A DNA stretch of 64,000 bases, taken from NCBI GenBank assembly GCA_965204535.1, contig OZ241996.1, positions 512,001 through 576,000 of the forward strand. Direction: 5' to 3'. A model generated the notes under the pieces. That model saw only the letters and a list, made by a program, of their open reading frames with translations, was not told where the DNA came from and searched no databases. Numbering within the stretch: position 1 is the first letter of the stretch; every line of letters starts with the position of its first letter. This stretch comes from a bacterium. Its GTDB lineage: Bacteria; UBA8248. This document shows positions 1-64,000 of the stretch, piece after piece. A program made the position numbers and the translations under genes.

Positions 1-5
1 GCTTC

Positions 6-842
6 ATGCGCGCGTACGGCACGAATGTGGTGGCCGGCGTTGTGCCCGGACGTGCGGGCGAGGATTGCGACGGCGTGCCCGTCTATGACTCGTTCGCCAC
101 AGCCTTGGAAGCGCATCCGGCTGACGCCGCCGTCCTGTTCGTGCCGGCCGCCGCCGCGGCGGAATCGGCGATAGAGGCGGCGGGCGCGGGCGTTGGCATG
201 ATCCTCGTATGCGCTGAGGGCGTTTCCCAGCACGACGTGGCGCGGATGATCGCCCATGCGCGGCGCGCGGGGGTGCGGCTCGTGGGGCCCAACAGCCAGG
301 GAATCATCAGCCCCGGGCGCGCCAAGATGGGCGGTACGGGTGGTGAGCTGCCCGTCACGAACCTCCTGTTCCGGCGCGGGCCGGTGGGCGTTTTGAGCAG
401 GAGCGGGGGCATGGGCAGCGAGACCTGCTGGCTCCTGACGCGCGAGGGAATCGGCCAGAGCACCTACGTGAGCGTGGGGGGCGACGCGATGGTGGGCGCG
501 CCTTTTTCGGAACTCATGCCGTTGTTCGAGGAGGACCCCGATACGGCGTGCGCCGTCCTGTTCGGCGAGCCGGGCTCGTGCGCCGAAGAAGACGCGGCGC
601 GCCTGATGGGGGAGGGCGGCTTCACCAAGCCCGTGGTCGCCTTCATCGCGGGGATGGTGAACGAGTCCGCTCCGCAGGGGGTGAGCTTCGGCCACGCGGC
701 GGCCATCATCGAGCGCGGCGAGGGTTCGCCCGCGCGGAAAAAGGCGCTGTTAAGAGAAGCGGGCGCCGCCGTGGTGGAGGACATGCGCGAGATTCCCGCC
801 GCCGTGCGCGATGCCTTGGGCGCTGGATTTTCTCGCCCTTAG
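6..842 (+). CDS. sucD: Succinyl-CoA synthetase alpha subunit-like CoA-binding protein (probably 5'-truncated by the window edge)
   Basis: YGTNVVAGV, GPNSQGIISPG, SRSGG and FGHAAA phospho-His motif; the typical N-terminus is missing. Confidence 0.8.
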   Translation: MRAYGTNVVAGVVPGRAGEDCDGVPVYDSFATALEAHPADAAVLFVPAAAAAESAIEAAGAGVGMILVCAEGVSQHDVARMIAHARRAGVRLVGPNSQGIISPGRAKMGGTGGELPVTNLLFRRGPVGVLSRSGGMGSETCWLLTREGIGQSTYVSVGGDAMVGAPFSELMPLFEEDPDTACAVLFGEPGSCAEEDAARLMGEGGFTKPVVAFIAGMVNESAPQGVSFGHAAAIIERGEGSPARKKALLREAGAAVVEDMREIPAAVRDALGAGFSRP

Positions 843-952
843 CTGGTAAGCCTATCCGGGATTTTCCCGGCATGAAGGTCCTGGTTTCGCCGCGTGGGGT
901 GAGGAAATACGGGGCGGGCCGATGTATCCGTCCTTATGGCGAGAGGATTACC

Positions 953-980
953 GTAGGGACAGGTCGCGACCTGTCCCTAC
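953..980. repeat. GTAG-type REP-like perfect palindrome GTAGGGACAGGTCGCGACCTGTCCCTAC
   Basis: 28-bp perfect palindrome; identical copy at 55582-55609. Confidence 0.85.
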
Positions 981-1102
981 CCCGCATCCCCGTTATTCCC
1001 GCTTCCGACGTCCGGGGAGCGATTTGGATTGCATAGAATGCCGAGGCGGAAGAGGCATCCTTGGCGATACATTTTTTTGAATTTGACAAGGAGAAATTGC
1101 AA

Positions 1103-2782
1103 ATGCCGAAAATGACAGGCGCCCAGGTCATGGCCGAGATGCTCAAGGGCTATGGCGTTACGCACACTTTTCTGGTTCCCGCCGTGCTCAGGCGCTCGAT
1201 GGCCGAGATGGAAGAGCGCACGAACATCGCCCGCATCCAGACGCACGGCGAGAAATCCGCCGCCTACATGGCGGACGGCTACGCCCGCGCGGGCAAGAAG
1301 CCGGGCGTCTGCATGGCGCAGGTCATCGGCGCGCTGAACCTGGCGGCGGGCCTGCGGGACGCCTATCTGGCGAAGGCTCCCGTCCTGGCCTTCACGGGCG
1401 GGCGCGTGCCCGAAACCAAGTTCCGCAAGGTCTACCAGGAGGTGGACGACGTTCCCGCCTTTGAGCCGGTGACGAAGTTCAACGCCACGGTGGACGACGC
1501 CTCGCGCTTCCCGGACATGCTGCGCCAGGCCTTCCGCGCCGCCATGTCGGGTTGTCCGGGCCCCGTGCACCTGCAATTCGCCGGAAACGAGGGCCAGCTC
1601 GACATCGAAGAGGCCGAGATGGAGGTGATCATCGAGGAAGACTTCAAGGAGCTTCCCCCCTACCGGCCCGAACCGGAAATGGCGCGCGTGAAAAAAGCGG
1701 TCGAGTTGCTCGAAAAGGCCGAACGCCCCGTCATCGTATCGGGCGGCGGCGTGCGCTCATCGGGCGCTTCCAAAGAACTCATCGCCCTGGCCGAGAAGCT
1801 GAACATCCCGGTGGCGACGTCGCTGAACGGCAAGGACAACATCCCCGGCAACCACCCGCTCTCGGTCGGCGTGGTGGGCACCTATTCGAGAAAGAGCGCG
1901 AACCGCGTCGTGAACGCGGCCGACCTCGTTTTCTTCGTCGGCACCGAGACGGGCGGCATGACGACCCACTTCTGGGCCGTACCGCCCATCGGAACGCCCG
2001 CGATTCAACTCGACATCGAACCCGAAGCGCTTGCGCGGAACTATCCCTTACAGGCCGCCGTCCTGGGCGACGCGAAAGTGAGCCTCCAGAAGATGATCGA
2101 TGCGGCGAGCGGTGATTCCGCCGCCTCGCGCGCGGGCTGGGTGGAGCGGGCGCAAGCGTTCGTGCAAGGCTGGCGCGATGAGTTCACCGGGTATCTCGAA
2201 TCGGACGCCGCGCCTATGCGCCCCGAGCGCATCTGCCAGGAGTTGACGGATTCGCTGCCTTCGGACTGCGTCGTGCTGGCCGACACGGGCCACTCGGGCA
2301 TGTGGATGGGCGGCATGTACGACCTCTCGCACCCGGATCAGAGCTACATGCGGAGCGCAGGCCACCTGGGCTGGGCCTTCTCGGCGGGACTGGGGGCGAA
2401 GTGCGCCGTACCGGAGCGGCCGGTGCTCACCTTCAACGGCGATTCGGGCTTCTGGTATCATCTGTCCGAGATCGAGACCGCGGTGCGCTGGAAGATAAAC
2501 GCCGTGACGCTGGTGAACAACAACGCCTCGGGCAACCAGTCGAAGCGCGGCTTCGACCGCGCCTACGGCGGCGAGCAGACGAAGCAGGCGTATGAGCTAT
2601 GGATGCTGAACGAGGTGAATTTCGCCGAGATCGCCGAATCCATGGGCGCGCTGGGCATCCGGGTGGAAAAACCGGGCGAACTTAAGAGCGCGCTCGACCG
2701 GGCCTTCAGCGCGAACCGGCCCGTCGTCATCGACTGCGTGAGCGATATCGAGGCCATGGCGCCGCTGGCTGTTACGGAGTGA
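1103..2782 (+). CDS. Thiamine diphosphate-binding protein, acetolactate synthase-like family
   Basis: HGEKSAAYMADGYAR, GPVHL, GDSGF...NNN ThDP motif; AGGAG RBS before ATG 1103. Confidence 0.9.
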   Translation: MPKMTGAQVMAEMLKGYGVTHTFLVPAVLRRSMAEMEERTNIARIQTHGEKSAAYMADGYARAGKKPGVCMAQVIGALNLAAGLRDAYLAKAPVLAFTGGRVPETKFRKVYQEVDDVPAFEPVTKFNATVDDASRFPDMLRQAFRAAMSGCPGPVHLQFAGNEGQLDIEEAEMEVIIEEDFKELPPYRPEPEMARVKKAVELLEKAERPVIVSGGGVRSSGASKELIALAEKLNIPVATSLNGKDNIPGNHPLSVGVVGTYSRKSANRVVNAADLVFFVGTETGGMTTHFWAVPPIGTPAIQLDIEPEALARNYPLQAAVLGDAKVSLQKMIDAASGDSAASRAGWVERAQAFVQGWRDEFTGYLESDAAPMRPERICQELTDSLPSDCVVLADTGHSGMWMGGMYDLSHPDQSYMRSAGHLGWAFSAGLGAKCAVPERPVLTFNGDSGFWYHLSEIETAVRWKINAVTLVNNNASGNQSKRGFDRAYGGEQTKQAYELWMLNEVNFAEIAESMGALGIRVEKPGELKSALDRAFSANRPVVIDCVSDIEAMAPLAVTE

Positions 2783-3582
2783 TGGGTATTTTTCTGATAG
2801 GGGTCGATTGCGCGACGGAACCAAAGAAGACAGGTCTTGCTCGGGCTAAGTTCGACGGGGGGAATTGCTGTCTTCTGGATGTGAAAATGGGATCGACTGA
2901 CGTGGCGGGCCAGTTGTGTGAATGGATAAGCGACGACTCTCCAACTCTTCTCGCACTCGACGCTCCTTTGGGGTGGCCGGACGGTTTTGGGAGTAAGTTG
3001 GCAAGTCACAAAGCTGGTCAAACAATCAAGAGAACTTGTCGGGAAGTATTCTTTGATCGCGAAACGGATCGTGTTGTCCGTAAGGAGTCAGGACAAAAGC
3101 CGCTCAGTGTGGGTGCTGACAGGATCGCGCGAACCTCTTTTGTCGCCTTGGAGATTCTCGAAAAAGTTCGGCAAAACCAGAAAAGCAAGGGGCAGGATAT
3201 ATCCATAGCTTGGACCCCGGAAATTCAGGGCGTGCAGGCGATAGAGGTCTATCCCGCCGCCACTCTGAAAATGTATGAATACCCGAACAAGGGTTATAAA
3301 AAGCAAGGGAACATTGACCAGCGAAAAATCCGAGAAGAGATTACCAATAAGCTATGTAAGCATTTTAAGCCTAGAATTAAACAATCTTTACAAGATCGAA
3401 TGCTAGATGACCCTGACGCTTTGGATGCCGTTGTCTGTATTCTCGCAGCGTTAGATTTCCTGGTAGGTGATGCAATAGGGCCAGAAAACGGCCGAGAACG
3501 GAAGAGGGCCGAAAAGGAAGGCTGGATTTGGTTCAGGCGCGAACTTTTCGAGCGAGCTTCCTCCCCAGAAACGCGCGCGTGA
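2782..3582 (+). CDS. DUF429 family protein (predicted RNase H-fold nuclease)
   Basis: IGVD, ALDAPLGWP, RETD, IEVYPAA, DALDAVVC, EGWIW motifs; visibly lower GC than flanks. Confidence 0.8.
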   Translation: MGIFLIGVDCATEPKKTGLARAKFDGGNCCLLDVKMGSTDVAGQLCEWISDDSPTLLALDAPLGWPDGFGSKLASHKAGQTIKRTCREVFFDRETDRVVRKESGQKPLSVGADRIARTSFVALEILEKVRQNQKSKGQDISIAWTPEIQGVQAIEVYPAATLKMYEYPNKGYKKQGNIDQRKIREEITNKLCKHFKPRIKQSLQDRMLDDPDALDAVVCILAALDFLVGDAIGPENGRERKRAEKEGWIWFRRELFERASSPETRA

Positions 3583-4387
3583 CGCGGATGAAGGCGTCGG
3601 GTTCGTCCATGAAGACGTGGTGGTGCGCGCCCGGGATGACGGCGGTCTCCACGTGGGAGACTTTCTCGCGCACCCATTCGAGGGAATCCGATTTCAGCCG
3701 ATCCGATAGTTCTCCCGCCACGAGGAGGGCGGGCGTCTCGACGCGCAGCCAGCCGGCGCGCTGATCCGTCTCCGGGCGGGTGGCGTGAAAGCGCCTGTCC
3801 GCCTTGACCGTCCATCTGCCGTCGCCGTTTTGCCGCACGGCGTGGCGCGCGATGTGGGCGATGGTTTCGGGATTCACCTTGTCCGATGCGGGCAGGAGCC
3901 TGAATTTCTCCACGAACAGCTCCCGCGACGCCCAGGGTCTGGCGGGCCGGTTCCCGAAGGCGCGCACCTCGGCCAAGATCGCGTCCGTCGTCTTAAGCGG
4001 GGAATCCACGACGATGAGGCCTTCGATATCGGGCGGCTCGAGCGCGAAGAGGTTCAGCGCGATGACGCCGCCCATCGAATGGGCCAGCATCCAGGGTTTT
4101 CTCCCGCTCGCCTCTTTGGCCCATTCCACCCAGGCGGCCACGTCGCGCAGCAGGTCCTCGAAGATGTATTCATCCTGCCATCCGGTGTCCCCGTGGCCGC
4201 GGTGATCCGTCGCCACGGGCCGGAGCATGTCCCCGTAATGGGGGGCGATGTGATCCCACCAGCGCGCGTGCGCCGCCGCACCGTGCAGCATCAGGATGAC
4301 GGGCTTGTCCTCCCCCTCGACTCCGTGGTCCAGGGCGTGCAGCCGCACGCCGTCTCTTTCGATGAAAACGCTCTTCGGTTCCGACAT
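3533..4387 (-). CDS. Alpha/beta hydrolase
   Basis: LHG, DHRGHG, AHSMGG nucleophile elbow, C-terminal GAHH. Confidence 0.9.
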   Translation of the reverse strand: MSEPKSVFIERDGVRLHALDHGVEGEDKPVILMLHGAAAHARWWDHIAPHYGDMLRPVATDHRGHGDTGWQDEYIFEDLLRDVAAWVEWAKEASGRKPWMLAHSMGGVIALNLFALEPPDIEGLIVVDSPLKTTDAILAEVRAFGNRPARPWASRELFVEKFRLLPASDKVNPETIAHIARHAVRQNGDGRWTVKADRRFHATRPETDQRAGWLRVETPALLVAGELSDRLKSDSLEWVREKVSHVETAVIPGAHHHVFMDEPDAFIRVTRAFLGRKLARKVRA

Positions 4388-4521
4388 TCGCTCTGGCTCC
4401 AGGTTTCGTGACGCCTTTCAGATTCCGGGGGAGAATCCACCATCAGCGCGGGAATGGCAAGCCTGATTGCATTTTCGGGTGTGTTTCAGGGGAGGGGCGG
4501 CGCTTGGGGGTTGCTAAAAAA
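4387..4521 (-). repeat. About 135-bp direct repeat, copy 1 (promoter-like TTGCCA-N17-GATTCT on minus strand)
   Basis: Aligns with 7571-7706. Confidence 0.8.
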
Positions 4522-4766
4522 CCGTTAACGACCCCAACGGAGTTCTCCCTCCACCAGAGAATTTCAAATCAACTCCCCCCTTTAGGGGCACTACAACCCA
4601 AGCGGAGGGAAAATTCACTCCCCCTTGAGGGGGAGTCGAAGAGCTGAGGGCGTATGCCCGCAAGCGAACCGGTGGGGGGGATAATTCGGAATGGCAACAA
4701 ACGCATTTTACCCCCCACCGATTCAGCCTTCGCACAAACCGCTCGGCTTCATCGACTCCCCCTCAA

Positions 4767-6282
4767 GGGGCTGTTGAAAAACCCCTGGTTTTGTGATCGT
4801 ATGGATGTATTCCCCCTCGCCCGAGATGGGAGTTCCGGAGATGTTGGACCGCAAGAGGCGCGAGCAGATGGACTTGTTCGTGGCCGGCCCGCTGGAGAAG
4901 TTGATTCCCGAAGATCACATATTGCGCCAGGTGGACCGCGTACTGGATTTGAGTTGGCTTCGCGAGGAAGTGGCGGAGTGCTATTGCGCGGACAACGGTC
5001 GACCGGGGATCGACCCGGAAGTGGTGATCCGGTTGATGCTGGCGGGCCTGCTGCTGGGCTACGCGGAGGATCGCCGCCTGCTGCGCGAGGCGCAGGCGCA
5101 TCTGGCGGTCCGGTGGTTCATCGGGTACAGGCTGGACGAGGATTTGCCGGATCATTCGAGCCTGACGCGTATCCGTCAACGCTGGGGGGAGGAGCGGTTC
5201 AAGGAGATATTTCGGCGCACGGTTCAGTCTTGCGTGGAGGCGAAGGTGGCGAAGGGAGAAGTGGTTCACATGGACGCGTCTTTGATACGCGCGGACGTGA
5301 GCTGGGAGAGTCTGGCGGAGCGCCACGCGGAGAAGGTGGTGCGGGAGAACGACTCGGAGGATGAGACGGGGAAGAAGGGCGGCGGCGGGGGTTCGGGTCC
5401 GGTGAGCCGAACGGACCCCGACGCGCGCCTGGCGCGCAAGAGCGCTCGGGCGGGGTTCGAGCCGAGCTATAAGCACCACGCGGTGGTGGACGACGAGCGT
5501 GGGGTGGTTCTCGACGTAGAGGTGACGGAGGGGACGTTGAACGAGCGGGAGATGATGGAGCCGCAGTTGGATGCGGTTTGCGAGCTCACGGGTCGCGCGC
5601 CCGCGGTGGTGACGGCGGATAGTGGTTATGCGTATTCGAAGGTGTACGGCGCATTGGAGCGTCGGGGGGTCGCCGCGCTGATACCGGCGAAGAAGGAACC
5701 CACCCAGAGCCGGGTGCCGTTGCAACTGTTCCGCTACGACGAGCGGAATGAGGTGGTGAAGTGTCCGGGGGGCAAGACGCTGCGCCCCCGGAAGGAGACG
5801 GAGCGGGGGCGCTGGTATGTATCGAGGACCCGCGATTGCGCGGGTTGCGCGCTCAAGGCCGATTGTCTGTCGGCGTCTCGCACGAGCAGGGCGGTTCTGA
5901 TTCCGCACGAGTATCCGGCGCTGTTGCGCGCGCGCCGTCGCCACGCGCGCCGGGGGGAGGAGGAGGGCCGGCTGTGGCGCCGCCACATGTCGCGTTCGGA
6001 GGGCTATCACGGCGAGGCGAAGAGTCGGCACGGACTGGCGCGGGCGGTACGCCGGGGTCTTGCGAACGTGAAGATCCAGGCCTACCTGACGGCGACTGCG
6101 GTGAACCTCAAGCGGCTCGCCGCCGCTGTGGCCGCGGGTTTATTCGCTCTGTGGCGGGCCTGGGCCGCCCGGAAACGCCGAATGAGCGCATATCGCGGCC
6201 TCACGCGCCGATTGGGCTTCCTCTCCCAGGCCGCGTGAGCCGCCATACATCCCGCTTCAAAACGAGGTTTTTCAACAGCCCC
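4767..6282 (+). mobile_element. IS1182-family insertion sequence
   Basis: TIRs GGGGCTGTTGAAAAAC / GTTTTTCAACAGCCCC; CTCAA duplicated at 4762-4766 and 6283-6287. Confidence 0.9.
4841..6238 (+). CDS. IS1182-family DDE transposase
   Basis: GRPGIDP, PDHSSL, MDAS, SRTDPDA, ADSGY, Cys cluster, E..HGEAK..HGL. Confidence 0.92.
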   Translation: MLDRKRREQMDLFVAGPLEKLIPEDHILRQVDRVLDLSWLREEVAECYCADNGRPGIDPEVVIRLMLAGLLLGYAEDRRLLREAQAHLAVRWFIGYRLDEDLPDHSSLTRIRQRWGEERFKEIFRRTVQSCVEAKVAKGEVVHMDASLIRADVSWESLAERHAEKVVRENDSEDETGKKGGGGGSGPVSRTDPDARLARKSARAGFEPSYKHHAVVDDERGVVLDVEVTEGTLNEREMMEPQLDAVCELTGRAPAVVTADSGYAYSKVYGALERRGVAALIPAKKEPTQSRVPLQLFRYDERNEVVKCPGGKTLRPRKETERGRWYVSRTRDCAGCALKADCLSASRTSRAVLIPHEYPALLRARRRHARRGEEEGRLWRRHMSRSEGYHGEAKSRHGLARAVRRGLANVKIQAYLTATAVNLKRLAAAVAAGLFALWRAWAARKRRMSAYRGLTRRLGFLSQAA

Positions 6283-6355
6283 CTCAAGGGGGGAGTGAAA
6301 TCTAGCACGCTCGTTCTGTGGGTTTTTCAACAGCCTCTTGAAGCGCGCCCGCACT

Positions 6356-7015
6356 CTACTTGTCATCCCCTCCGGGCCAGACGGCTTTCGCCAGCCGCCA
6401 GCCGCAGAACGCGCCCACAAACTGGGCGATGACGAAGGGGATCGCGTCGAACGGCTGAATGCCCGAGAACGTGTTGGTGTAAACCCGTGCGATGGTGACC
6501 GCCGGGTTGGCGAAGCTGGTCGAGGCCGTGAACCAAAGCGCCGACATGATGTAGAGCCCCACCATGGCGGGGATGAGGGCGGCGTTCGTGCGCAGCCCGC
6601 CCAGGATGACGAATATCAGCCCCGCCGTCGCGATTACTTCCGCCGACCACTGGCCGATGCCCGCCCGCTGTTTCGCCGAGACCTGGGCGATGTCCAGGTC
6701 GAACATCAAGTGCGCGGCGAGCACGCCCAGGATGCCCGCGAGGAATTGCGTGGCGACGTAGGGCGCGGCCTCGCGCTGTTCCATATCCCCGTTCAAGGCG
6801 AAGACCATGGTGACCGCCGGGTTGAAGTGCGCGCCCGAGACCGGCCCGAGCAGGGTGATCATGACGAAGAGGATCGCGCCTATCGCCAGTGAGTGCGGCA
6901 GGAGCGCGGCGCCCGCCTGCCCGTTTGAGAGGGCGTCGCCCATGATGCCCGAGCCTGCGATGGCGGCGAGCAGAAACGCGGTTCCGATTGCTTCGGCAAG
7001 GAGTTTGCGGCCCAT
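6356..7015 (-). CDS. MIP/aquaporin family channel, arsenic-associated type
   Basis: Two NPA boxes (SGAHFNPAVT, SFANPAVT); directly downstream of arsC. Confidence 0.88.
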   Translation of the reverse strand: MGRKLLAEAIGTAFLLAAIAGSGIMGDALSNGQAGAALLPHSLAIGAILFVMITLLGPVSGAHFNPAVTMVFALNGDMEQREAAPYVATQFLAGILGVLAAHLMFDLDIAQVSAKQRAGIGQWSAEVIATAGLIFVILGGLRTNAALIPAMVGLYIMSALWFTASTSFANPAVTIARVYTNTFSGIQPFDAIPFVIAQFVGAFCGWRLAKAVWPGGDDK

Positions 7016-7027
7016 CGGTTCAATCCC

Positions 7028-7504
7028 TCATATATGGCTGATGGCGTCCAGGCGCGCTTTCAGCGTCGCGCGGTCCATGTCTTCGAAGTCAAGGGCGAGA
7101 AAAGCGTTGATACGGGCGCTCAGGCGGTGGTAGGCGACCCGGAACGCCCGGTCTATCTCGGCTTCGGGCGCAGCGGCGGGGTCGTCCACCCCCCAGTGCG
7201 TCGTGAGCGGCGCGCCGGGCCAGACGGGGCAGGTCTCGCCCGCCGCCGAATCGCACACGGTGATGACGAGGTCCATTTGCGGGGCGCCTGCGGCGGCGAA
7301 CTCATCCCAGCTCTTGGAGCGGTAGCCCGCCGTCGGCAGACCCAGCCGCTCCAGCAGACGGACCGCGCCCGGATTCACCCGCCCGGCGGGTTTCGAGCCG
7401 GCCGAGTAGGCGCGCACCCTTCCCGCGCCGTCGCGGTTCAGGACGGCTTCGGCGAGTATCGAGCGCGCCGAGTTGCCCGTGCAGAGAACGAGAATATGGC
7501 GCAT
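7028..7504 (-). CDS. arsC: Arsenate reductase, LMW-PTP family
   Basis: LCTGNSARS P-loop, SKSWDEF, CDSAAGETCP, HWGVDDP. Confidence 0.9.
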   Translation of the reverse strand: MRHILVLCTGNSARSILAEAVLNRDGAGRVRAYSAGSKPAGRVNPGAVRLLERLGLPTAGYRSKSWDEFAAAGAPQMDLVITVCDSAAGETCPVWPGAPLTTHWGVDDPAAAPEAEIDRAFRVAYHRLSARINAFLALDFEDMDRATLKARLDAISHI

Positions 7505-7570
7505 GGAATCTCCCTCGTCTCGTCGTTCGGAAGTCGAACGCTTTCGATGAGATAATCTTCTGTTTCAGGG

Positions 7571-7706
7571 TTCGCTTCGCTCCGGATTTCGTAACGCCGT
7601 TTCAGATTTCGGGGGAGAATCCACGATTGGAGCGCGGATGGCAAGCCCGCGCGCTCTTTCGGGAATGTTTCAGGGGAGGGGCGGTGCTTCGGGGGCTGTT
7701 GAAAAA
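7571..7706 (-). repeat. About 135-bp direct repeat, copy 2 (promoter-like), upstream of arsC
   Basis: Aligns with 4387-4521. Confidence 0.8.
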
Positions 7707-7860
7707 TCCCTGATGAACGAGGGTTTTATGTGACCGGGGAGGGGCGGTTTTGTAGCGGCCGCATATATGCGGCCCTTGTAGTGGGTGAAAAAAATCAGGG
7801 TCGCATATATGCGACCCCTACAGAAGCAAATTTTTCCTCTCTAGGTTTTTCAACAAGCCC
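7692..7860. mobile_element. MITE-like element with IS1182-type ends enclosing a GTAG REP doublet
   Basis: GGGGCTGTTGAAAAA ... TTTTTCAACAAGCCC; interior CGCATATATGCG palindromes. Confidence 0.7.
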
Positions 7861-7894
7861 CCATAATCGTTAATTCCGTTTCGGCTCGCCGGTC

Positions 7895-8977
7895 TCAAGG
7901 CTCGAGGATGCGCACCTGCTCGCCGCGGAGGCCCACGACGACCTCATCGCCCACGGCGAAGGCGCGGCGGCCGGGGTGGTGGGTGTCGTCGACCAGCAGG
8001 ATGTCCTCGCCGATGGCGACGCTGTAGCGCAGCAGGTTGCCGAGGAACTCGCGGTGCTGCACCCGGCCGGTCAGGACGATTCCGGGCGCCGTCTCGCCGG
8101 ATGCGGCGATGGCGACGTCCTGGGGCCGGAACACGGCGGTCCGCTCCTCGCCCGCCGGGTGGGAATCTCCCGCCAGCGGCAGGACGATGCCGTTCGACGC
8201 GGCGAAGCGCGCTCCGTCATCCCCCGCCTCGACCCGCCCTTCCATGAGGTTCGCCGTGCCGAGGAAGTGGGCGACGAAGCGGTTGACCGGCTCGTCGTAG
8301 AGCTCCATGGGCATTCCCACCTGCTGGAGGACGCCTTCGTCGAGCACGGCGATGCGGTCCGAGATGGTGTTGGCTTCCTCTTGGTCGTGGGTGACGAAGA
8401 TGGTGGTGAGCGCGAGTTCGCGCTGTAAATCCAGAATCTCGCGGCGCATCTGCACGCGCAGGTTGGCGTCGAGGTTCGAGAGCGGCTCATCGAGCAGGAG
8501 CACGCGGGGCTCGACGACGATGGTGCGGGCGAGGGCGACGCGCTGCTGCTGTCCGCCGGACAACTGAGACGGTCGCCTTTCGCTAAGCTCCAGAAGACCG
8601 ACCATGTCCAGTGCGGCGTCGACGCGCTTGGGTATCTCGGCGGAGGGCGTCCTGCGTTCTTCGAGGCCGAAGGCGACGTTTCTGCGCACCGTCATGTGCG
8701 GCCAGAGCGCGTAGGACTGGAACACCATGCCGACGTTGCGCCGCCAGGGGGGCAGCCTCGTCACGTTGTCTTCGCCGATGAGGATGCGCCCGCGCGGCGT
8801 CGGCCCGAAACCCGCGACCGCGCGCAGCAGGGTCGATTTACCCGAGCCCGAGGGCCCCAGGAAGGTGAACAGCTCGCCCGGTTCGATGCGCAGGTTCACG
8901 TCTTTCAGTACGTCGGTCGTATCGTAGGCGAGGCTCAACTGCTCGATGACGACGCCGGCGGCGTGATCTGATGTCAT
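7895..8977 (-). CDS. ABC transporter ATP-binding protein (Fe3+/polyamine type, TOBE domain)
   Basis: GPSGSGKS, LSGGQQQR, LLLDEP. Confidence 0.92.
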   Translation of the reverse strand: MTSDHAAGVVIEQLSLAYDTTDVLKDVNLRIEPGELFTFLGPSGSGKSTLLRAVAGFGPTPRGRILIGEDNVTRLPPWRRNVGMVFQSYALWPHMTVRRNVAFGLEERRTPSAEIPKRVDAALDMVGLLELSERRPSQLSGGQQQRVALARTIVVEPRVLLLDEPLSNLDANLRVQMRREILDLQRELALTTIFVTHDQEEANTISDRIAVLDEGVLQQVGMPMELYDEPVNRFVAHFLGTANLMEGRVEAGDDGARFAASNGIVLPLAGDSHPAGEERTAVFRPQDVAIAASGETAPGIVLTGRVQHREFLGNLLRYSVAIGEDILLVDDTHHPGRRAFAVGDEVVVGLRGEQVRILEP

Positions 8978-8980
8978 GGG

Positions 8981-10696
8981 TCACACTCCCGCTACGATGG
9001 CCATATCCGGCGTTTGCTGCGTTTCCTTGCGCTGGATGATGCGGTGCGAGACGTAGGTCGCGATTCCGACGATGAGCACGGCGATGATGCCGAGCGCGGC
9101 GCCCGGGCCGCGTCCCGCCGCCGACTGCATGAACTCGTAGATGCCGAAGGCGAGCGGGGCGTCCGATTCCTGCGAGACGAGCATGATGGTCGTCGAAAGC
9201 TCGACCGCCGCGGTGGCGAAGCTGGTGACGAAGCCGGCGACGATGCCGCCCGACATGAGCGGCACGACGACCCGGTAGATGGTGCGGCCCTTGGTCGCCC
9301 CCAGGTTCTCGGCGGCCTCTTCAAGCATCACGCTCAACTGCTGCAGCGCCGCGACGCAGGCGCGCAGCGCGTAGGGCAGGCGTCTGATGGCGAGGGCGAC
9401 GACGATGATGACCCACCACGAGGCCAGCGGCTTGTCGATGATCGGCACGTTGAACGCGTAGAAGGTGCGCAGATAGCCGATGCCGAGCACGACGCCGGGG
9501 ATCGCCACCGCCCCCATCGCGGCGTAGTCCAGCCATTTGCGGCCGGCCAGATTCGTGCGCAGGACGATGTAGGCGATGGCCGTGCCGAAAAGGACGTCGA
9601 TGCCCGCGGCGAGGCCGGCGTAGAGCAGCGTGTTCGTGATGAACTCGGATGATTCCGAGACCACGCGCAGATAGTGCGAGAAGGTGTAGGCGTCGGGCAG
9701 CACGCTGAACGACCAGACCGTGCCGAGCGAGAGGATGGCGAGGCCGAAGTGCGGTGAGAGCACCAGCAACAGGATGAAGACGACGACCCCGTAGCAGCCC
9801 GCCTTCTCCCAGGGTCTCAAGTCGCGCTTCATCAGCCCGCCGCCGCCTTTCTGCACAGTGGCGTAGTCCTTGCCCCGAAGCGCCAGGAACGAGATCCACA
9901 GCGCGAGCAGGGAGAAAATGACGAGGATGACCGAAATCACGTAGCCCATGGGGTCCGAGATGCCGATGGAGGCGATTCGCAGGTAGGCCTGGGGCGCCAG
10001 CATGTTGTTGATGTTGAGCAGAAGCGGCGTGCCGATGTCGTCAAAGACTTTCAGGAACACTAAAGACGCGCCCGCGACGTAGCCCGGCATCGCCAGCGGG
10101 AACACGATGCGCCGGAACAGGCGCACCCCGCTCGCGCCGAGGTTCTGGGCGGATTCCTCCATCGACCGGTCGATGCTGTTGAGCGAGGCCGAGAGGTTCA
10201 TGAGGATGAACGGGAAATAATGGATGCTCTCGACCAGGATGACGCCGTTCAGGCCTTCCATGAAGGGAATCGTGAAGCCGAACCACTCATCCAGCAGCAG
10301 GTTGACCGAGCCGTTCTCGCCGAGCAGCAGGAGCATCGCCACCGCGCCGACGAAAGGCGGCATGATGAGCGGGAGCACGCCCAGCGTCTGGATGAGGATC
10401 GCCCCGCCGAAATGGAAGCGCGTCGTGAAATAGGAGAGCGGGAGTGCAAAAACCGACGCCAGCACCACCGCCATCAATGCGACGTAGATCGAATTGATGG
10501 CGGATTCCTGGAACAGGCTGTTGCGGAAGAAGTCGACGAAGTTGATGAGCGTCAGCGCGCCCGTATTCGGGTCCTGGAAGGCGACGTAGACCACGTTCAC
10601 GACAGGCACGACCAGGAAGGCGAGCAGGAACAGGCCGACGATGAGGCCCACCGCCGCCGGCCCCCACTGGCCGCGCGCCATCGCTTCCAGAGACAT
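8981..10696 (-). CDS. ABC transporter permease, fused double domain (FbpB-like)
   Basis: Many TM helices, two EAA loops (EESAQNLGA, EEAAENLGA). Confidence 0.9.
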   Translation of the reverse strand: MSLEAMARGQWGPAAVGLIVGLFLLAFLVVPVVNVVYVAFQDPNTGALTLINFVDFFRNSLFQESAINSIYVALMAVVLASVFALPLSYFTTRFHFGGAILIQTLGVLPLIMPPFVGAVAMLLLLGENGSVNLLLDEWFGFTIPFMEGLNGVILVESIHYFPFILMNLSASLNSIDRSMEESAQNLGASGVRLFRRIVFPLAMPGYVAGASLVFLKVFDDIGTPLLLNINNMLAPQAYLRIASIGISDPMGYVISVILVIFSLLALWISFLALRGKDYATVQKGGGGLMKRDLRPWEKAGCYGVVVFILLLVLSPHFGLAILSLGTVWSFSVLPDAYTFSHYLRVVSESSEFITNTLLYAGLAAGIDVLFGTAIAYIVLRTNLAGRKWLDYAAMGAVAIPGVVLGIGYLRTFYAFNVPIIDKPLASWWVIIVVALAIRRLPYALRACVAALQQLSVMLEEAAENLGATKGRTIYRVVVPLMSGGIVAGFVTSFATAAVELSTTIMLVSQESDAPLAFGIYEFMQSAAGRGPGAALGIIAVLIVGIATYVSHRIIQRKETQQTPDMAIVAGV

Positions 10697-10726
10697 TCTT
10701 TCCCCTTCTCCGCGCAGGCTTCAGGG

Positions 10727-12076
10727 CTAGAGCATGGACGCCGCCTTCTCGGCCAGCGCCCTGGCCTTGGCGTAGTTGGCCTTGACCTGCGCGTCCCATT
10801 CGCGTTCGATCTCCGCCTGGCGTCCCGTCACCTTCGTGGTCGCCTTCTTGCGCTTCTTCTTGAAGATCGCGTTGAATTCCTTTTTGCTCGCCTGGGCCGC
10901 GGTGATCGGCACCTTGGCGACGAGCGCCTTGGCCTCGTCGATCAGCTTCTTCGCCGCCATGTTTTTCTTGCCGCCCATCTGCGCCTCTGCGGCCTGGATG
11001 GCCTTGGTCGCCGCGCGCAGATCGCTTAAGCGGTAGGTGACCATCACGTCGAAGAGCGAGTTGATGACGTTGTAGCGGTTTTTGGAGAGCTGCAGGTCGA
11101 ACTTGACCGCTGCGCCGATGGACTTGTCCTTGAACGGGTTCGGGAAGTCTTTGGGCGCTTTGGCGTATGTCGCCGGGTTCACGGGCAGCCGCCTGATTTT
11201 CTTGTCGAGCAGCACTTCCTGTCCCGCGGGCGTGAGCAGGAACTCGATGAACGCCGCCGCGGCCTTGGGATGCGGCGCGTTCTTGACGATGGCGATGTTC
11301 GCGGGCACCAGCGTCGTCACCGGCGGGTAGATGAATTTCACCGGAAAACCCGAAGCCTCGGACGAGAGCCCAAAGAAGTCGATCACGATGCCGAGGCCGA
11401 ACTGGCCGGAGTTGACGCCGTCGGGCACGCCGAAGCTGCGCTCGGTGACGGTCTTGAAGTTGCCGGCGATGGCCTTCCACTCCGCCCAGCCTTTCTCCCA
11501 GCCCTTGCCCTGCAGGAGGGTTTCGACGGTCAGGTGGGTGGTGCCCGAGCGCGAAGGCGCGCTCATGCCGACGTGGCCGTGATAGACGGGATTCGCCAGA
11601 TCGGCCCAGGTCTTGGGTTCCGGCAGCTTCTTGGCCTTCAAGTAGCGGGTGTTCCACATGATGCCGTAGCCCGACGCCGCGAACCCCTTGTAGTAGCCCT
11701 CGGGGTCGTTGATCGGAAAGGCGCCCACCTTCTTGGGGATGCCCTTCACCTTGACCGTGTATTTCTGCAGGAGGTTGTCGCCCTTGAGGACCTCGAAGGC
11801 GTCGGGCGCGGATGCCCAGAACATGTCGGAGCGGTTGTTCGAAGCCGTCTCTTGTAAGTACTTGATGCCGGCGGTGGTCTTTTTCTTGAGCATCTCGACC
11901 TTGACGCCGGGGTGTTTCTTCTCGAAGGCCTTCTTGACGGTGGTCGTCGTATCCGGCGGATAGGACGTCACGATGACGAGTTTTTTCTCGAGCGCGACCG
12001 CGCCGAGGGGCGCCGCCAGGACGGCCAGTGCGAAGCCGAACGCGATGGCCCAGAGAGTCGTTCTCTTGATGGTCAT
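10727..12076 (-). CDS. ABC transporter substrate-binding protein (FbpA/PgtC-like)
   Basis: Signal peptide, PSRSGT, AAAFIEFLL; first gene of the ABC operon. Confidence 0.85.
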   Translation of the reverse strand: MTIKRTTLWAIAFGFALAVLAAPLGAVALEKKLVIVTSYPPDTTTTVKKAFEKKHPGVKVEMLKKKTTAGIKYLQETASNNRSDMFWASAPDAFEVLKGDNLLQKYTVKVKGIPKKVGAFPINDPEGYYKGFAASGYGIMWNTRYLKAKKLPEPKTWADLANPVYHGHVGMSAPSRSGTTHLTVETLLQGKGWEKGWAEWKAIAGNFKTVTERSFGVPDGVNSGQFGLGIVIDFFGLSSEASGFPVKFIYPPVTTLVPANIAIVKNAPHPKAAAAFIEFLLTPAGQEVLLDKKIRRLPVNPATYAKAPKDFPNPFKDKSIGAAVKFDLQLSKNRYNVINSLFDVMVTYRLSDLRAATKAIQAAEAQMGGKKNMAAKKLIDEAKALVAKVPITAAQASKKEFNAIFKKKRKKATTKVTGRQAEIEREWDAQVKANYAKARALAEKAASML

Positions 12077-12284
12077 AGGATTATCCTCCTCGTTTTCCCA
12101 AAGGGGGCTTGTGTGTCAAGCGTCTTCAGTTTTCACAGTGAATCCGACATAATTCGGAGCCGGGAGTATACCACAAATAGCGCCAAAACAAGCGGCGAAA
12201 CCTATGCCGCAGGCGCAGAATGAGTGCGCGCTTTCGGGGGCTCCGCCTGAGACTTTTATCCCTTCACTGCGGAGCCTGCCCGCG

Positions 12285-12884
12285 CTATGACTTGTTCAAC
12301 TCCACGTCGATGGCGATGCGCACCTCGTTGCCCACGACGAGCCCGCCCGTCTCGATCAGGCGGTTGTACTTCACCCCGAAATCCTTGCGGTTGATCCGCG
12401 TGGTGGCGCTCGCGCCCATCTTGACGGTCCCGCGCCCCGTGGTGACCTCCCCGCTGATGTCGGCCACCTTGAGGACCACCTCTTTCGTGACGCCCCGGAT
12501 GGTCAGGTCGCCGACGAGTTCGAGGCCCTCCGGTCCCGCATTTTTCACGGATTTGGACTTGAACGTGATGGTGGGGTGTTTCTCGACGAGCAGGAAGTCG
12601 TCGTTCCGCAGATGGTTGTCGCGCCGCGCGTTGCGCGTGTTGATCGAGTCGGCGTCGATGACGATGTCCGCAGCCGCGGCGCCGGGGTTCTTCCGATCAA
12701 AACGGACCTTTCCCGAAACTCTCTGGAATTCCCCCTGCACCCAGGTGACGCCCAGGTGGCGCACCTTGAAGGAGACCGTCGTGTGGGTGGGGTCGATCCT
12801 CCAGTCGGCGGCTTGGGCGAGAGCGGGAGCTGTCAGCCATGCCGCCGCGATGAGCGCTGCTGCATATTTCGCGAATCTGTTCAT
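12285..12884 (-). CDS. YceI family protein
   Basis: Signal peptide, WRIDPTH, RDNHLR..DF, GDLTIRGVTK. Confidence 0.92.
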   Translation of the reverse strand: MNRFAKYAAALIAAAWLTAPALAQAADWRIDPTHTTVSFKVRHLGVTWVQGEFQRVSGKVRFDRKNPGAAAADIVIDADSINTRNARRDNHLRNDDFLLVEKHPTITFKSKSVKNAGPEGLELVGDLTIRGVTKEVVLKVADISGEVTTGRGTVKMGASATTRINRKDFGVKYNRLIETGGLVVGNEVRIAIDVELNKS

Positions 12885-13013
12885 GAGTAATTCCTCTGTA
12901 TGAATGGGTACCGGCGGCAAGAACGCGCATGATTTTAGGCGCGATGGCGCAAATGCGCAATGACGGGGAGGTATTCCATTTTCATACAGCGTCGATTCGG
13001 ATTCGCATCCGGG

Positions 13014-13455
13014 GGGGATGTTGAAAAAGGCCCCTTTTCAGGGGATAAAGGCAACCCCCCCCTTGACAGGGGGGCTTTAGCAACAACCCCACACATGCGT
13101 CGCTTTGCTTTTGATCGTCATTCCGGCGAATGCCGGAATCCAGAGCCGATGAGAGAATCCTGGGTTCAGGGAATCCCGCCGCGCATATCGGATCGCCGAA
13201 TGATGGATTTTTTTCCACTCATGTCCGCCTGGATTCCGGCATTCGCCGGAATGACGAACGAAACTGCGCCGCCTCATCCTGAGTAGCGGCGGAGCCGCGT
13301 ATCGAAGGATGCCCGCTCGTACCGGCGCGAGCCACTCGCTCTTCGATACAAACGCTCCTTTCTCAGTCACGTTTTACCTTCGGCAGCTACTCAGGGTGAG
13401 GAAAGAGGCGTTGGCGATTTTCAGGGGTCGAATACGGGACTTTTTCAAGATCCCT
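13014..13455. mobile_element. Composite MITE-like element with IS1182-type ends and several palindrome classes
   Basis: GGGGATGTTGAAAAA ... TTTTTCAAGATCCCT; interior GTCATTCCGGC pair 13116-13256 and CTCATCCTGAG...CTCAGGGTGAG. Confidence 0.6.
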
Positions 13456-13511
13456 CAGGGCAGGCTTGTCCGGCGTTTCGTTTCCCGACGACCGGCCCCG
13501 GCGTTGCTTCG

Positions 13512-13883
13512 CTATGCGTCTCCATACCGTTGCGGGGATTCTTCCTCCGTCTTTCGCCCCTCCAGGTACTTGCCGTACTCATCGTGCGCCGTCTCGTCGC
13601 ACAGATCCGGCCCGCGTTTATACGCCGCCCGCGATATCAGGTGCGCGGCGACGGGCGCGGTCAGGAAGAGGAAGAAAATGGCCAGAAGCGCCTGCGTCGT
13701 GACGGCGGCGCTCTGGAAGATGAGGCTGGCGCCCAGGAGGATGCCGCCCATGCCGAAGGTCGTCGCCTTGGTGGCCGCGTGCATGCGGCAGTAGACGTCG
13801 GGCAGGCGGATGAGGCCGATGCTGGCGACCAGCATGAAGAACGAGCCTCCCAGCAGCAGGACGGCGGCGAGTGCGTCACTCAA
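13512..13883 (-). CDS. mrpG: Mrp Na+/H+ antiporter subunit G
   Basis: RLPDVYCRMHAATK, FLTAPVAAH; operon position; TTG start inferred. Confidence 0.9.
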   Translation of the reverse strand: MSDALAAVLLLGGSFFMLVASIGLIRLPDVYCRMHAATKATTFGMGGILLGASLIFQSAAVTTQALLAIFFLFLTAPVAAHLISRAAYKRGPDLCDETAHDEYGKYLEGRKTEEESPQRYGDA

Positions 13884-14145
13884 TGATCTTCCCCCTCTCC
13901 AAAAACTTCGCATACACCGTCGTGCCCACGAAGCTCAGGATCGCCAGGGCCAGCACGGCGATGATGAACAGCTTGTTGTGCGTCTGGATGGCGAACAGCG
14001 CGATGACGCCCAAGACGTTCGTGGCGAGGGTGTCCGCCGCCACCACGCGGTCCGACGTCGTGGGGCCCTTGGCGAGGCGGATGAACGCCAAGAGCACCGA
14101 TGCGCCCATCATGACGAGGCTTATCTGAACGGCGAGCGCTATCAT
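13876..14145 (-). CDS. mrpF: Mrp antiporter subunit F
   Basis: GPTTSDRVVAAD, SFVGT. Confidence 0.9.
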   Translation of the reverse strand: MIALAVQISLVMMGASVLLAFIRLAKGPTTSDRVVAADTLATNVLGVIALFAIQTHNKLFIIAVLALAILSFVGTTVYAKFLERGKIIE

Positions 14146-14615
14146 TCCACGGCTCCCACGATGGGTTCTTCCAGCCCCTCCCGGATGCCCTCGGCCACCT
14201 CGTCGGGGTGGTCGATGTCCAGCGTGTGGACGAATATCGTCTCATCGTCATCCGACACGTCGATGCTCAGCGTGCCGGGCGTGAGCGTGATGGAGTTCGC
14301 CAGCATCGTCACGCCCAGGGGCGTCTTGCAGACCGTCTTGTAGGGGATGATGCCCGGCCGAATGGATAATTTGGGCGAGAGGACGATCTTCAGCACCTGG
14401 ACGTTGGCGATGAGAAGCTCCCAGGTGAAGCTCCGCAAGTATCTGAAATAGCTGCCGATGCGGAAGAACGTCCTGTCCTGGTAGTAGGATTTCTTGAGGA
14501 AGCGGATGATGAAGATCGCCATGATCAGCCCGACGAAGAAATGCCCCGGCGTCGCGCTCCCGTGCAGGAATATCCAGATGGTGGCGATGGTGAATGCGAG
14601 CGTGGCGAGCGGCAT
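14142..14615 (-). CDS. mrpE: Mrp antiporter subunit E
   Basis: LANSITLTPGT motif. Confidence 0.92.
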   Translation of the reverse strand: MPLATLAFTIATIWIFLHGSATPGHFFVGLIMAIFIIRFLKKSYYQDRTFFRIGSYFRYLRSFTWELLIANVQVLKIVLSPKLSIRPGIIPYKTVCKTPLGVTMLANSITLTPGTLSIDVSDDDETIFVHTLDIDHPDEVAEGIREGLEEPIVGAVE

Positions 14616-14627
14616 CAGGCGTCTCTC

Positions 14628-16103
14628 CTATCCCAAATCCCGCATGGCGGCGATGTAGAGTTCGGGCTTCGTGATCTGGGCGGCCACGAGCTGCGCCCAC
14701 TCGAAGAGCCAGTAGGCGCCCACGCCGAAGATGACCGCGAAGGCCGAGAGGAAGGCGACCGAGCCGTATATCCCTGCGCCCGCCGCCCCGACCTCGCCGC
14801 CGCCCGTCCCCCAGGCGTAGCGCTGGTACGTCGTGAAATTATAATAAAGCGATATCACGCCGAATCCCAGGGCGATCCCCGTCGCGAGAATCGCGCCCTG
14901 TGAGAACCCCGCCTGGAGCACGAAGAGTTTGGCGAAAAAGCCCGTGAACGGCGGAAAGCCCGCCAGGGAGAGGAACCCCACGAGCATCAAAAGGCTCGCG
15001 AAGGGCGCCTTGCCCATCATGCCGCCCATCTCTTCGAGATCGACCGTGCCGGTGAGCTTCTGGTTCAGCCCCGCGCCGAGCAGCATCGCGCTTTTCAAGT
15101 ACGCGTGGCCGACGATGTAGAAGACCGCCGCCGCGAGGCCGGCCTGGGAGAGCAGGGCGACGCCGAAGGCGATGTAGCCCAGCTGGTTGATGGTGCTGTA
15201 GGCCAGGATGCGCTTGATGCTCGTCTGGGGCAGGGTGCCGAGCGCGCCCATGGCGATGGTCAGGAGGCACAGGAGGATCAGTCCGGGTTGCAGTATCAAA
15301 AACGCGGCCGGGAAGATGAGCGTGGCGCAGCGGATGATGGAGTAGATGCCCACCTTGACGAGCACGCCCGCGAGGATCGCGCTGATGGGGGTGGGCGATA
15401 TAGAGTGCGCAGACGGCAGCCACAGGTGCATGGGGAAGATCGCCGCCTTCACGCTGAAGACGAAGACGAAGACGAGCGCCGTCACCACCATCAGGGGCGT
15501 CGGCCCCAGGAGCTTTATCTTTACGGCCAGGTCGGCCATGTTCACCGTGCCCACCTGGGCGTAGAGCAGCGAGACGCCCAGCAGGAAAAGCGCCGATGCG
15601 ATCAGGTTCAGGCAGGTGTACTTGAAGGCCATCTCGAGCTGGTCGAGGTTGTAGTAAAAGCCCAGAAGCGCGTAGGTGGACATGAGCATGACTTCGAAGA
15701 AGACGAACAGGTTGAACAGGTCGCCCGTGATGAAGCAGCCCTGCATCCCCATCAGCAGGAAATGGAGCAGCGGATGAAAGGCCTCTTTACGCTGTTCGTC
15801 CGTGAGGTAGCTCCTCGCGAAGACCGCGCACGCCCCGACGATGGAGGAGGAGAGACACAAGAGCGTCGCGGCGAGCCTGTCCGCCGCCAGGACGATGGCG
15901 TACGGGAAAGGCCACAGCCCCATCCGGTGGACGAAGATCGTCCCGTCCGCCGTCGCGTGCAGGAGCACCCCTGCGAAGATCAGGTTCGCCAGCAGGGCGA
16001 GCAGGCTCACCGATTCCTGCAGCGCGCGGTTCTTTCTGACGAGGAACAGGAACGTGCCCACCGCCAGCGGCAAGACGACGAAGGTCGGGAAGAAGGCGTT
16101 CAT
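14628..16103 (-). CDS. mrpD: Mrp antiporter subunit D
   Basis: TGDLFNLFVFFEV, HLWLP, LVKVG. Confidence 0.92.
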   Translation of the reverse strand: MNAFFPTFVVLPLAVGTFLFLVRKNRALQESVSLLALLANLIFAGVLLHATADGTIFVHRMGLWPFPYAIVLAADRLAATLLCLSSSIVGACAVFARSYLTDEQRKEAFHPLLHFLLMGMQGCFITGDLFNLFVFFEVMLMSTYALLGFYYNLDQLEMAFKYTCLNLIASALFLLGVSLLYAQVGTVNMADLAVKIKLLGPTPLMVVTALVFVFVFSVKAAIFPMHLWLPSAHSISPTPISAILAGVLVKVGIYSIIRCATLIFPAAFLILQPGLILLCLLTIAMGALGTLPQTSIKRILAYSTINQLGYIAFGVALLSQAGLAAAVFYIVGHAYLKSAMLLGAGLNQKLTGTVDLEEMGGMMGKAPFASLLMLVGFLSLAGFPPFTGFFAKLFVLQAGFSQGAILATGIALGFGVISLYYNFTTYQRYAWGTGGGEVGAAGAGIYGSVAFLSAFAVIFGVGAYWLFEWAQLVAAQITKPELYIAAMRDLG

Positions 16104-16450
16104 CCCTTGAGCCTCCTGATCTCGTCGATGTCGTCGGTGCCGAACTTCTTGTAGGTGAAGAACGCCAGCACGAGCAGGAACGCCGTCACGGCCAGGCTGA
16201 TGACGATGGCGGTCAGCACCATGGCCTGGGGCAGGGGGTCGACGTAGGCGAACGGGTCGAGCGGGCCGCCCGTTTTGGGGACGATGGGCGCCTTGCCGTC
16301 CCCCACCCAGCCCGAAGCGACGATCATCAGGTTCGCGGCGTGGCTTAGCACCGCCATGCCGAGCACCACCTGAATGATCCTGCGCTGCATGATGAGGTAG
16401 GAAGCCACCGTCACCAGCACGCCGATGATCATCGCCAGTATCCAGACCAT
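16100..16450 (-). CDS. mrpC: Mrp antiporter subunit C
   Basis: DPLPQAMVLTAIVI. Confidence 0.93.
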   Translation of the reverse strand: MVWILAMIIGVLVTVASYLIMQRRIIQVVLGMAVLSHAANLMIVASGWVGDGKAPIVPKTGGPLDPFAYVDPLPQAMVLTAIVISLAVTAFLLVLAFFTYKKFGTDDIDEIRRLKG

Positions 16451-16488
16451 TTCATAACTCCTGCGTGTTTTTCCGTCCTACGCAGTTT

Positions 16489-16559
16489 GTAGGGGTCGCA
16501 TATATGCGACCCTGCTTTTTACGCCTGCCGACCATGGGCCGCATATATGCGGCCCCTAC
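16489..16559. repeat. Inverted GTAG REP doublet inside the mrp operon
   Basis: GTAGGGGTCGCATATATGCGACCC ... GGGCCGCATATATGCGGCCCCTAC. Confidence 0.8.
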
Positions 16560-16597
16560 ACGACCAATCACAACCGCTCCCGCTCGATTCCTCAACC

Positions 16598-17023
16598 TCA
16601 TGAATCCTTCGCCTCCTCCTCGCAGAGGTTGGTGAAGATGCACATCACCACCCCGACCACCACGCCGTACACGCCCACGTCGAACAGGAACGCGGTGAAC
16701 AGCTCCACGTCGCCGATGAAGGGCAGGGCGAAGCGGTAGATCGAGCTCTTGAGATACGCGCCTTTTATATAGCCCCACACTCCCGTGAGGGTGGAGAGCG
16801 CGAGCCCCGCCAGGAAGATTCCCTCGTAGGGCCAGTTGAACCGCCGCCGGCCTTCTTCCGCGTCCACCGCCACCCACTGGAGCACGATGCCCACCGACGT
16901 CATCAGCCCCGCGATGAACCCGCCGCCCGGCTGGTTGTGGCCGTAGATGAGCAGGAACATGGAGAAGAGCAGCGTCAGGTGCAGCACGACGGGCGCTATC
17001 GTCTGGAGGATCAGTGATCGCAT
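16598..17023 (-). CDS. mrpB: Mrp antiporter subunit B
   Basis: [15 protein letters not shown]. Confidence 0.92.
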
Positions 17024-19356
17024 TTCATCTCTCCCACCAGCCGCATGAGGGCGTAAATCGCGATGCCGGCGATGACCAGCACGGTGATCTCCCCCAAGGT
17101 GTCGTAGCCTCGGTAATCGACGATGATGGCGTTCACCACGTTCTTGAAGCCGGCCACCGGCTTGCTCGTGCGCATGAAGTAATCGGCAATCGTGCGGAAC
17201 TTGTGCGTGTTCATGGCGGCGGCCATGACGAGCGTCGTGCAGACGCCGAGACCGATTGCGATGCCCCAGTCCCTTATCTTCTTCGCCGCCGAGCGCGGGA
17301 CGGGCTTGAGCTCGGGCAGGTAGTAGAACACCAGCAGGAAGAGCACGACCGAAGCGGATTCGACCATGATCTGGGTGAGGGCCAGATCGGGCGCTTTCAA
17401 GAGCAGGAACAGCCCCGCGATGCCGTAGCCCATCGTGCCGAGGGCGAGGATAGCCGCGATCCTTCGCTTGAACAGCGCCGTGGCGAGGGCCGCGCCCGCG
17501 ATCATGAGCGCGATCACGACGAGGAGAAACGACGCCCCCGCGAACCCTTTGGGGAAGACGTTCGTCCCCCAGTCCATTCGCCAGACGAGATAGAGGACGC
17601 AGACGGTGGGCAGGACGAACATCCAGCGCATGTAGCGCCTCAGGTTCCCGTCCTGGATGAGCATGAGGATCTCCCAGGTGCCATTTCTCAGCCAGTTCAC
17701 GAAGCCGTCATAGATTCTGTCGGGCGCGGGGGCGTTCCCCCAGATGCGGGCGCAGGCGTCGAGGGCGGTCTTGACGTGTGCGAAGCCGAAGTAGAGCGCC
17801 AGTCCCAGCGCCATGGTGATGACCGACATGATCAAGGGCATGTTCACCCCGTGCCAGAGGCCGAGGTGAAGTTCGATACTCGCCCCGCCGCCCAGGGTGG
17901 CGGAAGCGGCGGGGGCCACGATGGCGTTTTCGATCAGGCCCGGCGCCAGACCGAAAGCAAGTGCTAAGACAACAAGTATCGCGGGCGCCGCCAGCATACC
18001 GAGCGGCGGGTCGTGTGGATGCTTGGGCGCTTCGCCTTCCGCCGCCTGCCAGTAGGGCTCGCTTAAAAACCTCAGGTGATAGAGCGCGGTGAACACGCCC
18101 GCGAATACGGTCAGGTACGGCCAGAACCACGCCCAGCTTCCCGGGCCGCCGGGGTGGAGGCTGACTTCGTAGAGCATCTCCTTGGTGATGAACCCGCCCA
18201 TGGGCGGTATGCCGATGAGGCTGAGCGCCGCGATGACGGCGAGGACGTGCGTCTTCGGCATGAGCTTTCTTAAGTTCCCCAAGAGCCGCACGTCGCGCGT
18301 GCCCGCCTCGTGGTCGATGATGCCCACCGTCATGAACATCGCCGCCTTGGCCGCCGCGTGGTTGTAGAGGTGGAGCGTCGCGCCGATGATCGCCCCCTTC
18401 CCGCCGTAGCCCAGGAAGGTGACGATGAGGCCGAGCTGGCTGATGGTCCCGTAGGCCAGAATCGCCTTGAGGTCATACGCCCTGAGCGACAACAAACCCC
18501 CCGCTATCATCGTCGTCATGCCGAAGCCCGTCACCACGTAGCCCCAGGCGGGGTGCGCGCCCAGGATGGGGTAGAAGCGCGAGAGGAGATAGATGCCCGC
18601 CTTCACCATGGTGGCCGAGTGCAGGAACGCGCTGATGGGCGTGGGCGCTTCCATGGCGTTGGGCAGCCAGATGTGGAAGGGCCACTGCGCGCTCTTGGTG
18701 GCAGCACCCAGGATGATCAATAGGAAGACGCCGAGCGACACCTGGCTCGCTATGGCAGGATCCAGCACGAGTTGCGATAGCCGCCACTCGCCCGCCACGT
18801 CGCCCAGGAGCAAAAATCCCCCGAGCATGGCGAGGCCGCCGCTGCCCGTGATGAGGATGGCCTTGGTCGCGCCGTAGTTCGATGCGTCCCTGTCCGACCA
18901 GAAGCCGATGAGGAAGAACGAGGTGATGCTCGTGAGCTCCCAGAAGATGAACAGCGATATCAGGTGATCGGAAAACACCACGCCCAGCATCGAGCCCATG
19001 AACGCGATGAGAAAGCCGTAGTAGCGCCCGAGCGCCTCGTGTTCATGGAGATACCAGTGGGAGTAGAGGACGATGAGCGCGCCCATGCCCGCCACGAGAA
19101 GCCCCCACATGAGGCTCAACCCGTCCACCATGAAGGAGATTTCCACGTTCGCGGCAGGGACCCAGGCGATGGCGCGCGTGAAGGTCTCGTGCCCGCCGGC
19201 CGCCCATTCGCCGTAAAGATTAAAGAGCGCCCAGGTACTGACTACGGGCGCGACCATGGCGAACCACGCGGCGTGTTTTCTGAAACGCTCTGCGAACCAG
19301 GGGATGATGAGGGCGGCTGCGAACGGGAAGAACACGATGATGAAGGTGTTGTCCAA
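17011..19356 (-). CDS. mrpA: Mrp antiporter subunit A
   Basis: [38 protein letters not shown]; TTG start at 19356 inferred (ORF is open to 19452). Confidence 0.92.
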
Positions 19357-19469
19357 AACGAGCGCCCTTCGGGAGTGGTTTTCTTTGAGCCGAATACCAG
19401 GCCTTGCGTTTTGCGCTTCGGTGATAATGGCATAATCTCTTGCATCGGACAACGAAGCGCCGACCTCCT

Positions 19470-19746
19470 TCGTTGAAAGGCAACCCCCCCTACCCCCCCT
19501 TATCAGGGGGGTAAAAAGAGAAAGTCCCCCTTGTCAGGGGGGTATAAAAAGGCGATGTCCCCCGGCGAGGGGGTGAAAGAAAAGCCCCCATGTCAGGGGG
19601 TAAAAAAGGCGATGCGCCCTCACCGCGCTGAGGGGGTTTTGATTTTTCTTGCCCCCCTGACAAGGGGGGGTAGGGGGGGTTGCTTTTATGGGGTTTCCCT
19701 TTCGAGGGGGTTGCCATTACCCTCTCAGGGGTTTTTCAATAACCCC
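19470..19746. repeat. C/G-run hairpin repeat (CCCCCCTACCCCCCTTNTCAGGGGGG type) with an IS1182-like right end
   Basis: Homologous to 20588-20815 and 13014-13090; ends GTTTTTCAATAACCCC; left end degenerate. Confidence 0.7.
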
Positions 19747-19778
19747 CTTCCGAGCGGAACTACAAGGAGGCTTCCATC

Positions 19779-20549
19779 TTGAGCGAGACGACCTACAACC
19801 TCTACGCCCTGTGCCAGGGCTCGCGCACGTGCGACGCCTCCTGGCTTCTTTACTTGAGCGAATCGGGGCGGACGCGCACGCTCCCCTATTTCTTCTGGGT
19901 GCTGATGCCCGAAGGCGAGGGCGCGCCGGTCGTCATCGACACCGGCTTCAGCGAGGAGTCCCAGAAGGCGCGCAATCCCGATTACGCCGACTACCGCCCG
20001 CAGCATGAGTTGCTCAGGAATTTCGATCTCAAGCCCTCCCAAGTCGAGACGCTCATCGTGAGCCACCTGCACTGGGACCACTTCATGTCGCCGAGGCTGT
20101 TCACCGGGGCGCAGTTCTATCTCCAGAAAAGAGAGCTCGATTTCTGGCGGAGCGACGCGGCGGAATACCACTTCATCAACCATTTCCTGGGCGACCTCGA
20201 AGAAGCGGAGAAGCTGCTTGAAGCAGGCCGTATGAAACTCGTGGACGGGGAGGCGGAGATCGCCGACGGCGTGCGCGTCCACTGGACGGGCGGCCACACG
20301 CCGGGCCACCAGATCATCCGCTTCCGAACGGCGCGCGGCTGGGCGGTGCTGGCCGTGGACGCGTGCTATCTCTACCGGAGCCTCGAATCCATGATACCCC
20401 CTGGCATCCACATCCACGTTGACGACGCCCTGCGCGCCCTCGAGACCGTGAAGGACCTGGCCGACGCCCCCGACCTCATCTTCGCCGGACACGACGAGAC
20501 GGACCTGAGAAGGGAGGAGGTGTATCCGGGGGTGAGGATGTTTGTGTAG
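19779..20549 (+). CDS. Metallo-beta-lactamase fold hydrolase, N-acyl homoserine lactonase-like family
   Basis: IDTG, SHLHWDH, GGHTPGH, AVDA, AGHD; AAGGAGG RBS before TTG. Confidence 0.88.
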   Translation: MSETTYNLYALCQGSRTCDASWLLYLSESGRTRTLPYFFWVLMPEGEGAPVVIDTGFSEESQKARNPDYADYRPQHELLRNFDLKPSQVETLIVSHLHWDHFMSPRLFTGAQFYLQKRELDFWRSDAAEYHFINHFLGDLEEAEKLLEAGRMKLVDGEAEIADGVRVHWTGGHTPGHQIIRFRTARGWAVLAVDACYLYRSLESMIPPGIHIHVDDALRALETVKDLADAPDLIFAGHDETDLRREEVYPGVRMFV

Positions 20550-20587
20550 GGGAGTGGTTGTAAGGGCGGACCGATGTGTCCGCCCGT

Positions 20588-20815
20588 TCGGCTGTCGAAA
20601 AAGCTCTCCTTCTCGGGGGACAAAGGCAACCCCCCCTACCCCCCCTTGTCAGGGGGGCATGAAAGAGCAAACCTCCTCCACCCGGTGACGGGTATGAAAA
20701 AGCGAACCCCCCTCGACGGGCGTCGGGCGTCGGCCTTTTTTACCCCCCTGACAAGGGGGGGTAGGGGGGGTTGCCTTTATGGGGTTTTCCTTTCAGGGAC
20801 TTTTTCAACAACCCC
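20588..20815. mobile_element. MITE-like element with IS1182-type ends (C/G-run hairpin interior)
   Basis: GGCTGTCGAAAAA ... TTTTTCAACAACCCC; another left-type end at 20850. Confidence 0.65.
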
Positions 20816-20892
20816 TTAACAGGGGGGTAAAGGCGATGCTCCCCGCCGAGGGGGTGTTGAAAAATCCCTCCTCGCTCGGAGTTGACCACCAA

Positions 20893-21032
20893 CGTCATTC
20901 CGGCGAAAGCCGGAATCCAGAGCGTATGAGTTTGGATGCACGCAGCGTTTTATACCTTGCTATCGGCATGAGCGGCGTCAGGAAAAAAACAAAGGCGAAA
21001 CAAATGGATTCCGGCTCAAGGCCGGAATGACG
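20893..21032. repeat. Inverted pair of CGTCATTCCGGC-N4-GCCGGAATCCAG palindromes
   Basis: Same pair at 13116-13256, 50897-50974 and 55380-55512. Confidence 0.8.
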
Positions 21033-21259
21033 GTAACCTGACAGGAATAACGTCAATCTTGAAGAAGCGATGGGCGGCTCGCGAGCCGCCCCTGCAGAAT
21101 CTTTATCCTCTTGCGCCAACGGGCGGACACGCCGGTCCGCCCCTACGGGAATCAATTTGCGCCTGCTCCGTCTGACCTTGCAGTCGCCTCAGCCTGCGGC
21201 CACAATGCGCCCTCACGGCCATACACGAATCCAAACCCAAACACCAACAAGGAGACGCC

Positions 21260-22255
21260 ATGAAGAAGCCCTCCATCACTATCGTGACGACTGGCGGGAC
21301 GATATCGTCGAAATACGACACGCGAGGCAGCGGGAACGTGCCGGCGGCGGGTGCGGAGGAACTCATCGCTTCGGTGCCCGAGCTTGCCGGTGTCGCCGAA
21401 GTAAGCGTGGTCGAGCACTCGAACGTCACCAGCGACGTGATGGAGACGGCCACGGCGTTTGCGCTGCGCGACCGCCTGCGCGGGGTTCTGGCGGATGAGC
21501 AGACGGCGGGGGCGGTCGTCACGCATGGGACGGCCACCATGGAGGAGACGGCCTATCTCCTGGACCTGACGCTCGGCGGGGAGAAGCCCGTCGTGATAAC
21601 CGGCGCGATGCGAAATTCCGTCGCCCGCGACGCGGACGGCCCCCGGAACATCTTCTACGCCGCGAAAATCGCCGCTGAGCCCGAGGCGCGGGGCCGAGGC
21701 GTGATGGTCGCGCTGGACGGGGAGATATTCGCCGCGCGCGACGTCATCAAGGTGCACAGCCAGCGGCCCCATGCGTTCGCGTCGAGAGACGGCGGGCCGA
21801 TAGGGGTCGTCTCGGATGCGGGCGCCTTCTTCCACTACCGCCCCGAGCGGCGGCTTCACTTCGAGGTGTCGGCCCTCAAGGAAAACGTGCAGTTCCTGAC
21901 CGTGACGCAAGGGGTGAACGACCTGCTCGTGCGCGCGTGCATCGCTGAGCGCGTAGACGGAATCGTGGTGGAGGGCGTGGGCGCGGGCAACGTGAACGTC
22001 CCCTTCTACCGCGCGCTTTGCGATGCGCTCGACGCCGGCATCCCCGTGGTGGTCGGCGTGCGCATCTTCGCGGGCGCGCCGCACCGCGCCAAGGCGCACG
22101 AGGGCTCGTTCCTGAGCCTGATCGAGCGCGGGGCGATATCCGCGGGCTATCTGAGCGGGGTCAAGGCCCGGACCCTGCTCATGGTCGCCCTAGCGCATAC
22201 GGAGGACCTCAAGGAGCTCCGCGATATCTTCGAGCAAGCCGGGGGGAGGGGGTAG
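21260..22255 (+). CDS. L-asparaginase
   Basis: TTGGTIS, THGTATMEET, TGAMR, GAGN. Confidence 0.92.
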   Translation: MKKPSITIVTTGGTISSKYDTRGSGNVPAAGAEELIASVPELAGVAEVSVVEHSNVTSDVMETATAFALRDRLRGVLADEQTAGAVVTHGTATMEETAYLLDLTLGGEKPVVITGAMRNSVARDADGPRNIFYAAKIAAEPEARGRGVMVALDGEIFAARDVIKVHSQRPHAFASRDGGPIGVVSDAGAFFHYRPERRLHFEVSALKENVQFLTVTQGVNDLLVRACIAERVDGIVVEGVGAGNVNVPFYRALCDALDAGIPVVVGVRIFAGAPHRAKAHEGSFLSLIERGAISAGYLSGVKARTLLMVALAHTEDLKELRDIFEQAGGRG

Positions 22256-22283
22256 GGGGGAAGAACCTTTCGTCGTCTACTTC

Positions 22284-22373
22284 GCCGAAGCCCCCGACCT
22301 CATCTTCGCCGGCCACGACGAGACGGATTTGAGAAGGGAGGAGGTGTATCCGGGGGTGAGGTTGTTTGTGTAG
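22284..22373 (+). repeat. Copy of the last 90 nt of the MBL hydrolase gene (20460-20549)
   Basis: 85/90 identical by manual alignment, including the stop codon. Confidence 0.92.
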
Positions 22374-22407
22374 CTAGAATGGGCAGGCGATAATTATACG
22401 AAAGCGC

Positions 22408-22436
22408 TTGACGAAAAAATAAATGCCCGTTAGTAT
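22408..22436 (+). promoter_or_regulatory. Sigma70-like promoter for the type II RM genes
   Basis: TTGACG-N17-TAGTAT about 40 nt before the MTase start. Confidence 0.6.
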
Positions 22437-22477
22437 GGGATAAAGAATTATTCCAGGCCCGCAAGAGACCCCCGAAT

Positions 22478-23980
22478 ATGAGTAAGGGGAACGACAGAAA
22501 TGGTGGGTATCTCTCCTGCGACGCCAATGGCGCTAAGCAGAAGGGAGCTTACTATACCCCTGACCCGGTAGTACGTAGTCTGCTCAGTTGGGCTGTCAGG
22601 AATCCTGATGATCGTCTTCTGGATCCATCTTGCGGGGATGGGCGCTTCATCGCCGGCCATCCCAACAGTGTCGGTATCGAATTGGACCCGTCTGCGACTC
22701 CCGTCGCCATACATCGCGCGCCTCATGCGATGGTTCATGAGGGTGATTTTTTTGCATGGGCGAGCAACACCGAAGAGCGTTTCGAATGCGCCGCCGGGAA
22801 TCCCCCTTTCATCCGTTATCAGCGATTCAAAGGCGTTCAACGTCAAAGGGCCATAGCTCTTTGCGCCGAGCTAGGTGCCACCTTCTCGAGGCTGACCTCT
22901 TCCTGGCCGCTTTTCCTGGTTGTTACGGCCCACCTCCTGCATCAGGGCGGACGCATGGCCTTCGTTGTTCCGGCGGAAATAGGACATGCGCCATATAGTG
23001 CTCCGCTGATCGAATATCTGATAGAGCGTTTCGACCACCTGCAAATCGTCGCAGTTCGAAAAAAGCTTTTCCCCGAGCTATCGGAAGATTGCTGGCTGCT
23101 CTACGCTGACGGTAAGGGTGGCTCCACTAGCCATATAAAACTTAGTGCTCAGGAACGGTTTACCTTCAGTGAAATGCCGCCGACTGAAACAACGAATGTA
23201 AGTGTGGAAACTTGGCGCAACTCGTGGAACAAGCGCCTGCGGCCTTTTCTGTTGCCCGTAGCGGCCCGAAATCTATACGGACGACTCGCTTCAGACGAGA
23301 ACAGCTTACGATTTCGTGAATTCGCGCAAGTCAATATCGGCTATGTTTCAGGGGCGAACGACTTTTTCCACCTGCGCCCGTCCGAGGTCGAGAGACTTCA
23401 AATCCCGAGCGATTGTTTGCAAACGACGGTGCGAAACGCACGTTCTTTGCCGCCTGTGCAGGTCAATCCATCCGCAGTCAGCCGCTGGCTCCGAGAGGAT
23501 CAGAAAACGCTACTATTACGCCTGAGAAAAGAGCAAAAACTTCCCCAAACCGTTCTGGCATACCTGCGCACTTCGCAAGCTACGCAAGCTGCCGAGGCAT
23601 TCAAATGTCGAACGCGCAATCCCTGGTACGTAGTCCCGGACGTCAAGATTCCCGATTTCTTCCTTAGCTATATGTCCGGCCGACGGGTCTCTTTCGTGCG
23701 GAATGCGGCGCGTTGCGCGTGCACGAATTCACTACATGCAGTGCTGCTAAAGGACAAATCGATGCTGCCACGCATTCAAGCGGCGTTTCGTTCGGGGGTC
23801 TTCCAGTTCAGCTGCGAAATAGAAGGTCATCCGTTGGGTGGAGGCATGTTAAAGCTGGAGCCCCGGGAGGCGGGCAATATCCTGGTCCCGTCCGAAACGG
23901 CGCTTTCAGAGGATGTAAAGAAGGTAGTTCAAGACGGCATAACGGCGCTTCAGGCCTGGAGGCATTATGAAGCGGCTTGA
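22478..23980 (+). CDS. Type II N6-adenine DNA methyltransferase (gamma class)
   Basis: GAYYTP, LDPSCGDG, GNPPF, GGGMLKLEP. Confidence 0.9.
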   Translation: MSKGNDRNGGYLSCDANGAKQKGAYYTPDPVVRSLLSWAVRNPDDRLLDPSCGDGRFIAGHPNSVGIELDPSATPVAIHRAPHAMVHEGDFFAWASNTEERFECAAGNPPFIRYQRFKGVQRQRAIALCAELGATFSRLTSSWPLFLVVTAHLLHQGGRMAFVVPAEIGHAPYSAPLIEYLIERFDHLQIVAVRKKLFPELSEDCWLLYADGKGGSTSHIKLSAQERFTFSEMPPTETTNVSVETWRNSWNKRLRPFLLPVAARNLYGRLASDENSLRFREFAQVNIGYVSGANDFFHLRPSEVERLQIPSDCLQTTVRNARSLPPVQVNPSAVSRWLREDQKTLLLRLRKEQKLPQTVLAYLRTSQATQAAEAFKCRTRNPWYVVPDVKIPDFFLSYMSGRRVSFVRNAARCACTNSLHAVLLKDKSMLPRIQAAFRSGVFQFSCEIEGHPLGGGMLKLEPREAGNILVPSETALSEDVKKVVQDGITALQAWRHYEAA

Positions 23981-24872
23981 AGATTTCACGGAGAAGGATT
24001 GGAAAGTCTGCCACTGGCTCGGAGCCAAAGAGACCTTCCATCACCTCGCTACATCCAAAGAAAAAACGCAAAGTCAACACATCGTCAAGCCGCTCCATTG
24101 GTATATCGCCTGCCGTCTGGTCATTGAAGGCGGGTTTCAACCCGATGAAATAAAGCCCCATCCGCCGTTCCAGGTTGTAAAGAAGGGCACAAGCTATCTC
24201 TTGCGCTTCGATTCGAATGCGGCAAGCGGTGAAGAGGCGACTGTATTAGGTGGTCTGAAAACCAAAGATATAGACGTAGTCGTGGAAAAACCCGGTATTG
24301 GTCCTGCCATTGCTATCTCCTGTAAAACCACCGGGAAGGCGTTTCGCAATCTCACCAATCGAATGGAAGAAGCGGTTGGTGAGTGTACAAACTTGCACAT
24401 GACCTACGCTGCGCTCGTAATCGGATTCTTCTCGGTGCTTCGAGCGCATCGCGCCGGGAGCGACCCTGAGTTCCATGTCAACGACGTTGCCCTCCAGGAA
24501 GACGGAAATCCGGTGGACGGTATCGTCCGCTACCACGAAGCATTCAAACAACTACAAGGACGCGGCGACTTACGTGATTCAATCAGTAAATACGAAGCGA
24601 TCAGCCTCGCTTTGGTGGAAACGAGCGGTCCGAATACCGGAAAGTTGCTCGATACCTTCCCGCCAATGGGAAGCCCTTTACGCTTCGAACGATTCTTTGA
24701 GACGATTTACAAACGGTATGATGAGCGGTTTGTATTTGCGGCGCCTATTTTAGCCAGACGCAACGTAACACCCCGGATTGAATGGGACTCGAATTCGCCT
24801 TTATTCAACGGCGACTTGCTGATGCAACTCGGAGAAGTACCCCAACTCGATTACGAACCTCGCACTTCTTAG
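23967..24872 (+). CDS. Putative type II restriction endonuclease, PaeR7I/XhoI-like
   Basis: KDIDVVV...AISCK...FRNLTNRMEEAVG; overlaps the MTase stop. Confidence 0.7.
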   Translation: MKRLEDFTEKDWKVCHWLGAKETFHHLATSKEKTQSQHIVKPLHWYIACRLVIEGGFQPDEIKPHPPFQVVKKGTSYLLRFDSNAASGEEATVLGGLKTKDIDVVVEKPGIGPAIAISCKTTGKAFRNLTNRMEEAVGECTNLHMTYAALVIGFFSVLRAHRAGSDPEFHVNDVALQEDGNPVDGIVRYHEAFKQLQGRGDLRDSISKYEAISLALVETSGPNTGKLLDTFPPMGSPLRFERFFETIYKRYDERFVFAAPILARRNVTPRIEWDSNSPLFNGDLLMQLGEVPQLDYEPRTS

Positions 24873-24936
24873 AGGTAATGCCTTTTTCACTCATGCCATC
24901 AGAGCCAGGCCCTCTCCGCTCGGTTGATAGCGACGC

Positions 24937-25036
24937 CGGAATCAAAGCGCGGACTTTGCTCATGGTCGCACTGGTGCATATGCAGGACCCCGAGGAACTC
25001 TGCGATATCTTCGAGCAGGCCGGGGGGCGGGGGTGA
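24937..25036 (+). repeat. Diverged copy of the last 100 nt of the asparaginase gene (22156-22255)
   Basis: Translates GIKARTLLMVALVHMQDPEELCDIFEQAGGRG* versus GVKARTLLMVALAHTEDLKELRDIFEQAGGRG*. Confidence 0.9.
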
Positions 25037-25066
25037 GGGGGGAGAGCAGAGAGAGGTGTGAGGGTA

Positions 25067-25245
25067 TGTAGGGGCGGACCGGCGTGTCCGCCCTGTCGGC
25101 TCCGCGGGTCTTGCCTAACTTGTAGGGGCGGCTCGCGAGCCGCCTTGTAATTCAAGGCGCATTCTCATCCGTAGGGGACGGCCTCCGTGCTGTCCCACCC
25201 CCCGGCGTCGTCTCAGATGTAGGGACACATACGTGTGTCCCTCTC
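25067..25245. repeat. Cluster of four GTAGGG-headed REP-like hairpins with different stems
   Basis: GTAGGGGCGGACC..., GTAGGGGCGGCTCGCGAGCCGCC, GTAGGGGACGG..., GTAGGGACACA... Confidence 0.75.
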
Positions 25246-25293
25246 GGTCCCAAAACGCCCAAACAATCTCCCTTCCCGATCGTGAATGTTCTT

Positions 25294-25359
25294 GCCGGGC
25301 GCGACGAGACGGATTTGAGAAGGGAGGAGGCGTTTCCGGGGGTGAGGGGGTTTGTGTGA
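25294..25359 (+). repeat. Third, more eroded copy of the MBL hydrolase 3' tail
   Basis: CGACGAGACGGATTTGAGAAGGGAGGAGG...TTTGTGT; shares the GATTTG variant with the 22284 copy. Confidence 0.88.
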
Positions 25360-25516
25360 GGTCAATCCCGACCGGGGGGGAGAGTTCTCTTGATCCGTTC
25401 GACCCTCAAAAGATAGACTTCCGCAACATTCAGGCTCGTGTTTATTTGCATTTGCTTCCGTAGGGGCCGCTCGCGAGCGGCCCGCCTGTGTCGTGTGAGT
25501 TTCGGGAGGAAGAGAG

Positions 25517-28500
25517 TTGAGCGTCAGTTTTCACGAAATGCTGGATCAGATTCGCGCCGTCTCCGATTCGGAGCGCGAGAAGGGTGGCCGCTTCGAGCGG
25601 GTGATGAAAAAGTTTTTCGCCGAAGACCCCTTGTATAAGGAGCGCTTCTCAAACGTATGGCTCTGGTCTGAATGGGCGGCCCGGCATTCGGGCTTTGACG
25701 GAAGCGATACGGGGGTCGACCTCGTGGCCGAAGAGAGCGAAGGCGGCTATTGCGCCATACAGTGCAAGTGCTATGCGCCCGACACGCGAATCTCGAAACC
25801 GGATATCGACTCGTTCATATCCGCTTCCGCCCGCGACCCATTCACCGCCCGCATCGTGGTGGATACCGGCCATCCGTGGGGGCCGAACGCCAAGAAGACC
25901 ATCGCCGGGCTCAAGCCCAAGTGCGACAGGCTTTGCCTGGACGATCTGATCCATCGGTGTTTCGACTGGCCCGATCTGGTTCACGAAGAACCCGAAGACC
26001 TGCGTTATCGGCCCGAGACGTTCCGCCTGCGTCCGCATCAACGCGAAGCGTTCGACGATTGCATGGCGCGTTTTCGAGAGCATGATCGCGGCAAGCTCAT
26101 CATGGCGTGCGGCACGGGCAAGACTTTTACCGCGCTCCGCATCGCCGAGGCCGTCGCGGGCGTCGGCGGACGGGTGCTCTATCTCGTGCCTTCGATTTCG
26201 CTGTTCGCCCAATCTATGCGGGAATGGGCGACGCAAAAGGATATTCGCCACCGTTATATCGGTATCTGTTCGGATACGCGCGCCGGAAAAAGGGACGAGG
26301 ACGCCTCGCTGGAAGAGCTTGAAATTCCCGTTACCACCGAGCCGTCTAAAATTTCAAAAGCCTTACAACTGGCGGGAGCGCGCGCGATGACGGTGGTTTT
26401 CTGCACATATCATTCGCTTCCCCTCGTGGAGGATGCCCAAAAAGAGGGTGCGCCGCCGTTTGACTTAATCCTTTGCGACGAGGCGCACAGGACGACTGGA
26501 ATCGAGCGGCCCGAAGACGAGAAAACCTCGCCTTTCGTGCTCGTTCACGATGGCGAAAAAATCAAGGCTGAAAAGCGCCTCTACATGACGGCCACGCCGC
26601 GCCTTTATACAGCAAGCGCCAAGGAAAAAGCGGCGCGCCACGAGGTCGAGGTATTCTCGATGGACGATGAGGCGACCTACGGGCCGGAGTTCCACCGTCT
26701 TCATTTCTCGCGGGCGGTCGAGCAGGATCTACTCTCCGATTATAAGGTTGTGGTTCTGGGCGTATATGAGCAGCAGGCCGACGTGATGCTGACCCGGCAT
26801 CTGGCATCGAAGGACAGCGATATCCCCATTCCAGACGCGGCGAAGGTGGTCGGCTGCTGGCGCGCGCTGCAAAACCCGGAGAACAAGGGGAAGGACGAGG
26901 GGTCGATCCGCCCCCTCAAGCGCGCCATCGCGTTCACGAATACGATCGAATCCTCGCAGCGGCTGGAAGCGCATTGGGAGGATCTCATCACGCAGGAACG
27001 CGACAGGCTGCCGGAGGAAGAACGAGCGGACGCATTGCAATGCAAGACACGCCACGTCGACGGGCAGCAAAACGCGCTGGATCGGAAAAACAGCATCGAC
27101 TGGCTCAAGGGTGATTCCGAAGAAGAGAACGGAGCCTGCCGGATTCTCTCGAACGCGAGGTGTCTGTCCGAGGGCATCGACGTGCCCGCCCTCGACGCGG
27201 TGCTCTTCATGAGTCCGCGAAACTCGCACGTAGACATCGTTCAGGCCGTGGGCCGTGCCATGCGCAAGGCCGAGGGCAAGGAATACGGTTACATCATCTT
27301 GCCGATAGCTGTGCCTGCGGGCGTAGATCCGGCTCGCGCCCTCGACCGCAACGAGCAGTTTGAGGTCGTCTGGAGCGTGCTCCGCGCTCTTCGCTCGCAC
27401 GACGACAGGCTCGACGCGGAGATCAACAAGATAGACCTCAACAAGGCGCTCCCTGAAGGCATCATCATCTTCGACGGAGAGGGGAGCGAAAAGGTGGATG
27501 TCTCCGAACTGCCTTTTCCACCTGTCGAACTGCCGCCCGGCGCGATGTTCGCCAAGATCGTGGATAAATGCGGGGACAGGAAATACTGGCAAAGCTGGGC
27601 GGAGGACGTGGCGGATATCTTCACCCGGCTGGTCGAGCGAATCGGGAACCTGCTGAAGAGTCCTGAAAACGTAACCCTTCGTGAGTGGTTCGGCGATTTC
27701 CACGAAGAGTTGAAAATCTCCATCAATGAATCCATCACCCGCGAGAGCGCTGTAGACATGATGGCCCAGCATATTCTCACGCGGCCCGTTTTTGAGGCGC
27801 TCTTCGAGGGCTACGATTTCGCCGCGGGCAACCCGGTGTCGCAGGCGCTGGACAGGCTGCGGGCGGACTTCGTCGAATTCGGTCTTGAAAACGAGATTCG
27901 GGACATGGAGCCTTTCTACGAGAGTGTCCGCAACCGCGCGCGCGGCCTCGACAACTCTGAAGCCCGCCAGCGTGTGCTCATGGAGCTTTACGAGAATTTC
28001 TTCGCCACCGCCATGAAAAAGGACGCAGACAGGCTGGGGATCGTCTATACGCCGCCCGAGGTGGTGGATTTCATCCTGCACAGCGCCGATCACGTATTAC
28101 AGGAGGAGTTCGGGCGCAGCCTGAGCGAAGAGGGTGTGCACTTGCTCGACCCGTTCACGGGCACGGGCATCTTTCTCGTGCGGCTTATTCAATCGGCTCT
28201 TATTCACGATGCCGATCTATTGAGGAAATACCGCGAAGAGTTACACGCCAACGAGATCATACTGCTCGCCTACTACATCGCGGCGATTCACATCGAAGAG
28301 GCGTTCCATGGCCGCCTCGGTCCCGAAACCGAGTATGAACCTTTTGACGGTATTGTATTAACTGACACCTTTAATCTGCATACCGAGAAAACGGGTTTTC
28401 CGAAAACATGGCTCCCGGATAACAGCGCGCGGGTGGAGCGCCAGCAGAAATCGCCGATTCAAGTGGTCGTCGGCAATCCTCCTTGGTCGGTTGGGCAGAG

Positions 28501-30259
28501 AAGCGCAGCAGATGAAAATCCGAATGTGGACTATCCTGAGCTTGAGCGGCGCGTCGCCGAGACATATGCCGCTCGTTCGACGGCAACAAACAAGAACAGC
28601 CTTTATGACACTTACAAAATGGCGATCCGCTGGGCTTCCGACCGTATTGGCGAGCAGGGTGTCGTCGCTTTCGTAACGAATGGTTCATGGATTGACGGCA
28701 ACGTGGATTCAGGTGTGCGCGCCTGTCTGGCGGAGGAGTTCAGCGCGATATACGTTCTGAATCTGCGGGGGAATGCGCGGACATCGGGCGAATTGCGACG
28801 TTCCGAAGGCGACAACGCTTTCGGTCAGGGTTCCCGTGCTCCGGTGGCGATCACGATACTCGTTCGCAACCAGAACGCCACGGGCGAGGATTGCCGCATT
28901 CACTACTGCGACATCGGCGATTATCTCAAGCGCGAGAAGAAATTATCGATCCTGCGTGAGGCCGAGTCGATTGTGGGAATCGAGGACTGGCGAGAGATTT
29001 CGCCCGATGATCACCACGACTGGATCGGTCAGCGCAACGCAGAGTTTCAAAATTTCAGACCGTTGGGGTCGAAGGACGCAAAGGCCGGCAGGGTGGATGA
29101 GGCGATATTCGAACTTTATTCGTCAGGGATAAAAACTGGCAAAGATGTGTATATGTGTAATTTTTCCCACGACATTTGCGCGGAAAATGCCAGTAGGATG
29201 GTGGAAGACTACATGGGTGCGATGGGGGAATTAAAAGGATCTGGCAACCAGCTCCCAGATATTGACAGCATTATTCGCAACTATTCCTCAAACCTTCGGT
29301 GGGACAGAGAACTCAAAAACAATTTGAAGAGAACAAAAACAGTTTGTTATCAGCCAGACAACATCATGAAGACTCAGTACCGTCCCTTTGTAAAGCAACA
29401 CTGTTACGTTGAATATCTATTCGTACAGATGAAATACCGAATGGATAGCATCTTTCCGTCTGCCGACAGCGAAAACCGAGCGATCTGCATTCCGGGCGTC
29501 GGTTCCACCAAGCCGTTCTCGACACTCGTGGTCGATATGATGCCGGACATCCAACTGATGTTTAATGGTCAATGCTTTTCACGCTTTCGGTATCAGGAGC
29601 AAGCCTACGCGCAGGTCGACCTTCCTGGCTTTGAAGAAAAGCTGATGCAGGTGGACAACATCACGGATACTGCCTTGCGAACTTTCCGCGTTCATTACAA
29701 GGATAATCAGATTAGCAAGGATGCGATTTTCGACTACATTTACGGCGTGCTCCACGCCTCCGACTATCGGGAACGCTTCGCCAACGACCTCTCGAAAGAG
29801 TTGCCGCGCATCCCCCTGGCCCCTGATTTTCACGCTTTCGCTGAAGCCGGGCGCGCGCTGGCGGAACTCCATCTGGGCTACGAGACCTGCGCGGAATACC
29901 CGCTTGAAATGACTTTTGCGGGAGAGGGCGAACCACGCCGGGAACATTTCCGCATTAGTAAGATGCGTTTTTCAGATAAGGAGGAGAAAACGACTCTCAT
30001 CGTCAACGATTTCGTGAGCTTGCGCGGTATCCCCCAAGAGGCTCATCACTATGTCGTCAACGGGAGGGCGCCCCTTGAGTGGTTCATCGACCGCTACCGG
30101 ATTACACAGGACAAGCAAAGCGGCATTATCAACGACCCCAACGGGTGGTTCGACGACCCGAGGGACTTGATAACCGCAATTCGGCGGGTCGTGCACGTGA
30201 GCGTGGAAACCGCCCGCATCGTCAGCGGTTTGCCGGAATCCTTGCCCTCTGAATCCTGA
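25517..30259 (+). CDS. Type ISP restriction-modification enzyme (Mrr-like nuclease, SF2 helicase, N6 MTase, TRD; LlaBIII/LlaGI-like)
   Basis: DTGVD..QCK, ACGTGKT, DEAH, QAVGRAMRK, DPFTGTG, GNPPW, YRPF; 1580 aa. Confidence 0.93.
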   Translation: MSVSFHEMLDQIRAVSDSEREKGGRFERVMKKFFAEDPLYKERFSNVWLWSEWAARHSGFDGSDTGVDLVAEESEGGYCAIQCKCYAPDTRISKPDIDSFISASARDPFTARIVVDTGHPWGPNAKKTIAGLKPKCDRLCLDDLIHRCFDWPDLVHEEPEDLRYRPETFRLRPHQREAFDDCMARFREHDRGKLIMACGTGKTFTALRIAEAVAGVGGRVLYLVPSISLFAQSMREWATQKDIRHRYIGICSDTRAGKRDEDASLEELEIPVTTEPSKISKALQLAGARAMTVVFCTYHSLPLVEDAQKEGAPPFDLILCDEAHRTTGIERPEDEKTSPFVLVHDGEKIKAEKRLYMTATPRLYTASAKEKAARHEVEVFSMDDEATYGPEFHRLHFSRAVEQDLLSDYKVVVLGVYEQQADVMLTRHLASKDSDIPIPDAAKVVGCWRALQNPENKGKDEGSIRPLKRAIAFTNTIESSQRLEAHWEDLITQERDRLPEEERADALQCKTRHVDGQQNALDRKNSIDWLKGDSEEENGACRILSNARCLSEGIDVPALDAVLFMSPRNSHVDIVQAVGRAMRKAEGKEYGYIILPIAVPAGVDPARALDRNEQFEVVWSVLRALRSHDDRLDAEINKIDLNKALPEGIIIFDGEGSEKVDVSELPFPPVELPPGAMFAKIVDKCGDRKYWQSWAEDVADIFTRLVERIGNLLKSPENVTLREWFGDFHEELKISINESITRESAVDMMAQHILTRPVFEALFEGYDFAAGNPVSQALDRLRADFVEFGLENEIRDMEPFYESVRNRARGLDNSEARQRVLMELYENFFATAMKKDADRLGIVYTPPEVVDFILHSADHVLQEEFGRSLSEEGVHLLDPFTGTGIFLVRLIQSALIHDADLLRKYREELHANEIILLAYYIAAIHIEEAFHGRLGPETEYEPFDGIVLTDTFNLHTEKTGFPKTWLPDNSARVERQQKSPIQVVVGNPPWSVGQRSAADENPNVDYPELERRVAETYAARSTATNKNSLYDTYKMAIRWASDRIGEQGVVAFVTNGSWIDGNVDSGVRACLAEEFSAIYVLNLRGNARTSGELRRSEGDNAFGQGSRAPVAITILVRNQNATGEDCRIHYCDIGDYLKREKKLSILREAESIVGIEDWREISPDDHHDWIGQRNAEFQNFRPLGSKDAKAGRVDEAIFELYSSGIKTGKDVYMCNFSHDICAENASRMVEDYMGAMGELKGSGNQLPDIDSIIRNYSSNLRWDRELKNNLKRTKTVCYQPDNIMKTQYRPFVKQHCYVEYLFVQMKYRMDSIFPSADSENRAICIPGVGSTKPFSTLVVDMMPDIQLMFNGQCFSRFRYQEQAYAQVDLPGFEEKLMQVDNITDTALRTFRVHYKDNQISKDAIFDYIYGVLHASDYRERFANDLSKELPRIPLAPDFHAFAEAGRALAELHLGYETCAEYPLEMTFAGEGEPRREHFRISKMRFSDKEEKTTLIVNDFVSLRGIPQEAHHYVVNGRAPLEWFIDRYRITQDKQSGIINDPNGWFDDPRDLITAIRRVVHVSVETARIVSGLPESLPSES

Positions 30260-30273
30260 ACATCTACCTACCA

Positions 30274-30748
30274 CGCATTTCCCCGCAATTGCCGTACTCT
30301 CTGACATCGCGGATTCCGGTATCGTGCGCGCGTCGCGGGAAAACGATTCGCCCGCATGATTTGGAATGGAACGAAAAGGCGAGGGGGCTTTCTCATGGGA
30401 TCAGGCGAAGGGTCGAGAATGAAGACGGCAATCCCGGAAGAGCGCGGGCGGCTCGCGAGCCGCCCCTACGAAGGCATAAACCTTGCTCCTTGCTCGCGTT
30501 TTGTCACCGAGAGCCGGGGAGGCGCGCTCATGGAACGGGGATGGACGATGAAAATGAAAATAATGATATTTCCCGTAAATATCGAGAAATTCACGGGGTT
30601 TTTCGATAAATTTCTGAAAAATAACGTCCAGATAAATGATTGTAATCAAAAGGGTTATCACATAAATCTGAGCGTTCTGCACTCAGATATAGCGGCAAAA
30701 AAAGTTTTTTGGTTCCCGCGCATTTGCCCGCAACTGCCCGCATTTCCT
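30274..30748 (+). repeat. Non-coding segment homologous, in inverted orientation, to the region upstream of the tandem recombinases; carries 10-bp iterons
   Basis: 30274-30335 versus revcomp 49842-49903 is 57/62; 30526-30585 versus revcomp 49709-49768 is 49/60. Confidence 0.8.
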
Positions 30749-30872
30749 CCCGCGCCGCATCACGCCCACAAACCTTCATTCATCAACCGGGTTTGATCAA
30801 CCAGCATGGCGGCGTCCTGTGCCTTGGGGTATGGTGTCGCCCAACCATTCACCTCCAGATAGGGAACGCGAC

Positions 30873-31886
30873 ATGAAAGTAGGGCTCTTCATCACCAACC
30901 AGCAGTACCTCGAAACCGACATGGTCAGCGCCCTGGACGAGCAGTACGCCATGGTGCGCCTGGCGCGCGACAGGGGCTGGGACTCGCTCTTCACCGGGCA
31001 GCACTACCTGAACGAGGGCAACAACAAGCAGCTCCAGATCGTGCCCTTCCTTGCGCGCTTACAGGCCGAAGCGGGCGAGATGACGCTCGGGCTCGGCATC
31101 CTGCTCATCAACCTGCACAACCCGGTCTACGTCGCCGAGACGGTGGCGACGATGGACGTCCTCTGCCGGGGGAACTTCGTGTTCGGGGTCGGGCTGGGCT
31201 ACCGCGAGGCGGAGTTCGACGCCTTCCGCGTTCCCAAGGGGCAGCGCGTACGCCGCTTCGAGGAGTGCCTGGAACTCGTGAAGCGCCTCTGGACGGAGGA
31301 GGAAGTCACCTGGGAGGATGAGGTCTGCAAACTCGACGGCGTGCGCATGAACATCCGCCCCGTGCAGAAGCCCTACCCGCCGATCTGGGTGGCGGCCAAT
31401 AATGACAGGGCCATCGAGCGCGCCGCCCGCATCGGCGACAACTGGTTCATCAACCCCCACTCCACAACGGCGACCATCAAGCGGCAGATGGCGCTCTACC
31501 GCGCGGAACTCGACCGCTGCGGCAAGCCGTTTCCGGCGGAATTCCCCTGCATCAAGGAGGTCTTCTGCAGCCATGACAAGAAGAGCGCCCTCGAGATGGC
31601 GGGGCCCTATCTGTTCGGGAAGTACCGGGATTACGCCAAGTGGGGCCAGGACGACGCCATGCCGGAAGATGAGAGCTTCGATCAGGAATTCGACGATCTG
31701 CTCAAGGACCGCTTCGTCCTCGGCTCGCCCGAGGAGTGCTACGAGCAGCTTCGCCCCTACTGGGAGGAAGTGGGGATGAACCACCTCGTCATCCGCACCC
31801 ACTGGGCGGGGATGCCGCTATCCACGGCGCTTCACAGCATGCGGATGATCTCGGACGAACTCATGCCGGCGCTCCGGAAGATCTGA
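30873..31886 (+). CDS. LLM-class flavin-dependent oxidoreductase
   Basis: HNPVYVAETVATMD, GVGLGYR..EF, PVQKPYPPIW. Confidence 0.9.
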   Translation: MKVGLFITNQQYLETDMVSALDEQYAMVRLARDRGWDSLFTGQHYLNEGNNKQLQIVPFLARLQAEAGEMTLGLGILLINLHNPVYVAETVATMDVLCRGNFVFGVGLGYREAEFDAFRVPKGQRVRRFEECLELVKRLWTEEEVTWEDEVCKLDGVRMNIRPVQKPYPPIWVAANNDRAIERAARIGDNWFINPHSTTATIKRQMALYRAELDRCGKPFPAEFPCIKEVFCSHDKKSALEMAGPYLFGKYRDYAKWGQDDAMPEDESFDQEFDDLLKDRFVLGSPEECYEQLRPYWEEVGMNHLVIRTHWAGMPLSTALHSMRMISDELMPALRKI

Positions 31887-31970
31887 GGGTTTCCGTGCAC
31901 AACTGGCTGAATCATGGTATAGTGAGGCCATATTAAAATAGCACATGGCCGCAAAATGTGGGGGATCGAT

Positions 31971-32492
31971 ATGTCTGAAAAAAGGATGATATCTTTCGTT
32001 CTCAACGGAGAGCCCGTAGATGCGATGGTTCCCGTGAACCGCTATCTGGTGGACCTCATCCGCGAGGATTTAGGGATGATGGGCACCAAGCGCGCCTGCG
32101 ATCAGGGGGCGTGCGGCTCCTGCTCGATCATCATGGACGGTGAACTCATCAGTTCGTGTCTCGTCCTCGCGGTGCGCGCCGACGGTGCGAACGTCGAGAC
32201 GATTGAAGGCCTCGGCGGCCTCGAGGACCTGCATCCCTTACAAGCCGCCTTCGCCTCATACGGCGCTACCCAGTGCGGCTATTGCACGCCGGGGATGATC
32301 GTCTCGGCCAAGAAACTGCTCGAGGAGAACCCCGACCCCTCCGAGGAGGAGATCCAGCACTGGCTCACCGGAAACCTCTGCCGCTGCACGGGCTATCGCC
32401 AGATCATCTCGGCGATTCGCGCCGTGGCCGAGGGCAGGACCGAACCCGAGGCCCCCATTACGGTTCCCACGGTGAAGGCCTACGACGACTAG
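31971..32492 (+). CDS. (2Fe-2S)-binding protein, CoxS-like
   Basis: CDQGACGSC, QCGYCTPG, NLCRCTGY. Confidence 0.93.
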   Translation: MSEKRMISFVLNGEPVDAMVPVNRYLVDLIREDLGMMGTKRACDQGACGSCSIIMDGELISSCLVLAVRADGANVETIEGLGGLEDLHPLQAAFASYGATQCGYCTPGMIVSAKKLLEENPDPSEEEIQHWLTGNLCRCTGYRQIISAIRAVAEGRTEPEAPITVPTVKAYDD

Positions 32493-32519
32493 TTCCCTCC
32501 TCCCCTAAAGGAGGCCGCC

Positions 32520-32975
32520 ATGAAGCGAATGATCGAACACGTTGCTCTTCGCGTCACGGATCTCGAGAAATCCATCGCGTTCTACCGCGACGTGATGGGC
32601 TTCAAGCCCGTCGGCCGCCGCCTCATCCACGGCGGCGAGATCGACCAGGTCGTCTTCCGCGTGGGAGATGACATCCTTGTTCTCTTTCACGCCGATGATT
32701 TCGTCTCCGACGACGTCGAGGTGAAGGGCGGGATGGATCATCTCGCCTTTTGCATGGATGATGCCGAATACAACGAGGTGATCGACCGCCTGCGCGCCAG
32801 CGGCCGGGAGCCTCACCGCGGCGAGGAGAAGAACCTGGGCGCCTACGGCGTGGGCTACGCCACCTATTTCTACGATCCCGACAACGTGGAACTCGAGATC
32901 AAGCGCTACGACGACCCCCCCGAACAGCCGGGACCCGAGTGGTATGAGAGTGGACGGAAGATGAGCGTCTCCTAG
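32520..32975 (+). CDS. VOC/glyoxalase family protein
   Basis: HVALRVTDL..S..FY, DHLAF, YFYDPD..ELE. Confidence 0.9.
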   Translation: MKRMIEHVALRVTDLEKSIAFYRDVMGFKPVGRRLIHGGEIDQVVFRVGDDILVLFHADDFVSDDVEVKGGMDHLAFCMDDAEYNEVIDRLRASGREPHRGEEKNLGAYGVGYATYFYDPDNVELEIKRYDDPPEQPGPEWYESGRKMSVS

Positions 32976-33354
32976 GCGACCGGCCCCGACTCGCACGCAT
33001 TCCGGCGCCCCCGTGTCGGATTGTTTTCCAAAGTCCGGCCCGCAGCGACTTGAGATTCCCTCGGTGCGGTTTGAAGTGGTTTCCCGGTTCGTCCCACGGT
33101 TTCCGAGCCTCAGTCCATGAGTGAAATGCAAGGTGAAAACGCAATACATGAGGGATGAAAACACGAATTTAACATGAAATTCTTTATATTTATTGTAGTT
33201 GGATTACTATATAATGAAATATGAGTGTGGAGGGGTTCGGCGGCCACAGGCGCTGACGACAAGAGGCGCTTCCATGCCGAGCCCGGGACTTGCAGCGATC
33301 AACTCCAGGAAGGAATCCAAACACGAGGACGGAATTCAAACAGGAGGATCCGAA

Positions 33355-34629
33355 ATGTCTACCACAAGACTCACGGCGGCGGCCATGTTCGTTATGGTCG
33401 CATCATTCTTCATGTTCGCGCATCCGGTGGTCGCGGCCGAGCGCACCGTCAAGATCGCAGCTTGGGGCGCGAAATCCGGACCGTTGCGCTCGTTCGGCGT
33501 CAACTCCGAGGCCGTGCTCAAAGGGGCGATAAAGGCCATCAACGATTCGGGCGGCGTGAAACTGGGCGACGGCACCATGGCCAAGATGGAATTCACTTAT
33601 TACGACTCCGCCTGCAACGCCGATCAGGCCATCTCGATTGCGCGCAAGGTCGAATCGCAAACCGCAGCTTTGGCCGGCATCGGTCCGACGTGCTCCGGCG
33701 CCGCAGCGGCCATGTACGGCATCTTCCAGAAAAAGGTGGACGACAAGTCCGACAGCGGTCTTCAGTTTCCCATTCTCACCGACACCGCGATTCGTCCCGG
33801 CCTTGCCAAAAAGTCCCAATGGACGTTCCGCAACGTGCCCAACGAGATCACCATGTATGACGCGTTGTTCAAATGGTTGCGCTCCAAGTATCCCGACGTC
33901 AAGACGATCTACGGGGGAACCGAGACCGACCAGGCCCACTCCAGGATCACCTTCGCCGCCGTCATCGTCCAAAAGGCCAAGAAATACGGCTTCGAGTGGG
34001 TCGGCGGCGGCATCGAAGGGGTGACCGGCAAGATTATAGCGGGCATGAAGAATGTGCTCAAAGTCTCGAAATCGTCCAACTGGCTGCTTGCCGATACGAA
34101 CTTCTCGGTCCAGGCCCGCGCCTTCAAGAGATCGGGCGCCGACATGATGATCATCTCCTCGCACCCCTTCACCACCTGCGGCATGCTCAAGGAAATGAGA
34201 CGCCAGCGAATCAGGCCGAAGGTGCTCGTGGGACTCACCAGTTCGTCCAGCGCGGAAACCCTCAAGGGTTGCTCCGCCGCCGCGGAAGGCATCTATATCC
34301 CGACCGGCTTCGCTCCGATCACGAAGGCCGCCGCGAAGGTCGCCGCCGCCGCCGCCGCCAACGGCGGAGCAGCCGATCTGCACAGCGCGGCCGCTTGGGA
34401 GAACGCGCACATCATCAAGCAGGTGGTCGAGGCGACCGGCGTCATGGCCAAGCCCGAGACACTGAAGGCCGACAGGCGCAAGGTACGCGACGGTCTCGAA
34501 GCCCTGGTCAAGGTCGATGGACTGATGGGCGAGATCGGTCGGGTCCAGAACGAGGGCGAATCCATCAAACCCTACGTCTTCGTGCAAGCCCAAAAGGGTA
34601 CGTGGAAAGTCGTCCACGATCCACGCTAA
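33355..34629 (+). CDS. Branched-chain amino acid-type ABC substrate-binding protein
   Basis: Signal peptide, SGPL..FG, INDSGG, YDSAC, GPTCS; AGGAGG RBS. Confidence 0.88.
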   Translation: MSTTRLTAAAMFVMVASFFMFAHPVVAAERTVKIAAWGAKSGPLRSFGVNSEAVLKGAIKAINDSGGVKLGDGTMAKMEFTYYDSACNADQAISIARKVESQTAALAGIGPTCSGAAAAMYGIFQKKVDDKSDSGLQFPILTDTAIRPGLAKKSQWTFRNVPNEITMYDALFKWLRSKYPDVKTIYGGTETDQAHSRITFAAVIVQKAKKYGFEWVGGGIEGVTGKIIAGMKNVLKVSKSSNWLLADTNFSVQARAFKRSGADMMIISSHPFTTCGMLKEMRRQRIRPKVLVGLTSSSSAETLKGCSAAAEGIYIPTGFAPITKAAAKVAAAAAANGGAADLHSAAAWENAHIIKQVVEATGVMAKPETLKADRRKVRDGLEALVKVDGLMGEIGRVQNEGESIKPYVFVQAQKGTWKVVHDPR

Positions 34630-34670
34630 CGCAGTCTCCGACCAGGATCGCGACTGGTGGATCCTTGATG

Positions 34671-34721
34671 CGGCGACATGGTGAACAGGAGTTCGAATAG
34701 ATGCTGTTCACCATGTCGCCG
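34671..34721 (+). terminator. 18-bp perfect stem-loop between the SBP and first permease gene (attenuator or mRNA stabiliser)
   Basis: CGGCGACATGGTGAACAG ... CTGTTCACCATGTCGCCG; no U-tract. Confidence 0.5.
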
Positions 34722-34851
34722 GGCCGGGACTGGCGTCTTTCCCAGGAAAGTGCGAGAAAGCATGACTAGGAAGGTCCGATCACGTATCCGGTATTAGTCT
34801 CGCGCGACGCTGATTGTCCCTGGTCGCTGAGGGTACAAATGAGATCAGACC

Positions 34852-35748
34852 ATGAGTGATTTTTTGCTCGAGTTCGTAGAGATCACCCAGACCATCGGCG
34901 ACGGCCTGTTCTTCGGCACGACCTATGCGCTGATCGGCATCGGCTTTTCCTTGATTTTCGGCGCCATGCGAAAACTCAACATGACCTACGCCGCGGCGGC
35001 TCTGGCCGGGGCGTACGTCGGCCTGGCCGCGTTCACCTTCATCAACGCCCCGGCCCCGGTAGTATTCCTGATCTCCGCGCTCGCATCGGGGTTGATCGGC
35101 GGCGCCGTGTATATCACCTGCTTCAGGTTCATACCAATCAACAACCACCTTGCCGCCTTGATGGCTTCCATCGGGGCGCTGTTCTTCATCGACGAGATCG
35201 TCGTGCATACGACCGATGGTTCGCCGCTTACTTTTCCGGCATTGTTCGACGACGTGATGTTCGAAATGGGCCCTTACGGGGTGCGCGGCGATTTGCTTTT
35301 CGTGTTGGCGGTGAACATCGTCAGCACCATCGGACTGCTCTACGTGCTCTACCGAACCCGGCTGGGCTTGGCGACGCGAGCGGTGTCCCAACAGGATGTG
35401 GCGGCTCAGCTCTGCGGCATCGACGTCCATCGGACCAACGCCATCACCTTCGTGCTCGCGGGCTTGCTCGGCGGCATCGCCGGTTCGATGACGGCGTCCG
35501 CTGTCGGCGTGCTGTCGCCGCTGATCACCGTGCCGCTCACGGTCAAAGGCCTGATCGTCGCGGTTATCGGGGGCCTTGGATCGATCCCTGGAGCCATTGC
35601 GGCCGGGTTGCTGGTCGGCGGGCTGGAGAATGCGTTCCTGTACTTCCGGGGCGTCAACGAACGCGATATGTACGTGCTTCTGCTGCTGTTCGTTTTCCTG
35701 GTTTTCAGACCCGACGGTCTCTTCGGATCGGCTGTGGAGCGGGACTAG
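34852..35748 (+). CDS. LivH-like permease, set 1
   Basis: YALIGIGFSLIFG, GGLGSIPGA. Confidence 0.9.
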   Translation: MSDFLLEFVEITQTIGDGLFFGTTYALIGIGFSLIFGAMRKLNMTYAAAALAGAYVGLAAFTFINAPAPVVFLISALASGLIGGAVYITCFRFIPINNHLAALMASIGALFFIDEIVVHTTDGSPLTFPALFDDVMFEMGPYGVRGDLLFVLAVNIVSTIGLLYVLYRTRLGLATRAVSQQDVAAQLCGIDVHRTNAITFVLAGLLGGIAGSMTASAVGVLSPLITVPLTVKGLIVAVIGGLGSIPGAIAAGLLVGGLENAFLYFRGVNERDMYVLLLLFVFLVFRPDGLFGSAVERD

Positions 35749-35754
35749 CCACCG

Positions 35755-36669
35755 ATGTCGTACTACCTCGGCCTCGCCCAACTCATCGGGATTCACACTC
35801 TTCTCGGCTTGTCCGCGTATGTCCTGATGCTGACCGGACAGCTCTCATTGGGCCAGGCCGGCTTCTTTGCGATCGGAGCCTACTCCGCAGGCATTCTCAC
35901 CGTGATTTTCGAAGTACCGATTCTTCCGGCATTGCTCGCGGGCGCGGTCATCGCCGCGTTCTTCGCGTTCATCGTCGGTTTTCCCGCCCTGAGGGTAAAG
36001 GGTCTGATGCTGGTGGTCGCGACCATCGCGTTCGGCGAGTTCGTTCGTCTGTTCTTCTTCAACCTGAGCTGGCGCGTGCCGCGCGGCGACATCGTAGTCG
36101 GACCGGACAGCACCAACGGCTTCCGCGAGATCCGGTATTTCGTGGCGAACGGATGGTCGCCGTGGGAGATCGCGGCCTTCGTCTGGACGTTCGTCATCCT
36201 GGTCATGACGGCGCTGTGGTGGATGGATCGTTCGCGCGCCGGGGCGGTGTTGCGGGCAGTCGGCGAAGATGAACTCGCGACGCAAAGCGTCGGCATCAAC
36301 CTCACCGCGGTGAAGGTAACGGCCATGACCGCCGGCGGCTTCATCGCCGGCATCGGCGGAGCCCTCTACGCGCACACGGCGACCTACGTCGATCACCTCA
36401 CCTTTACCGTGCTGCTCGCGACCTTCGCGGTCTCCTATCCGATCCTCGGCGGCCTCTCGAGCGTGTTCGGCACCCTGGTGGCGGTCGTCTTCATTCAGGG
36501 CGTGCTCGTGGAAGGACTTCGGTTTCTGGGAGATTGGCGCAACATCGTGTTCGGGTTGCTGATCATCATGGCGATGAACCTGAAGCCTTCCGGCCTGTTC
36601 GATGCACGCACCGCCCAGGTCCTGAAACGCGCAGTCGGTCTCGACGGGCAGGAGAAGTCCGATGCTTGA
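35755..36669 (+). CDS. LivM-like permease, set 1
   Basis: GQLSLGQAGFFAIGAY, LRAVGEDE. Confidence 0.9.
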   Translation: MSYYLGLAQLIGIHTLLGLSAYVLMLTGQLSLGQAGFFAIGAYSAGILTVIFEVPILPALLAGAVIAAFFAFIVGFPALRVKGLMLVVATIAFGEFVRLFFFNLSWRVPRGDIVVGPDSTNGFREIRYFVANGWSPWEIAAFVWTFVILVMTALWWMDRSRAGAVLRAVGEDELATQSVGINLTAVKVTAMTAGGFIAGIGGALYAHTATYVDHLTFTVLLATFAVSYPILGGLSSVFGTLVAVVFIQGVLVEGLRFLGDWRNIVFGLLIIMAMNLKPSGLFDARTAQVLKRAVGLDGQEKSDA

Positions 36670-37438
36670 GCTGCGCGGACTGTCGAAACACTTCGGTGGG
36701 GTCAAGGCCGTCGATGAACTGGACATCACTGTTCAAGAGGGCGAGATCTTCGGGTTAATCGGCCCCAATGGCTCGGGCAAGAGCACGACCATCAACCTGG
36801 TCTGCGGTGTGTATCAGGAAACGGCCGGTACGGTTCGATTCCACGAGGAACTGATGAACGGCAAGCCTCCGCACCAACGCCTGCGAGCGGGAATCGCCCG
36901 AACGTTCCAGAATATCCGCCTGTTTCCGAATCTCACCGTATGGCAGAACCTGTGGGTGGCGCAGAACTCGCCCCAGGATATCGCCGCGCAAGGTTTTCTG
37001 TCACGCTGGTTCGGCGCTACCCGCCGGACGCGGAGGGAGATCGCCACCCTGCTCGAACTCGCCGATTTGGAACACAAAAGCGATGAACTCGCATCCAACC
37101 TCGCATTTGGGGAACAACGGCGACTGGAGTTTGCTCGCGCCGCGGCGGCCCGCCCAAAGTTGTTGTTGCTGGACGAACCTGCAGCCGGCATGAACCGCCA
37201 GGAGATCCATGATCTGAGCCAGCGCATTCGTCGTATGCGCGATTCCGGCGTAACGATCCTGCTCGTCGAACACGTGATGGAACTCGTAATGGGCGTGGCG
37301 GAGCAAATCGCCGTTCTCAATTTCGGGCAGAAGATCGCATCCGGGACTCCAGGCGACGTACAGCGGAACAAGGCTGTGCAGGAGGCTTACCTGGGAACAT
37401 CCGACTCGGATGCCCCCTCCCTCGATGCGGGCGATTGA
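36662..37438 (+). CDS. LivG-like ABC ATPase, set 1
   Basis: GPNGSGKS, ARTFQ, LDEPAAG. Confidence 0.9.
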   Translation: MLELRGLSKHFGGVKAVDELDITVQEGEIFGLIGPNGSGKSTTINLVCGVYQETAGTVRFHEELMNGKPPHQRLRAGIARTFQNIRLFPNLTVWQNLWVAQNSPQDIAAQGFLSRWFGATRRTRREIATLLELADLEHKSDELASNLAFGEQRRLEFARAAAARPKLLLLDEPAAGMNRQEIHDLSQRIRRMRDSGVTILLVEHVMELVMGVAEQIAVLNFGQKIASGTPGDVQRNKAVQEAYLGTSDSDAPSLDAGD

Positions 37439-37442
37439 GAAC

Positions 37443-38159
37443 ATGCTGAGCGTTCGGGATCTCGTCACTTCCTACGGAAAAGTGCAGGCGTTGCGAGGCA
37501 TCTGCCTGGATGCGGCCGAGGGCGAAATCACGTGTCTGCTCGGCCCTAACGGCGCAGGCAAAACGACGACCATGTTCACCATTGCAGGCATCCTTTCCCC
37601 CGAATCCGGCTCCGTCGTTTTGAGCGGCGATGACATAACGCGGCTGCCGGCCAGCAAGGTGGTCTCAAGAGGCCTCGCTCTGGTGCCCGAGAACCGTCTT
37701 GTCTTTCCCTACATGAACGTCGAGGAGAACCTTCATGCCGGCGCCTACTCCCGGCGGGCTTCCGAGGCGGAGGTCGCGGCCGATGTCGCGGACATGTATC
37801 GGCGTTTTCCTCGCCTGGAAGAACGCAAGGGTCAGCTTGCGGGCACCCTGTCGGGAGGCGAGCAGCAGATGCTGGCCATTGCCAGGGGTCTGATGAATCG
37901 CCCCGAGATTCTGCTCATGGACGAGCCATCCATCGGGCTGGCGCCGCTGATCGTCAGGGAGATTTTCAACATCATCCGCGAATTGAATGCGGAAGGCGTC
38001 ACGATTTTCCTGGTCGAACAAAACGCCCATATGGCGCTGACTGTGGCCCACAAGTTCTACCTCATCGAAAACGGAGAAATCACATTCTCGGGATCGCCCG
38101 GTGAGCTCGCAGAAGACGAGGTCATTCACCGGGCCTACCTCGGGTCGCAGAAGGGTTAA
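37443..38159 (+). CDS. LivF-like ABC ATPase, set 1
   Basis: GPNGAGKT, LSGGEQQM, MDEPSIGLAP. Confidence 0.9.
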   Translation: MLSVRDLVTSYGKVQALRGICLDAAEGEITCLLGPNGAGKTTTMFTIAGILSPESGSVVLSGDDITRLPASKVVSRGLALVPENRLVFPYMNVEENLHAGAYSRRASEAEVAADVADMYRRFPRLEERKGQLAGTLSGGEQQMLAIARGLMNRPEILLMDEPSIGLAPLIVREIFNIIRELNAEGVTIFLVEQNAHMALTVAHKFYLIENGEITFSGSPGELAEDEVIHRAYLGSQKG

Positions 38160-38186
38160 CGAATACCGGAGTCGTAGGAGCACGTC

Positions 38187-39086
38187 TTGATCGATTTTGT
38201 CCAGAATACGGTCGACGGCATGATGTTCGGTTCGTCCTACGCGCTTCTGGCGATTGGCTTCACGATCATCTTCGGCGTGATGCGCCGGATCAATCTCTCC
38301 TTCGGCGCCACCATCATGCTCGGCGCCTACATCGGCACGTGGCTGCACGTGCATCATCAGGTCAGTGTGTGGATCGTCGCCTTGACGACACTGACGAGCA
38401 CCGTCCTCGTCGGCATCTATGTCGAACGCTTGTGCTTTCACGCCATCCGCCGCAGCGCCGTGCTCGCGTCGATGGTGTCGAGCTTCGTGATCTGGATGCA
38501 GTTGGAGGAAGCTGCAATCCATCTGCTGCCCGAGCGCACCTATGCCTTCCCCGCTTTGCTCGTAGCCGATTCTTTCGAACTCGGCCCCTTTCTGTTCCGG
38601 GCGGAACAGACCTCGATGCTGGCCCTGGCGATGATCATGGTAGGCGTTTTGCACGTCCTGTTGTATCACACCCGTTTTGGTCTGGCGTTGCGAGCGGTCT
38701 CCGAAAGCTCGCTGGCCGCCGCCTATATGGGCATCAATGCGGCCTGGGTCACGCTGTGCGCATTCGCGTTGGTGTCCCTGATCGGCGGGGTGGCAGGCTA
38801 CGCCATATTGTCCACGGATGCGCAGATTACCCCCTTCTTCGGCTTGTGGGCCACCTTCAAGGGTCTCATTGCGATGATGCTGGGCGGCATGGGGTCGCTG
38901 CCGGGCGCGATTCTGGGCGGCTTGCTGCTGGGCGTCGTCGAAGCCCACGCGCTGTGGTATCTGGGCAACGAATATAAAGATCTCAGCACATATCTGCTGC
39001 TGTTCGGGATGCTGGTGCTGCGGCCCGGCGGCCTCATGGGTCAACACATTCTGAGCCGCGAGGCTCTCGCTTTCCGGCGGGTTTGA
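38187..39086 (+). CDS. LivH-like permease, set 2
   Basis: YALLAIGFTIIFG, GGMGSLPGA. Confidence 0.9.
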   Translation: MIDFVQNTVDGMMFGSSYALLAIGFTIIFGVMRRINLSFGATIMLGAYIGTWLHVHHQVSVWIVALTTLTSTVLVGIYVERLCFHAIRRSAVLASMVSSFVIWMQLEEAAIHLLPERTYAFPALLVADSFELGPFLFRAEQTSMLALAMIMVGVLHVLLYHTRFGLALRAVSESSLAAAYMGINAAWVTLCAFALVSLIGGVAGYAILSTDAQITPFFGLWATFKGLIAMMLGGMGSLPGAILGGLLLGVVEAHALWYLGNEYKDLSTYLLLFGMLVLRPGGLMGQHILSREALAFRRV

Positions 39087-39089
39087 GGG

Positions 39090-39998
39090 ATGGACGATTA
39101 CGTCATCACGGTGCTGTCGAACATCGGCATGATCTCGTTCATCGCGCTGTCGGCCTACCTGCTGTTGCTGACGGGGGAGATCTCCTTCGGTCAGCAGGCC
39201 TACTTCGGCCTGAGCGCGTACGCGGCCGGTGCTGCGACCGCTATGTTCGAGATGCCGATCTGGGCGGGAATTCTCGTCGGCGCGTGCGCGGCCGGAATCA
39301 TCGCGATGGTCGTGGGGGCTCTGACGCTTCAGCTCAGCGGTCTCTACTTTTCGGTAGCCACTCTGGCTTTTGCCGAGATGGCGCGCCTGATCCTGTTGAT
39401 CGTCGAAATTCAGGTCGAAGTCGATGGGGAGATGGTGGGTCCGGAGGGTGCAAACGGATTCCACGGCATCCGCTGGATGTTTGAGCGCGACATCAGCCTG
39501 ACCGAGTTCATGCTCCTCATCTACGGGTTACTTGCGCTGACGTTGATCTGCTTGCTGCTCGTCGAGCGCTCCCGTCTGGGTTCGGTTCTCAGAATGCTCG
39601 GTTCGGATGACCTGCTGGCCGAGATGCAGGGTCTGAATACCGTGCGCTATCGCATCCTGGCGGTGGGCATGGCCGGTGTGATCGCAGGCGTCGGCGGGGC
39701 TCTTTACGCCCACTTCACCACCTATGTGGAGCCGCAGTTCTTCAACGTCATGTTAGGCGTGCATGCCCTCGCTTACGGTCTGATCGGAGGCCTTGGTACG
39801 GCATTCGGACCGCTCATCGGCGTCGCCATCGATGTCGGTTTTCTGGAGGCGATTCGCTTCATCCAGGGCTATAGAATGATCGTGTTTGGCGGCCTGGTGG
39901 CGGTACTGTTGATTTTCATGCCGCGCGGCATCCTCGACGAGGAGCGGGTGCATCGGTTGAAGACTGTGTTCTCGAGGCGGAATCATGCTCGCGCTTAG
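39090..39998 (+). CDS. LivM-like permease, set 2
   Basis: GEISFGQQAYFG, GGLGT..GP. Confidence 0.9.
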   Translation: MDDYVITVLSNIGMISFIALSAYLLLLTGEISFGQQAYFGLSAYAAGAATAMFEMPIWAGILVGACAAGIIAMVVGALTLQLSGLYFSVATLAFAEMARLILLIVEIQVEVDGEMVGPEGANGFHGIRWMFERDISLTEFMLLIYGLLALTLICLLLVERSRLGSVLRMLGSDDLLAEMQGLNTVRYRILAVGMAGVIAGVGGALYAHFTTYVEPQFFNVMLGVHALAYGLIGGLGTAFGPLIGVAIDVGFLEAIRFIQGYRMIVFGGLVAVLLIFMPRGILDEERVHRLKTVFSRRNHARA

Positions 39999-40743
39999 GG
40001 AGGTCGAGAAACGTTTCGGCGCTTTGGCCGCGCTCGACAGGATCGACCTCGAGGTCGCGGCCGGTGAGGTTCTGGGCCTCATCGGGCCGAATGGATCGGG
40101 CAAGACGACGCTTCTGAACACCGTGACCGGCGTGTACCCGCCGAGCGGCGGGCGCATTTCCTTCCAGGGCGCGGACATCACCGGATGGCGAGGGCACCGA
40201 ATCGCGCGCTTGGGAATCGCGCGCACTTTTCAGAACATCCGCTTGTTTCCGACCATGACCGTCTTCCAGAACGTATGGGCCTCGCAGCACAGCCGGGTTT
40301 CCGGCGGGCTGCTCGGCCTGTTGCGAAGCCGCCCGGCGCGCAGATGCGGTGATACCAGAAGAGTCGAGGAAATGCTGGAATTGGTTGGACTTCTCCAAGA
40401 TCGGGAAGTGCTGGCGAAGAACCTCCCCTTGCTGGCGCGCCGGCGCCTGGAGGTCGCCCGTGCGCTGACGATCGACCCGCCGCTGGTGTTCCTCGACGAA
40501 CCGGCGGGCGGCATGACTCCGGCCGAGACCGCAGACATGGCCCGGCTCATCCATGAGGTCGTCGCTCCGAACCGCACTTGTGTGGTGATCGAGCATAAGA
40601 TGGCGCTGATCGCGGGCGTGTGCACCCGTCTTTGCGTGCTCGATTTCGGCCGAAAGATAGCGGAAGGACTACCGGATGAGGTGTTCGCCGATGCGAAGGT
40701 CCGCCAAGCCTATCTGGGCAGGGACGATGCGCCCGATGCTTGA
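39985..40743 (+). CDS. LivG-like ABC ATPase, set 2
   Basis: GPNGSGKT, ARTFQ, LDEPAGG; degenerate signature LPLLARRR. Confidence 0.88.
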   Translation: MLALREVEKRFGALAALDRIDLEVAAGEVLGLIGPNGSGKTTLLNTVTGVYPPSGGRISFQGADITGWRGHRIARLGIARTFQNIRLFPTMTVFQNVWASQHSRVSGGLLGLLRSRPARRCGDTRRVEEMLELVGLLQDREVLAKNLPLLARRRLEVARALTIDPPLVFLDEPAGGMTPAETADMARLIHEVVAPNRTCVVIEHKMALIAGVCTRLCVLDFGRKIAEGLPDEVFADAKVRQAYLGRDDAPDA

Positions 40744-41488
40744 AGTGCGCAGACTGGGCGTCTCCTACGGCGGCATTCGCGCGGTCGATGAGGTGTCATT
40801 GGAAGTCCGGCCCGGAGAGATCGTTTCCATCATCGGCGCAAACGGCGCCGGCAAGACTTCGATCCTCAATGCGATCTCGGGTATCGTGCCGCCGGAGACC
40901 GGTGAGATCCTCTTCGAGGGAGAGTCGATTGGCGGCCTTCCGTCGCACGCCGTCGTCGCCCGCGGCATCGTGCAGGTTCCGGAGGGGCGGATGATCTTCG
41001 GGACCCTGAGCGTGGAGGAAAACCTCCAGGCCGCCGCCCATCAGAGCGGCCGGTTCGTGTTGCGGCGCCACGACCGCCCGAGCCTGCGGCGCCTGTTCCC
41101 CGCCCTTGCGGACAAGCTGGACAGTCCGGCCGCCGGCCTGAGCGGCGGCGAAGCGCAGATGCTGGCGCTCGCCCGCGGGCTCGAGTCCAGGCCCCGGATG
41201 CTGCTGCTGGACGAACCCTCGCTCGGCTTGTCGCCCAAGTTGGCGGAGGAGGTTTTCGGGCTGATCTCCCGGCTCCGCGAGGGGGGGCTCACCATCCTCC
41301 TCGTTGAACAGAACGTCCGGTGGACCATGGCGCTCGCCGACCGGGCTTACGTTCTCGAAAGCGGACGGATTACGCTCCACGGGTCTGCGGCGGAACTGAT
41401 GTCGGACGAGCGGCTCGTGTCGAATTACCTGGGCATTCCCGCGCCTGAATCACTCAACCCATCCTCAGAGGAGGCGCAACCATGCTGA
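40736..41488 (+). CDS. LivF-like ABC ATPase, set 2
   Basis: GANGAGKT, LSGGEAQM, LDEPSLGL. Confidence 0.88.
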   Translation: MLEVRRLGVSYGGIRAVDEVSLEVRPGEIVSIIGANGAGKTSILNAISGIVPPETGEILFEGESIGGLPSHAVVARGIVQVPEGRMIFGTLSVEENLQAAAHQSGRFVLRRHDRPSLRRLFPALADKLDSPAAGLSGGEAQMLALARGLESRPRMLLLDEPSLGLSPKLAEEVFGLISRLREGGLTILLVEQNVRWTMALADRAYVLESGRITLHGSAAELMSDERLVSNYLGIPAPESLNPSSEEAQPC

Positions 41489-41859
41489 AAATCCTTTTGT
41501 TCATCGTTTTTGCTGTTGGCGGATTGGTGTTGTCGCCGATGTCGGCGGCGGGCGAGCGAAAGGTGGCCGAGGTGGAATGCAAGCCGGCGGAGAAGAAGCT
41601 GGTCTACGACTGCATGATCTCCCTCAAGGGCAAGAAGAGCGGCATGCCGGTCGCAGGCGCCGAGTTCACGGTCGGCGCCGATATGCCGTCCATGCCCGGC
41701 GCCCACAACGTGCGTCCGGTGCCCGCGGAACCGGGCGGAACCCCCGGAACCTACCGGGCGCGGGTTCACCTCGAAATGACGGGAGAGTGGGCGCTCAAGC
41801 TGGATTTCACCAAGCCGGGCCGGGACCGTGTGATCAAGAAGCTCCATTTCGGGGGATGA
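41482..41859 (+). CDS. Secreted YtkA/FixH-like Ig-fold protein
   Basis: Signal peptide, ADMPSM..AH, PGTY, MTGEW. Confidence 0.7.
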   Translation: MLKILLFIVFAVGGLVLSPMSAAGERKVAEVECKPAEKKLVYDCMISLKGKKSGMPVAGAEFTVGADMPSMPGAHNVRPVPAEPGGTPGTYRARVHLEMTGEWALKLDFTKPGRDRVIKKLHFGG

Positions 41860-42361
41860 AAGGGCACGGCGGGCACAAATCCGATATGTCCCATGGCGGT
41901 AAAGGCAAGGCAATGGAGCACGGAGACACGGGAAGAAATAAAATCGATGATTAGACAATAGAGGCGCAGGTAAACCCGAGGGCGCGCTTGTGATTTCATC
42001 AGAATGCCAAGGTGGTAACCCTCAACTTGTGGCCCATTGATAAATAGATTTTTTCTTTTTGAGAACGTATTTCGCGTGGTTAGAGGCGGTGGGGGGTTTT
42101 CAGCGGGCTTAGAATCCTTGTAGTCTGCTGAAAGTATTGCGGGTATTTGTTTATTTTGAGTTTCAGCCGAGGTTCGGTTATCTACGATATGTAATCAAAT
42201 CGGATGCGGACGAATTCTAACTCACGCGTATCTCGTAGCGTCCGTGTCGTTAAGCGTTCGGGCGGGCCGTGATGGACCCGGCGCCGGGCGCATCGCCTCC
42301 ATCGGATAGAATTTTCCCGGGCGACTGGTAACGCGATTCGACATGTGCTAATGATGTCGGC

Positions 42362-44716
42362 ATGAAGATTCGCGCAGAAGCTGTCGAGACGGAGTTGGCG
42401 TTGGCCGAGAGGCCGGATGAGCCATGGCCTCATTCCCCCGGGTTGTCCACAACCGCAGAGGCGTACTGGCGTTCGCTGTACGAGCGCGAGCGTGCGCGCG
42501 CGGAGGCGGCGGAGGCGCGCTGCGAGGAGTTGCGTTGGGCGGAAGTGGATTCCCGCTCCCGTGCGGGCAAGCTGAAGCGGCATCTCGACGCCAGCCGGAA
42601 GAAGCTCGAGGCGGCCGCCGGGGAGGCGAAGGAAGCCCGCCGCGCGGCGAAGGACGCGCTGTCGCTCAAGGCGGAAGTGGCGCGGCTGGAGAAGCTGCTT
42701 GCGGAGGCGGGGGTCGATCCGCGCAAGCGCAGCCCGCTCATGTCGCTGCGCATGGAGGTCGTCCGGCTTCGCAAGGAGCTCTCGGGCGTGCCGTCGCCGG
42801 GGGAGGCGGGGCGGCTGCGCAAGGCCCTGGAGGAGCGCAAGGAGACGATTCATGCCCTGCGCAAGGAGGTCGGCCGGCGGGAGAAGGAAGTTGCCCGGCT
42901 CGAAGATCGTCTGGCCCTGGAGAAGCAGAAGTCGGCGACCGACAAGGAGACCATTCGGAGCCTGGACGAGGAGGCCATCGGGCTCTACAGGAAGTTGAGG
43001 CGATTGCGCGACCAGGCGGAGGTGGTCGAGTCGCTGTCTGCGGAGGTCTACCGTCTTGAAGTCTCCCTGGGGGCCGTAGGCATTGCGACCGAACGGCTGA
43101 AGGCGCGGTTGCTGCGCGCTCTCGAGGCGGCGCGCTCGAAGTCGCCGTCTCGTGCAGATGAGGAACTGCGCAAGGCCCTGGGGAGGTCGCGGCGCCAGAA
43201 GACGGCGCTCAGGTCGCTGTCGAGGGAGAACGGGCGTCTTCGCAGGGCGCTCCGCAAGTCAGAGACCATCCGGGCGCGGCTGGAGGCCGATCTCGCGAAG
43301 CTTCGCGCCACCGGAGCGGTGCTGGCGAGAAGACTGTTCGGGCGCAAGAGCGAACGGCAGGAGAGGCCGCGCTCGGAGCGCAGGCGCGGCCGGCAACCCG
43401 GCGCCGCCGGTCATGGCCGCACCCCGCGGCCCGCGCTCGATGAGAGGACCGAAGTTCGCAACCCGCCGGCCGGTGCGCGCGTCTGCGCCGGTTGCGGGAA
43501 GCCCTACGTGGCCAATGGCGCCGAGGTCTCCTCCATCTTCGAGATCGAAGTCTCGGCCCACAAGCGCGTCATCCGCCGTCCGAGATGGCGCAGGAGATGC
43601 GCGTGCGCGTCGTCTCCGGTGGAAGTGTCGGCGCCCGCCGCGCCGCGCCTGTTCGCGGGCACGCCTTACGGGACGAGCGTGTGGGCGCGCTTCCTGTTCG
43701 AGCGCTACGCCTGCTTCCGCCCGCTGCGCCGGGTCGCCGCGTGGCTCTCCGACCAGGGGCTTCCGGTCTCTGCAGGCACACTGGGCGACAGCACGCACCG
43801 CTTCACGCCGCTCTTCGAGCCGCTGGCTGCGGCGATCCTCGACCGCCAGAACGAAGCGGCGGTGCGTCACGGGGACGAGACGACGTGGCGCGTTCAGTCG
43901 CTTCGCGAACAAGGACGCTCGAGCCGCGCCTGGCTGTGGACCTCGGTCAGCGCAGACTCCGTCTACTTCCACGTCGACCCCTCGCGGAGTGCTGAGGTCG
44001 CGATGAAGCTGTTCGGCGCGGCCGGCTCCCATACGGTCATCGTCTGCGACCGCTACAGCGCCTACAAGAAGCTGGCGCGCATTCCCGGGGGTCTGGTGAC
44101 TCTCGCATGGTGCTGGAGTCACGTCCGGCGCGATTATATCCACTGCGCCGCCGGCGATGAGCGGCTGACGCCGTGGTGCGAGAGATGGATCGAGCGGATT
44201 GCCTTGCTTTACCGCCTGAACGAGGCGCGCCTGGCCAGTTACGACCCGGGCGTCGAACGCCAGGATGCGGCGTTCGACGCGGCGCACGACGAATTGAAGA
44301 AGGCGCTCAAGGACCTGTTCGCGCAGGCCCGACGGGAGATGGCCGCTCTGCCCGCGCAGGCGCGCGAGGGCAAGGCGCTTCGCTCGCTGCTGAACCACCG
44401 CGAGGGGCTGAGCGTCTTCATCGAACGCCCCTCGGTGCCGATGGATAACAACGCCAGCGAACGTGCGCTTCGGGGCCCTGTGATCGGCAGGCGGCTCTCG
44501 TTCGGCTCCGACAGCGAGGCCGGCGCCAGGTTTACGGCGATGATGTACTCGGTCCTCGGAACCCTCGCGTCGAACGGGGTCGACCCGCTCCGCTGGCTGG
44601 AGGCATGGCTCACGGCCTGCGCGGAGAACGGCGGCCGGGCGCCCGGGGACCTCTCCGCGTGGCTGCCCTGGTCGATGAGCACGGAGCGCAGGCGCGCCCT
44701 CACGGCGCCGGGATGA
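42362..44716 (+). CDS. IS66-family transposase with about 320-aa N-terminal coiled-coil extension
   Basis: LFGRKSE, CAGCG zinc finger, HGDET, CDRYSAY, CWSHVRR, DNNASERALR. Confidence 0.9.
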   Translation: MKIRAEAVETELALAERPDEPWPHSPGLSTTAEAYWRSLYERERARAEAAEARCEELRWAEVDSRSRAGKLKRHLDASRKKLEAAAGEAKEARRAAKDALSLKAEVARLEKLLAEAGVDPRKRSPLMSLRMEVVRLRKELSGVPSPGEAGRLRKALEERKETIHALRKEVGRREKEVARLEDRLALEKQKSATDKETIRSLDEEAIGLYRKLRRLRDQAEVVESLSAEVYRLEVSLGAVGIATERLKARLLRALEAARSKSPSRADEELRKALGRSRRQKTALRSLSRENGRLRRALRKSETIRARLEADLAKLRATGAVLARRLFGRKSERQERPRSERRRGRQPGAAGHGRTPRPALDERTEVRNPPAGARVCAGCGKPYVANGAEVSSIFEIEVSAHKRVIRRPRWRRRCACASSPVEVSAPAAPRLFAGTPYGTSVWARFLFERYACFRPLRRVAAWLSDQGLPVSAGTLGDSTHRFTPLFEPLAAAILDRQNEAAVRHGDETTWRVQSLREQGRSSRAWLWTSVSADSVYFHVDPSRSAEVAMKLFGAAGSHTVIVCDRYSAYKKLARIPGGLVTLAWCWSHVRRDYIHCAAGDERLTPWCERWIERIALLYRLNEARLASYDPGVERQDAAFDAAHDELKKALKDLFAQARREMAALPAQAREGKALRSLLNHREGLSVFIERPSVPMDNNASERALRGPVIGRRLSFGSDSEAGARFTAMMYSVLGTLASNGVDPLRWLEAWLTACAENGGRAPGDLSAWLPWSMSTERRRALTAPG

Positions 44717-44720
44717 CGCC

Positions 44721-45593
44721 GTGACCGAGTGCCGCTACCACGGACGCGACTTCACGACGGAAGAGATGGCGCTGCTGCGCGAACTGATCGCAGGTCCACC
44801 TGCGCTCAACCGCCATGCGCTATCGAAGGAGTTCTGCCGCCGAATCGGCTGGTACAAGCCCGACGGCGGACTCAAGGACATGATGGCCCGGGTGACTATG
44901 CTGGCCATGCACAAGGACGGCCTGATCACGCTGCCCCCACCGAAGTGGCGCCAGAACCGGCCCGGGCCGATCGTCTTCGGACCCGACACCGAACCTCCCC
45001 TCATCCCGGCGCCTGAGACCCTCGACGAAGTCCGCCCCCTCGATATGCGCGTCGCCGTGCGCGGAACCCGCGAGGGCAGGCTCTGGAACGAGTTCGTCGC
45101 CCGCTACCACTACCTCGGCTACAAGACCCTCGTCGGCGCGCAGATGCGCTACGCCGTCCACGACCGGGGCGGCAGGCCCCTCGCCATGCTCGGCTTCTCC
45201 ACCGCCGCGTGGAAGCTCGCCCCGCGCGACAGCTTCATCGGCTGGACGCCGCAGCTGCGCGAGAAGAACCTCCCCCTCGTGGTCGACAACCCGAGGTTCC
45301 TCATCCTGCCATGGATCAGGATCCTCAACCTCGGCTCACACCTCCTCGCCATCATCCGCAGGCGCCTGCCCGAGGACTGGACCGAGCGCTATGGCACGAC
45401 ACCCGTCCTCGTCGAGACCTTCGTCGAGACGCCGCGCTACACCGGCGCCGTCTACAGGGCATCGGGGTGGATTCACGTCGGTATGACCCAGGGGCGTGGA
45501 CGCTACGACAGATACACGAAACGAGACCAACCGAAAAAGGACATCTGGCTACGACCGTTGCGCAGAAACTGGAAGCAAGTCCTCAACCGGTAA
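44721..45593 (+). CDS. DUF4338 family protein (DruA-like label; Mom/GNAT-like fold inferred)
   Basis: WNEFVARYHYLGY, RDSFIGW, NPRFLILPW, ETFV, YRASGW..G.TQGRG. Confidence 0.85.
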   Translation: MTECRYHGRDFTTEEMALLRELIAGPPALNRHALSKEFCRRIGWYKPDGGLKDMMARVTMLAMHKDGLITLPPPKWRQNRPGPIVFGPDTEPPLIPAPETLDEVRPLDMRVAVRGTREGRLWNEFVARYHYLGYKTLVGAQMRYAVHDRGGRPLAMLGFSTAAWKLAPRDSFIGWTPQLREKNLPLVVDNPRFLILPWIRILNLGSHLLAIIRRRLPEDWTERYGTTPVLVETFVETPRYTGAVYRASGWIHVGMTQGRGRYDRYTKRDQPKKDIWLRPLRRNWKQVLNR

Positions 45594-45662
45594 AATCATC
45601 CCCCATTCCGGCCCGAACTACTGCTTCAAGGCACTACCATCACGGCCCGCCCGAACGCTTAC

Positions 45663-46347
45663 GCAGAAGCTGAAGCGGCGCATAGTAAACATCCGATGCG
45701 GATGCGTCCTTTAGCTCTACAATCACCAGGCGGCCTTGCGGATCGACGGCAATCTGATCGATCTCGTTGCTCTTTTTCCTTTGCGGCAACATCGCCCAGT
45801 GGTCTCTACGGGAAGGCAGCTTCCGCTTGGATGCAACGATGGCGCCCAGTTGAACATACGCATCGTCGATCTTCTGGCACTCCATGGCTTTCGCCTTTTC
45901 CGTTTCGGACTCGTAGGCGAGCACAGCATCCCGGTCGAAGGGTACCCAGGGCTCCGTGACACGCGACCAGCGTGCCTGTATGCCGCCCTCACGCGCCGTC
46001 TGCGCTTCGGCTACGGCCACGTTGTCCAGGTAGTTGCTCAGCGTCTCCTCGAAGCCAGGTTCCTGGGTGTTCCATTCCCGGAACAGACCCCCTGCACAGG
46101 GTTGTGTCGTGTACGTACTTTCTGCCGTAAAGTCGGCCATCCCGTTTTTCAGACGTATATCGACAAGCTTTGTAAGGCCACAGTAGACGATTACCTTATC
46201 GTCCAAGCGCAGATGCACATCGAGATGGCAGCGAGCGACCTTCCGCTTCGAGAGTGCAAGCAGTGGCGCGAGAAATCCTCCCGGAGACAGGAGCGCCTGC
46301 ATCTCCGGCGAAGGTGCGCGATCATAGGTGGGTTTTGGCGTCATCAT
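45663..46347 (-). pseudogene. PD-(D/E)XK-like hypothetical protein truncated at its 3' end by the IS66 element
   Basis: IDQIAVD...IVELKD motif; the frame runs into the IS right end. Confidence 0.6.
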
Positions 46348-46415
46348 GTACCTCCCGGCATTGACAGCGGTGGTGCATCCGAGAGCCTGAGCATTATACT
46401 CTCCGCCTTCGCCGC

Positions 46416-47054
46416 TTAGCGCACCTCTATCATGAGGTATCGGAACTGCTGATTGGCAGCTTCACCGAAGCTGAAATAATCTCTCCAGACACAATCGTAA
46501 GAACCTTTCAGACGTATTGGTTCTTCCCTGCCATTCGTGGTGCCCTTAGCGGCTTTAGGGGACCATGCCATCTCACCCGAAATCTCTCTGCCTTGGTGGA
46601 GACGAAAATCGGCGTCAATCGTCGATCTCGAAGAAAATTTCCAGTAGGACGGATCATTCGTCAGTAAAATCGCATATCCTGTTTTTGCGGGCTGGAAATC
46701 GGCCACTAATCGCTCAAGTCTCTGGATATCATTGAGAAAATCGTATCGGCCTTGATCTGGTGCGCTTTGATCCTTGAGCGCAAAGGCTTCTTTCTTCCAC
46801 TCCTGGGCTAGTTTTTTGCTCCGGTATTTGAGTTCGATTGCGACCCCCACGCCCGGAAGCCAAATGTCCAAATACATCCTTTCATCTTGGAAAGGCTTGT
46901 ACTCCAGGCGAATTTCATCGCTCGGCATTGCCTTGTGAAGCTGCCAGGCAAGAGCATGCTGAAAATCCGCTTCGGAGTGAAAGATCGGACGTTCTTCTTT
47001 CAAGTTCTCCATCAGTCCGGATACATCCAGCGTAATCAATTGAGCCTCCATCAA
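46416..47054 (-). CDS. Hypothetical protein, PD-(D/E)XK nuclease-like
   Basis: SEADFQH...LE...LDIW...AIELKY...DIQRLE; lower GC. Confidence 0.65.
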   Translation of the reverse strand: MMEAQLITLDVSGLMENLKEERPIFHSEADFQHALAWQLHKAMPSDEIRLEYKPFQDERMYLDIWLPGVGVAIELKYRSKKLAQEWKKEAFALKDQSAPDQGRYDFLNDIQRLERLVADFQPAKTGYAILLTNDPSYWKFSSRSTIDADFRLHQGREISGEMAWSPKAAKGTTNGREEPIRLKGSYDCVWRDYFSFGEAANQQFRYLMIEVR

Positions 47055-47160
47055 TTTACACGCCTGCCTGTCACAAGCTATTCCACTCCATCGACCTGGT
47101 CTTGCAGGTTACTATCACAGCATCCGCTATGTATTGTTCGCAAGCCTCCCCCCAGCCTAC

Positions 47161-48330
47161 TCAGAGAATATCCTCCGCGATGCTCTCCGCGACCCGCCCG
47201 GCCGCCTCCTGGGCCGAGTCGCGCGCGAGGTGCGCGTAGCGCGCCGTCGTCTCCATCTTGCTGTGGCCCAGGAGCTTCCCGATCACGGGGAGCGCCTCGC
47301 CGAGCGCAAGCGCCCGCGAGGCCCAGGAGTGGCGCAGGTCATGGATCCGCACGCCTTCGAGACCCGCGCGCTCCCTTATCGTTCGCCAGGCCTCGTCGAC
47401 GTTCCTCAAGGGCGTCCCCGGCTTCCTCCCCGGTATGACCCAGGGGCCGTCGTGGGCGCTCAGGAGACTCGCGAGGAGCTCGACCGCCTGCGGCGGGAGC
47501 GGGACCGCCCGCGCGCCCGTCTTGGAATCGGGCAGCCTGAGTTCGGCCGCTTCGAGCGCCACATCCTCGCGGCGCAGCCCGAGCACCTCGCTCCTGCGGC
47601 ACCCGGTAAGCGCCAGGAGCCGGATGGCGGCCACCGCGGACGCGGACGCGCCGCCCCGGGCCTCCGCCTCCTCGAGCGCCTCTCCCAGGCGGGTGAACTC
47701 CGAATCCGTCAGGAACCGCTCGCGCCTGCGCTCGGGGTATTTGACGAGAGCCTTGCAGGGATTCGGGGTTCCCTCGGGAACCATTCCCCAGCCCGCGGCC
47801 AGGCGGTACATCGAGGAGAGGATGCGGAGCGCCGTGTTCGCCACCGCGGGCGTCTCGTAGAGGCTCTCGTGGAATTCCGCCACCTGCGCGCGAGAGAGCG
47901 CGGCCAGCGGCAGCCTGCCCAGGGCGGGCAGGACGTGGCGGTCGATTACCGATCGGTAGAGCGCGGCGGTGCCCGGCCTGCAGCGCACCGCGACGTATTC
48001 CGTGAGATAGCGCGCGCACACCTCATTCACCGTGGGGCCTCCCGCCGGCTTCATCGGCTCGGGAACCGCCTCCTCGCCCGCCTTGATACGCGCGATGATG
48101 TGGGCGGCGCGTTTTCTCGCCTCGTCGGCGTTGATCACCCCGTGGCGGCCCACGGCCACGCGTTTGGGACCCTCGGGCCCCCGCGCCTGGGCGACGTAGA
48201 CCTTGCTCCCGGTGGGATAGACCCTCACGCCGAAGCCCGTGAGCTCCCGGTCCCAGTACACCGTGTCCTTCTCCACTTTCAATTTTGCGACCGCGCGGTT
48301 CGACAGCGTTTTCATGACGGGCTGTTTCAT
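47161..48330 (-). CDS. Tyrosine recombinase/integrase with N-terminal arm-binding domain, copy 2
   Basis: WDRELTGFGVRV, TGCRRSE, DSKTG, HDLRH, LGH, RYAH. Confidence 0.93.
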   Translation of the reverse strand: MKQPVMKTLSNRAVAKLKVEKDTVYWDRELTGFGVRVYPTGSKVYVAQARGPEGPKRVAVGRHGVINADEARKRAAHIIARIKAGEEAVPEPMKPAGGPTVNEVCARYLTEYVAVRCRPGTAALYRSVIDRHVLPALGRLPLAALSRAQVAEFHESLYETPAVANTALRILSSMYRLAAGWGMVPEGTPNPCKALVKYPERRRERFLTDSEFTRLGEALEEAEARGGASASAVAAIRLLALTGCRRSEVLGLRREDVALEAAELRLPDSKTGARAVPLPPQAVELLASLLSAHDGPWVIPGRKPGTPLRNVDEAWRTIRERAGLEGVRIHDLRHSWASRALALGEALPVIGKLLGHSKMETTARYAHLARDSAQEAAGRVAESIAEDIL

Positions 48331-49511
48331 CCGTGCTCAACCCTCCCGTTGGCGACGTGGGCGCCGATGTTCCCGCCCACCCGCACCGCCGCCTCCCTCT
48401 CGGCCTCGCGCATCAGGTGCGCGTAGCGCGCGCTCGTCGCCACGCTCGTGTGGCCGAGGAGTTTCCCGATCGTGTAGAGGCTCTCGCCCAGCGCCAGCGC
48501 CCTCGACGCGTAGGAATGCCTGAGGTCGTGAAGCCTTACGTCTGCGAGCCCCGCCCGCTCCCTTACGGGCCGCCAGTAGTGGTGCAGGCCCGTGAGGCGT
48601 TTTCCCGGCCTTTGGCCCGCGATCACCCAGGGGTTCTCCCCGGAGCGGGGGATGGCGTCCAGTATCCTGAGTACGGGCCTGGTCAGGGGGACCATCCGGG
48701 GACCCGCCTTGGCGTCCCTGAGTCTCAGGTCCCCAGCCGTGCGGTCCACGTCGTCCCACCCGAGATTCAATATCTCGCCCCTGCGGCACCCGGTAAGTGC
48801 GAGCAGCCGGATGGCCGCGATAGCGGGCGGCCATACCCCGCCCTCCGCCTCGGCTTGCCTGAGCGCACGGCCCAGCCTCCGGTATTCCTCAGGCGTCAGG
48901 AACCGCTCGCGCGCCTGCGTCCTGTAGCGGCGCACGGCGAGGCAGGGGTTCCGCCCGGGCGGGACCAGCTCCCACGCTTCGGCAAGTACGAACATGCGCG
49001 AGAGCAGATGGACCGCCTGGTTCGCCAGGACCGGCGTATCGCGAAGGTCGTGATGGAGCGCCGTGACTTCCGCTCCGCCGATCTCGGTAAGCGCCGTCCC
49101 GCCCATGGCCGGCAGGATGTGTTTGTCGAGCACGGTGCGGTATGCGGCAACGCTGGCGGGCTTCAGGTGTTTCTCCACGTGGGTGCGCATGAAGCGTTCG
49201 GCGAGTCCCGCCACGGTGGTCTCCGCCCCGGGCGCCGCGGCGCTGAAATCCTCGCCGCGCTTGATGCGGTCGATAATGAGGGCGGCCTGTTTCCTGGCCT
49301 CATCGACGGCCAGCTCCCCGTGACGGCCGAGCGTCACGCGCCTGGGACCCCCGGGTCCCCGGGACTGCACCACCCAGGTCTTTCTGCCGGTGGCGTGGAC
49401 GCGCACCCCGAAGCCCGCCAGCTCCCGGTCCCAGAAGACGCCGTCCTTCCCGTCGGCCTCGAGCGCGTCGACGGTGCGCTTGGTGAGTTTCAGATCGCTT
49501 CGCTTCGGCAT
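48327..49511 (-). CDS. Tyrosine recombinase/integrase with N-terminal arm-binding domain, copy 1
   Basis: WDRELAGFGVRV, TGCRRGE, DAKAG, HDLRH, LGH, RYAH; GGAGG RBS; 4-nt overlap with copy 2. Confidence 0.93.
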   Translation of the reverse strand: MPKRSDLKLTKRTVDALEADGKDGVFWDRELAGFGVRVHATGRKTWVVQSRGPGGPRRVTLGRHGELAVDEARKQAALIIDRIKRGEDFSAAAPGAETTVAGLAERFMRTHVEKHLKPASVAAYRTVLDKHILPAMGGTALTEIGGAEVTALHHDLRDTPVLANQAVHLLSRMFVLAEAWELVPPGRNPCLAVRRYRTQARERFLTPEEYRRLGRALRQAEAEGGVWPPAIAAIRLLALTGCRRGEILNLGWDDVDRTAGDLRLRDAKAGPRMVPLTRPVLRILDAIPRSGENPWVIAGQRPGKRLTGLHHYWRPVRERAGLADVRLHDLRHSYASRALALGESLYTIGKLLGHTSVATSARYAHLMREAEREAAVRVGGNIGAHVANGRVEHG

Positions 49512-49708
49512 GTTCCCTCCTGAATCTGTAATCAAAACGCATACGTACGGCATCAAAGCGGGGGCTATTCGAGCATATATTTGGCGAAAGCGCAAGGGGT
49601 AGCTGGGTACGGAATAACAGAAAAATGGTATTATAAACAATCAGTTATCGTAGACAAGCGGAGCCAATCATACTATCGCGCCGACACCGGGTTCATGACA
49701 ATGATTAA

Positions 49709-49903
49709 TCGAATTTTACGGGAAATAGGATTATTTGCATTTTTATCGTCATTCCCGAATCCATGAGCATGATTTCTCTCCTCAAAACGATTTCCGTCCC
49801 TTCCTGAAGACGGTGCGTGGGCGGCGATTACCTCTTTTCTTCGCCGCGCGCACGATACCGCAGTCCGCCATGTCAGAGAGTACGGCAAATGCGGGGAAAT
49901 GCG
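49709..49903 (-). repeat. Region upstream of the recombinases, inverted homolog of 30274-30585
   Basis: Two aligned blocks, see the 30274 feature. Confidence 0.8.
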
Positions 49904-50259
49904 GTCTTGTCCGGTTTGATGGAAGTTGCAGGGGTGTCGAACTTCCCCGAGGAGGGGAAGTTCGAGAGTGGCCGCCCGCGCCGTTTTCCCGAGGAGGGGA
50001 TGAAGGTGCGGGTTTGCCCGTGGGCGTGAGAAGGTGAAAAGGGGATAATACGATAGGGGGATATGTTGTCCGTCCTTGATTGTGTTGATCCAATGTGGAC
50101 GACCTTTGCAGGGGCGGCTCGCGAGCCGCCCTCATCGTTTACAAATCGACCCGATACGGAAGCGGTTCTTGCCTGTCAACCAATGGGCAAAAAAGATATG
50201 TATGGGCGGGGCGACTGATGAACAGGTGCGGGCCAAAGCCGCCACGAAAGGGATTTGTA

Positions 50260-50757
50260 ATGTCGATGTCCTTTGGCTCCTGGGTGCGCCTGGTCTGCAC
50301 CGTCTGGATAGGGGTGATGGCCGGGTTCTTCTTCGCTTTCTCGTTCGTGGTCATGCCCGGACTTGGCGCGATGAAGCCGCTTGCCGCCCTGGCCTCCATG
50401 CAGGCTATCAATCTGGCCGTGAGAAACACCGTCTTCGCGCTCGGCTTTTTCGGCGCGTTGGTCCTTTGCATCGCCGCCTCGCTTCATGCGCTCCTGCGCC
50501 GCGACGCACCCGCATGCTGGTTCGCGCTGACCGCCGCCCTCGTTTACCTCTTGGGCGCCTTCGGTGTTACGAGTGTCTTCAACGTGCCCCTGAACGGCGA
50601 AATCGCGCCCCTGGACCCGGCCCGGCCCGAGAACGCCCAGGCGATGGTCTCCTACATCTCGGAATGGACGCTCTGGAACCACGTCCGCACCCTCGCGAGC
50701 CTCGCGGCGTTCGTTCTGCTCCTGTTGAGTCTGCGCTGCGGGCGAGGGGAGGGGTAG
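50260..50757 (+). CDS. DUF1772 / anthrone oxygenase family membrane protein
   Basis: AGFFFAFS..VMPGL, MQAIN, NVPLN, WNHVRT. Confidence 0.88.
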   Translation: MSMSFGSWVRLVCTVWIGVMAGFFFAFSFVVMPGLGAMKPLAALASMQAINLAVRNTVFALGFFGALVLCIAASLHALLRRDAPACWFALTAALVYLLGAFGVTSVFNVPLNGEIAPLDPARPENAQAMVSYISEWTLWNHVRTLASLAAFVLLLLSLRCGRGEG

Positions 50758-50788
50758 CGCTGTCCCTGCGGGGTGAATGGTATTCGAG

Positions 50789-51135
50789 CGTAGGGACAAC
50801 CCCCCGTGGTTGTCCCCTTTCGGAGCGGACACGATTAAAAGACAAGCCAGGACAGGCACAGGGGCCTGTCCCTGCTATCTCTAAGACGTAAATACCCGTC
50901 ATTCCGGCGCATGCCGGAATCCAGAACAGATGAATTTCTCGTCCGTCTAGATTCCGGCATGCGCCGGAATGACGATGCTGTATGGTGATTTCGATTGAAT
51001 CGGGTGGGATTGTCTTTGCAGGGGCGGCTCGCGAGCCGCCCCTACAGTTTCGCTTCTGGGAGTCGAGGGAGAATCGAAATCACCAGGGCAGACACATTCG
51101 AACTTTCCCTCCTCGGGAAAGTCCGACACCCCTAC
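50789..51135. repeat. Mosaic of GTAG REP-like and GTCATTCCGGC palindromes
   Basis: Same unit order (GTAGGGACAACC, GGACAGGCAC, GTCATTCCGG pair) as 55274-55512. Confidence 0.75.
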
Positions 51136-51162
51136 GAAGCATTTTCTGCAATCCACCAATCG

Positions 51163-51606
51163 CTACTTCTTGATCGACAGGAACTTGAGCACCACGCCGT
51201 CGGGGTCTTTGCAGAAGAAGATTTTTGAGCCCTGGATGGGGCCGCTCGGCACCGTGGCGGGTTCCGGCGAACACATGGCGGTTCCCTGTGATTTGAGTTT
51301 CTCATAAAGCGCCTCCGCGTCGTCCACGACGAAGCCGATCTGCAGGCAGCCCGCGTTGTTGGGCGAAGTGTCCACAGCCGCTCCGGCAGCGCCCTTGTAC
51401 TCCATGAGTTCGAGGTGAAGCCCGTGGCCGCCCATGTGCACCACGCGGAGAATCGCGCCCGGAACGCCCGTCACCTGGGCCGAGAAATCCGGCGTGCGTT
51501 CCGAATCCGATTCCACCTCGAAGCCGAAATTCTCGGCGTACCATTTCGAAGATGCGTCCGCGTCCTTCACCGTCAGGGATACGTTATGAAAGCGTTGAAT
51601 ACTCAT
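51163..51606 (-). CDS. VOC/glyoxalase family protein
   Basis: HNVSLTVKD, LELMEY, FCKDPDG. Confidence 0.85.
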   Translation of the reverse strand: MSIQRFHNVSLTVKDADASSKWYAENFGFEVESDSERTPDFSAQVTGVPGAILRVVHMGGHGLHLELMEYKGAAGAAVDTSPNNAGCLQIGFVVDDAEALYEKLKSQGTAMCSPEPATVPSGPIQGSKIFFCKDPDGVVLKFLSIKK

Positions 51607-51711
51607 GGGTGCTGTCTCCTGTGATTCTAAAAAATGGCGCTCTTTTATATCTATTATCGCGCAAATGGCGTCAGGTTCCGTATAAATTCATCCCTTTATG
51701 CCGGTATAAAA

Positions 51712-52110
51712 CTATTCGGAAGTGTCTTTCGGCTTCAGGTCCAGCGATGCCGAGTTCATGCAGTATCGCAGGCCGGTGGGCAGCGGGCCGTCGGGGAACA
51801 CGTGGCCCAGGTGCGCGTCGCAGTTCGAACACACCACTTCCACGCGGCGCATCCAGAAGGAGTTGTCCTCCTTCTCGCCCACGTTTTCGGGCTTGAGCGG
51901 CTGGTAGAAGCTCGGCCAGCCCGTGCCCGAGTCGAACTTGGTTTTGGCGTCGAAAAGCTCCGTCCCGCAGCAAACGCACGCGTAGATGCCGTCATCGTGG
52001 CAGTCCCAGTATTTCCCGCTGAAGGCGCGCTCGGTGCCCGCCTTTCTGGTGACGTGGTACTGCTCGGGCGTGAGTTGCTCGCGCCACTCCGCATCCGTTT
52101 TCTCTATCAT
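51712..52110 (-). CDS. msrB: Peptide-methionine (R)-S-oxide reductase
   Basis: [33 protein letters not shown]. Confidence 0.96.
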
Positions 52111-52203
52111 GTCGAATCTCCTTCTCGCTTTCCGGTTCGCTACACGGATAGAATCCTCAAAAACCGCGCGAATGACAAGAGGCAGTTTGTTGCTCCCATT
52201 TCC

Positions 52204-53379
52204 TCACAGGTGGGGCAGGGCCTTCAGGACGTTCACCTGGTTCGTGTTGCCCATGTGATAAAGCTGAATCGCGTCGCGGTAGACTTTCTCGACCGGCGCG
52301 TCCCTCATCACGCCCACCCCGCCCCAGACCTCCACCGCCTTCGTCGCCAGGTAGTTCAGCGTCTCGACGGCGAGCACCTTGGTCGCCCGGGCGAGTTTCT
52401 GATCGTTCACTCCCTCGTCGATGCTCCATGCGGCGCGCCAGAGCAGCGTTCTCGAGGCTTCCAGGCGGGTGAACATCTCGAGCAGGAGCGCGCCGATCAA
52501 GTCGTGCTCGATGATGGGTTTACCGCCCTGGACGCGCTCGCGCGCGTAGGAGAGCGCCAGATCGTAGGCGCGCCGGGCGATGCCCAAGGAGGTGGCCGTC
52601 GCCTCCACGGTGCCGACGTTGGTCACGCTCCTCCGGCCCTCCTGGAACCTGTCCTCCTCGCCCAGGCGGTCTTCCACGGGGACCCGCACGCCGCGGAAGA
52701 TGAGGTCGTGCTGGGGGTAGCACCTGAGCCCCACCTTATCGTGCAGCCTGCCGACCTCGAAGCCATCGTGCGGCGGAAAGATCATGAACCCCGTCGTGCC
52801 CTTCGTCCACGGGACGCTCCTGTCCGTCCGGGCGAAGGCGGTGACGTATTTCGCCTGCGCGCCCATGGCGATGAACTGCTTCACCCCATTCAAGACGTAA
52901 GAATCGCCGTCGCGCACCGCGCTGAGGGCGGGACCTGCGGCCGGGTCCGCGTCGAAGGGGAGCGCGTTGTCGCTGCCAGCATCGGGCTCCGTGATGGCGA
53001 TGCCGATGCAGTAGAGCGGATCTGCGAGGTAGTCGGGCACCACGCGCGCGAGTTGTTCGGGCGTCGCCACGGCGATCAAGCCCGCAATCGCCTTCCAGTT
53101 GTGGCTGTACACCTTGGAAACGGCGGGCGAGCCGACCGAGAGTTCCTCCACCACGACGCACTGGGTGAGCACGTCGGCCCCGTCGCCGCCGTGCGCCTCG
53201 GGCACGCCCAGGGAGTGGAAGCCGAGCGCGGCGCCCCGCTTCACCAGGTCGTAGGGGAATTTATCTTCTCCGTCAGGTCGGCGCTCCAGCTCTGCCACGA
53301 CGGGCAGCATCTCCTCCATCGCGAATTCCCGCGCGAGAAGCTGCAGGCTTTTTTGTTCTTCGGTCAGTTCGAAATCCAT
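52204..53379 (-). CDS. Acyl-CoA dehydrogenase family protein
   Basis: ITEPDAGSD, LNGVKQFI, RVQGGKPI, YRDA. Confidence 0.92.
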   Translation of the reverse strand: MDFELTEEQKSLQLLAREFAMEEMLPVVAELERRPDGEDKFPYDLVKRGAALGFHSLGVPEAHGGDGADVLTQCVVVEELSVGSPAVSKVYSHNWKAIAGLIAVATPEQLARVVPDYLADPLYCIGIAITEPDAGSDNALPFDADPAAGPALSAVRDGDSYVLNGVKQFIAMGAQAKYVTAFARTDRSVPWTKGTTGFMIFPPHDGFEVGRLHDKVGLRCYPQHDLIFRGVRVPVEDRLGEEDRFQEGRRSVTNVGTVEATATSLGIARRAYDLALSYARERVQGGKPIIEHDLIGALLLEMFTRLEASRTLLWRAAWSIDEGVNDQKLARATKVLAVETLNYLATKAVEVWGGVGVMRDAPVEKVYRDAIQLYHMGNTNQVNVLKALPHL

Positions 53380-53474
53380 GCGGGTATCCTTATCGGTTTA
53401 TTTTTCCGGTGTTTAGTTGGATGAGAGGTTCCCTTTTTCTTCTTGATATGATGCCTCACTATCCATATCCCGAT

Positions 53475-53761
53475 GGGGCTGTTGAGAAAAGCCCCGTGGA
53501 GCGATTTTGGTTGAGCGTACGCTTTTGAAGTTCACTCCCCCCTTGAGGGGGAGTCGCAGAAGCCGAGCGTTTTTTGCGAAGGCTGATGCGGTGGGGGGTA
53601 AAATGCGTTTTATCGTCATTCCGGATTATACCCCCCACCGAATCGCTTGCGGGCTTACGCCCTTAGCTCTTCGACTCCCCCTCAAGGGGGGAGTGATTTT
53701 TCTCTCTCGTCGGTCGGTTACATACGACAAATTCAGAGTTCCGGGCCTTTTCAACAGCCCC
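53475..53761. mobile_element. MITE-like element with IS1182-type ends (uninterrupted relative of 4507-6337)
   Basis: GGGGCTGTTGAGAA ... TTTTCAACAGCCCC; ACTCCCCCTTGAGGGGGAGT hairpins. Confidence 0.8.
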
Positions 53762-53762
53762 C

Positions 53763-55031
53763 CTATGAACCGGCTTTCTCGCCGCAGATCGCGAGTGCCG
53801 CGGCGAGGTAGACTTTCGCCGCCGTCACGGCGTCTTCGACGAGCACGTGCTCGCCCACGGCGTGCATGAGTCCTTTCTCGGCGGCGTCGGGGTGCATCCG
53901 CCCGCCGGGGCCGTAGCAGATGCACGGGATGCCGTAGCGGTTGAAATGCGTGGAATCGGCCGCGGGCCGCCTGATGACGGGTTTCGATGCCTCTCCCGTC
54001 ACTTCCTCGTGCGCCGCAAGCGCAGCTTGTACGAGCGGGTCGTCCGGGTCGAGAAGGGTGGGCGGGTCGTTCACGTAGAAGGTGAGCGAGGCCCGCCCGG
54101 CTTCATCCGCCGCTTCATCGAGTACGCCGCGCAGTTCGCGCTTGATGTCCTCGGTGTTCTGGCCCGGCACGGTGCGGATGTCGAGATACAGGCTCGCCTC
54201 GGCCGGGTTTCTGGAAAGCCGCCAGGGCCAGCCGCCCCGGACGGCGGCTATCGTCACGTTGGGGTGCTCGCCCATGCAGGAGTGTCTCGATTCATATTCG
54301 GGTATCCAGCGCTCGACCGCGGCTTGAATCCTGTGGATCGCGCGCACGGCGTTCGTGACCCCCGGGCGGTTCGAGAAGACGCTGTGGCTTATCGTGCCGG
54401 TTGCGGTGATCTTCGCCCACACGACGCCCATGTTCGCGTTCGAGACCTTGAGCCCGGTCGGCTCGGCGAGGATGGCGCAATCCGCCGTCACGCCATGCAG
54501 GATGAGGTGCCGCGTGCCCGTCCCGTAGCCCGAGTAGGATTTACCCGAGAATTCATCAATCGGCGCTTTTTCAATCTCGCCCACCACGCCGGCCAGCGAG
54601 AGGTCCCCGCGCAGGGGGATATTTTCGCGGGAGATGGCCTCGACGGCCGCCAGCGCACCCGCAAGCCCGCTTTTCATGTTGTTGGCGCCGAGACCCCACA
54701 GCCAACCGTCCCGGTGGACGGCTCTGGGCTTGAAGCCCTCGCCGGTCAGGTAATCCTCATTCCCGTCATAAGAGGTGTCCATGTGGCCGGTGAACAGGAG
54801 GTTCATCCCGTCGCCCGCGCCCTCGCGCACGCCGACCGCGTTCGGCCTGCCGGGGTCGACTTCCTGAAGTTGCGTATTCAGCCCCGCGCCCGACATGCGC
54901 TTGACAAGATAGCGCGCCATCCCGGACTCCCCGCCCGTGGGGCTGGGGATGTCCACCATGTCGCTCAGGAGTTCGCGCACGGCGTCTTCGGTAACGTGGC
55001 GCGCGCAGCGCGCGAAATCGGGGTGCGGCAT
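53763..55031 (-). CDS. M20 family peptidase/deacylase (ArgE/DapE-like)
   Basis: IPSPTG.E, GHMDT, GLGANNMKSG, AEPT, YGPG. Confidence 0.88.
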   Translation of the reverse strand: MPHPDFARCARHVTEDAVRELLSDMVDIPSPTGGESGMARYLVKRMSGAGLNTQLQEVDPGRPNAVGVREGAGDGMNLLFTGHMDTSYDGNEDYLTGEGFKPRAVHRDGWLWGLGANNMKSGLAGALAAVEAISRENIPLRGDLSLAGVVGEIEKAPIDEFSGKSYSGYGTGTRHLILHGVTADCAILAEPTGLKVSNANMGVVWAKITATGTISHSVFSNRPGVTNAVRAIHRIQAAVERWIPEYESRHSCMGEHPNVTIAAVRGGWPWRLSRNPAEASLYLDIRTVPGQNTEDIKRELRGVLDEAADEAGRASLTFYVNDPPTLLDPDDPLVQAALAAHEEVTGEASKPVIRRPAADSTHFNRYGIPCICYGPGGRMHPDAAEKGLMHAVGEHVLVEDAVTAAKVYLAAALAICGEKAGS

Positions 55032-55218
55032 CGGTTTCTCTTGCTCCCTTCACCTGTCGGATGCTCCAGCGTATCATGGGCGGGCCGGTGTCCGGTATCT
55101 CCGTTCACATCCGGGTGCGCTTGTCTTTCGGCCGCATTCAGCCGGGTTTCCCCTCTCGAACGGCCGGGCGGACTGCAAGAAGAACGTGTCGGCCTGAACG
55201 GCTGGAGGCAACACTTGC

Positions 55219-55681
55219 GGAACTGTTGAAAAAACCCTCGTTTTAGCGATTCGGCGTATGGAGCCGGCCGTTTGTAGGGACAACCTAAAAGGGTTGTCTT
55301 GCCCCCTGTGGTTGTCCTTTGTAGAACAGGGCATCGGACAGGCACGGGGGCCTGTCCCTACAGTTCTTGCGATTTTGCTCGTCATTCCGGCGAAGGCCGG
55401 AATCCAGAGCCGACGAGGAAGGCAGCAGCGCCGGATAACCATAAAAACAACAAGATAAAAACGATAAAGCCAAAACCAAATTCCCTGGATTCCGGCGTGC
55501 GCCGGAATGACGGCGGGAGCAAACCTGTTGGAGAGGAAAAGTGGGTTCATCGGATGGCTCTGCGCAGGGCGCGATGGTTCTGTAGGGACAGGTCGCGACC
55601 TGTCCCTACGGTGAACAATTCGATGATTGGGACGCCCTCCCCTTTGAGGGTCGGGCTTCCCGAGGCTTTATCAACAACCCC
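55219..55681. mobile_element. MITE-like element with IS1182-type ends enclosing a REP mosaic
   Basis: GGAACTGTTGAAAAAAC ... TTTATCAACAACCCC. Confidence 0.65.
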
Positions 55682-55798
55682 TTGCGCCATGTCCAAGCTG
55701 GAGGGGAAAAGTCAGCAGGAAAACAGGATAGTCTTCATCGTCGTTGCGCTGTTTCCGGGGAAGCGGGTTGGTTGTTCGCCTGCAGGGAACTTCTTCGA

Positions 55799-57994
55799 CT
55801 AGCCGGCTTCTGACCCGGTCCGGTGCCGCGAGGTGAGCAGATAACGATACAGCTTGATGGCAAGACTCTCTTCGTGCTCGTCCAGCCAGTGCTGCGCGGC
55901 CGGCGTCAGCACCATCGTTCGGCAGGGTTCGTCTGCAACCACCGAGGCCTCCTTTTCATCCAGGGGAGCGGTCGGCCAGATCGTGTCGCCAGGACCGTAC
56001 TCATGGAGACGCGCACCCCCGGAGTCATAAGCGCAAGCCCGGCCTGACAGCAACAGTTGCAGGCCTTCTCCTGTCGCCTCAGGTCCCGCGAGGGCCTCTC
56101 CGGCGTCGTATTGGCGGGGCTCCAGCTAGCCCCGAAGTTCCTCTATCAGATCCTCGAAATGAATCTGCCGCTCCAGATAGCGTTCGAGTTCATCGGCACT
56201 GTGCGCCAGCAGCAAAGCGCGCCGCTTGTCCGAAGTGCTCACGTCTGCCTTCCATGCCTCGATGACGATTTCCTCACAGCGTTCGACGGCGCGGTCCGCA
56301 TTCGGCTCAATCAGTAATTCCGCGAATACTGGAGGTGGGAGGTTGCGCTCCAATTCGGATTTCAACTGTTCGCCGGGCGCGCTCAGAACCACGGGAACGC
56401 CTGCGGCTTGCGCCGTCTGAAAGAACCTGGAGAGGACGCTCACCGCCGAGTAGTCGAAGCCCGAGACGGCGGCGAAGTCCAGCATCAGGCAGGCGGGACG
56501 CGAAGCGCCGCTCAGGGATTTCTTGAGGTGATCGGCCAGGGGGCAGACGCTGCCGAAGAAGATGTAGCCGCGCAGCCGGTAGGCATGAACGCCCTCACCT
56601 TCCGCCAGGAGGATGGCCCGATCGGGGACGGGCCGGGTCTTGTTGCTTCGATGCTCGCGCGCGGTGAAGCGGGATTCGATCAGATCCACCCGGCTCAGGC
56701 GCACGACGAAGAACACGAGTGTGGCCAGCATGCCGGCGCCCACGCCCTCGAACAGTCCGAAAGAGATGATGGTGAAAAAGATCAAAACGATTATGCCGAA
56801 CTCCGACCAGGGGAGCCGCTTGAAGCTTCTCAAGAGACCTTCGTCCAGCATGCCTAGGCCGGCGAAGAATAAAATTCCACCTACGAGCGGTATCGGAACC
56901 AGTTCCAGCATCCCGTCGCCAAGGAGCAATGCGACCCCGATGACGAGGGCGGCGACGCCGCCGGTCAGGCGCGTGGTGGCCCCGAGCAGCTTGCTGCGCA
57001 GTGAGGCGGGCACGATAGTGCATGCCACCGTGCCGCCGCCCAGACCGGCGACCAGGCTCGCGAAGCCGGTCGCCCTGAACTCCCGGTCCCAGTCCAGTTC
57101 GTGATTCGCGGCCAACTCGAGGCCGGCGAAATTCATGATCACGCAGATCAGGGCGATCAGCAGAAGCGTCAGCATATTGGAAATCTGCGAGGCCATCGCG
57201 GCCCAATCCAGGTGAGCCAGATCGGCGATCCCCAAAGCCGGCCACAAGCTTCCGTCCGCGGTGCTCTTGAACAGCAGACCTGAGGCTCTCGCCTCATCAC
57301 CGGAAATATCGAGAGCGGTCAGGGTAAGGTGGTATGCGCCAACGGCAATCGCCACACTCACGGGCAGGATCAACGCGTTTCCCCAGCGCTTCATCGAGAG
57401 GTACAGGGAAATCCCGAATGCCGCGCCCGGGCCCCACTTCCATAACGTGGCCGGTTCCAGAAGCGCCGGAATCGTGCGCCAGTCCGTCTCTGCTCCCATC
57501 ATGGACATGGCCGCCAGGCACACGGCCCCACCGATGCCGGCCACGAATCCACCCGCCACCGGAAACGGGATGAAGCGCACCAGGGTGGCGAGCCGGAAAT
57601 GCCCGATAACGAGACAGCAGACGCCGGTGGCCATCGCGCTGAGAATGAGCGCCCCCGCCGTGGTGACAAACAGCGTATCGCCCCCGGCGTCCATCGTGGA
57701 GCCGATCAGCGCCATCACGAGCACGAGCGCGGGAGAGAGCCCCGAAATCGCCCCGCGGTAGCCGCCTGTGAGGGCGATGATCAGGCAGGCGGCGAAGTTT
57801 CCGAACAACACCAGGCCGACGCCCTGGGAGGAATACGGGGCCAATGCGCCTGAGAAAATGAAACTGCCGAAGGCAATCTGGGCGACGAGCAAACCCAGAC
57901 CGGAAGTGAGTCCGGCGGAAAGCGCCGGAACGGCCTTGTCGGAAAGGATGTCCGCGTGAAGCTCGGAGGCTGTGTCCCGGAAAAAGGATTTCAT
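55799..57994 (-). pseudogene. SulP-STAS-cNMP-like anion transporter interrupted by an in-frame TAG at 56126-56128
   Basis: SulP TM domain, RFIPFPV, LRGYIFFGS, DF..V.G.D.S STAS; the same frame continues LEPRQYDAGE...LQLLLSG...YGPG to 55799. Confidence 0.75.
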
Positions 57995-58068
57995 TCTTGA
58001 GTTTGCTCGAAATCGGGGGCGGCGCCGATTCTCTTTCTCCCTTAACGTAAAGAGCGCTCTAGCGTATC

Positions 58069-59520
58069 ATGGGCGCGTTGCTTTCCTGCATCTCTATTAG
58101 AGTCGAGGTACGTCCCCTGAAACAAGTAAAAAGTACGCGCGGATACGATTATACCCGTGGCTCGGTCGGCTGGGCCATCACGCGCCTCTCGGTGCCGATT
58201 TGCGGCGAGCGCATCCTGCGCAATCTGGACGGCATCTTCGAGATATACTGGCTCGGTCAGTTGGGGGCGGACGCGCTGGCGGCGGCGTCTTTGGGCTTCA
58301 TCACCTTGTTGTTCATCCGCTCGGCGCCTTTCGGACTGAGAATCGGAGGCCAGGCGCTCGTGGCCCAGCGCGTGGGGGCTGGCGACGCACAAGGCGCCTC
58401 GATCATGGCCGGGCAGACCATCTTCCTGGTCGGCGTCTTCAGCCTCATCGCCACGTTCCTGGGCCTTTGGTTCGCTCCCGAGTTGATGAATCTCATGACG
58501 CGCGACCCGGCGTTGGCCGCTCTGGGCGTCGTCTACATCCGCGCCGGCTTCACCGTGCTGCTCGCCGCAGAAGCCATGTTTGTCGTCGGACAGATATTGC
58601 GGGGAACCGGCGAGCCCGCCATCACCATCGCGGGCGTCGTCTCCTCCACCGTCTTGACGCTCATCTTCATTCCGCTCCTCATGTTCGGCTGGGGGCCGGT
58701 TCCCGCTTTGGGTCTCGCGGGCAGTTTCTTGGGCATCGGCGTGGGGCGGCTGGGCGGTTTTCTGACGATGCTGGCCTTTATCGTGAAAGGAAAATCGAGG
58801 CTCACGCTCCGGTGGGCCGACTTGCGACCGCGCGGCGCGGAGATCTCCCGCGTCGCGCGCCTCGCCTGGCCCGCCATGGCGCAGAACCTGCTCGAGCGAA
58901 GCGCCCTTTTGCTCATGGTGCGGATGCTGTCGCCCTTCGGCGCAAGCGCCCTTGCGGCCTGGAGCATCGGCAACCGCGTGACGATGATCGCCCGGATGCC
59001 GAGCTTCGGCCTGCAAAGCTCGGTGCGCACGCTGGTGGGCCAGAACCTGGGCGCGGAGAAGCCGGAACGCGTGGCGCGCACGGTATGGCTCTCCGTCGCC
59101 GCCCTGGGCGTCCTGATGACGGTCGTGAGCGTCTGTTTGTTCGCCTGGGCGGAGGAGATCGTCTCGTTTTTCGGCATGGAGGGAAACGCCACGGCCGTCA
59201 TGGCGCTCCGGATCCTGTGCGCGGGCCTGTTAATGGAGTCCGTCCGCCGGGTGATGGCGGGCGCGTTCCAGGGCGCATCGCGCTCGAAGCCGCCCATGTT
59301 GGTGGAGGGCGTCGTCCGCTGGGGTGTGCAGATCCCCGCCGCCTGGCTGCTCTCGTTCTGGCTTGCGGTGGGCGCGGGCGGCGTCTGGTGGGCGGTGAGC
59401 GGGGGCCAGATATTGAGCGGTGCGCTCCTGTTCGCGTGGTTCTTGCACTGGTCGCGGAGCGGAGACATTCCGGGGTTCATGGGCGCCCGGGGTTTGAAAT
59501 CGGCGCGCGAATCCACATAA
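58069..59520 (+). CDS. MATE family efflux transporter
   Basis: LGADALAA, AQRVGAGD, LRGTG, VGQNLGA; start uncertain. Confidence 0.88.
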   Translation: MGALLSCISIRVEVRPLKQVKSTRGYDYTRGSVGWAITRLSVPICGERILRNLDGIFEIYWLGQLGADALAAASLGFITLLFIRSAPFGLRIGGQALVAQRVGAGDAQGASIMAGQTIFLVGVFSLIATFLGLWFAPELMNLMTRDPALAALGVVYIRAGFTVLLAAEAMFVVGQILRGTGEPAITIAGVVSSTVLTLIFIPLLMFGWGPVPALGLAGSFLGIGVGRLGGFLTMLAFIVKGKSRLTLRWADLRPRGAEISRVARLAWPAMAQNLLERSALLLMVRMLSPFGASALAAWSIGNRVTMIARMPSFGLQSSVRTLVGQNLGAEKPERVARTVWLSVAALGVLMTVVSVCLFAWAEEIVSFFGMEGNATAVMALRILCAGLLMESVRRVMAGAFQGASRSKPPMLVEGVVRWGVQIPAAWLLSFWLAVGAGGVWWAVSGGQILSGALLFAWFLHWSRSGDIPGFMGARGLKSAREST

Positions 59521-59629
59521 TCTGTCTGCGCCGCTTTGGGTGCTCTCTTGGATATTTTAGGAGAGGTGGTGTGACCTGCGGAGCGCGCGCCTCTGCGCGA
59601 GGAGTCTCCGCCTAAGGAGGTTTTCGGGA

Positions 59630-60025
59630 ATGAACAGAGCGTTGGCGGCGGGGCTTTTTCTCCTGGCGGGATTCGGGTTGCTCGTGACCCTGACGAAAAG
59701 ACCCGAGCCCCCGAGGCATCCGCAGGTGCCCGTGACCGAGGATATGGCCCGGATCAACCAGGGGAAGAAGCTGTTCGCGCGCAACTGCCTGCGTTGCCAC
59801 GGGCCCGAAGCGAAGGGTTCTCGAATCGGCCCGCCGCTCGTGCACAAGATTTACGAGCCCTCCCATCACGGGGACGCCGCTTTCTTCATGGCCGTCTCGC
59901 GCGGGGTGAAGAGCCACCACTGGAAGTTCGGCGACATGGCGCCCGTGCCGGGCGTGAAGCCCGAAGAAGTGGCCCTGATCGTCGGGTACGTGCGCTGGCT
60001 GCAGAGAAAGGCCGGAATCTTTTAG
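59630..60025 (+). CDS. Membrane-anchored monoheme cytochrome c
   Basis: CLRCHG, GPPLVH..Y...HHGD, HHWKFGDM. Confidence 0.9.
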   Translation: MNRALAAGLFLLAGFGLLVTLTKRPEPPRHPQVPVTEDMARINQGKKLFARNCLRCHGPEAKGSRIGPPLVHKIYEPSHHGDAAFFMAVSRGVKSHHWKFGDMAPVPGVKPEEVALIVGYVRWLQRKAGIF

Positions 60026-60047
60026 CAGGGGCGGGGGACGACATTCG

Positions 60048-61388
60048 ATGAACGAGCAGGACGCATTGTTTGAGTTGCGGAGAGAACGCTTAAGACGCAT
60101 GGTCGCCCTGTGCGGACGCGCGCACCCGTTCTACAAGCGCCGCTTCGCGGAGGCGAATATCATCCCCGATGCGGTCAAGGAACTGGACGACCTCCAGAAA
60201 ATCCCCCTCACGAAAAAAGAGGACTTCATGGCGGCGCCCGAGGATTTCAGCCTCGACCCCGCCTGGCTGCCCGAGCTTCCCTTCGAGGAGCGCACGATGT
60301 GGAACGTGGCCTACACCACGGGCACCACGAGCGGGCGGCCCTCGCCCTTTTTCAACACCACGCACGACCAGTACCACATTATGCTCCAGGCGAAGGTGTG
60401 CAACGAGGTCGAGGGTCTGCGGGCAGGCGACGTCATCGCGAACCTCTATCCGCTCTCGCCCATGCCGCTGGGCGGGTTCCTCTGCTGCGTGCGCTCGGCG
60501 GAAATCATGGGGCTTCCCGTGGTGAGCGCGCTCACGGGCAGCCCGCATCCCGAATACCCCGTGCGGCGCTCGCTCGATGAGGCCGTCGACGTGGTGGCCG
60601 ATTCGGGCGCCACCATCATCTGGGGGGTGCCGAGTTTCGTCCGCCGCTTCCTGAGGCGGGCGCGCGAGCGCGGCGCGAAGCTCCCCCGCGCGCGCATGGT
60701 GCTCACCACGGGGGAGGCGGTGAGCGACGCCCTGCGCGAGGAGTATATGGACCACCTGCGCCATTTCGGGGCGGATGACCCGCAGGTGCGGGTGCGCTAC
60801 GCGGCGACGGAGATGCAGGGCGGCCTCGTGCAGTGCGCGAACGATGCCATGCCGCACAACGTGGTGCCCGAACTCTACCTGCTCGAGGTGGTGGACCCCG
60901 AATCCGGCGAGCGCGTGCCCGAAGGCGAGGAGGGGGCCATCGCCCTCACGCACCTACACCGCCGGGGCACGGTGTTCCTGCGCTACCTCATCGGCGACCT
61001 CATCGCGCTCAGGTGGGAGCCTTGCCCGCACTGCGGGCGGCTGGGCGAGCGGGTCGTGCGCCTGCCGAGGCGGACGGGCGATTTGCTCAAGGTGCGCGGC
61101 ATGCTCATGAACCCCGATATCATCATCGACCTCCTGGCGAAAGAACGTGCGATAAGGGAGTTTCAGATCCGGGTCCGCAAGTCGGCGCCCGGGGATTCAG
61201 ATTCGATGGATGAGATGATCATCCGCCTGGAAGCCGAGGATTCAGAGCGCGAGCGGCTCGTCGCCTCCTTGCCGGACAGGGTGCGCGGAGCGGTGATGAT
61301 ACGGCCGGCACTCGAATTCGTGGCGCCCGGCGTGATCCACGACCCGATGCGCGACGTGAAGGCCCGCCGCCTCGTCGATGAGCGGTGA
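60048..61388 (+). CDS. Phenylacetate-CoA ligase-like (PaaK family) adenylate-forming enzyme
   Basis: IPLTKK, TTGTTSG, YAATE, RYLIGD, KVRG. Confidence 0.85.
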   Translation: MNEQDALFELRRERLRRMVALCGRAHPFYKRRFAEANIIPDAVKELDDLQKIPLTKKEDFMAAPEDFSLDPAWLPELPFEERTMWNVAYTTGTTSGRPSPFFNTTHDQYHIMLQAKVCNEVEGLRAGDVIANLYPLSPMPLGGFLCCVRSAEIMGLPVVSALTGSPHPEYPVRRSLDEAVDVVADSGATIIWGVPSFVRRFLRRARERGAKLPRARMVLTTGEAVSDALREEYMDHLRHFGADDPQVRVRYAATEMQGGLVQCANDAMPHNVVPELYLLEVVDPESGERVPEGEEGAIALTHLHRRGTVFLRYLIGDLIALRWEPCPHCGRLGERVVRLPRRTGDLLKVRGMLMNPDIIIDLLAKERAIREFQIRVRKSAPGDSDSMDEMIIRLEAEDSERERLVASLPDRVRGAVMIRPALEFVAPGVIHDPMRDVKARRLVDER

Positions 61389-61633
61389 GGGCGTCGTATC
61401 GGTCTATCTTGTCTCCAAAGTGATTGTGCCTTCTAAGTCGTTTCACCCTTTATCCCTGTAGTTCAATCATAGTAGATCTTACGGAGATGGTTTGTGTAGC
61501 AGCGGAGATTGAAAAAGTAAGTTTGTAAAGACGAGACAGAGATTAAGTAGCTCATCAGTTTATATCTTGTGAATTGTGCAGTGTATTACAATACACATTT
61601 GGTAGGTATTAGTGCTAAGGAGGATTCTTTGTA

Positions 61634-62209
61634 GTGAATAACCCGAAGGTTGGTGAATCTGAAGGCAAAGAACAGCTCAAGTTCATCAGAAAAGCAGTGG
61701 GTCCTCAGGATCCGCAGACAGGCAAATTTGTCATGCAGGTAGGCAAATATGTAGAAATACAGCTCGTGGAAATTCCGAAGGACGGGCAACAAGGGGGGAA
61801 GCTTAAACTTGTAAAGCTTTCGAATGATCTACTGCTTCAAGCCCACAAGGTTGGGGTCCCGATAGCTGGCGTAGCTGGCGTGCTTGGCTCAATGATTGAA
61901 ATGAGAGGGATTTATCTGGATTCGGTGGGAGAGTTCTTCCAGCTATACGGCCGATTTGAGCAGATGCTTGGGCTCGCTGATGACTACAAACAATCGAAAA
62001 TAGAACGTGAAATGCAGAATAGGTTAGGAGAAGACGTTACTCAACATTCCAAAGAATACATTAGATCAGGAAATAAGAGCCTAACACCCATTCCACTCTA
62101 CGTCAGGAATGTGCTAGCGCACCAGGGAACGAATCCAGAGAATTCTCTAGGCGATGGAGACTTGCAGACGGCAATCCGGCTACTAAAAGACTGGCTTCGC
62201 ATAAATTAA
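61634..62209 (+). CDS. Low-GC hypothetical protein with C-terminal HEPN-like RxxxxH motif
   Basis: AAGGAGG RBS, GTG start; YVRNVLAH followed by a terminal helix. Confidence 0.6.
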   Translation: MNNPKVGESEGKEQLKFIRKAVGPQDPQTGKFVMQVGKYVEIQLVEIPKDGQQGGKLKLVKLSNDLLLQAHKVGVPIAGVAGVLGSMIEMRGIYLDSVGEFFQLYGRFEQMLGLADDYKQSKIEREMQNRLGEDVTQHSKEYIRSGNKSLTPIPLYVRNVLAHQGTNPENSLGDGDLQTAIRLLKDWLRIN

Positions 62210-62374
62210 GAGGTCGATATGAGTGAGAAGTTAGGGAGTGCGACAGATGTATTCTTCACCTAGCTGCACGTCCCGATTAGACCCATAAAGGCGGATCCAT
62301 CAGTCCGCCTGGAGTTCTTTGTCGAGTTGTTCCCTACAGTGCATTTTCTAGGTTGGATTTGTTCTACGTCCAGC

Positions 62375-63079
62375 CTAGACGCCGAGATACCGCATGCGGG
62401 TTTCCTGGTCTTCGAGGAGGTCGGCGGAGGCGCCTTCCCACTGGATGATGCCTTTTTCGATGAGATAGGCGCGCTTGGTGATGCTGAGCGCCATGCGGAA
62501 GTTCTGCTCCACGAGCAGGATGGCGATGCCTTTTTTCTGGATCTCGACCAGCACGTTCTCGATGGTCTCGACGTAGGCGGGCATCAGGCCCTCGGTGGGT
62601 TCGTCCACCATGATGAGCTTGGGCTCGGTGCCGAGGCCCCGCGCCATGGTGAGCATCTGCTGCTCGCCGCCGCTCAACTGGTTCCCCTTGTTGTTGATGC
62701 GCTCCTTGAGACGCGGGAAGAGGGAGAAAATCCAGTCGAGATGGGAGTCCAGGTCCTTCGCGCCGTCGATGGGAATGCGGCTGATCTTGAGGTTTTCATA
62801 CACGGTGAGGTTGGTGAACACCTGGCGGTCCTCGGGGATCCATGAAATCCCCGCGAGCGAGACGGTGTGCGCCTCCGCCTCGGTGATGTCGGTTCCCTCC
62901 ATGGTGATATTGCCGCTACTGGGCGTCAGCAGTCCCATGACGGTCTTCATGGTGGTGGATTTGCCCGCCCCGTTCCTGCCGAGGAAGGCCACCGCCTCGC
63001 CTTCGCCGACTTTCAGGCTCAGGTCGTGGAGCACGTGGCTCAAGCCGTAAAACGTGTTGATGGAATCTACTTCGAGCAT
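62375..63079 (-). CDS. LivF-like ABC ATPase
   Basis: MLEVDSINTFYG, GRNGAGKS, LSGGEQQM, DEPTEGL. Confidence 0.9.
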   Translation of the reverse strand: MLEVDSINTFYGLSHVLHDLSLKVGEGEAVAFLGRNGAGKSTTMKTVMGLLTPSSGNITMEGTDITEAEAHTVSLAGISWIPEDRQVFTNLTVYENLKISRIPIDGAKDLDSHLDWIFSLFPRLKERINNKGNQLSGGEQQMLTMARGLGTEPKLIMVDEPTEGLMPAYVETIENVLVEIQKKGIAILLVEQNFRMALSITKRAYLIEKGIIQWEGASADLLEDQETRMRYLGV

Positions 63080-63813
63080 TATTCCCTCAGATATACGCGC
63101 TGGACCTCTGCGTTCGCGCGGACTTCCTCCACCGTGCCCTCGGCGAGAAAGGCGCCGTTGTGCAGCACGGTGATCTTGTCCGAAATGCCCAGCACCACCT
63201 CCATGTCGTGCTCCACAAGCACGATGGTGAGTGGATCGGCCAGGCTCTTGATGAACTCGCCCGTCTGGATCGTCTCCTCGGGGCTCATGCCCGCAGTGGG
63301 CTCGTCGAGCAGGAGCAGCTTGGGGTCGGTGGCGAGCGCGATCCCGATTTCGAGATAGCGCTGCTCGCCGTGCGCGAGCGTGCCGGCGAGTTCGTCGCGC
63401 TTTTCCGTCAGGTTGATGCGCTCCAGTATCCCGTCCGATTTTTCGACCAACTCCTTGTGGCTCGGGACGGTCGACCACAGGTTGAACGTCATCTTGCGCG
63501 ACTGCGCGGCGATGCGGATGTTCTCCAGCACGCTCAGCTTGGGGAAGATATTCGTTATCTGGTAGGTGCGGCCGATCCCCATGTGGGAGCGCTCATGGGC
63601 GGGCACTTCCGAGACGTCCGCTCCGTCGAAGATGACCTGGCCCGAGGTGGGGATCAGATCGCCCGCGATCATGTTGAAGAACGTCGTCTTGCCCGCGCCG
63701 TTGGGGCCGATGATGGAGCGCAGCTCGCCCGAATCGACCTCGTAGTCCACGCCGTCCACGGCGACGAGGGCGCCGAAGTGCTTGCTCAGGTTTTTCGTTT
63801 CCAGGATAGGCAT
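63079..63813 (-). CDS. LivG-like ABC ATPase
   Basis: GPNGAGKT, LAHGEQR, LDEPTAG. Confidence 0.92.
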   Translation of the reverse strand: MPILETKNLSKHFGALVAVDGVDYEVDSGELRSIIGPNGAGKTTFFNMIAGDLIPTSGQVIFDGADVSEVPAHERSHMGIGRTYQITNIFPKLSVLENIRIAAQSRKMTFNLWSTVPSHKELVEKSDGILERINLTEKRDELAGTLAHGEQRYLEIGIALATDPKLLLLDEPTAGMSPEETIQTGEFIKSLADPLTIVLVEHDMEVVLGISDKITVLHNGAFLAEGTVEEVRANAEVQRVYLRE

Positions 63814-63825
63814 TTTGTCTTTCCG

Positions 63826-64000
63826 TTATTCCGTGTCGGTTGCCGCCTCGTCCTCGGCATGTTTCGCCAGAACTTCTTCCACGGCTTTTCGATTCAACAA
63901 TTTCTTCTCGCGGTATTCGAGCGTCATGTTGCGGATGGTGCCCAGGATGCCCGAGGGCACGAAGAGCACGATCAGCACGAAGATGCCGCCCACCCACGCT
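63826..64000 (-). CDS. C-terminus of a LivM-like permease (partial, window edge)
   Basis: Manual translation WVGGIFVLIVLFVPSGILG...DTE*. Confidence 0.75.
   Translation of the reverse strand, partial: AWVGGIFVLIVLFVPSGILGTIRNMTLEYREKKLLNRKAVEEVLAKHAEDEAATDTE

Follow-up and report, generated by a model that had tools for sequence, protein, structure and literature searches.

In the 64,000-nucleotide stretch of DNA analysed here (the window; contig OZ241996.1 of assembly GCA_965204535.1, positions 512,001 to 576,000), two restriction-modification (RM) systems stand behind displaced 3′ ends of other genes (Table 1). The contig belongs to a 4.56-Mb MAG of a Nitrospinota-related bacterium, 95.7% complete with 5.3% contamination, which we label G000. 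The stacked order was as originally predicted, coordinates included: an MBL-fold gene (MBL), repeats, an asparaginase gene (ASN), MBL tail A, an RM system, an ASN tail, REPs, MBL tail B and a type ISP enzyme. All three tails, as also predicted, end at the stop codon (TAG or TGA).

Table 1. Features of the locus, with positions in the window
Feature	Position	Strand	Basis or remark
MBL-fold hydrolase, AHL-lactonase-like	19779..20549	+	Pfam Lactamase_B; NCBIfam AiiA-like below cut-off
REP-like palindrome cluster, genome-wide families	20560..21146	.	665 BLAST matches for the intergenic stretch
Asparaginase (ASN)	21260..22255	+	Pfam; mobile cargo doubling as anchor gene
28-bp spacer, ASN stop to tail A	22256..22283	+	Sequence comparison
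MBL tail A, last 90 bases of gene	22284..22373	+	85/90 identical to MBL end
Portable upstream module	22374..22477	+	Sigma-70-like site 22408-22436
Type II N6-adenine methyltransferase, Eco57I/PaeR7I-like	22478..23980	+	PADLOC MTase_II E 3e-88; Pfam
Putative restriction endonuclease, 301 aa	23967..24872	+	Weakly XhoI-like (E 4e-4; second search 0.88, lead only)
Asparaginase tail, displaced gene end	24937..25036	+	BLAST 24942-25034, 78/93; 82% over 109 bases ungapped
Native ASN downstream flank, 23-bp REP at its end	25037..25144	+	Aligns with G016 sequence after ASN stop (empty site)
Upstream side of tail junction J1	25145..25290	+	Common to distant locus of G011, G012
MBL tail B	25291..25359	+	BLAST 60/69
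Type ISP gene leader	25360..25516	+	Sequence comparison
Type ISP RM enzyme, 1580 aa	25517..30259	+	Pfam, PADLOC
Dispersed intergenic repeat	30271..30345	+	33 BLAST matches in genome; at right end of many cassettes
LLM-class oxidoreductase, right anchor of hotspot	30873..31886	+	Domain search and relatives' loci

The MBL gene, which adjoins the mrp operon in the relatives fetched, is the left anchor of the locus. The position of ASN varies, in that it lies behind MBL in some relatives and beyond LLM, on the other strand, in others. Therefore, although the tails of what were taken to be ordinary metabolic genes are real, asparaginase is itself mobile cargo and not a fixed flank. The predicted type II RM system behind tail A has a clear methyltransferase, but its putative restriction gene is weakly XhoI-like and gave no Pfam, PADLOC or NCBIfam match. 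The type ISP enzyme carries in a single chain the full expected set of Pfam domains (Mrr_cat_2, ResIII, Helicase_C, ISP_coupler, N6_Mtase and Type_ISP_C). Within the genus the upstream module stands before three different RM systems, and in G004 and G006 it comes after the stop of the complete MBL gene; the type ISP leader lies after an ArfB-like gene in G008 and after a 34-bp ArfB tail in G021. No copy of the 28-bp spacer was found in 22 relatives, the remaining matches falling within an unrelated gene; one X6 contig runs from the ASN end through the spacer and about 10 bases of tail A into different DNA. A BLAST search of the 4.56-Mb genome gave no further copies of the window's tails except one 35-bp MBL match (E 4e-5), and there is neither a tRNA nor an Rfam match at 19-31 kb.

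Where did the tails come from? Sequence comparison indicates that they are different alleles of their genes, not decayed duplicates. The differences quoted in the original prediction (GAC CTG/GAT TTG, AAG/AAA, GAG/GAA, CAA/CAG) are present, and its proposal of once-functional alleles is borne out in the three window tails, where 25 of 34 differences are states of working alleles in relatives and 15 of 28 are synonymous, against about 24% by chance. We pooled 27 of 32 events across the genome, leaving out a paralogue pair, a repeat protein and three short or doubtful anchors. Synonymous changes made up 132 of the 243 differences, whereas an exact duplicate decaying beside a gene that drifts synonymously would give 39% (P 1e-6); the pooled pN/pS, which answers the suggested dN/dS check, is 0.27. 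The displaced tail of an MFS gene is identical to the working end of G011 (59/59), and the working end of G000 differs at 4 sites. For ASN, 11 of the 35 sites private to G000 fall in the last 97 bases. The C-terminus of this protein is fast-evolving in most relatives. Because of this, and because the tail (17-18 mismatches to G002/G016) is not closer to these relatives than the working end (13-16), the donor and recipient alleles of ASN are not assignable.

The pattern extends across the genome. Using gene calls from our own script, we found 48 local gene-fragment copies, all 48 in direct orientation. When a cluster of small tandem ORFs and two matches over 300 bp were set aside, 39 copies remained, comprising 23 downstream tails against 0.6 expected, 6 upstream heads against 1.3 expected and 8 internal fragments, 3 of them near the stop. 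The tails, which belong to unrelated anchor genes, are 45-181 bases long (median 90). Longer duplications also occur, namely a near-identical one of 244 bp at the S41 gene and one of 260 bp in G020. Distant tail copies in G000 number 8 against 0.4 expected. The prediction that gene 3′ ends would be duplicated beside defence genes throughout the genome thus held for the ends but less well for the cargo: among the scanned ORFs, which are a part of all, defence or toxin-antitoxin genes were present in only 12 of the 27 inserts, and most inserts lack a restriction enzyme, with 2 distinct RM units among the 27 events.

Comparison of relatives showed that throughout the genus defence genes gather between MBL and LLM, a hotspot whose main cargo is RM systems. 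Cargo behind any one gene end differs among relatives, so the locus is not invariant, as the original prediction required. Among 23 genomes, 7 have additional MBL tails, nine in all, of which six lie far from MBL, and some distant tails sit on short MAG contigs (G003, G021); MBL tails lie at three distant loci in five relatives. These tails start at positions 573, 670, 681/682, 701 or 737 of the gene. Junction J1 precedes the type ISP gene in G000, a SacI-like RM system in G012, a four-gene unit with a ZorB-like gene in G011 and, in an X5 contig, the window's type II RM system. Tail junction J2 precedes the window's type II RM system in G021 and a type III RM system in G003; in G014, possibly in a deleted form, it fronts a Dam/N4/XhoI-like RM system. 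Three cargoes behind distant tails resemble cargo directly behind the full MBL gene elsewhere (90%, 86% and 70%). J1 with tail B also stands at a locus far from MBL in G011 and G012, and tail B may therefore have arisen otherwise than by target duplication. This finding bears on the predicted homology-anchored insertion with long target duplication, which fits the ASN tail. Since one inherited junction stands before different cargoes in different genomes, the tails appear to be partly passengers, and perhaps reusable landing pads. A search for the exact MBL-end pattern returned no viral contig and four metagenome loci; each of these has the complete gene and no tail, and three are identical.

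The core of our finding matches the published 'insertion with long target duplication', in which, as described by Furuta, Abe and Kobayashi (2010; PMC2853133), the repeats often span a start or stop codon, the gene stays intact and most host species are competent. As in that paper, an insert between direct repeats of over 30 bp, here with a methyltransferase and a putative restriction gene, has no other mobile genes, and a relative has the empty site. The basic insertion type is thus already published, and what we add is the presence of tails far from the parent gene, before changing cargo. In contrast to the passages available to us, the copies here are different alleles (79-99% identical) and most of the cargo is not RM; in contrast to the main text, the events are nested and stacked, although the supplementary figures may hold stacked cases. 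The ASN-flanked unit itself consists of a 2,686-bp insert (limit, 20 kb) within a 93-109-bp repeat (minimum, 30 bp), with no other mobile gene, a clear methyltransferase and a weakly XhoI-like second gene, and G016 has an empty one-copy site. MBL tails A and B fit locally as target duplicates, yet J1 and its tail lie far from MBL in G011 and G012. Furuta, Abe and Kobayashi 2010 cite Nobusato 2000 as their reference 37.

Other integrase-free systems share parts of this anatomy. In the T6SS/Rhs/CDI arrays (Kirchberger 2017; PMC5361080), modules are inserted beside a conserved gene, older ones are displaced downstream, and homology-facilitated illegitimate recombination is proposed; as these arrays are described there, the toxin gene itself is the anchor and what remains is immunity genes or toxin tips, whereas here unrelated metabolic genes are the anchors and what remains is the end of the anchor gene. 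The hotspots free of mobile elements (Oliveira 2017, PMC5635113; PMC10250203) likewise have a fixed core-gene pair, fast-changing and often defensive cargo and no integrase. However, according to the text available, their cargo is swapped by double crossover in both flanks, which leaves no tail, and gene-end scars and traffic between hotspots are absent from that text. Within the limited coverage of subscription papers, we found no literature on gene-tail anatomy closer than the papers named here.

Several other explanations must be weighed. It is highly improbable that the assembly created the stack by fusing co-occurring strains into a chimera. The contamination of the MAG would suit it, as would the depth of run X2, whose unevenness is not interpretable; but X1 and X2 contigs cover 22332-25440 and the passage from ASN to tail A with no mismatched letter, X1 at an even depth of 26-28, and thus bridge the junctions. 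Furthermore, X4, from a separate study, has pieces over ASN–tail A, tail A–methyltransferase and endonuclease–ASN tail–J1 (about 5-9% difference), and J1 recurs in two single-locus relatives. The predicted excisable array found no support, in that the assembled contigs hold no excised form and a strain with about 9% divergence still has the same stack. The joints listed for G000-type DNA include none from tail to tail, which speaks neither for nor against excision, as contigs drop rare forms and break at a 32-bp stretch common to MBL and tail A. One X4 joint that steps back 2981 resembles a circle, but the more probable reading is that a second upstream module lies after tail B: another contig carries this stretch with letters of its own and equal depth, and the loose end matches the longer module of G012. 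As predicted, the window is free of integrase and transposase genes from 19.7 to 31.9 kb, the nearest tyrosine recombinases being at 47.2-48.9 kb. The original prediction likened the tails to islands at tRNAs, possibly served in trans. Integrative islands that enter tRNA genes or the 3′ ends of other genes (attL/attR) displace the old end and make the gene whole again. The gene-tail-cargo-tail layout recalls this, 39 matches to tyrosine recombinases in the genome pass the cut-off, and several genomes have a 58-bp arginase tail with the same start. An integrase acting in trans, which would insert cassettes at gene 3′ ends, restore the genes and allow excision, is nevertheless improbable. The variable tail starts, five in MBL alone, already largely refute it. 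More than 20 unrelated target genes have no common core in register, a shared motif at the tail starts was borderline and out of register, and the units have no integrase, fixed crossover or tRNA. A tyrosine recombinase lies inside the insert in 0 of 27 events and within 10 kb in 1. The arginase tails have three starts, and those of constant start, which share their spacing, are best read as one inherited event. The best integron integrase match (85 bits) fell short of the cut-off of 265, which no control genome passed either; the 95.7% complete genome has no large serine recombinase domain, a search for Y2 transposases, which would point to IS91-type rolling-circle capture with a right end that stays fixed, gave no match, as did its control, and one REP-associated Y1 transposase gave a weak partial match.

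Two further explanations involve recombination at the gene itself. In the model of PMC2853133, an incoming restriction enzyme cuts the DNA, the breaks drive an insertion that duplicates a long stretch of the target exactly, and the copies diverge later. This is improbable too, if slightly less so: RM systems are the main hotspot cargo and the ASN-flanked unit has the insert size, repeat length and empty site described in the available part of that paper, but the lack of restriction enzymes in most inserts, the allelic differences between copies and the distant tails without a nearby target gene argue against it. Alternatively, a longer tandem of two hotspot alleles may have arisen by unequal recombination at REP repeats and later been deleted down to the last codons; transformation-made merodiploids have been published (PMC3784515, as far as its text is available). 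We consider this unlikely, although it has somewhat more in its favour. Junctions lie inside shared REP-like repeats of 23 bp in G000, G016 and G011, J2 of G014 looks like a deletion derivative, and the long duplications noted above would suit such a tandem; however, erosion predicts internal fragments as frequent as exact ends, against the 8 of 39 counted above, and the fetched loci never contain MBL or ASN twice in full.

How, then, might the array have been built? We consider it probable, on wholly comparative evidence, that it was assembled stepwise by host recombination on short homologies, not by an integrase, and that the gene tails are the scars of these steps. The observations to be explained are the anatomy, polarity, allelic origin, variable starts, variable cargo and distant tails; the enzymes, uptake route, circular or linear donor, order of events and reuse of tails are what we infer. 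At one end, DNA from a relative would pair by means of a dispersed repeat or part of an anchor gene, and the other end would be joined illegitimately, either directly or after trimming and circularising, by a single crossover. If the upstream gene were the anchor, it would gain a new 3′ end, and the cassette would come to lie between the gene and its old end, which would keep its own flank; this probably accounts for the ASN tail and for most of the 23 downstream tails, the heads being the mirror case. If the anchor were on the right, or if a block moved between REP-like repeats, the end of the donor's upstream gene would travel as a passenger, which may be the case for the MBL tails at distant loci and probably for tail B. 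An existing tail would then offer homology for swapping in cargo found behind the parent gene elsewhere. Tails would be confined to 45-181 bases because selection would favour insertions that keep the gene intact and long duplications would be lost again through recombination. Genes for DNA uptake and processing are present (ComEC, DprA and a ComM-like gene of the YifB family). Against host recombination count the mixed polarity at several other loci and the occurrence of the type II RM system without any tail in G006, G008, G014 and L158-L160. Stretches of 33-70 bases at 85-95% identity are also short for RecA, the sharing of k-mers near tail starts is borderline (P 0.04-0.07), and the genome has its 39 tyrosine recombinase matches. 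Our products carry duplications, with no deletion of recipient DNA beyond the anchor, whereas classical homology-facilitated illegitimate recombination yields deletions, as described in the accessible part of PMC3240628. The product reported there for E. coli is closer to ours: recA-dependent single crossover of trimmed, recircularised DNA left foreign DNA flanked by gene-end duplications of variable length, 109-950 bp. As presented, however, this was laboratory conjugation at very low frequency, and alone it does not explain passenger tails.

The building of integrase-free defence hotspots is stated as open in the available text of PMC10250203. Gene-end scars are a cheap, countable footprint that self-comparison of a single genome finds; they tell which gene a cassette last followed, and nested arrays suggest the order of arrival. 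If tails serve as landing pads, hotspots could seed new hotspots without a dedicated enzyme. We suggest tentatively, as a possibility short of an even chance, that an anchor scrap of 60-100 bases, brought to a new locus along with a cassette, could open this locus to all the cassettes in circulation at the parent hotspot; combined with the dispersed right-end repeats, such reusable pads would form a genome-wide, integrase-free network of defence-cassette exchange, in which the tails would record provenance and arrival order. Several inserts have no Pfam match at all, and the scars therefore flag candidate defence genes without a known family.

The order of genes and tails (extra copies of a gene's last codons) that the original prediction read at this locus, from the MBL-fold hydrolase gene (MBL) to the type ISP restriction-modification (RM) enzyme, was borne out.

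Order and coordinates of the genes and tails in the array
Feature	Window position	Identity or neighbours
MBL-fold hydrolase gene (MBL)	19779-20549	followed by REP-like repeats
Asparaginase gene (ASN)	21260-22255	after the REP-like repeats
MBL tail A	22284-22373	85/90
Type II methyltransferase and putative nuclease	22478-24872	
ASN tail	24942-25034	78/93; followed by more repeats
MBL tail B	25291-25359	60/69
Type ISP enzyme	25517-30259	LLM-class oxidoreductase gene (LLM) next in order

The RM genes have a lower GC content (0.52-0.53, compared with ~0.62). Contigs of runs X1 and X2 cover 22332-25440 and the stretch from ASN to tail A with zero differing letters, and run X4, which comes from a separate study and is labelled a sponge metagenome, has pieces spanning the same junctions at ~5-9% difference. 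MBL orthologues (89-95% identity) occur in records titled Nitrospinota bacterium. The 301-aa protein encoded at 23967-24872 had no family match; its DNA is 86-88% identical across five relatives, and its Atlas neighbours are unnamed clusters plus an XhoI family at 0.88. Multi-copy tyrosine recombinase gene pairs, RIT-like, lie at 47224-48902 and other sites, and another family, of ~360-390 aa, is likewise multi-copy. The names REP, ArfB, ComM, RIT and attL/attR serve here as labels for Pfam or NCBIfam families or for the layout.

When the same locus was compared among relatives, as had been proposed, the cargo between MBL and LLM differed between genomes, and this locus is a hotspot. Both anchors lie within 11 kb in 17 same-genus genomes, counting G000, which holds the window; in the remaining six of 23, the retrieved region showed either the end of a contig or a different neighbour. 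The interval contains type III RM systems (G020, G001 and G009), large methyltransferase-like proteins (G014 and G019), a Dsr1-like SIR2 protein (G013), a TmtA-like helicase (G015), DUF4062 (G022 and G008) or a CHAT protein and a cyclase protein (G002), and is almost empty in G012, G011 and G017. RM or PADLOC-type genes occupy 9 of the 17 intervals, two of these by weak matches, and an MBL tail lies inside just two (G000 and G022). ASN is also mobile: some genomes have it behind MBL, others on the opposite strand beyond LLM. A mirror case occurs in G011 (L025:4606-6997), where, upstream of full MBL, a MORN-repeat gene lies between it and a copy of its head (the first codons) with an internal deletion. 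At L158:6296-7966, an OLD-like ATPase-TOPRIM gene separates MBL from the type II RM system in the stack, with no intervening tail.

The tail feature is real and general within the genus. Each of the 3,805 called genes of G000 was compared with the genome to find its low-copy fragments in intergenic regions, and all 48 matches within 40 kb were direct. After removal of nine (small ORFs clustered in tandem, and two long matches), the 39 kept comprised 23 tails downstream, 6 heads upstream, 2 tails upstream and 8 internal fragments; if copies were placed uniformly, 0.6 tails and 1.3 heads would be expected. Duplicated 3′ ends occur throughout the genome (23/39), and their association with defence genes held in part: RM, toxin-antitoxin or PADLOC-type genes occur in 12 of 27 inserts, nested events being counted separately, and the others carry metabolic, host-interaction or unknown genes. 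Other loci of the relatives show similar behaviour: arginase tails measure 58 bases in seven relatives and 186 bases in G022, two tails are stacked at a different gene in G006, and tail starts differ at the FrsA-like and thiolase genes. The arginase tail of G000 (L068:4121-4176), kept in seven relatives, stops 3 bases short of the next gene's start and may therefore preserve its ribosome-binding site. At L063:4812-7587 (G000), the ComM-like gene itself acts as an anchor, with an LLM gene inserted behind it and a 154-base tail duplication that keeps the ComM-like gene whole.

The window tails are old alleles, as had been proposed. At 25 of the 34 sites where the three tails differ, the tail base is seen in some relative's working allele; the other nine are private, and the clearly damaging changes fall among these. 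The sequence after the ASN tail aligns with that after the ASN stop in G016, an empty site, and the sequence after tail B is similar to that flanking MBL in G014 and G017, although this flank is short and itself amounts to a small repeat, also found after an ArfB-like gene in G008. Over 27 genome-wide events (5 of 32 were dropped), pN/pS is 0.27, and synonymous changes make up 132 of the 243 differences. This share exceeds the 39% that exact duplicates with subsequent decay should show (P 1e-6); allele exchange affecting the working gene at a later time might have raised it as well.

How might such tails have arisen? Integrase-mediated insertion at gene 3′ ends, resembling that of tRNA islands, had been suggested, and it is made unlikely by the variable MBL tail starts (positions 573, 670, 681/682, 701 and 737), by the lack of a motif in register at tail starts (best k-mers borderline, P 0.04-0.07), and by the enclosure of a tyrosine recombinase in none of the 27 events, though the genome has 39 matches over the cut-off. 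The target genes number more than 20 and are unrelated; the genome yielded neither an integron integrase over the cut-off nor a large serine recombinase domain. Judging from the longest identical stretches (15-32 bases), tail-to-tail excision would be possible in principle. We consider it rather probable that DNA of relatives was joined by host recombination, with short homology on one side and an illegitimate joint on the other. A left anchor would displace the resident gene end, as in the MFS gene, where the displaced tail equals the working end in G011 (59/59 bases). With the anchor on the right, or with transfer from repeat to repeat, a donor tail would come along. G000 has ComEC, DprA and a ComM-like gene. 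The donor may have been circular or linear: private ASN sites are concentrated towards the end of the gene that the tail covers (11 of 35 within the last 97 bases), but this end is fast-evolving in most relatives, and in the MFS gene two private sites lie immediately upstream of the tail. In the window, an MBL-ASN allele could plausibly have been fused within a shared 23-base REP to a block of type ISP and J1 (the junction of tail B with its upstream side), after which a tail A-type II RM unit would have been inserted at the ASN end.

Passages of PMC3240628 describe single crossovers of trimmed, recircularised DNA in E. coli that give gene-end duplications of 109-950 bp, and true homology-facilitated illegitimate recombination producing deletions; PMC2884548 discusses homology-assisted illegitimate recombination. 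Insertion with long target duplication is defined in PMC2853133, where a start or stop codon often lies within the repeats and the gene is left intact; the tail arrays here differ in mixing alleles and carrying passenger tails, and may also differ in being stacked. Sections of PMC5361080 treat arrays without integrase made by sequential anchored insertion, and sections of PMC5635113 and PMC10250203 treat hotspots lacking mobile elements. Our literature search found no account of tails distant from the parent gene, nor of an inherited tail whose cargo is exchanged, which is weak evidence of novelty.

Nine extra MBL tails were found in 7 of 23 genomes, six of them far from MBL. Four of the six sit in a second hotspot, which runs from nuclease-SDR to SPFH/NfeD (G011, G012, G014 and G021), and G003 carries the other two, at other loci. 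J1, comprising tail B and the 120 bases before it, recurs as the same junction in G011 and G012, and its cargo is type ISP in the window, a SacI-like RM in G012, four genes in G011, the last ZorB/OmpA-like, and the window's type II RM in an X5 contig. Behind J2, a second MBL-tail junction known from relatives, lie that type II RM (G021) and a type III RM (G003), and the Dam/N4/XhoI-like RM of G014 sits after an apparent deleted J2. Three distant-tail cargoes match cargo immediately behind full MBL (G020, 90%; G004, 86%; G013, 70%). In G008 the type ISP gene comes after an ArfB-like gene that is full-length, and in G021 after an ArfB tail of 34 bases. Distant tail copies of other genes number eight in G000, against 0.4 expected, and two immediately precede low-GC genes. 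That displaced tails serve as reusable landing pads for cassettes seems doubtful to us. The type II RM occurs without a tail in G006, G008, G014 and L158-L160, which counts against tails being necessary.

The G011 genes behind J1 (L145:4216-9063) encode 498, 275, 363 and 483 aa, with matches for the last only, and possibly form an undescribed Zorya-like system. The second defence hotspot, behind an SDR gene (G000:C2:1296000-1308500, L157; also L144-L156), holds an AbiL-like pair (G000), type IIG (G016), Upx-like cargo (G006) and, in G020, an Hhe-like helicase together with an SDR tail of 260 bases. A dispersed intergenic repeat at 30271-30345 (33 genome matches including this copy) lies at the right end of many cassettes; its left edge is sharp, and it mostly lies 350-780 bases upstream of the next gene. 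A module of 100 bases that contains a sigma-70-like site (22374-22477; also in L031, L033, L141, L142, L144, L146, L147 and L158) precedes three unrelated RM systems across genomes and loci, and we read it as a predicted portable RM promoter.

Follow-up and report, generated by a model that had tools for sequence, protein, structure and literature searches.

The locus raises the question of whether two diverged repeats, facing each other across 19.6 kb beside a pair of recombinase genes, are the ends of one mobile or invertible segment. The window is a stretch of 64,000 nucleotides (positions 512,001 to 576,000 of contig OZ241996.1) from the genome that we call G000, with contigs C1 and C2; its relatives are numbered from G001 onward. 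A sequence-only reading had taken the repeats for element ends with integrase arm-type sites, bracketing cargo genes.

The facing repeats

The homology itself was confirmed. Block A (30274–30335) matches the reverse complement of 49842–49903 at 57 of 62 positions, and block B (30526–30585) that of 49709–49768 at 49 of 60. Three further 10-mers lie at 30719–30748, a REP-like palindrome (30446–30465; missing from the G016 ortholog) sits in the spacer of the left copy, and the right copy adjoins two recombinase genes, both with Arm-DNA-bind_3 and Phage_integrase domains (Pfam).

Nevertheless, it is almost certain that the two repeats do not delimit a single mobile segment. Similar copies occur elsewhere: a search of the whole genome with the blocks found 16 copies with both blocks and 67 array or C-arm matches. 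Nor is the right copy the nearest match of the left one, as two other copies of block A score 60 and 58 of 62 versus 57, and three copies of block B outscore it. The segment encloses genes for an LLM monooxygenase, a CoxS-like 2Fe-2S protein and a VOC protein (30873–32975, forward strand; Pfam), followed by a double branched-chain ABC transporter and YtkA-like block (33331–41937, forward strand). In G002 and G016 both units stand intact and in the same orientation around the same 11.4-kb gene block, with neither integrase nor IS66, which speaks against integrase cargo and against an invertible segment. In G003 and, judged by spacing, in G031 the pair encloses merely the LLM/CoxS/VOC block (2.5–2.6 kb). 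The ABC block is accessory, as the cargo proposal implied, since it occupies other loci in six relatives (G012, G011, G005, G003, G031 and G008).

Facing pairs elsewhere in G000 enclose core genes (nusA-infB-pnp, lepA, eno, obgE, serS, mreB, selAB). No target duplication was seen by eye at the 23 complete units of G000, nor at four syntenic loci where G000 is without the unit. Among the joints listed for four read runs compared with 30101–50100 (short contigs, no piece spanning the region), none links both arrays by inversion or excision. Unique paired ends, target duplication, and cargo moving with the ends or occurring in both orientations, which mark inverted-end transposons and invertible segments, are thus not found here. 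The real inward-facing homology and the accessory ABC block speak for a 19.6-kb element, as does a variant shared by both G002 arrays and present in none of that genome's other 61 hits; against the synteny, which largely refutes it, such an element is scarcely credible. The rare variant hints at past exchange between the two arrays.

A genus-wide family of directional units

Both blocks belong to a set of about 65–70 directional units dispersed evenly over the chromosome. The left unit (30274–30748, forward strand), with orthologs in G002, G016, G003 and G031, is a complete, unoccupied promoter-array unit consisting of an A arm, an array and a C arm, one of 23 such A-to-C units in the genome. 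It opens with a tandem 10-mer pair (30274–30293, about −58 to −39), the putative activator boxes, followed at the spacing fixed in the family by a −10-like hexamer, TATCGT (30320–30325). The AT-rich array (30562–30622, forward) is built of 10–11-bp units, A/T runs parted by CG steps, and is a candidate pac-like site by the spacing rule described below. On its C side lie a degenerate IHF-like site (30633–30645), the 9-bp inverted repeat of C-type arms (30666–30688), and the triple 10-mer that ends the arm (30719–30748, forward), with no −10 after it. The right unit (49708–49903, reverse strand) has a host A arm, with its 10-mer pair at 49903–49884 and −10 at 49857–49852, and the left half of an array; comparison with its orthologs shows that the C arm is lost. 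No Rfam match was found within 29900–50300. An open reading frame across block B, array and C arm (30356–30796) was rejected as coding because the 10-mer offsets (132, 133, 123 and 127) imply non-triplet indels among copies.

Members of this genus-wide family each have an AT-rich array of ~60 bp; most also have two tandem CGCATTT(G/C)CC 10-mers, placed 25 nt upstream of the hexamer. Each of six well-assembled relatives has 57–72 array loci. G000 holds 139 tandem 10-mer pairs versus about 12 expected (order-4 Markov simulation), the reversed-pattern control gave 0 matches, and each of 18 other genus relatives holds 37–141 pairs. The units are scattered and for the most part inherited vertically; 31 of 40 arrays of G031 are orthologous to G000 arrays, the genomes compared being kin that have many sites in common. 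Their left arms fall into 17 unrelated families that share only the motif grammar, and the IHF-like motif lies on the C side of 19 of 65 arrays (background 1.4%). Unit orientation shows neither replichore bias nor a tie to the GC-skew strand (15 vs 13, 19 vs 24). Units resemble REP/MITE repeats in being intergenic and present in dozens of copies; unlike these, they are without target duplication as far as seen, usually lack terminal inverted repeats, and are regularly spaced and directional.

Arrays are gained and lost within REP-rich spacers, and arm and flank swaps are found at arrays. The arms were also considered as a reversed attP that had stayed behind in the chromosome; comparison with the virion-operon module and the element left ends led us to abandon this.

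A probable promoter module and the virion genes

Of 51 left pairs that face an array, 42 have the hexamer [TCG]AnnnT at the spacing fixed in the family (background 2.9%); of 28 away-facing 10-mer runs, none has it there. The same module precedes a set of phage-derived genes: the capsid gene at 23 of 24 loci (the single miss being a truncated contig), terL at 21 of 21 and the terS operon at 19 of 27. Since it heads virion operons, the 10-mers are very probably promoter activator boxes and not integrase arm sites, as had been supposed. Consistent with this, they lie outside the integrase element and its crossover, and the pair is absent at 9 of 23 element left ends, while none of 7 alphaproteobacterial loci has it. 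Scanning the left unit for canonical sigma-70 promoters gave 0, as expected if the −35 is replaced. In G000, 18 of 65 arrays have no promoter.

The virion set comprises a holin, a Mu gp27-like TerS (C2:960221), a GpA-like TerL, portal, protease-capsid, tail tube and tape measure (PHROGs/Pfam), in blocks at 955–961, 977–980 and 990–998 kb of C2 and 369–376 kb of C1, with host genes between. Of 22 genus relatives, the same 20 have every virion gene tested, in single copy and under purifying selection (dN/dS 0.12–0.27). As in the definition of gene transfer agents (GTAs; PMC9662315), particle proteins are Caudoviricete-derived and the endogenised genome is spread over multiple loci. The definition also names mainly vertical descent in step with the host; on this, capsid and pnp trees (one host gene only) share 7 of 18 splits, 7 of 13 strong capsid splits are recovered and the patristic Spearman coefficient is 0.73; tips agree and deep nodes disagree. 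Judged from its genes, the set is likely a domesticated, GTA-like phage.

Two relatives on separate branches, G009 and G010, are without the virion set and retain 1 and 3 10-mer pairs. In G015 and G033 the virion genes persist alongside only 4 pairs, and dispersed arrays were not found in either; hence, the units are not needed for keeping the genes.

Inherited together with the virion set is a small gene at C2:955921, whose product has excisionase and Cox proteins as nearest look-alikes (language model, 0.90). Co-occurrence and this resemblance make the Xis/Cox-like protein a candidate activator. It has no Pfam or PHROG match, no significant PDB match and 5 matches among cluster representatives, and a single-sequence structure model (pLDDT 51) was too low for use. 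An array in the leader of its operon, behind a canonical TTGACA-17-TATATT promoter, points A-ward into the lysis, terS, terL and capsid genes; it is also readable as a short leader ORF.

In G001 and G007 that array varies in step with the dispersed array of the same genome. Together with the likeness of the protein to excisionase and Cox proteins, this may suggest that the regulator uses the arrays as operators or decoys, that the units set the on/off switch of the particle genes by acting as short-RNA promoters or as titration sinks, and that their spacing is a by-product of chromosome organisation. We regard this as unlikely: the region has no Rfam match, the units have no GC-skew strand link, and the one-sided 25–50-kb exclusion zone reported below would have no reason.

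The twin-integrase element

Arm-binding integrases are described as marks of mobile elements (PMC8138268). Integrase 2 (47161–48330, reverse; Arm-DNA-bind_3, SAM-like and Phage_integrase domains, with the R-K-HxxR-H-Y residues present) and integrase 1 (48327–49511, reverse; Pfam), ~50% identical, belong to a mobilisable element that, with little doubt, uses the arrays as insertion target. The array is intact in the G002 and G016 orthologs of the right unit. In the window, the host array ends at CGAT (49708) and the element begins at 49707, giving an attL junction (49707–49722, reverse); in relatives, 23 of 23 same-clade left ends likewise follow an AT array. The suspected association with recombinases thus stands in another form, the right copy being the attL of this element and not the end of a 19.6-kb one. 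The corresponding crossover point in the left array lies after 30586. Inside the element, a repeated motif, TTGATG...TGCG..TTGATTAC (49528–49557, reverse), is present in 22 of 23 same-clade left ends; it may be the true arm-type or a regulatory site, and a related motif occurs inside right ends.

The window copy is a remnant truncated at an IS66-family element (42250–45662, forward; transposase and DruA-like ORF; Pfam), without attR or relaxase; beyond the IS66, its right end and the C arm of the unit are missing. Among the 13 IS66 copies of the genome, 10 have an exact 8-bp duplication and 2 tandem copies have shifted ones; the window copy has none, and its unrelated flanks mark a deletion there. 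Two passenger ORFs (45663–47054, reverse; one of 212 aa, the second cut by IS66; GC 0.49 and 0.58) have no Pfam match. Three sister elements have resolved attL/attR pairs (34, 38 and 49 kb); two sister elements carry a TrwC relaxase, HTH_17 genes also occur in sisters, and no mating-pore (T4SS) Pfam match was found among the 92 of 119 sister-element ORFs scanned. The family thus resembles integrative mobilisable elements in its arm-domain integrase, short core crossover, attL/attR with empty target, HTH_17 gene and relaxase (two sisters) without an own pore among the proteins scanned; it differs from the usual ones in two tandem full-length arm-domain integrases and a multi-copy intergenic array target. 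Two clades cross over at points 21 bp apart in the array, in opposite orientations.

With 9 of 12 integrase loci of G000 starting at an array-type junction, and with arms and flanks swapped at arrays, the units could be an att-site network kept and shuffled by these elements, that is, old insertion scars with the 10-mers as arm sites, the asymmetry of spacing reflecting leftover parts of islands and the deletion of direct copies close to each other, which would account for same-strand exclusion. However, G001 and G007 have units (37 and 92 10-mer pairs) and virion genes with no twin integrase, G024 and G026 are rich in twin integrases without any 10-mer pair, and 9 of 23 left ends lack the pair. 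Such a network appears quite improbable, also in light of the spacing.

Spacing of the arrays

The inward-facing arrangement of the window is a real, recurrent and non-random pattern. Across 315 gaps between arrays in five genomes, the median gap is 17.8 kb for facing pairs (oriented as in the window), 54–62 kb for same-strand pairs and 98 kb for back-to-back pairs; gaps below 25 kb make up 54 of 88, 6 of 139 and 1 of 88, respectively. Arrays thus have an empty zone to one side only, that of the A arm, and their spacing is even (CV 0.56–0.85 vs 0.97–1.89 for REP controls).

The bias is repeated in G014 (P 0.0008), G034 (P 0.0002) and contig 3 of G004 (P 0.01), and is weak in G007 (P 0.03), where most arrays sit at different positions (4 orthologs among the 19 placed) and no bias is seen for the 25 arrays that have a promoter pointing along them. 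It is not significant in G001 (P 0.37), G004 contig 2 (P 0.13) and G000 C1 (P 0.057). In G000 it persists for the 18 arrays without promoter, and also for the 34 with the A-arm promoter still adjacent. The latter speaks against insertion scars, and deletion cannot tell facing from back-to-back pairs.

A promoter followed by an AT-rich array (51 cases) may also suggest transcription-activated replication origins, with an activator-dependent promoter and an unwinding element, that would raise local chromosome copy number in producer cells in the manner of a Bartonella run-off origin present many times over. T4 origins offer an analogy, and the even spacing would fit. Run-off replication has a precedent in BaGTA (PMC5786225). 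On the other hand, the virion loci read hold no phage initiator, primase or helicase, the G000 bias tracks array orientation even without promoter, and back-to-back origins could sit close yet do so once in 88 gaps; we consider origins improbable.

A possible packaging function

The spacing rule rather suggests, at close to but somewhat short of even confidence, that the arrays are directional pac-like packaging starts tiling the chromosome for a gene transfer agent. In producer cells, an activator (candidate: the Xis/Cox-like protein) would turn on the units at the same time as the virion operons. The bendable array would be wrapped by the small terminase, and from each array a headful run of roughly 30–50 kb would proceed in the direction of the A arm and beyond it. 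Facing pairs would therefore be divergent starts able to sit close, sites on one strand would have to lie about one run length apart, and back-to-back sites about twice that. Mobilisable elements use the array as a multi-copy attB. More tentatively, we hypothesize that a GTA seeded the ~65 oriented, co-activated starts, that selection spaced them so that headful runs tile the genome, and that two twin-integrase clades adopted them as landing pads.

As expected of a pac site, the arrays contain direct repeats and alternate AT with CG in a bendable pattern, close to a promoter. Of the other marks of such a site, namely TerS binding, TerL cleavage and unidirectional processive packaging, the one-sided spacing rule would at most be an indirect sign. 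However, the array is not in or just before terS; the one at the xis-like locus lies ~4.8 kb upstream, before the xis-like and lysis genes. Three further findings count against packaging: the tail tube gene of G000 is interrupted by an IS, the putative TerS recognition helix differs among genomes with the same array, and the genomes behind the spacing rule are kin with many arrays in common. Why a packaging site should need a promoter has no explanation under this reading.

Relation to known systems and significance

Like RcGTA, CcGTA, BaGTA and DsGTA, the system has virion genes over several loci, in single copy, under purifying selection and with one shared activator-type promoter. Unlike these, its virion set descends from an unrelated, Mu/lambda-like source and divides TerL between two conserved ORFs, it has about 65 dedicated directional arrays, and it is known here from genes. 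GTAs as defined in PMC9662315 take up host DNA mostly at random, cannot package their own genome and deliver DNA to cells; the packaging model proposed here predicts starts at defined sites in place of random ones. For CcGTA, GafY and IHF are described as acting together to switch on the main cluster along with about 18 accessory promoters (bioRxiv 10.1101/2023.11.12.565669). The SPP1 pac (PMC4737164) has direct repeats, spans promoters and shows AT runs separated by CG/GC pairs suited to wrapping TerS. The arrays share these features with the SPP1/SF6 headful pac; SPP1 and SF6 have one pac per phage genome, at terS, whereas here dozens of candidate sites tile a bacterial chromosome.

We know of no defined start motifs in GTAs. 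For DsGTA, the one GTA with mapped peaks, seven packaging peaks are described with no identifiable motifs and packaging both ways from the peaks (PMC5786225); the present chromosome offers dozens of sequence-defined, oriented candidates. These yield an exact prediction, namely that read ends of particle DNA fall at known coordinates and decay to one known side. Natural controls exist in G009 and G010, where the genes were lost, and in G015 and G033, where the sites never spread.

What is new here is the one-sided spacing rule of the arrays, a chromosome-architecture signal unrelated to replichores. Array sites double as integration and rearrangement hotspots. If the packaging model is true, it would amount to programmed genome-wide lateral transduction, and mobilisable elements would sit at the start of packaging runs.

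Anatomy and distribution of the repeat units

The two ends of the 19.6-kb segment match each other as the sequence-only reading had described (57/62 and 49/60 positions), and the triple 10-mer at 30719-30748 is present. The element reading built on this observation was largely wrong, though the observation itself is confirmed. The blocks are not an exclusive pair of ends, since a profile search of the source genome (4.56 Mb), in which the window is C1:512001-576000, finds 16 copies with both blocks, and the left blocks are better matched by other copies than by the right one. The array and C arm that lie 3′ of the second block have 67 matches in this genome. The left unit (30274..30748) is matched in 14/18 same-genus genomes and in 0/12 outside the genus. 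Inverted ends of one 19.6-kb element are a very improbable explanation.

Each unit begins with an A arm, composed of a tandem CGCATTT(G/C)CC pair (likely promoter activator boxes), 25 unconserved bases, a TAnnnT-like hexamer and a variable spacer, followed by an AT-rich array built of 10–11-bp units and a variable C (right) arm, in which further 10-mers and an IHF-like site are frequent. Scored with the IHF consensus, such a site lies by 19/65 arrays against a background of 1.4%. The hexamer stands at a fixed offset in 42/51 left pairs, 10/16 right-hand pairs that face the array, 7/14 solo pairs and 0/28 pairs pointing away. As the left arms split into 17 sequence families (26, 8 and 3 members, and 14 singletons), the units share a motif grammar rather than their whole sequence.

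Spacing of the arrays

One array pattern was applied to five genomes, and a tandem second hit no more than 100 bp from the first was counted with it (G002 from 61 to 58, G011 from 70 to 62, G031 from 67 to 64, G008 from 75 to 66); the source genome contributed 23 and 42 arrays on its two contigs (C1 and C2 in all), each taken as circular. Among 315 adjacent gaps, facing pairs (+ then −, as in the window) have a median gap of 17.8 kb, with 54/88 under 25 kb. Medians are 54 and 62 kb for same-strand pairs (6/139 under 25 kb) and 98 kb for back-to-back pairs (1/88). Strand permutation gave P ≤ 0.0005 in the four relatives, 0.0012 for C2 and 0.057 for C1. Replication gave P values of 0.0008 in G014 (58/67 hits; 3 on other contigs left out, 6 merged), 0.0002 in G034 (72/82 hits), 0.0096 and 0.13 on contigs 3 and 2 of G004 (47/60 hits), 0.03 in G007 (55 loci out of 96 hits, with 16 single-mismatch hits removed that had no 10-mer pair close by) and 0.37 in G001 (28/28 hits, one unit type); rounded lengths touch one wrap-around gap each in G001, G007 and G034. 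The genomes are not independent samples because kin have many orthologous arrays: 31/40 sampled arrays of G031 are orthologous to arrays of the source genome, but only 4/19 placed arrays of G007.

The spacing bias is present in the source genome for arrays with and without a promoter, and in G007 only for those whose promoter points against the array. Seven facing pairs were scanned (82/93 ORFs) and enclose rimP-nusA-infB-rbfA-truB-pnp, lepA, ksgA, eno, obgE, serS, mreB and selAB; with core genes such as infB, pnp, eno and serS inside, facing pairs are not mobile ends. At one G031 array (locus L256) the flanks are swapped, its C side corresponding to one source-genome site and its A-side flank lying beside another (C2:738544 and 2560765). 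By such comparison, arrays appear to be rearrangement breakpoints.

The 19.6-kb locus in related genomes

A single element at 30274..49903 is contradicted by G002 and G016, which keep the window's gene order and hold both units complete around 30272-41937, with no integrase or IS66 between them. An invertible segment finds no support either, as orientation is the same in the 3 relatives with both flanks placeable. In G003 two arrays flank the LLM-CoxS-VOC block (30873..32975) alone, over 2.6 kb, and G031 has the orthologous array pair 2.5 kb apart; the ABC-YtkA block (33331..41937) lies at other loci in G012, G011, G005, G003, G031 and G008. The right array ends at CGAT (49708), where the element end follows; past it stand two integrases with intact catalytic residues (49511..47161, − strand), two passenger ORFs and an IS66 (42250..45662). 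The IS66 has unrelated flanks, unlike the 10/13 IS66 copies that show exact 8-bp duplications. From these layouts and the element end and IS66 structure, the 19.6 kb comprise a 2.5-kb block, an 8.6-kb accessory block and a 7.8-kb element remnant; the order of events behind this composite is one that we infer from sequence comparison. The two arrays of G002 have a common variant absent from the rest of 61 array hits, and hence probably exchanged sequence, which counts against a simple composite view.

After YtkA, 41938-42249 resembles the G008/G018 flank and not the C arm of G002/G016. The DNA flanking the left unit at its A arm, 22478-30259, holds two restriction-modification cassettes between direct repeats (an Eco57I-type methylase with its partner, and a 1580-aa Type ISP enzyme); G002 has other DNA in their place and G016 lacks them. 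A DruA (DUF4338)-like ORF at 44721-45593 is a fixed passenger of the IS66, with 13 genome copies, several in tandem.

Twin-integrase elements

The junction survey covered 44 related integrase loci, 23 of them with the same left end as the window. The AT array precedes this end in 23/23, a 10-mer pair lies within 600 bp in 14/23, and an internal TTGAT-repeat motif occurs in 22/23. At seven alphaproteobacterial loci the 10-mer pair was found at the left end in 0/7 and a strict match to the internal motif in 2/7. On this survey the CGCATTT 10-mers, once proposed as the element's arm sites, are host-side; the repeated motif that belongs to the element is a different one. Of 12 integrase loci in the source genome, 4 have the window-type junction, 5 a second junction, 21 bp off the first in opposite orientation, and 3 neither. 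An att network, which the arrays at these left ends could suggest, is quite unlikely; G001 and G007 carry units without the twin integrase, and G024 and G026 the twin integrase without units.

In three sister elements the right end lies 34, 38 or 49 kb downstream, and the C arm comes after it; 2/3 have AATACGAT common to left and right ends, the third only CGAT. Two encode TrwC relaxase and HTH_17 proteins, and no mating-pore family was found among the 92/119 ORFs scanned in these two. One sister mobilisable element contains a cas1-like gene (locus L190:16085-16975). Two copies of a 38–49-kb element, at C1:183298-221379 and C2:2956352-34606, are near-identical (99.3–99.9%), the latter wrapping from the end of C2 onto its start; C1 and C2 may be parts of a single chromosome, broken at this repeat.

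Virion genes and the 10-mer modules

Solo 10-mer pairs stand at the head of phage operons. These encode lysis functions; TerS (PF11985); a GpA-like TerL in two ORFs, together with the portal; the stretch from protease-capsid to tail tube; and, in a tail operon, the tape-measure gene in last position. The module lies 5′ of the capsid gene in 23/24 loci, of terL in 21/21 and of the terS operon in 19/27 (automatic match). One set of 20/22 genus relatives possesses all six of these genes: capsid, terL, terS, tail tube, tape measure and a Xis/Cox-like gene of 126 aa. The capsid gene is present in 33/41 family genomes. Virion genes have dN/dS of 0.12–0.27, and the capsid tree agrees with that of host pnp at the tips only. 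Eighteen relatives have 37–141 10-mer pairs each; all six genes are missing from G009 and G010, in which 1 and 3 pairs are left; G015 and G033 have the genes but just 4 pairs apiece, and we found no dispersed arrays in them.

The TerL ATPase and nuclease ORFs overlap by four bases (C2:976837-978539; locus L116:6837-8536), a natural split, since most of 21 genomes have the same junction. The tail tube gene is disrupted by an IS in the source genome and open in all 20 relatives. The terS N-terminus is seemingly frameshifted or truncated in G004 (C2:893115-893686) and G015 (C31:27168-27662), which appears to be decay or assembly error. The xis-like operon leader (C2:955200-956301; locus L115) has a strong sigma-70 promoter, an IHF-like site, an AT array doubling as a short ORF and a long conserved hairpin, possibly an attenuator; in G018 a twin-integrase element is inserted in this array.

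A possible packaging role

We hypothesize that each array would start a one-way process of limited reach running toward its A side, which would explain the 0 : 1 : 2 gap pattern. Replication origins, and operator or decoy sites, are unlikely identities for the units. At the xis-like locus the array is oriented A-ward into terS, terL and capsid, and pac and cos phages package in the direction terS to terL to capsid. The arrays also resemble SPP1/SF6 pac DNA, described in PMC4737164 as AT runs with CG steps between. We tentatively regard them as candidate packaging-start sites.

Background was taken from sources on gene transfer agent (GTA) criteria (PMC9662315), GTA packaging peaks (PMC5786225), arm-binding integrases (PMC8138268) and CcGTA (bioRxiv 10.1101/2023.11.12.565669), and from a further one (bioRxiv 10.1101/2024.11.15.623857). 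Our literature search, with subscription journals mostly outside its coverage, found no paper that describes a GTA from this lineage, start motifs that tile a genome, or repeats of this kind as targets of twin arm-domain integrases.

Judged from sequence, the locus points to a putative three-layered system: a GTA-like regulon, directional arrays tiling the chromosome, and mobilisable elements targeting these arrays.

Follow-up and report, generated by a model that had tools for sequence, protein, structure and literature searches.

An IS66-family insertion sequence in the window, by which we mean the whole 64,000-nucleotide stretch of DNA analysed, encodes a predicted Mom-like GNAT directly behind its transposase. 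We give an even chance to the reading that this enzyme acylates DNA bases for the element's own benefit and that the element's copies lie 19-20 bp past a likely island-end arm motif. The element spans 3,413 bp (42250-45662, including the terminal base) and has the following features:
42250..42275, + strand: left inverted repeat (IR), with a first base unlike that of the other 12 copies
42362..44716, + strand: ORF1, an IS66-family DDE transposase of 784 aa (Pfam, NCBIfam)
44721..45593, + strand: ORF2, a DUF4338/PF14236 protein of 290 aa (Pfam, predicted structure)
45637..45662, - strand: right IR

The two 25-nt IR arms, at 42251-42275 and 45637-45661, show 100% complementarity and enclose only the transposase and ORF2, which starts 4 nt past the ORF1 stop; tnpA and tnpB are absent. 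IR alignment, ORF analysis and Pfam searches confirmed this arrangement as an earlier note on the sequence had described it, with 25-bp perfect terminal repeats around the transposase and the downstream DUF4338 gene. The IRs begin with GTAA and hold at all positions in the other 12 copies and at 25/26 positions in the window copy, the exception being the first base of the left end, which is T here and G in those copies; a contig from run X1, possibly the source sample, spans this left junction with 0 differences. In total the genome holds 13 copies of the element at 10 sites, with the second ORF present in 13/13 and an 8-bp target duplication at 10/13; no target duplication was found at the flanks of the window copy. 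The earlier note had mentioned neither the copy number nor this missing duplication. X1 read depth is ~268 on the insertion sequence and 17-32 on its flanks. An assembly artefact is ruled out by the 8-bp duplications in independent flanks, the offset target duplications of tandem copies, and the agreement of depth with copy number. No sigma-70-like promoter was found in 42000-45800, and the single RNA run yielded contigs of relatives only.

ORF1 matches Pfam DDE_Tnp_IS66 (PF03050, 1.6e-56) and NCBIfam NF033517 (5e-85, 285.9 bits against a cut-off of 180), with DDE motifs near residues 505, 563 and 700. Canonical IS66 elements (IS66, IS679) are organised as tnpA-tnpB-tnpC; ours shares their transposase family, IR type and 8-bp duplication but lacks TnpA and TnpB, and its accessory gene is a GNAT downstream of the transposase. 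The nearest sister transposases (35-42% identity) come from single-ORF elements that likewise have neither tnpA nor tnpB and close with an IR ~140 nt past the transposase. ORF2 is therefore an addition and not a replacement for TnpA/TnpB, and the earlier description of it as standing "instead of" those genes was misleading. ISDge4, a single-ORF IS66 element of the ISBst12 group, has an 8-bp repeat (PMC12898284). The present element resembles that group in its IS66 DDE transposase, GTAA-type IRs, 8-bp duplication and lack of tnpA/tnpB, but differs in the second gene within its IRs, in a coiled-coil-like N-terminal extension of ~260 aa that is unmatched in the single-ORF sisters, in length (3.4 kb against ~1.9 kb) and in a strong fixed-distance target preference.

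ORF2 matches PF14236 (DruA, formerly DUF4338) at 2e-38 and 132.6 bits over residues 102-265, a partial match covering model positions 45-226 of 297. The protein has a small predicted three-helix N-terminal domain (~1-70) and a predicted Mom-like GNAT domain (~104-290); its AF2 model has a pLDDT of 94. In a VIA structure search of 48,161 PDB chains, the first-ranked match was Mu Mom (8bv8; Z 14.5, rmsd 3.4, 164 residues aligned) and the next scored 12.5, so that the lead of Mom over ordinary GNATs is only 2 in Z; Foldseek placed Mom 18th among GNATs, and a phage Mom was within the top ten matches in BFVD. Likeness in sequence is weak (hhalign probability 2.7%; PHROG Mom-like E=0.0013). The Pfam Mom family PF25680 matched 7/61 members of the ORF2 family at E<=0.01 (best 1e-4) and reached 25.9 bits, below its cut-off of 27.1, in another relative; the Pfam search gave no PF25680 match for ORF2 itself. 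A sequence search of the PDB gave no significant match, the phage collection gave no match, and 2 plasmid records were found.

Mu Mom is a Gly-tRNA-dependent enzyme of N6-adenine glycylation that requires H58, Y59, R111, S124, D149, R151 and Y159 (PMC13219725). Candidate equivalents in ORF2 are H130, Y131, R192, S206, E236, R239 and Y245; the S, D and Y pairings derive from the weak hhalign alignment and the H/Y and R111 pairings were made by hand from motif and spacing, hhalign itself not aligning Mom R111 to ORF2 R192. Positions H130, R192, S206, D/E236, R239 and Y245 are kept in every architecture in which the ORF2 module occurs, and Y131 is replaced by P in 46/46 Tn5-type fusions. ORF2 has a predicted GNAT fold in common with Mom and candidate equivalents of its seven key residues, but the two proteins are only 13-16% identical, and ORF2 is borne on an insertion sequence and has an extra N-terminal domain. 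The essential helix-turn-helix insert of Mom (175-209) has no apparent counterpart in ORF2, where only a basic loop of ~18 residues lies between strands E251-255 and E273-279. The Mom/GNAT resemblance proposed in the earlier note is upheld by the predicted GNAT fold, by Mu Mom as the best structural match and by conservation of the candidate active-site equivalents, and ORF2 is predicted to be a GNAT and a Mom-like DNA-modifying enzyme.

The same GNAT domain might instead acylate a protein or RNA (for example the transposase, a host nucleoid protein or tRNA) and thereby control transposition or serve as a weak addiction factor. Most of the top fold matches are ordinary small-molecule or protein acetyltransferases (Z 11-12.5), the Mom helix-turn-helix insert appears to be missing, and a protein substrate would be in keeping with the fusions to transposases; DUF4338 is also treated as a GNAT co-effector, possibly targeting proteins, in one study (PMC10853773). 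The partners of the module are, however, unrelated transposase families, which argues against one protein substrate, and there is no antitoxin-like gene inside the IRs. The conserved residues of ORF2, moreover, track those of Mom, in which the critical Arg is one that GNATs do not generally share (10.1101/861617). We consider a protein or RNA substrate unlikely.

Among loci collected with ORF2 as seed, a transposase C-terminus lies <=60 nt upstream in 76/77, an IR pair is present in 56 and a duplication in 29. Over 42 pairs, ORF2 has a median dN/dS of 0.21 and the core of the transposase one of 0.38. ORF2 is co-inherited with the transposase and under purifying selection. The co-occurrence of transposase and DUF4338 gene inside the IRs, suggested earlier as a check, held within the element's own clade, where ORF2 is constant, but not across the wider family: 74/80 loci seeded with the transposase are without ORF2, which is therefore not needed for transposition in IS66 elements at large. 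A FastTree phylogeny of 110 rows, one third of the distinct genome loci, places ORF2-positive elements in several deep lineages and at this sampling does not separate single from multiple gain of the gene. The module is also found fused to or adjoining Tn5/IS50, IS4-type, ISAs1 and UPF0236 transposases, in addition to IS66. The 120 longer matches include 46 Tn5-type, 24 DDE_Tnp_1 and 18 distant IS66 fusions; the ISAs1 fusions are multi-copy with 10-bp duplications and lack the ORF2 N-terminal domain, which is present in the Tn5, IS4 and UPF0236 elements. Every clade of ORF2 goes with a single transposase family, the 7 label changes being the fewest that could occur. The ORF2 family has 8,571 representatives at E<=0.001.

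A link of this kind has a reported precedent. Iyer et al., in Cell Cycle in 2009, reportedly predicted that Mom-like enzymes are linked to diverse bacterial transposases, a prediction that probably covers the protein family of ORF2; to our knowledge that work included neither a target preference nor an experiment. The fixed-distance target preference of the IS66 element is new here. A literature search, mostly at the level of titles and abstracts, returned no description of DUF4338 in insertion sequences or of IS66 targeting island ends. Neither this preference nor the occurrence of the module in other insertion sequence families had been noticed in the earlier note.

Around the window copy, the features that bear on the target preference and on the host island are:
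42066..42248, + strand: non-coding repeat of ~175 bp, with the element inserted at its 3' end
42191..42230, + strand: 40-bp core of this target repeat, ending 19 bp before the element
45663..46347, - strand: island gene truncated by the right end of the element after residue 228
47161..49523, - strand: tandem tyrosine integrases (Arm-DNA-bind_3 and Phage_integrase)
49528..49541, + strand: 14-bp word also present in the target core, immediately ahead of the integrase start

The ~175-bp repeat has 35 matches genome-wide and is missing at the orthologous site in most genomes of the same genus. With a leave-out HMM, 7/10 insertion sites lie 19-20 bp past the 40-bp motif (19, 20, 19, 19, 20, 19 and 19 bp) and 3/10 of the genome's own sites are not at the motif. 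In other genomes 21/49 elements were at the motif, against 0 controls, and 28/49 were not. Further spacing classes fall near 30, 49 and 59 bp, and both insertion orientations occur. The motif was not found in loci L079-L158, a set that includes six ORF2-positive loci and in which most contigs end near the element. The 14-bp word shared with the motif lies just upstream of the integrase at 12/12 island integrase loci examined, which makes the target likely to be the arm region of island ends; the 40-bp core would then comprise integrase arm-type or accessory binding sites. Other identities for the repeat were rejected: there was no Rfam match to a known RNA; a tRNA att core does not fit this genome, where 11/12 integrase loci lack any tRNA within 10 kb; and the idea that the repeat is the terminal inverted repeat of some larger transposon was not supported, conserved sequence running ~125 bp upstream of the word.

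Site-seeking transposons include the res hunters Tn5053/Tn402 and Tn7, for which TnsD/TniQ acts as target selector. These, too, choose positions a fixed distance away from a site that another mobile element carries, but the present element is a two-gene insertion sequence whose target is an integrase-island end entered in both orientations, and profile searches gave no family match to a TniQ/TnsD selector or an AAA+ ATPase/regulator in either ORF. ORF2 could itself serve mainly as a target selector, its N-terminal domain binding the island-end motif and placing the transposase, with catalysis secondary. The fixed 19-20 bp spacing and its further classes suggest a bound protein, and the ISAs1 fusions that lack the N-terminal domain have flanks without such a motif (judged by eye only). 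Against this, catalytic-type residues are kept in all architectures, and Tn5, IS4 and UPF0236 elements have the N-terminal domain as well, while the target preference is shown for the IS66 clade alone. A single-sequence model of the domain (pLDDT 56) gave a best Z of 5.2, to unrelated helical proteins, and the ESM Atlas returned unnamed clusters only, so we do not call it a winged helix. The opening letters of the 14-bp word resemble those of the element's IR, and recognition of the motif could thus fall to the transposase by itself. A role primarily in target selection seems doubtful to us.

The island that hosts the window copy is ~7.7 kb long. Homologues of its truncated gene run on past residue 228 (a paralogue has 321 aa), and this truncation and the absence of a target duplication jointly suggest an IS-adjacent deletion. 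Defence genes, AbiE and restriction enzymes among them, are found in islands that the element enters. Two restriction-modification (RM) genes lie elsewhere in the window:
22478-23977: Eco57I-like MTase
25517-30256: type ISP RM gene
Their presence had been noted earlier and stands, but the relevance then attached to them is not supported: they are 12-20 kb away, and they appear incidental because the element occupies 10 sites in the genome and its position follows the target motif.

That ORF2 is Druantia-derived anti-phage cargo and plays no part in the life cycle of the element itself is improbable: the homology to DruA is real (the Pfam match above; an hhalign value of 97% against a full-length PF14236 protein of 394 aa), DruA of Druantia type I is closer to ORF2 in sequence than is Mom and the islands entered hold defence genes, but no further Dru gene lies inside the IRs, the PADLOC DruA score is only 21.8 bits, the one full-length DruA examined lacks equivalents of H130, Y131, R192 and S206, each ORF2 clade follows one transposase family and in-frame fusions are common. 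In PADLOC neither the transposase nor either of the two ORFs downstream matched a Dru model, DruB-E are absent here and ORF2 is the shorter protein; the element is not a Druantia system.

Under the reading that ORF2 is a Mom-like enzyme modifying DNA, its acyl donor may be an aminoacyl-tRNA, as in Mom. The module is often fused to the transposase and otherwise translationally close-coupled, from which we infer that little of the product would be made and that it would work close by, on DNA of the element, of its intermediate or of the adjoining island. Such a mark would serve in one of two ways, protecting this DNA from restriction as the island arrives in a new host or tuning the activity of the ends. 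The host Dam methylase does the latter in IS50 and IS10. Whole-island protection fits poorly with an enzyme that acts in cis or is fused. Insertion just inside island ends would let the element ride excision and transfer, the motif being read by the transposase, the ORF2 N-terminal domain or a bound integrase or IHF complex. A broader proposal, which we hold only tentatively, is that at least five insertion sequence families carry their own tRNA-dependent DNA hypermodification enzyme and that this IS66 clade also hunts island arm sites at a fixed distance, marks DNA against restriction and rides islands.

We know of no simple bacterial insertion sequence that encodes a base-modifying enzyme of tested activity. 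Should ORF2 acylate DNA, several insertion sequence families carry an anti-restriction or self-regulating mark, and fused versions could deliver the modification locally. The family also offers thousands of predicted natural Mom-like enzymes, maybe with other amino acids or motifs. A 'DruA' annotation that stands alone beside a transposase should not be taken for a Druantia defence system. The target preference stands independently of ORF2 function: with its insertions a fixed distance from a motif of integrase islands, such an IS66 element would amount to a small transposon with site selectivity, and the pile-up of insertion sequences at island ends would have an explanation.

The insertion sequence (IS) described in the earlier note is real: perfect 25-nt inverted repeats (IRs) surround two closely spaced open reading frames, as listed here.

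Window 42251-42275: left IR arm, 25 nt, perfect complement of the right arm
Window 42362-44716: ORF1, IS66 transposase of 784 aa (Pfam 1.6e-56; NCBIfam 285.9 bits against a cut-off of 180)
Window 44721-45593: ORF2, 290 aa, starting 4 nt after ORF1, with a PF14236 (DruA) match over residues 102-265
Window 45637-45661: right IR arm, 25 nt, perfect complement of the left arm

The element belongs to IS66 and fits the definition of neither IS66 subgroup. ORF2 also gave weak matches to the PADLOC DruA model (21.8 bits) and a PHROG Mom-like family (E=0.0013). An unrelated DUF772/DDE transposase, which we take to be IS1182-like, lies at window 4793-6235.

The element has been recently active. The host genome (G000) holds 13 full-length copies, 12 of them identical across bases 2-3413 and one at 95.6%, and 10 of the 13 carry an 8-bp duplication. 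Six copies form three head-to-tail pairs (C1:900851-907684, C2:366268-373101 and C2:592780-599614) with 8-9 bp of target sequence between the members; these pairs, in one of which the duplications are offset by one base, indicate repeated independent insertion. Read depth in run X1, possibly the source sample, is ~268 across the element and 17-32 in its flanks. The window copy has an altered first base and no duplication, and its right end truncates a gene after residue 228; a homologue in G002 (98% identical) continues beyond this point, and a paralogue reaches 321 aa. A deletion adjoining this copy is the likely cause of both the truncation and the missing duplication.

ORF2 is part of the element. 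In 76 of 77 loci, all fetched by ORF2, a transposase C-terminus lies within 60 nt upstream of ORF2. An IR pair (4 or fewer mismatches over 22 nt) bounds 56 of the 77, with an 8-bp duplication in 29 of those 56; seven of the 56 were inverted duplications or composite pairs and were excluded from later counts. Across 42 distinct pairs from loci picked by ORF2 similarity, median dN/dS was 0.21 in ORF2 and 0.38 in the core of the transposase at similar dS, and three transposase-seeded loci concur (identities of 88, 83 and 72% for ORF2 against 88, 74 and 54% for the transposase). Seeding with the transposase instead narrows this claim: ORF2 is present in only 6 of 80 such metagenome loci, including all three with >50% identity. 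Fifty-nine of these loci leave room of 250 nt or more, and 53 of the 59 lack ORF2, many of the 53 having a closing IR ~140 nt past the transposase; in a FastTree phylogeny ORF2-positive elements are spread over several deep lineages beside an ORF2-less clade of 71 rows. ORF2 has therefore been added to an ISBst12-like element and does not, as had been proposed, stand in for TnpA/TnpB.

The ORF2 module associates with a wide variety of transposases. The longer proteins listed, 120 in number, include 46 Tn5/IS50-type, 24 DDE_Tnp_1-type and 18 distant IS66 fusions. Two genomes carry multi-copy ISAs1-type fusions (L187-L196 in G038, L197-L201 in G039) with only the Mom-like GNAT, N-terminal on the transposase and lacking the small helical domain; L194-L196 show 10-bp duplications. 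Matches were present in 21 of 401 genomes drawn evenly from a single phylum. Outside the centre genome, 17 of 27 loci had a fused or adjacent transposase domain (IS66, Tn5, ISAs1, DDE_Tnp_1 or UPF0236, presumably ISLre2-type); scanning longer same-strand frames revealed none in the other 10, several of which are fragments or contig ends. Mapped onto a tree of 43 rows, the eight labels require 7 changes, the minimum possible. In a second IS66 arrangement the GNAT gene precedes the transposase (L203, L205 and L206, the latter two DUF6444-type), and UPF0236 proteins in L208 and L209 likewise have GNAT genes upstream. Iyer and colleagues reportedly linked Mom-like proteins to diverse bacterial transposases in 2009, and their supplements may include the family of ORF2.

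The suggested resemblance to Mom was borne out at the level of predicted fold. With the AlphaFold2 model of ORF2 (pLDDT 94), Foldseek returned GNATs, Mom at rank 18; with VIA-align the top hit among 48,161 chains was Mu Mom (Z 14.5, rmsd 3.4, 164 aligned; runner-up 12.5), and a phage Mom came ninth in BFVD. The first 70 residues of ORF2 are predicted to form a three-helix domain. Mom moves glycine from Gly-tRNA onto adenine N6; it requires an HTH-like insert as well as H58, Y59, R111, S124, D149, R151 and Y159 (PMC13219725). In ORF2, H130, R192, S206, D/E236, R239 and Y245 are kept in all architectures, the Y131 position is proline in all 46 Tn5 fusions, and the HTH-like insert of Mom is apparently missing. 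In a weak hhalign alignment with Mom (probability 2.7%), S206, E236 and Y245 fall opposite their expected partners and R192 does not; the His-Tyr and Arg pairings therefore come from our own mapping. ORF2 is Mom-like by prediction without showing every defining feature of Mom; DUF4338 has already been termed a GNAT (PMC10853773). A protein or RNA substrate for ORF2 appears unlikely.

The element also has a target preference, missed in the earlier note. Many copies share a ~175-bp non-coding repeat in their flanks. An HMM trained on 23 repeats not adjoining a full-length element gave 35 hits, and for 7 of the 10 insertion sites a hit lies no more than 80 bp away (binomial P ~4e-21, the repeat having first been noticed in these flanks). 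Measured from the end of a 40-bp core, the element begins 19, 20, 19, 19, 20, 19 and 19 bp further on, in either orientation. In other genomes the core lies within 130 bp of an element end in 21 of 49 elements (about four pairs being one site seen twice) versus 0 controls 1 kb away, at distances near 19, 30, 49 and 59 bp; it accompanies 12 of the 13 elements from what appears to be the host's lineage and 9 of the remaining 36. Several lone ends and the following small IR-bounded derivatives, of 123-236 bp and with the ends of the element's IS66 clade, sit at or near target repeats in G000.

C1:919332-919567: MITE-size element
C2:379559-379681: MITE-size element
C2:1593882-1594115: MITE-size element
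C2:1735411-1735533: MITE-size element

Three target repeats with their flanks are identical between C2:1-35000 and C1 ~201000-222000, which suggests assembly overlap or recent duplication. That ORF2 serves mainly in target selection seems rather improbable.

Same-genus genomes lack the repeat at the orthologous position: homology there mostly ends near window 41938, and in G002 and G016 it returns near 49700. Together with the IS and two arm-type integrases, the repeat therefore makes up one inserted segment.

Window 41938-49700: integrative segment, ~7.7 kb, with tandem Arm-DNA-bind_3 integrases

The host genome has ~12 Arm-DNA-bind_3 integrase loci, 11 without a tRNA within 10 kb, and in 12 of 12 the start is closely preceded by a 14-bp word of the core. 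Genome-wide the word occurs 46 times, of which 21 fall in repeats, 13 at integrases and the other 12 elsewhere. The repeats are clustered and non-independent; in 21 of 30 cases the nearest integrase locus is downstream of the repeat on the opposite strand. Three alphaproteobacterial loci (L055, L066, L069) share a tRNA-like stretch, identified in L066 as tRNA-Met by ARAGORN, and in each the motif comes after this stretch, beside an arm-type integrase. We infer that the motif represents the arm or accessory part of the attachment sites of islands, mostly at the integrase-distal end. The fixed spacing to the core and the word common to repeats and integrase loci emerged from the present analysis; in the open-access literature, mostly at title or summary level, we found no description of DUF4338 within an IS or of IS66 targeting of island ends. 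An HTH_17 and Cre-like integrase gene pair recurs downstream of several target repeats (L172:1103-2895, L174:10356-12187), and related segments hold NikA, SLOG, SSB, ParA and AbiE genes.

The element is not Druantia. One full-length DruA aligns with ORF2 at 97% probability, yet lacks the His, Tyr, Arg and Ser. The earlier note had also attached weight to neighbouring restriction-modification genes; these lie 12-20 kb off and have no bearing on the element.

L159:1360-2541: full-length PF14236 protein, 394 aa, in a same-genus genome, adjoining a NurA-domain gene and without the Mom-type residues
Within window 22478-30256: a restriction-modification enzyme of type ISP (1,580 aa), and an Eco57I-like methyltransferase whose low-GC neighbour carries no annotation

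A role for ORF2 as defence cargo is very improbable. The data establish the products of transposition, the linkage of the two genes, selection on them, the predicted fold of ORF2 and the spacing at the target. The preferred reading, held at about even odds, is that ORF2 would acylate DNA bases locally, a mark that would protect or regulate the element, and that insertion at island ends would carry the element between hosts, where restriction matters.
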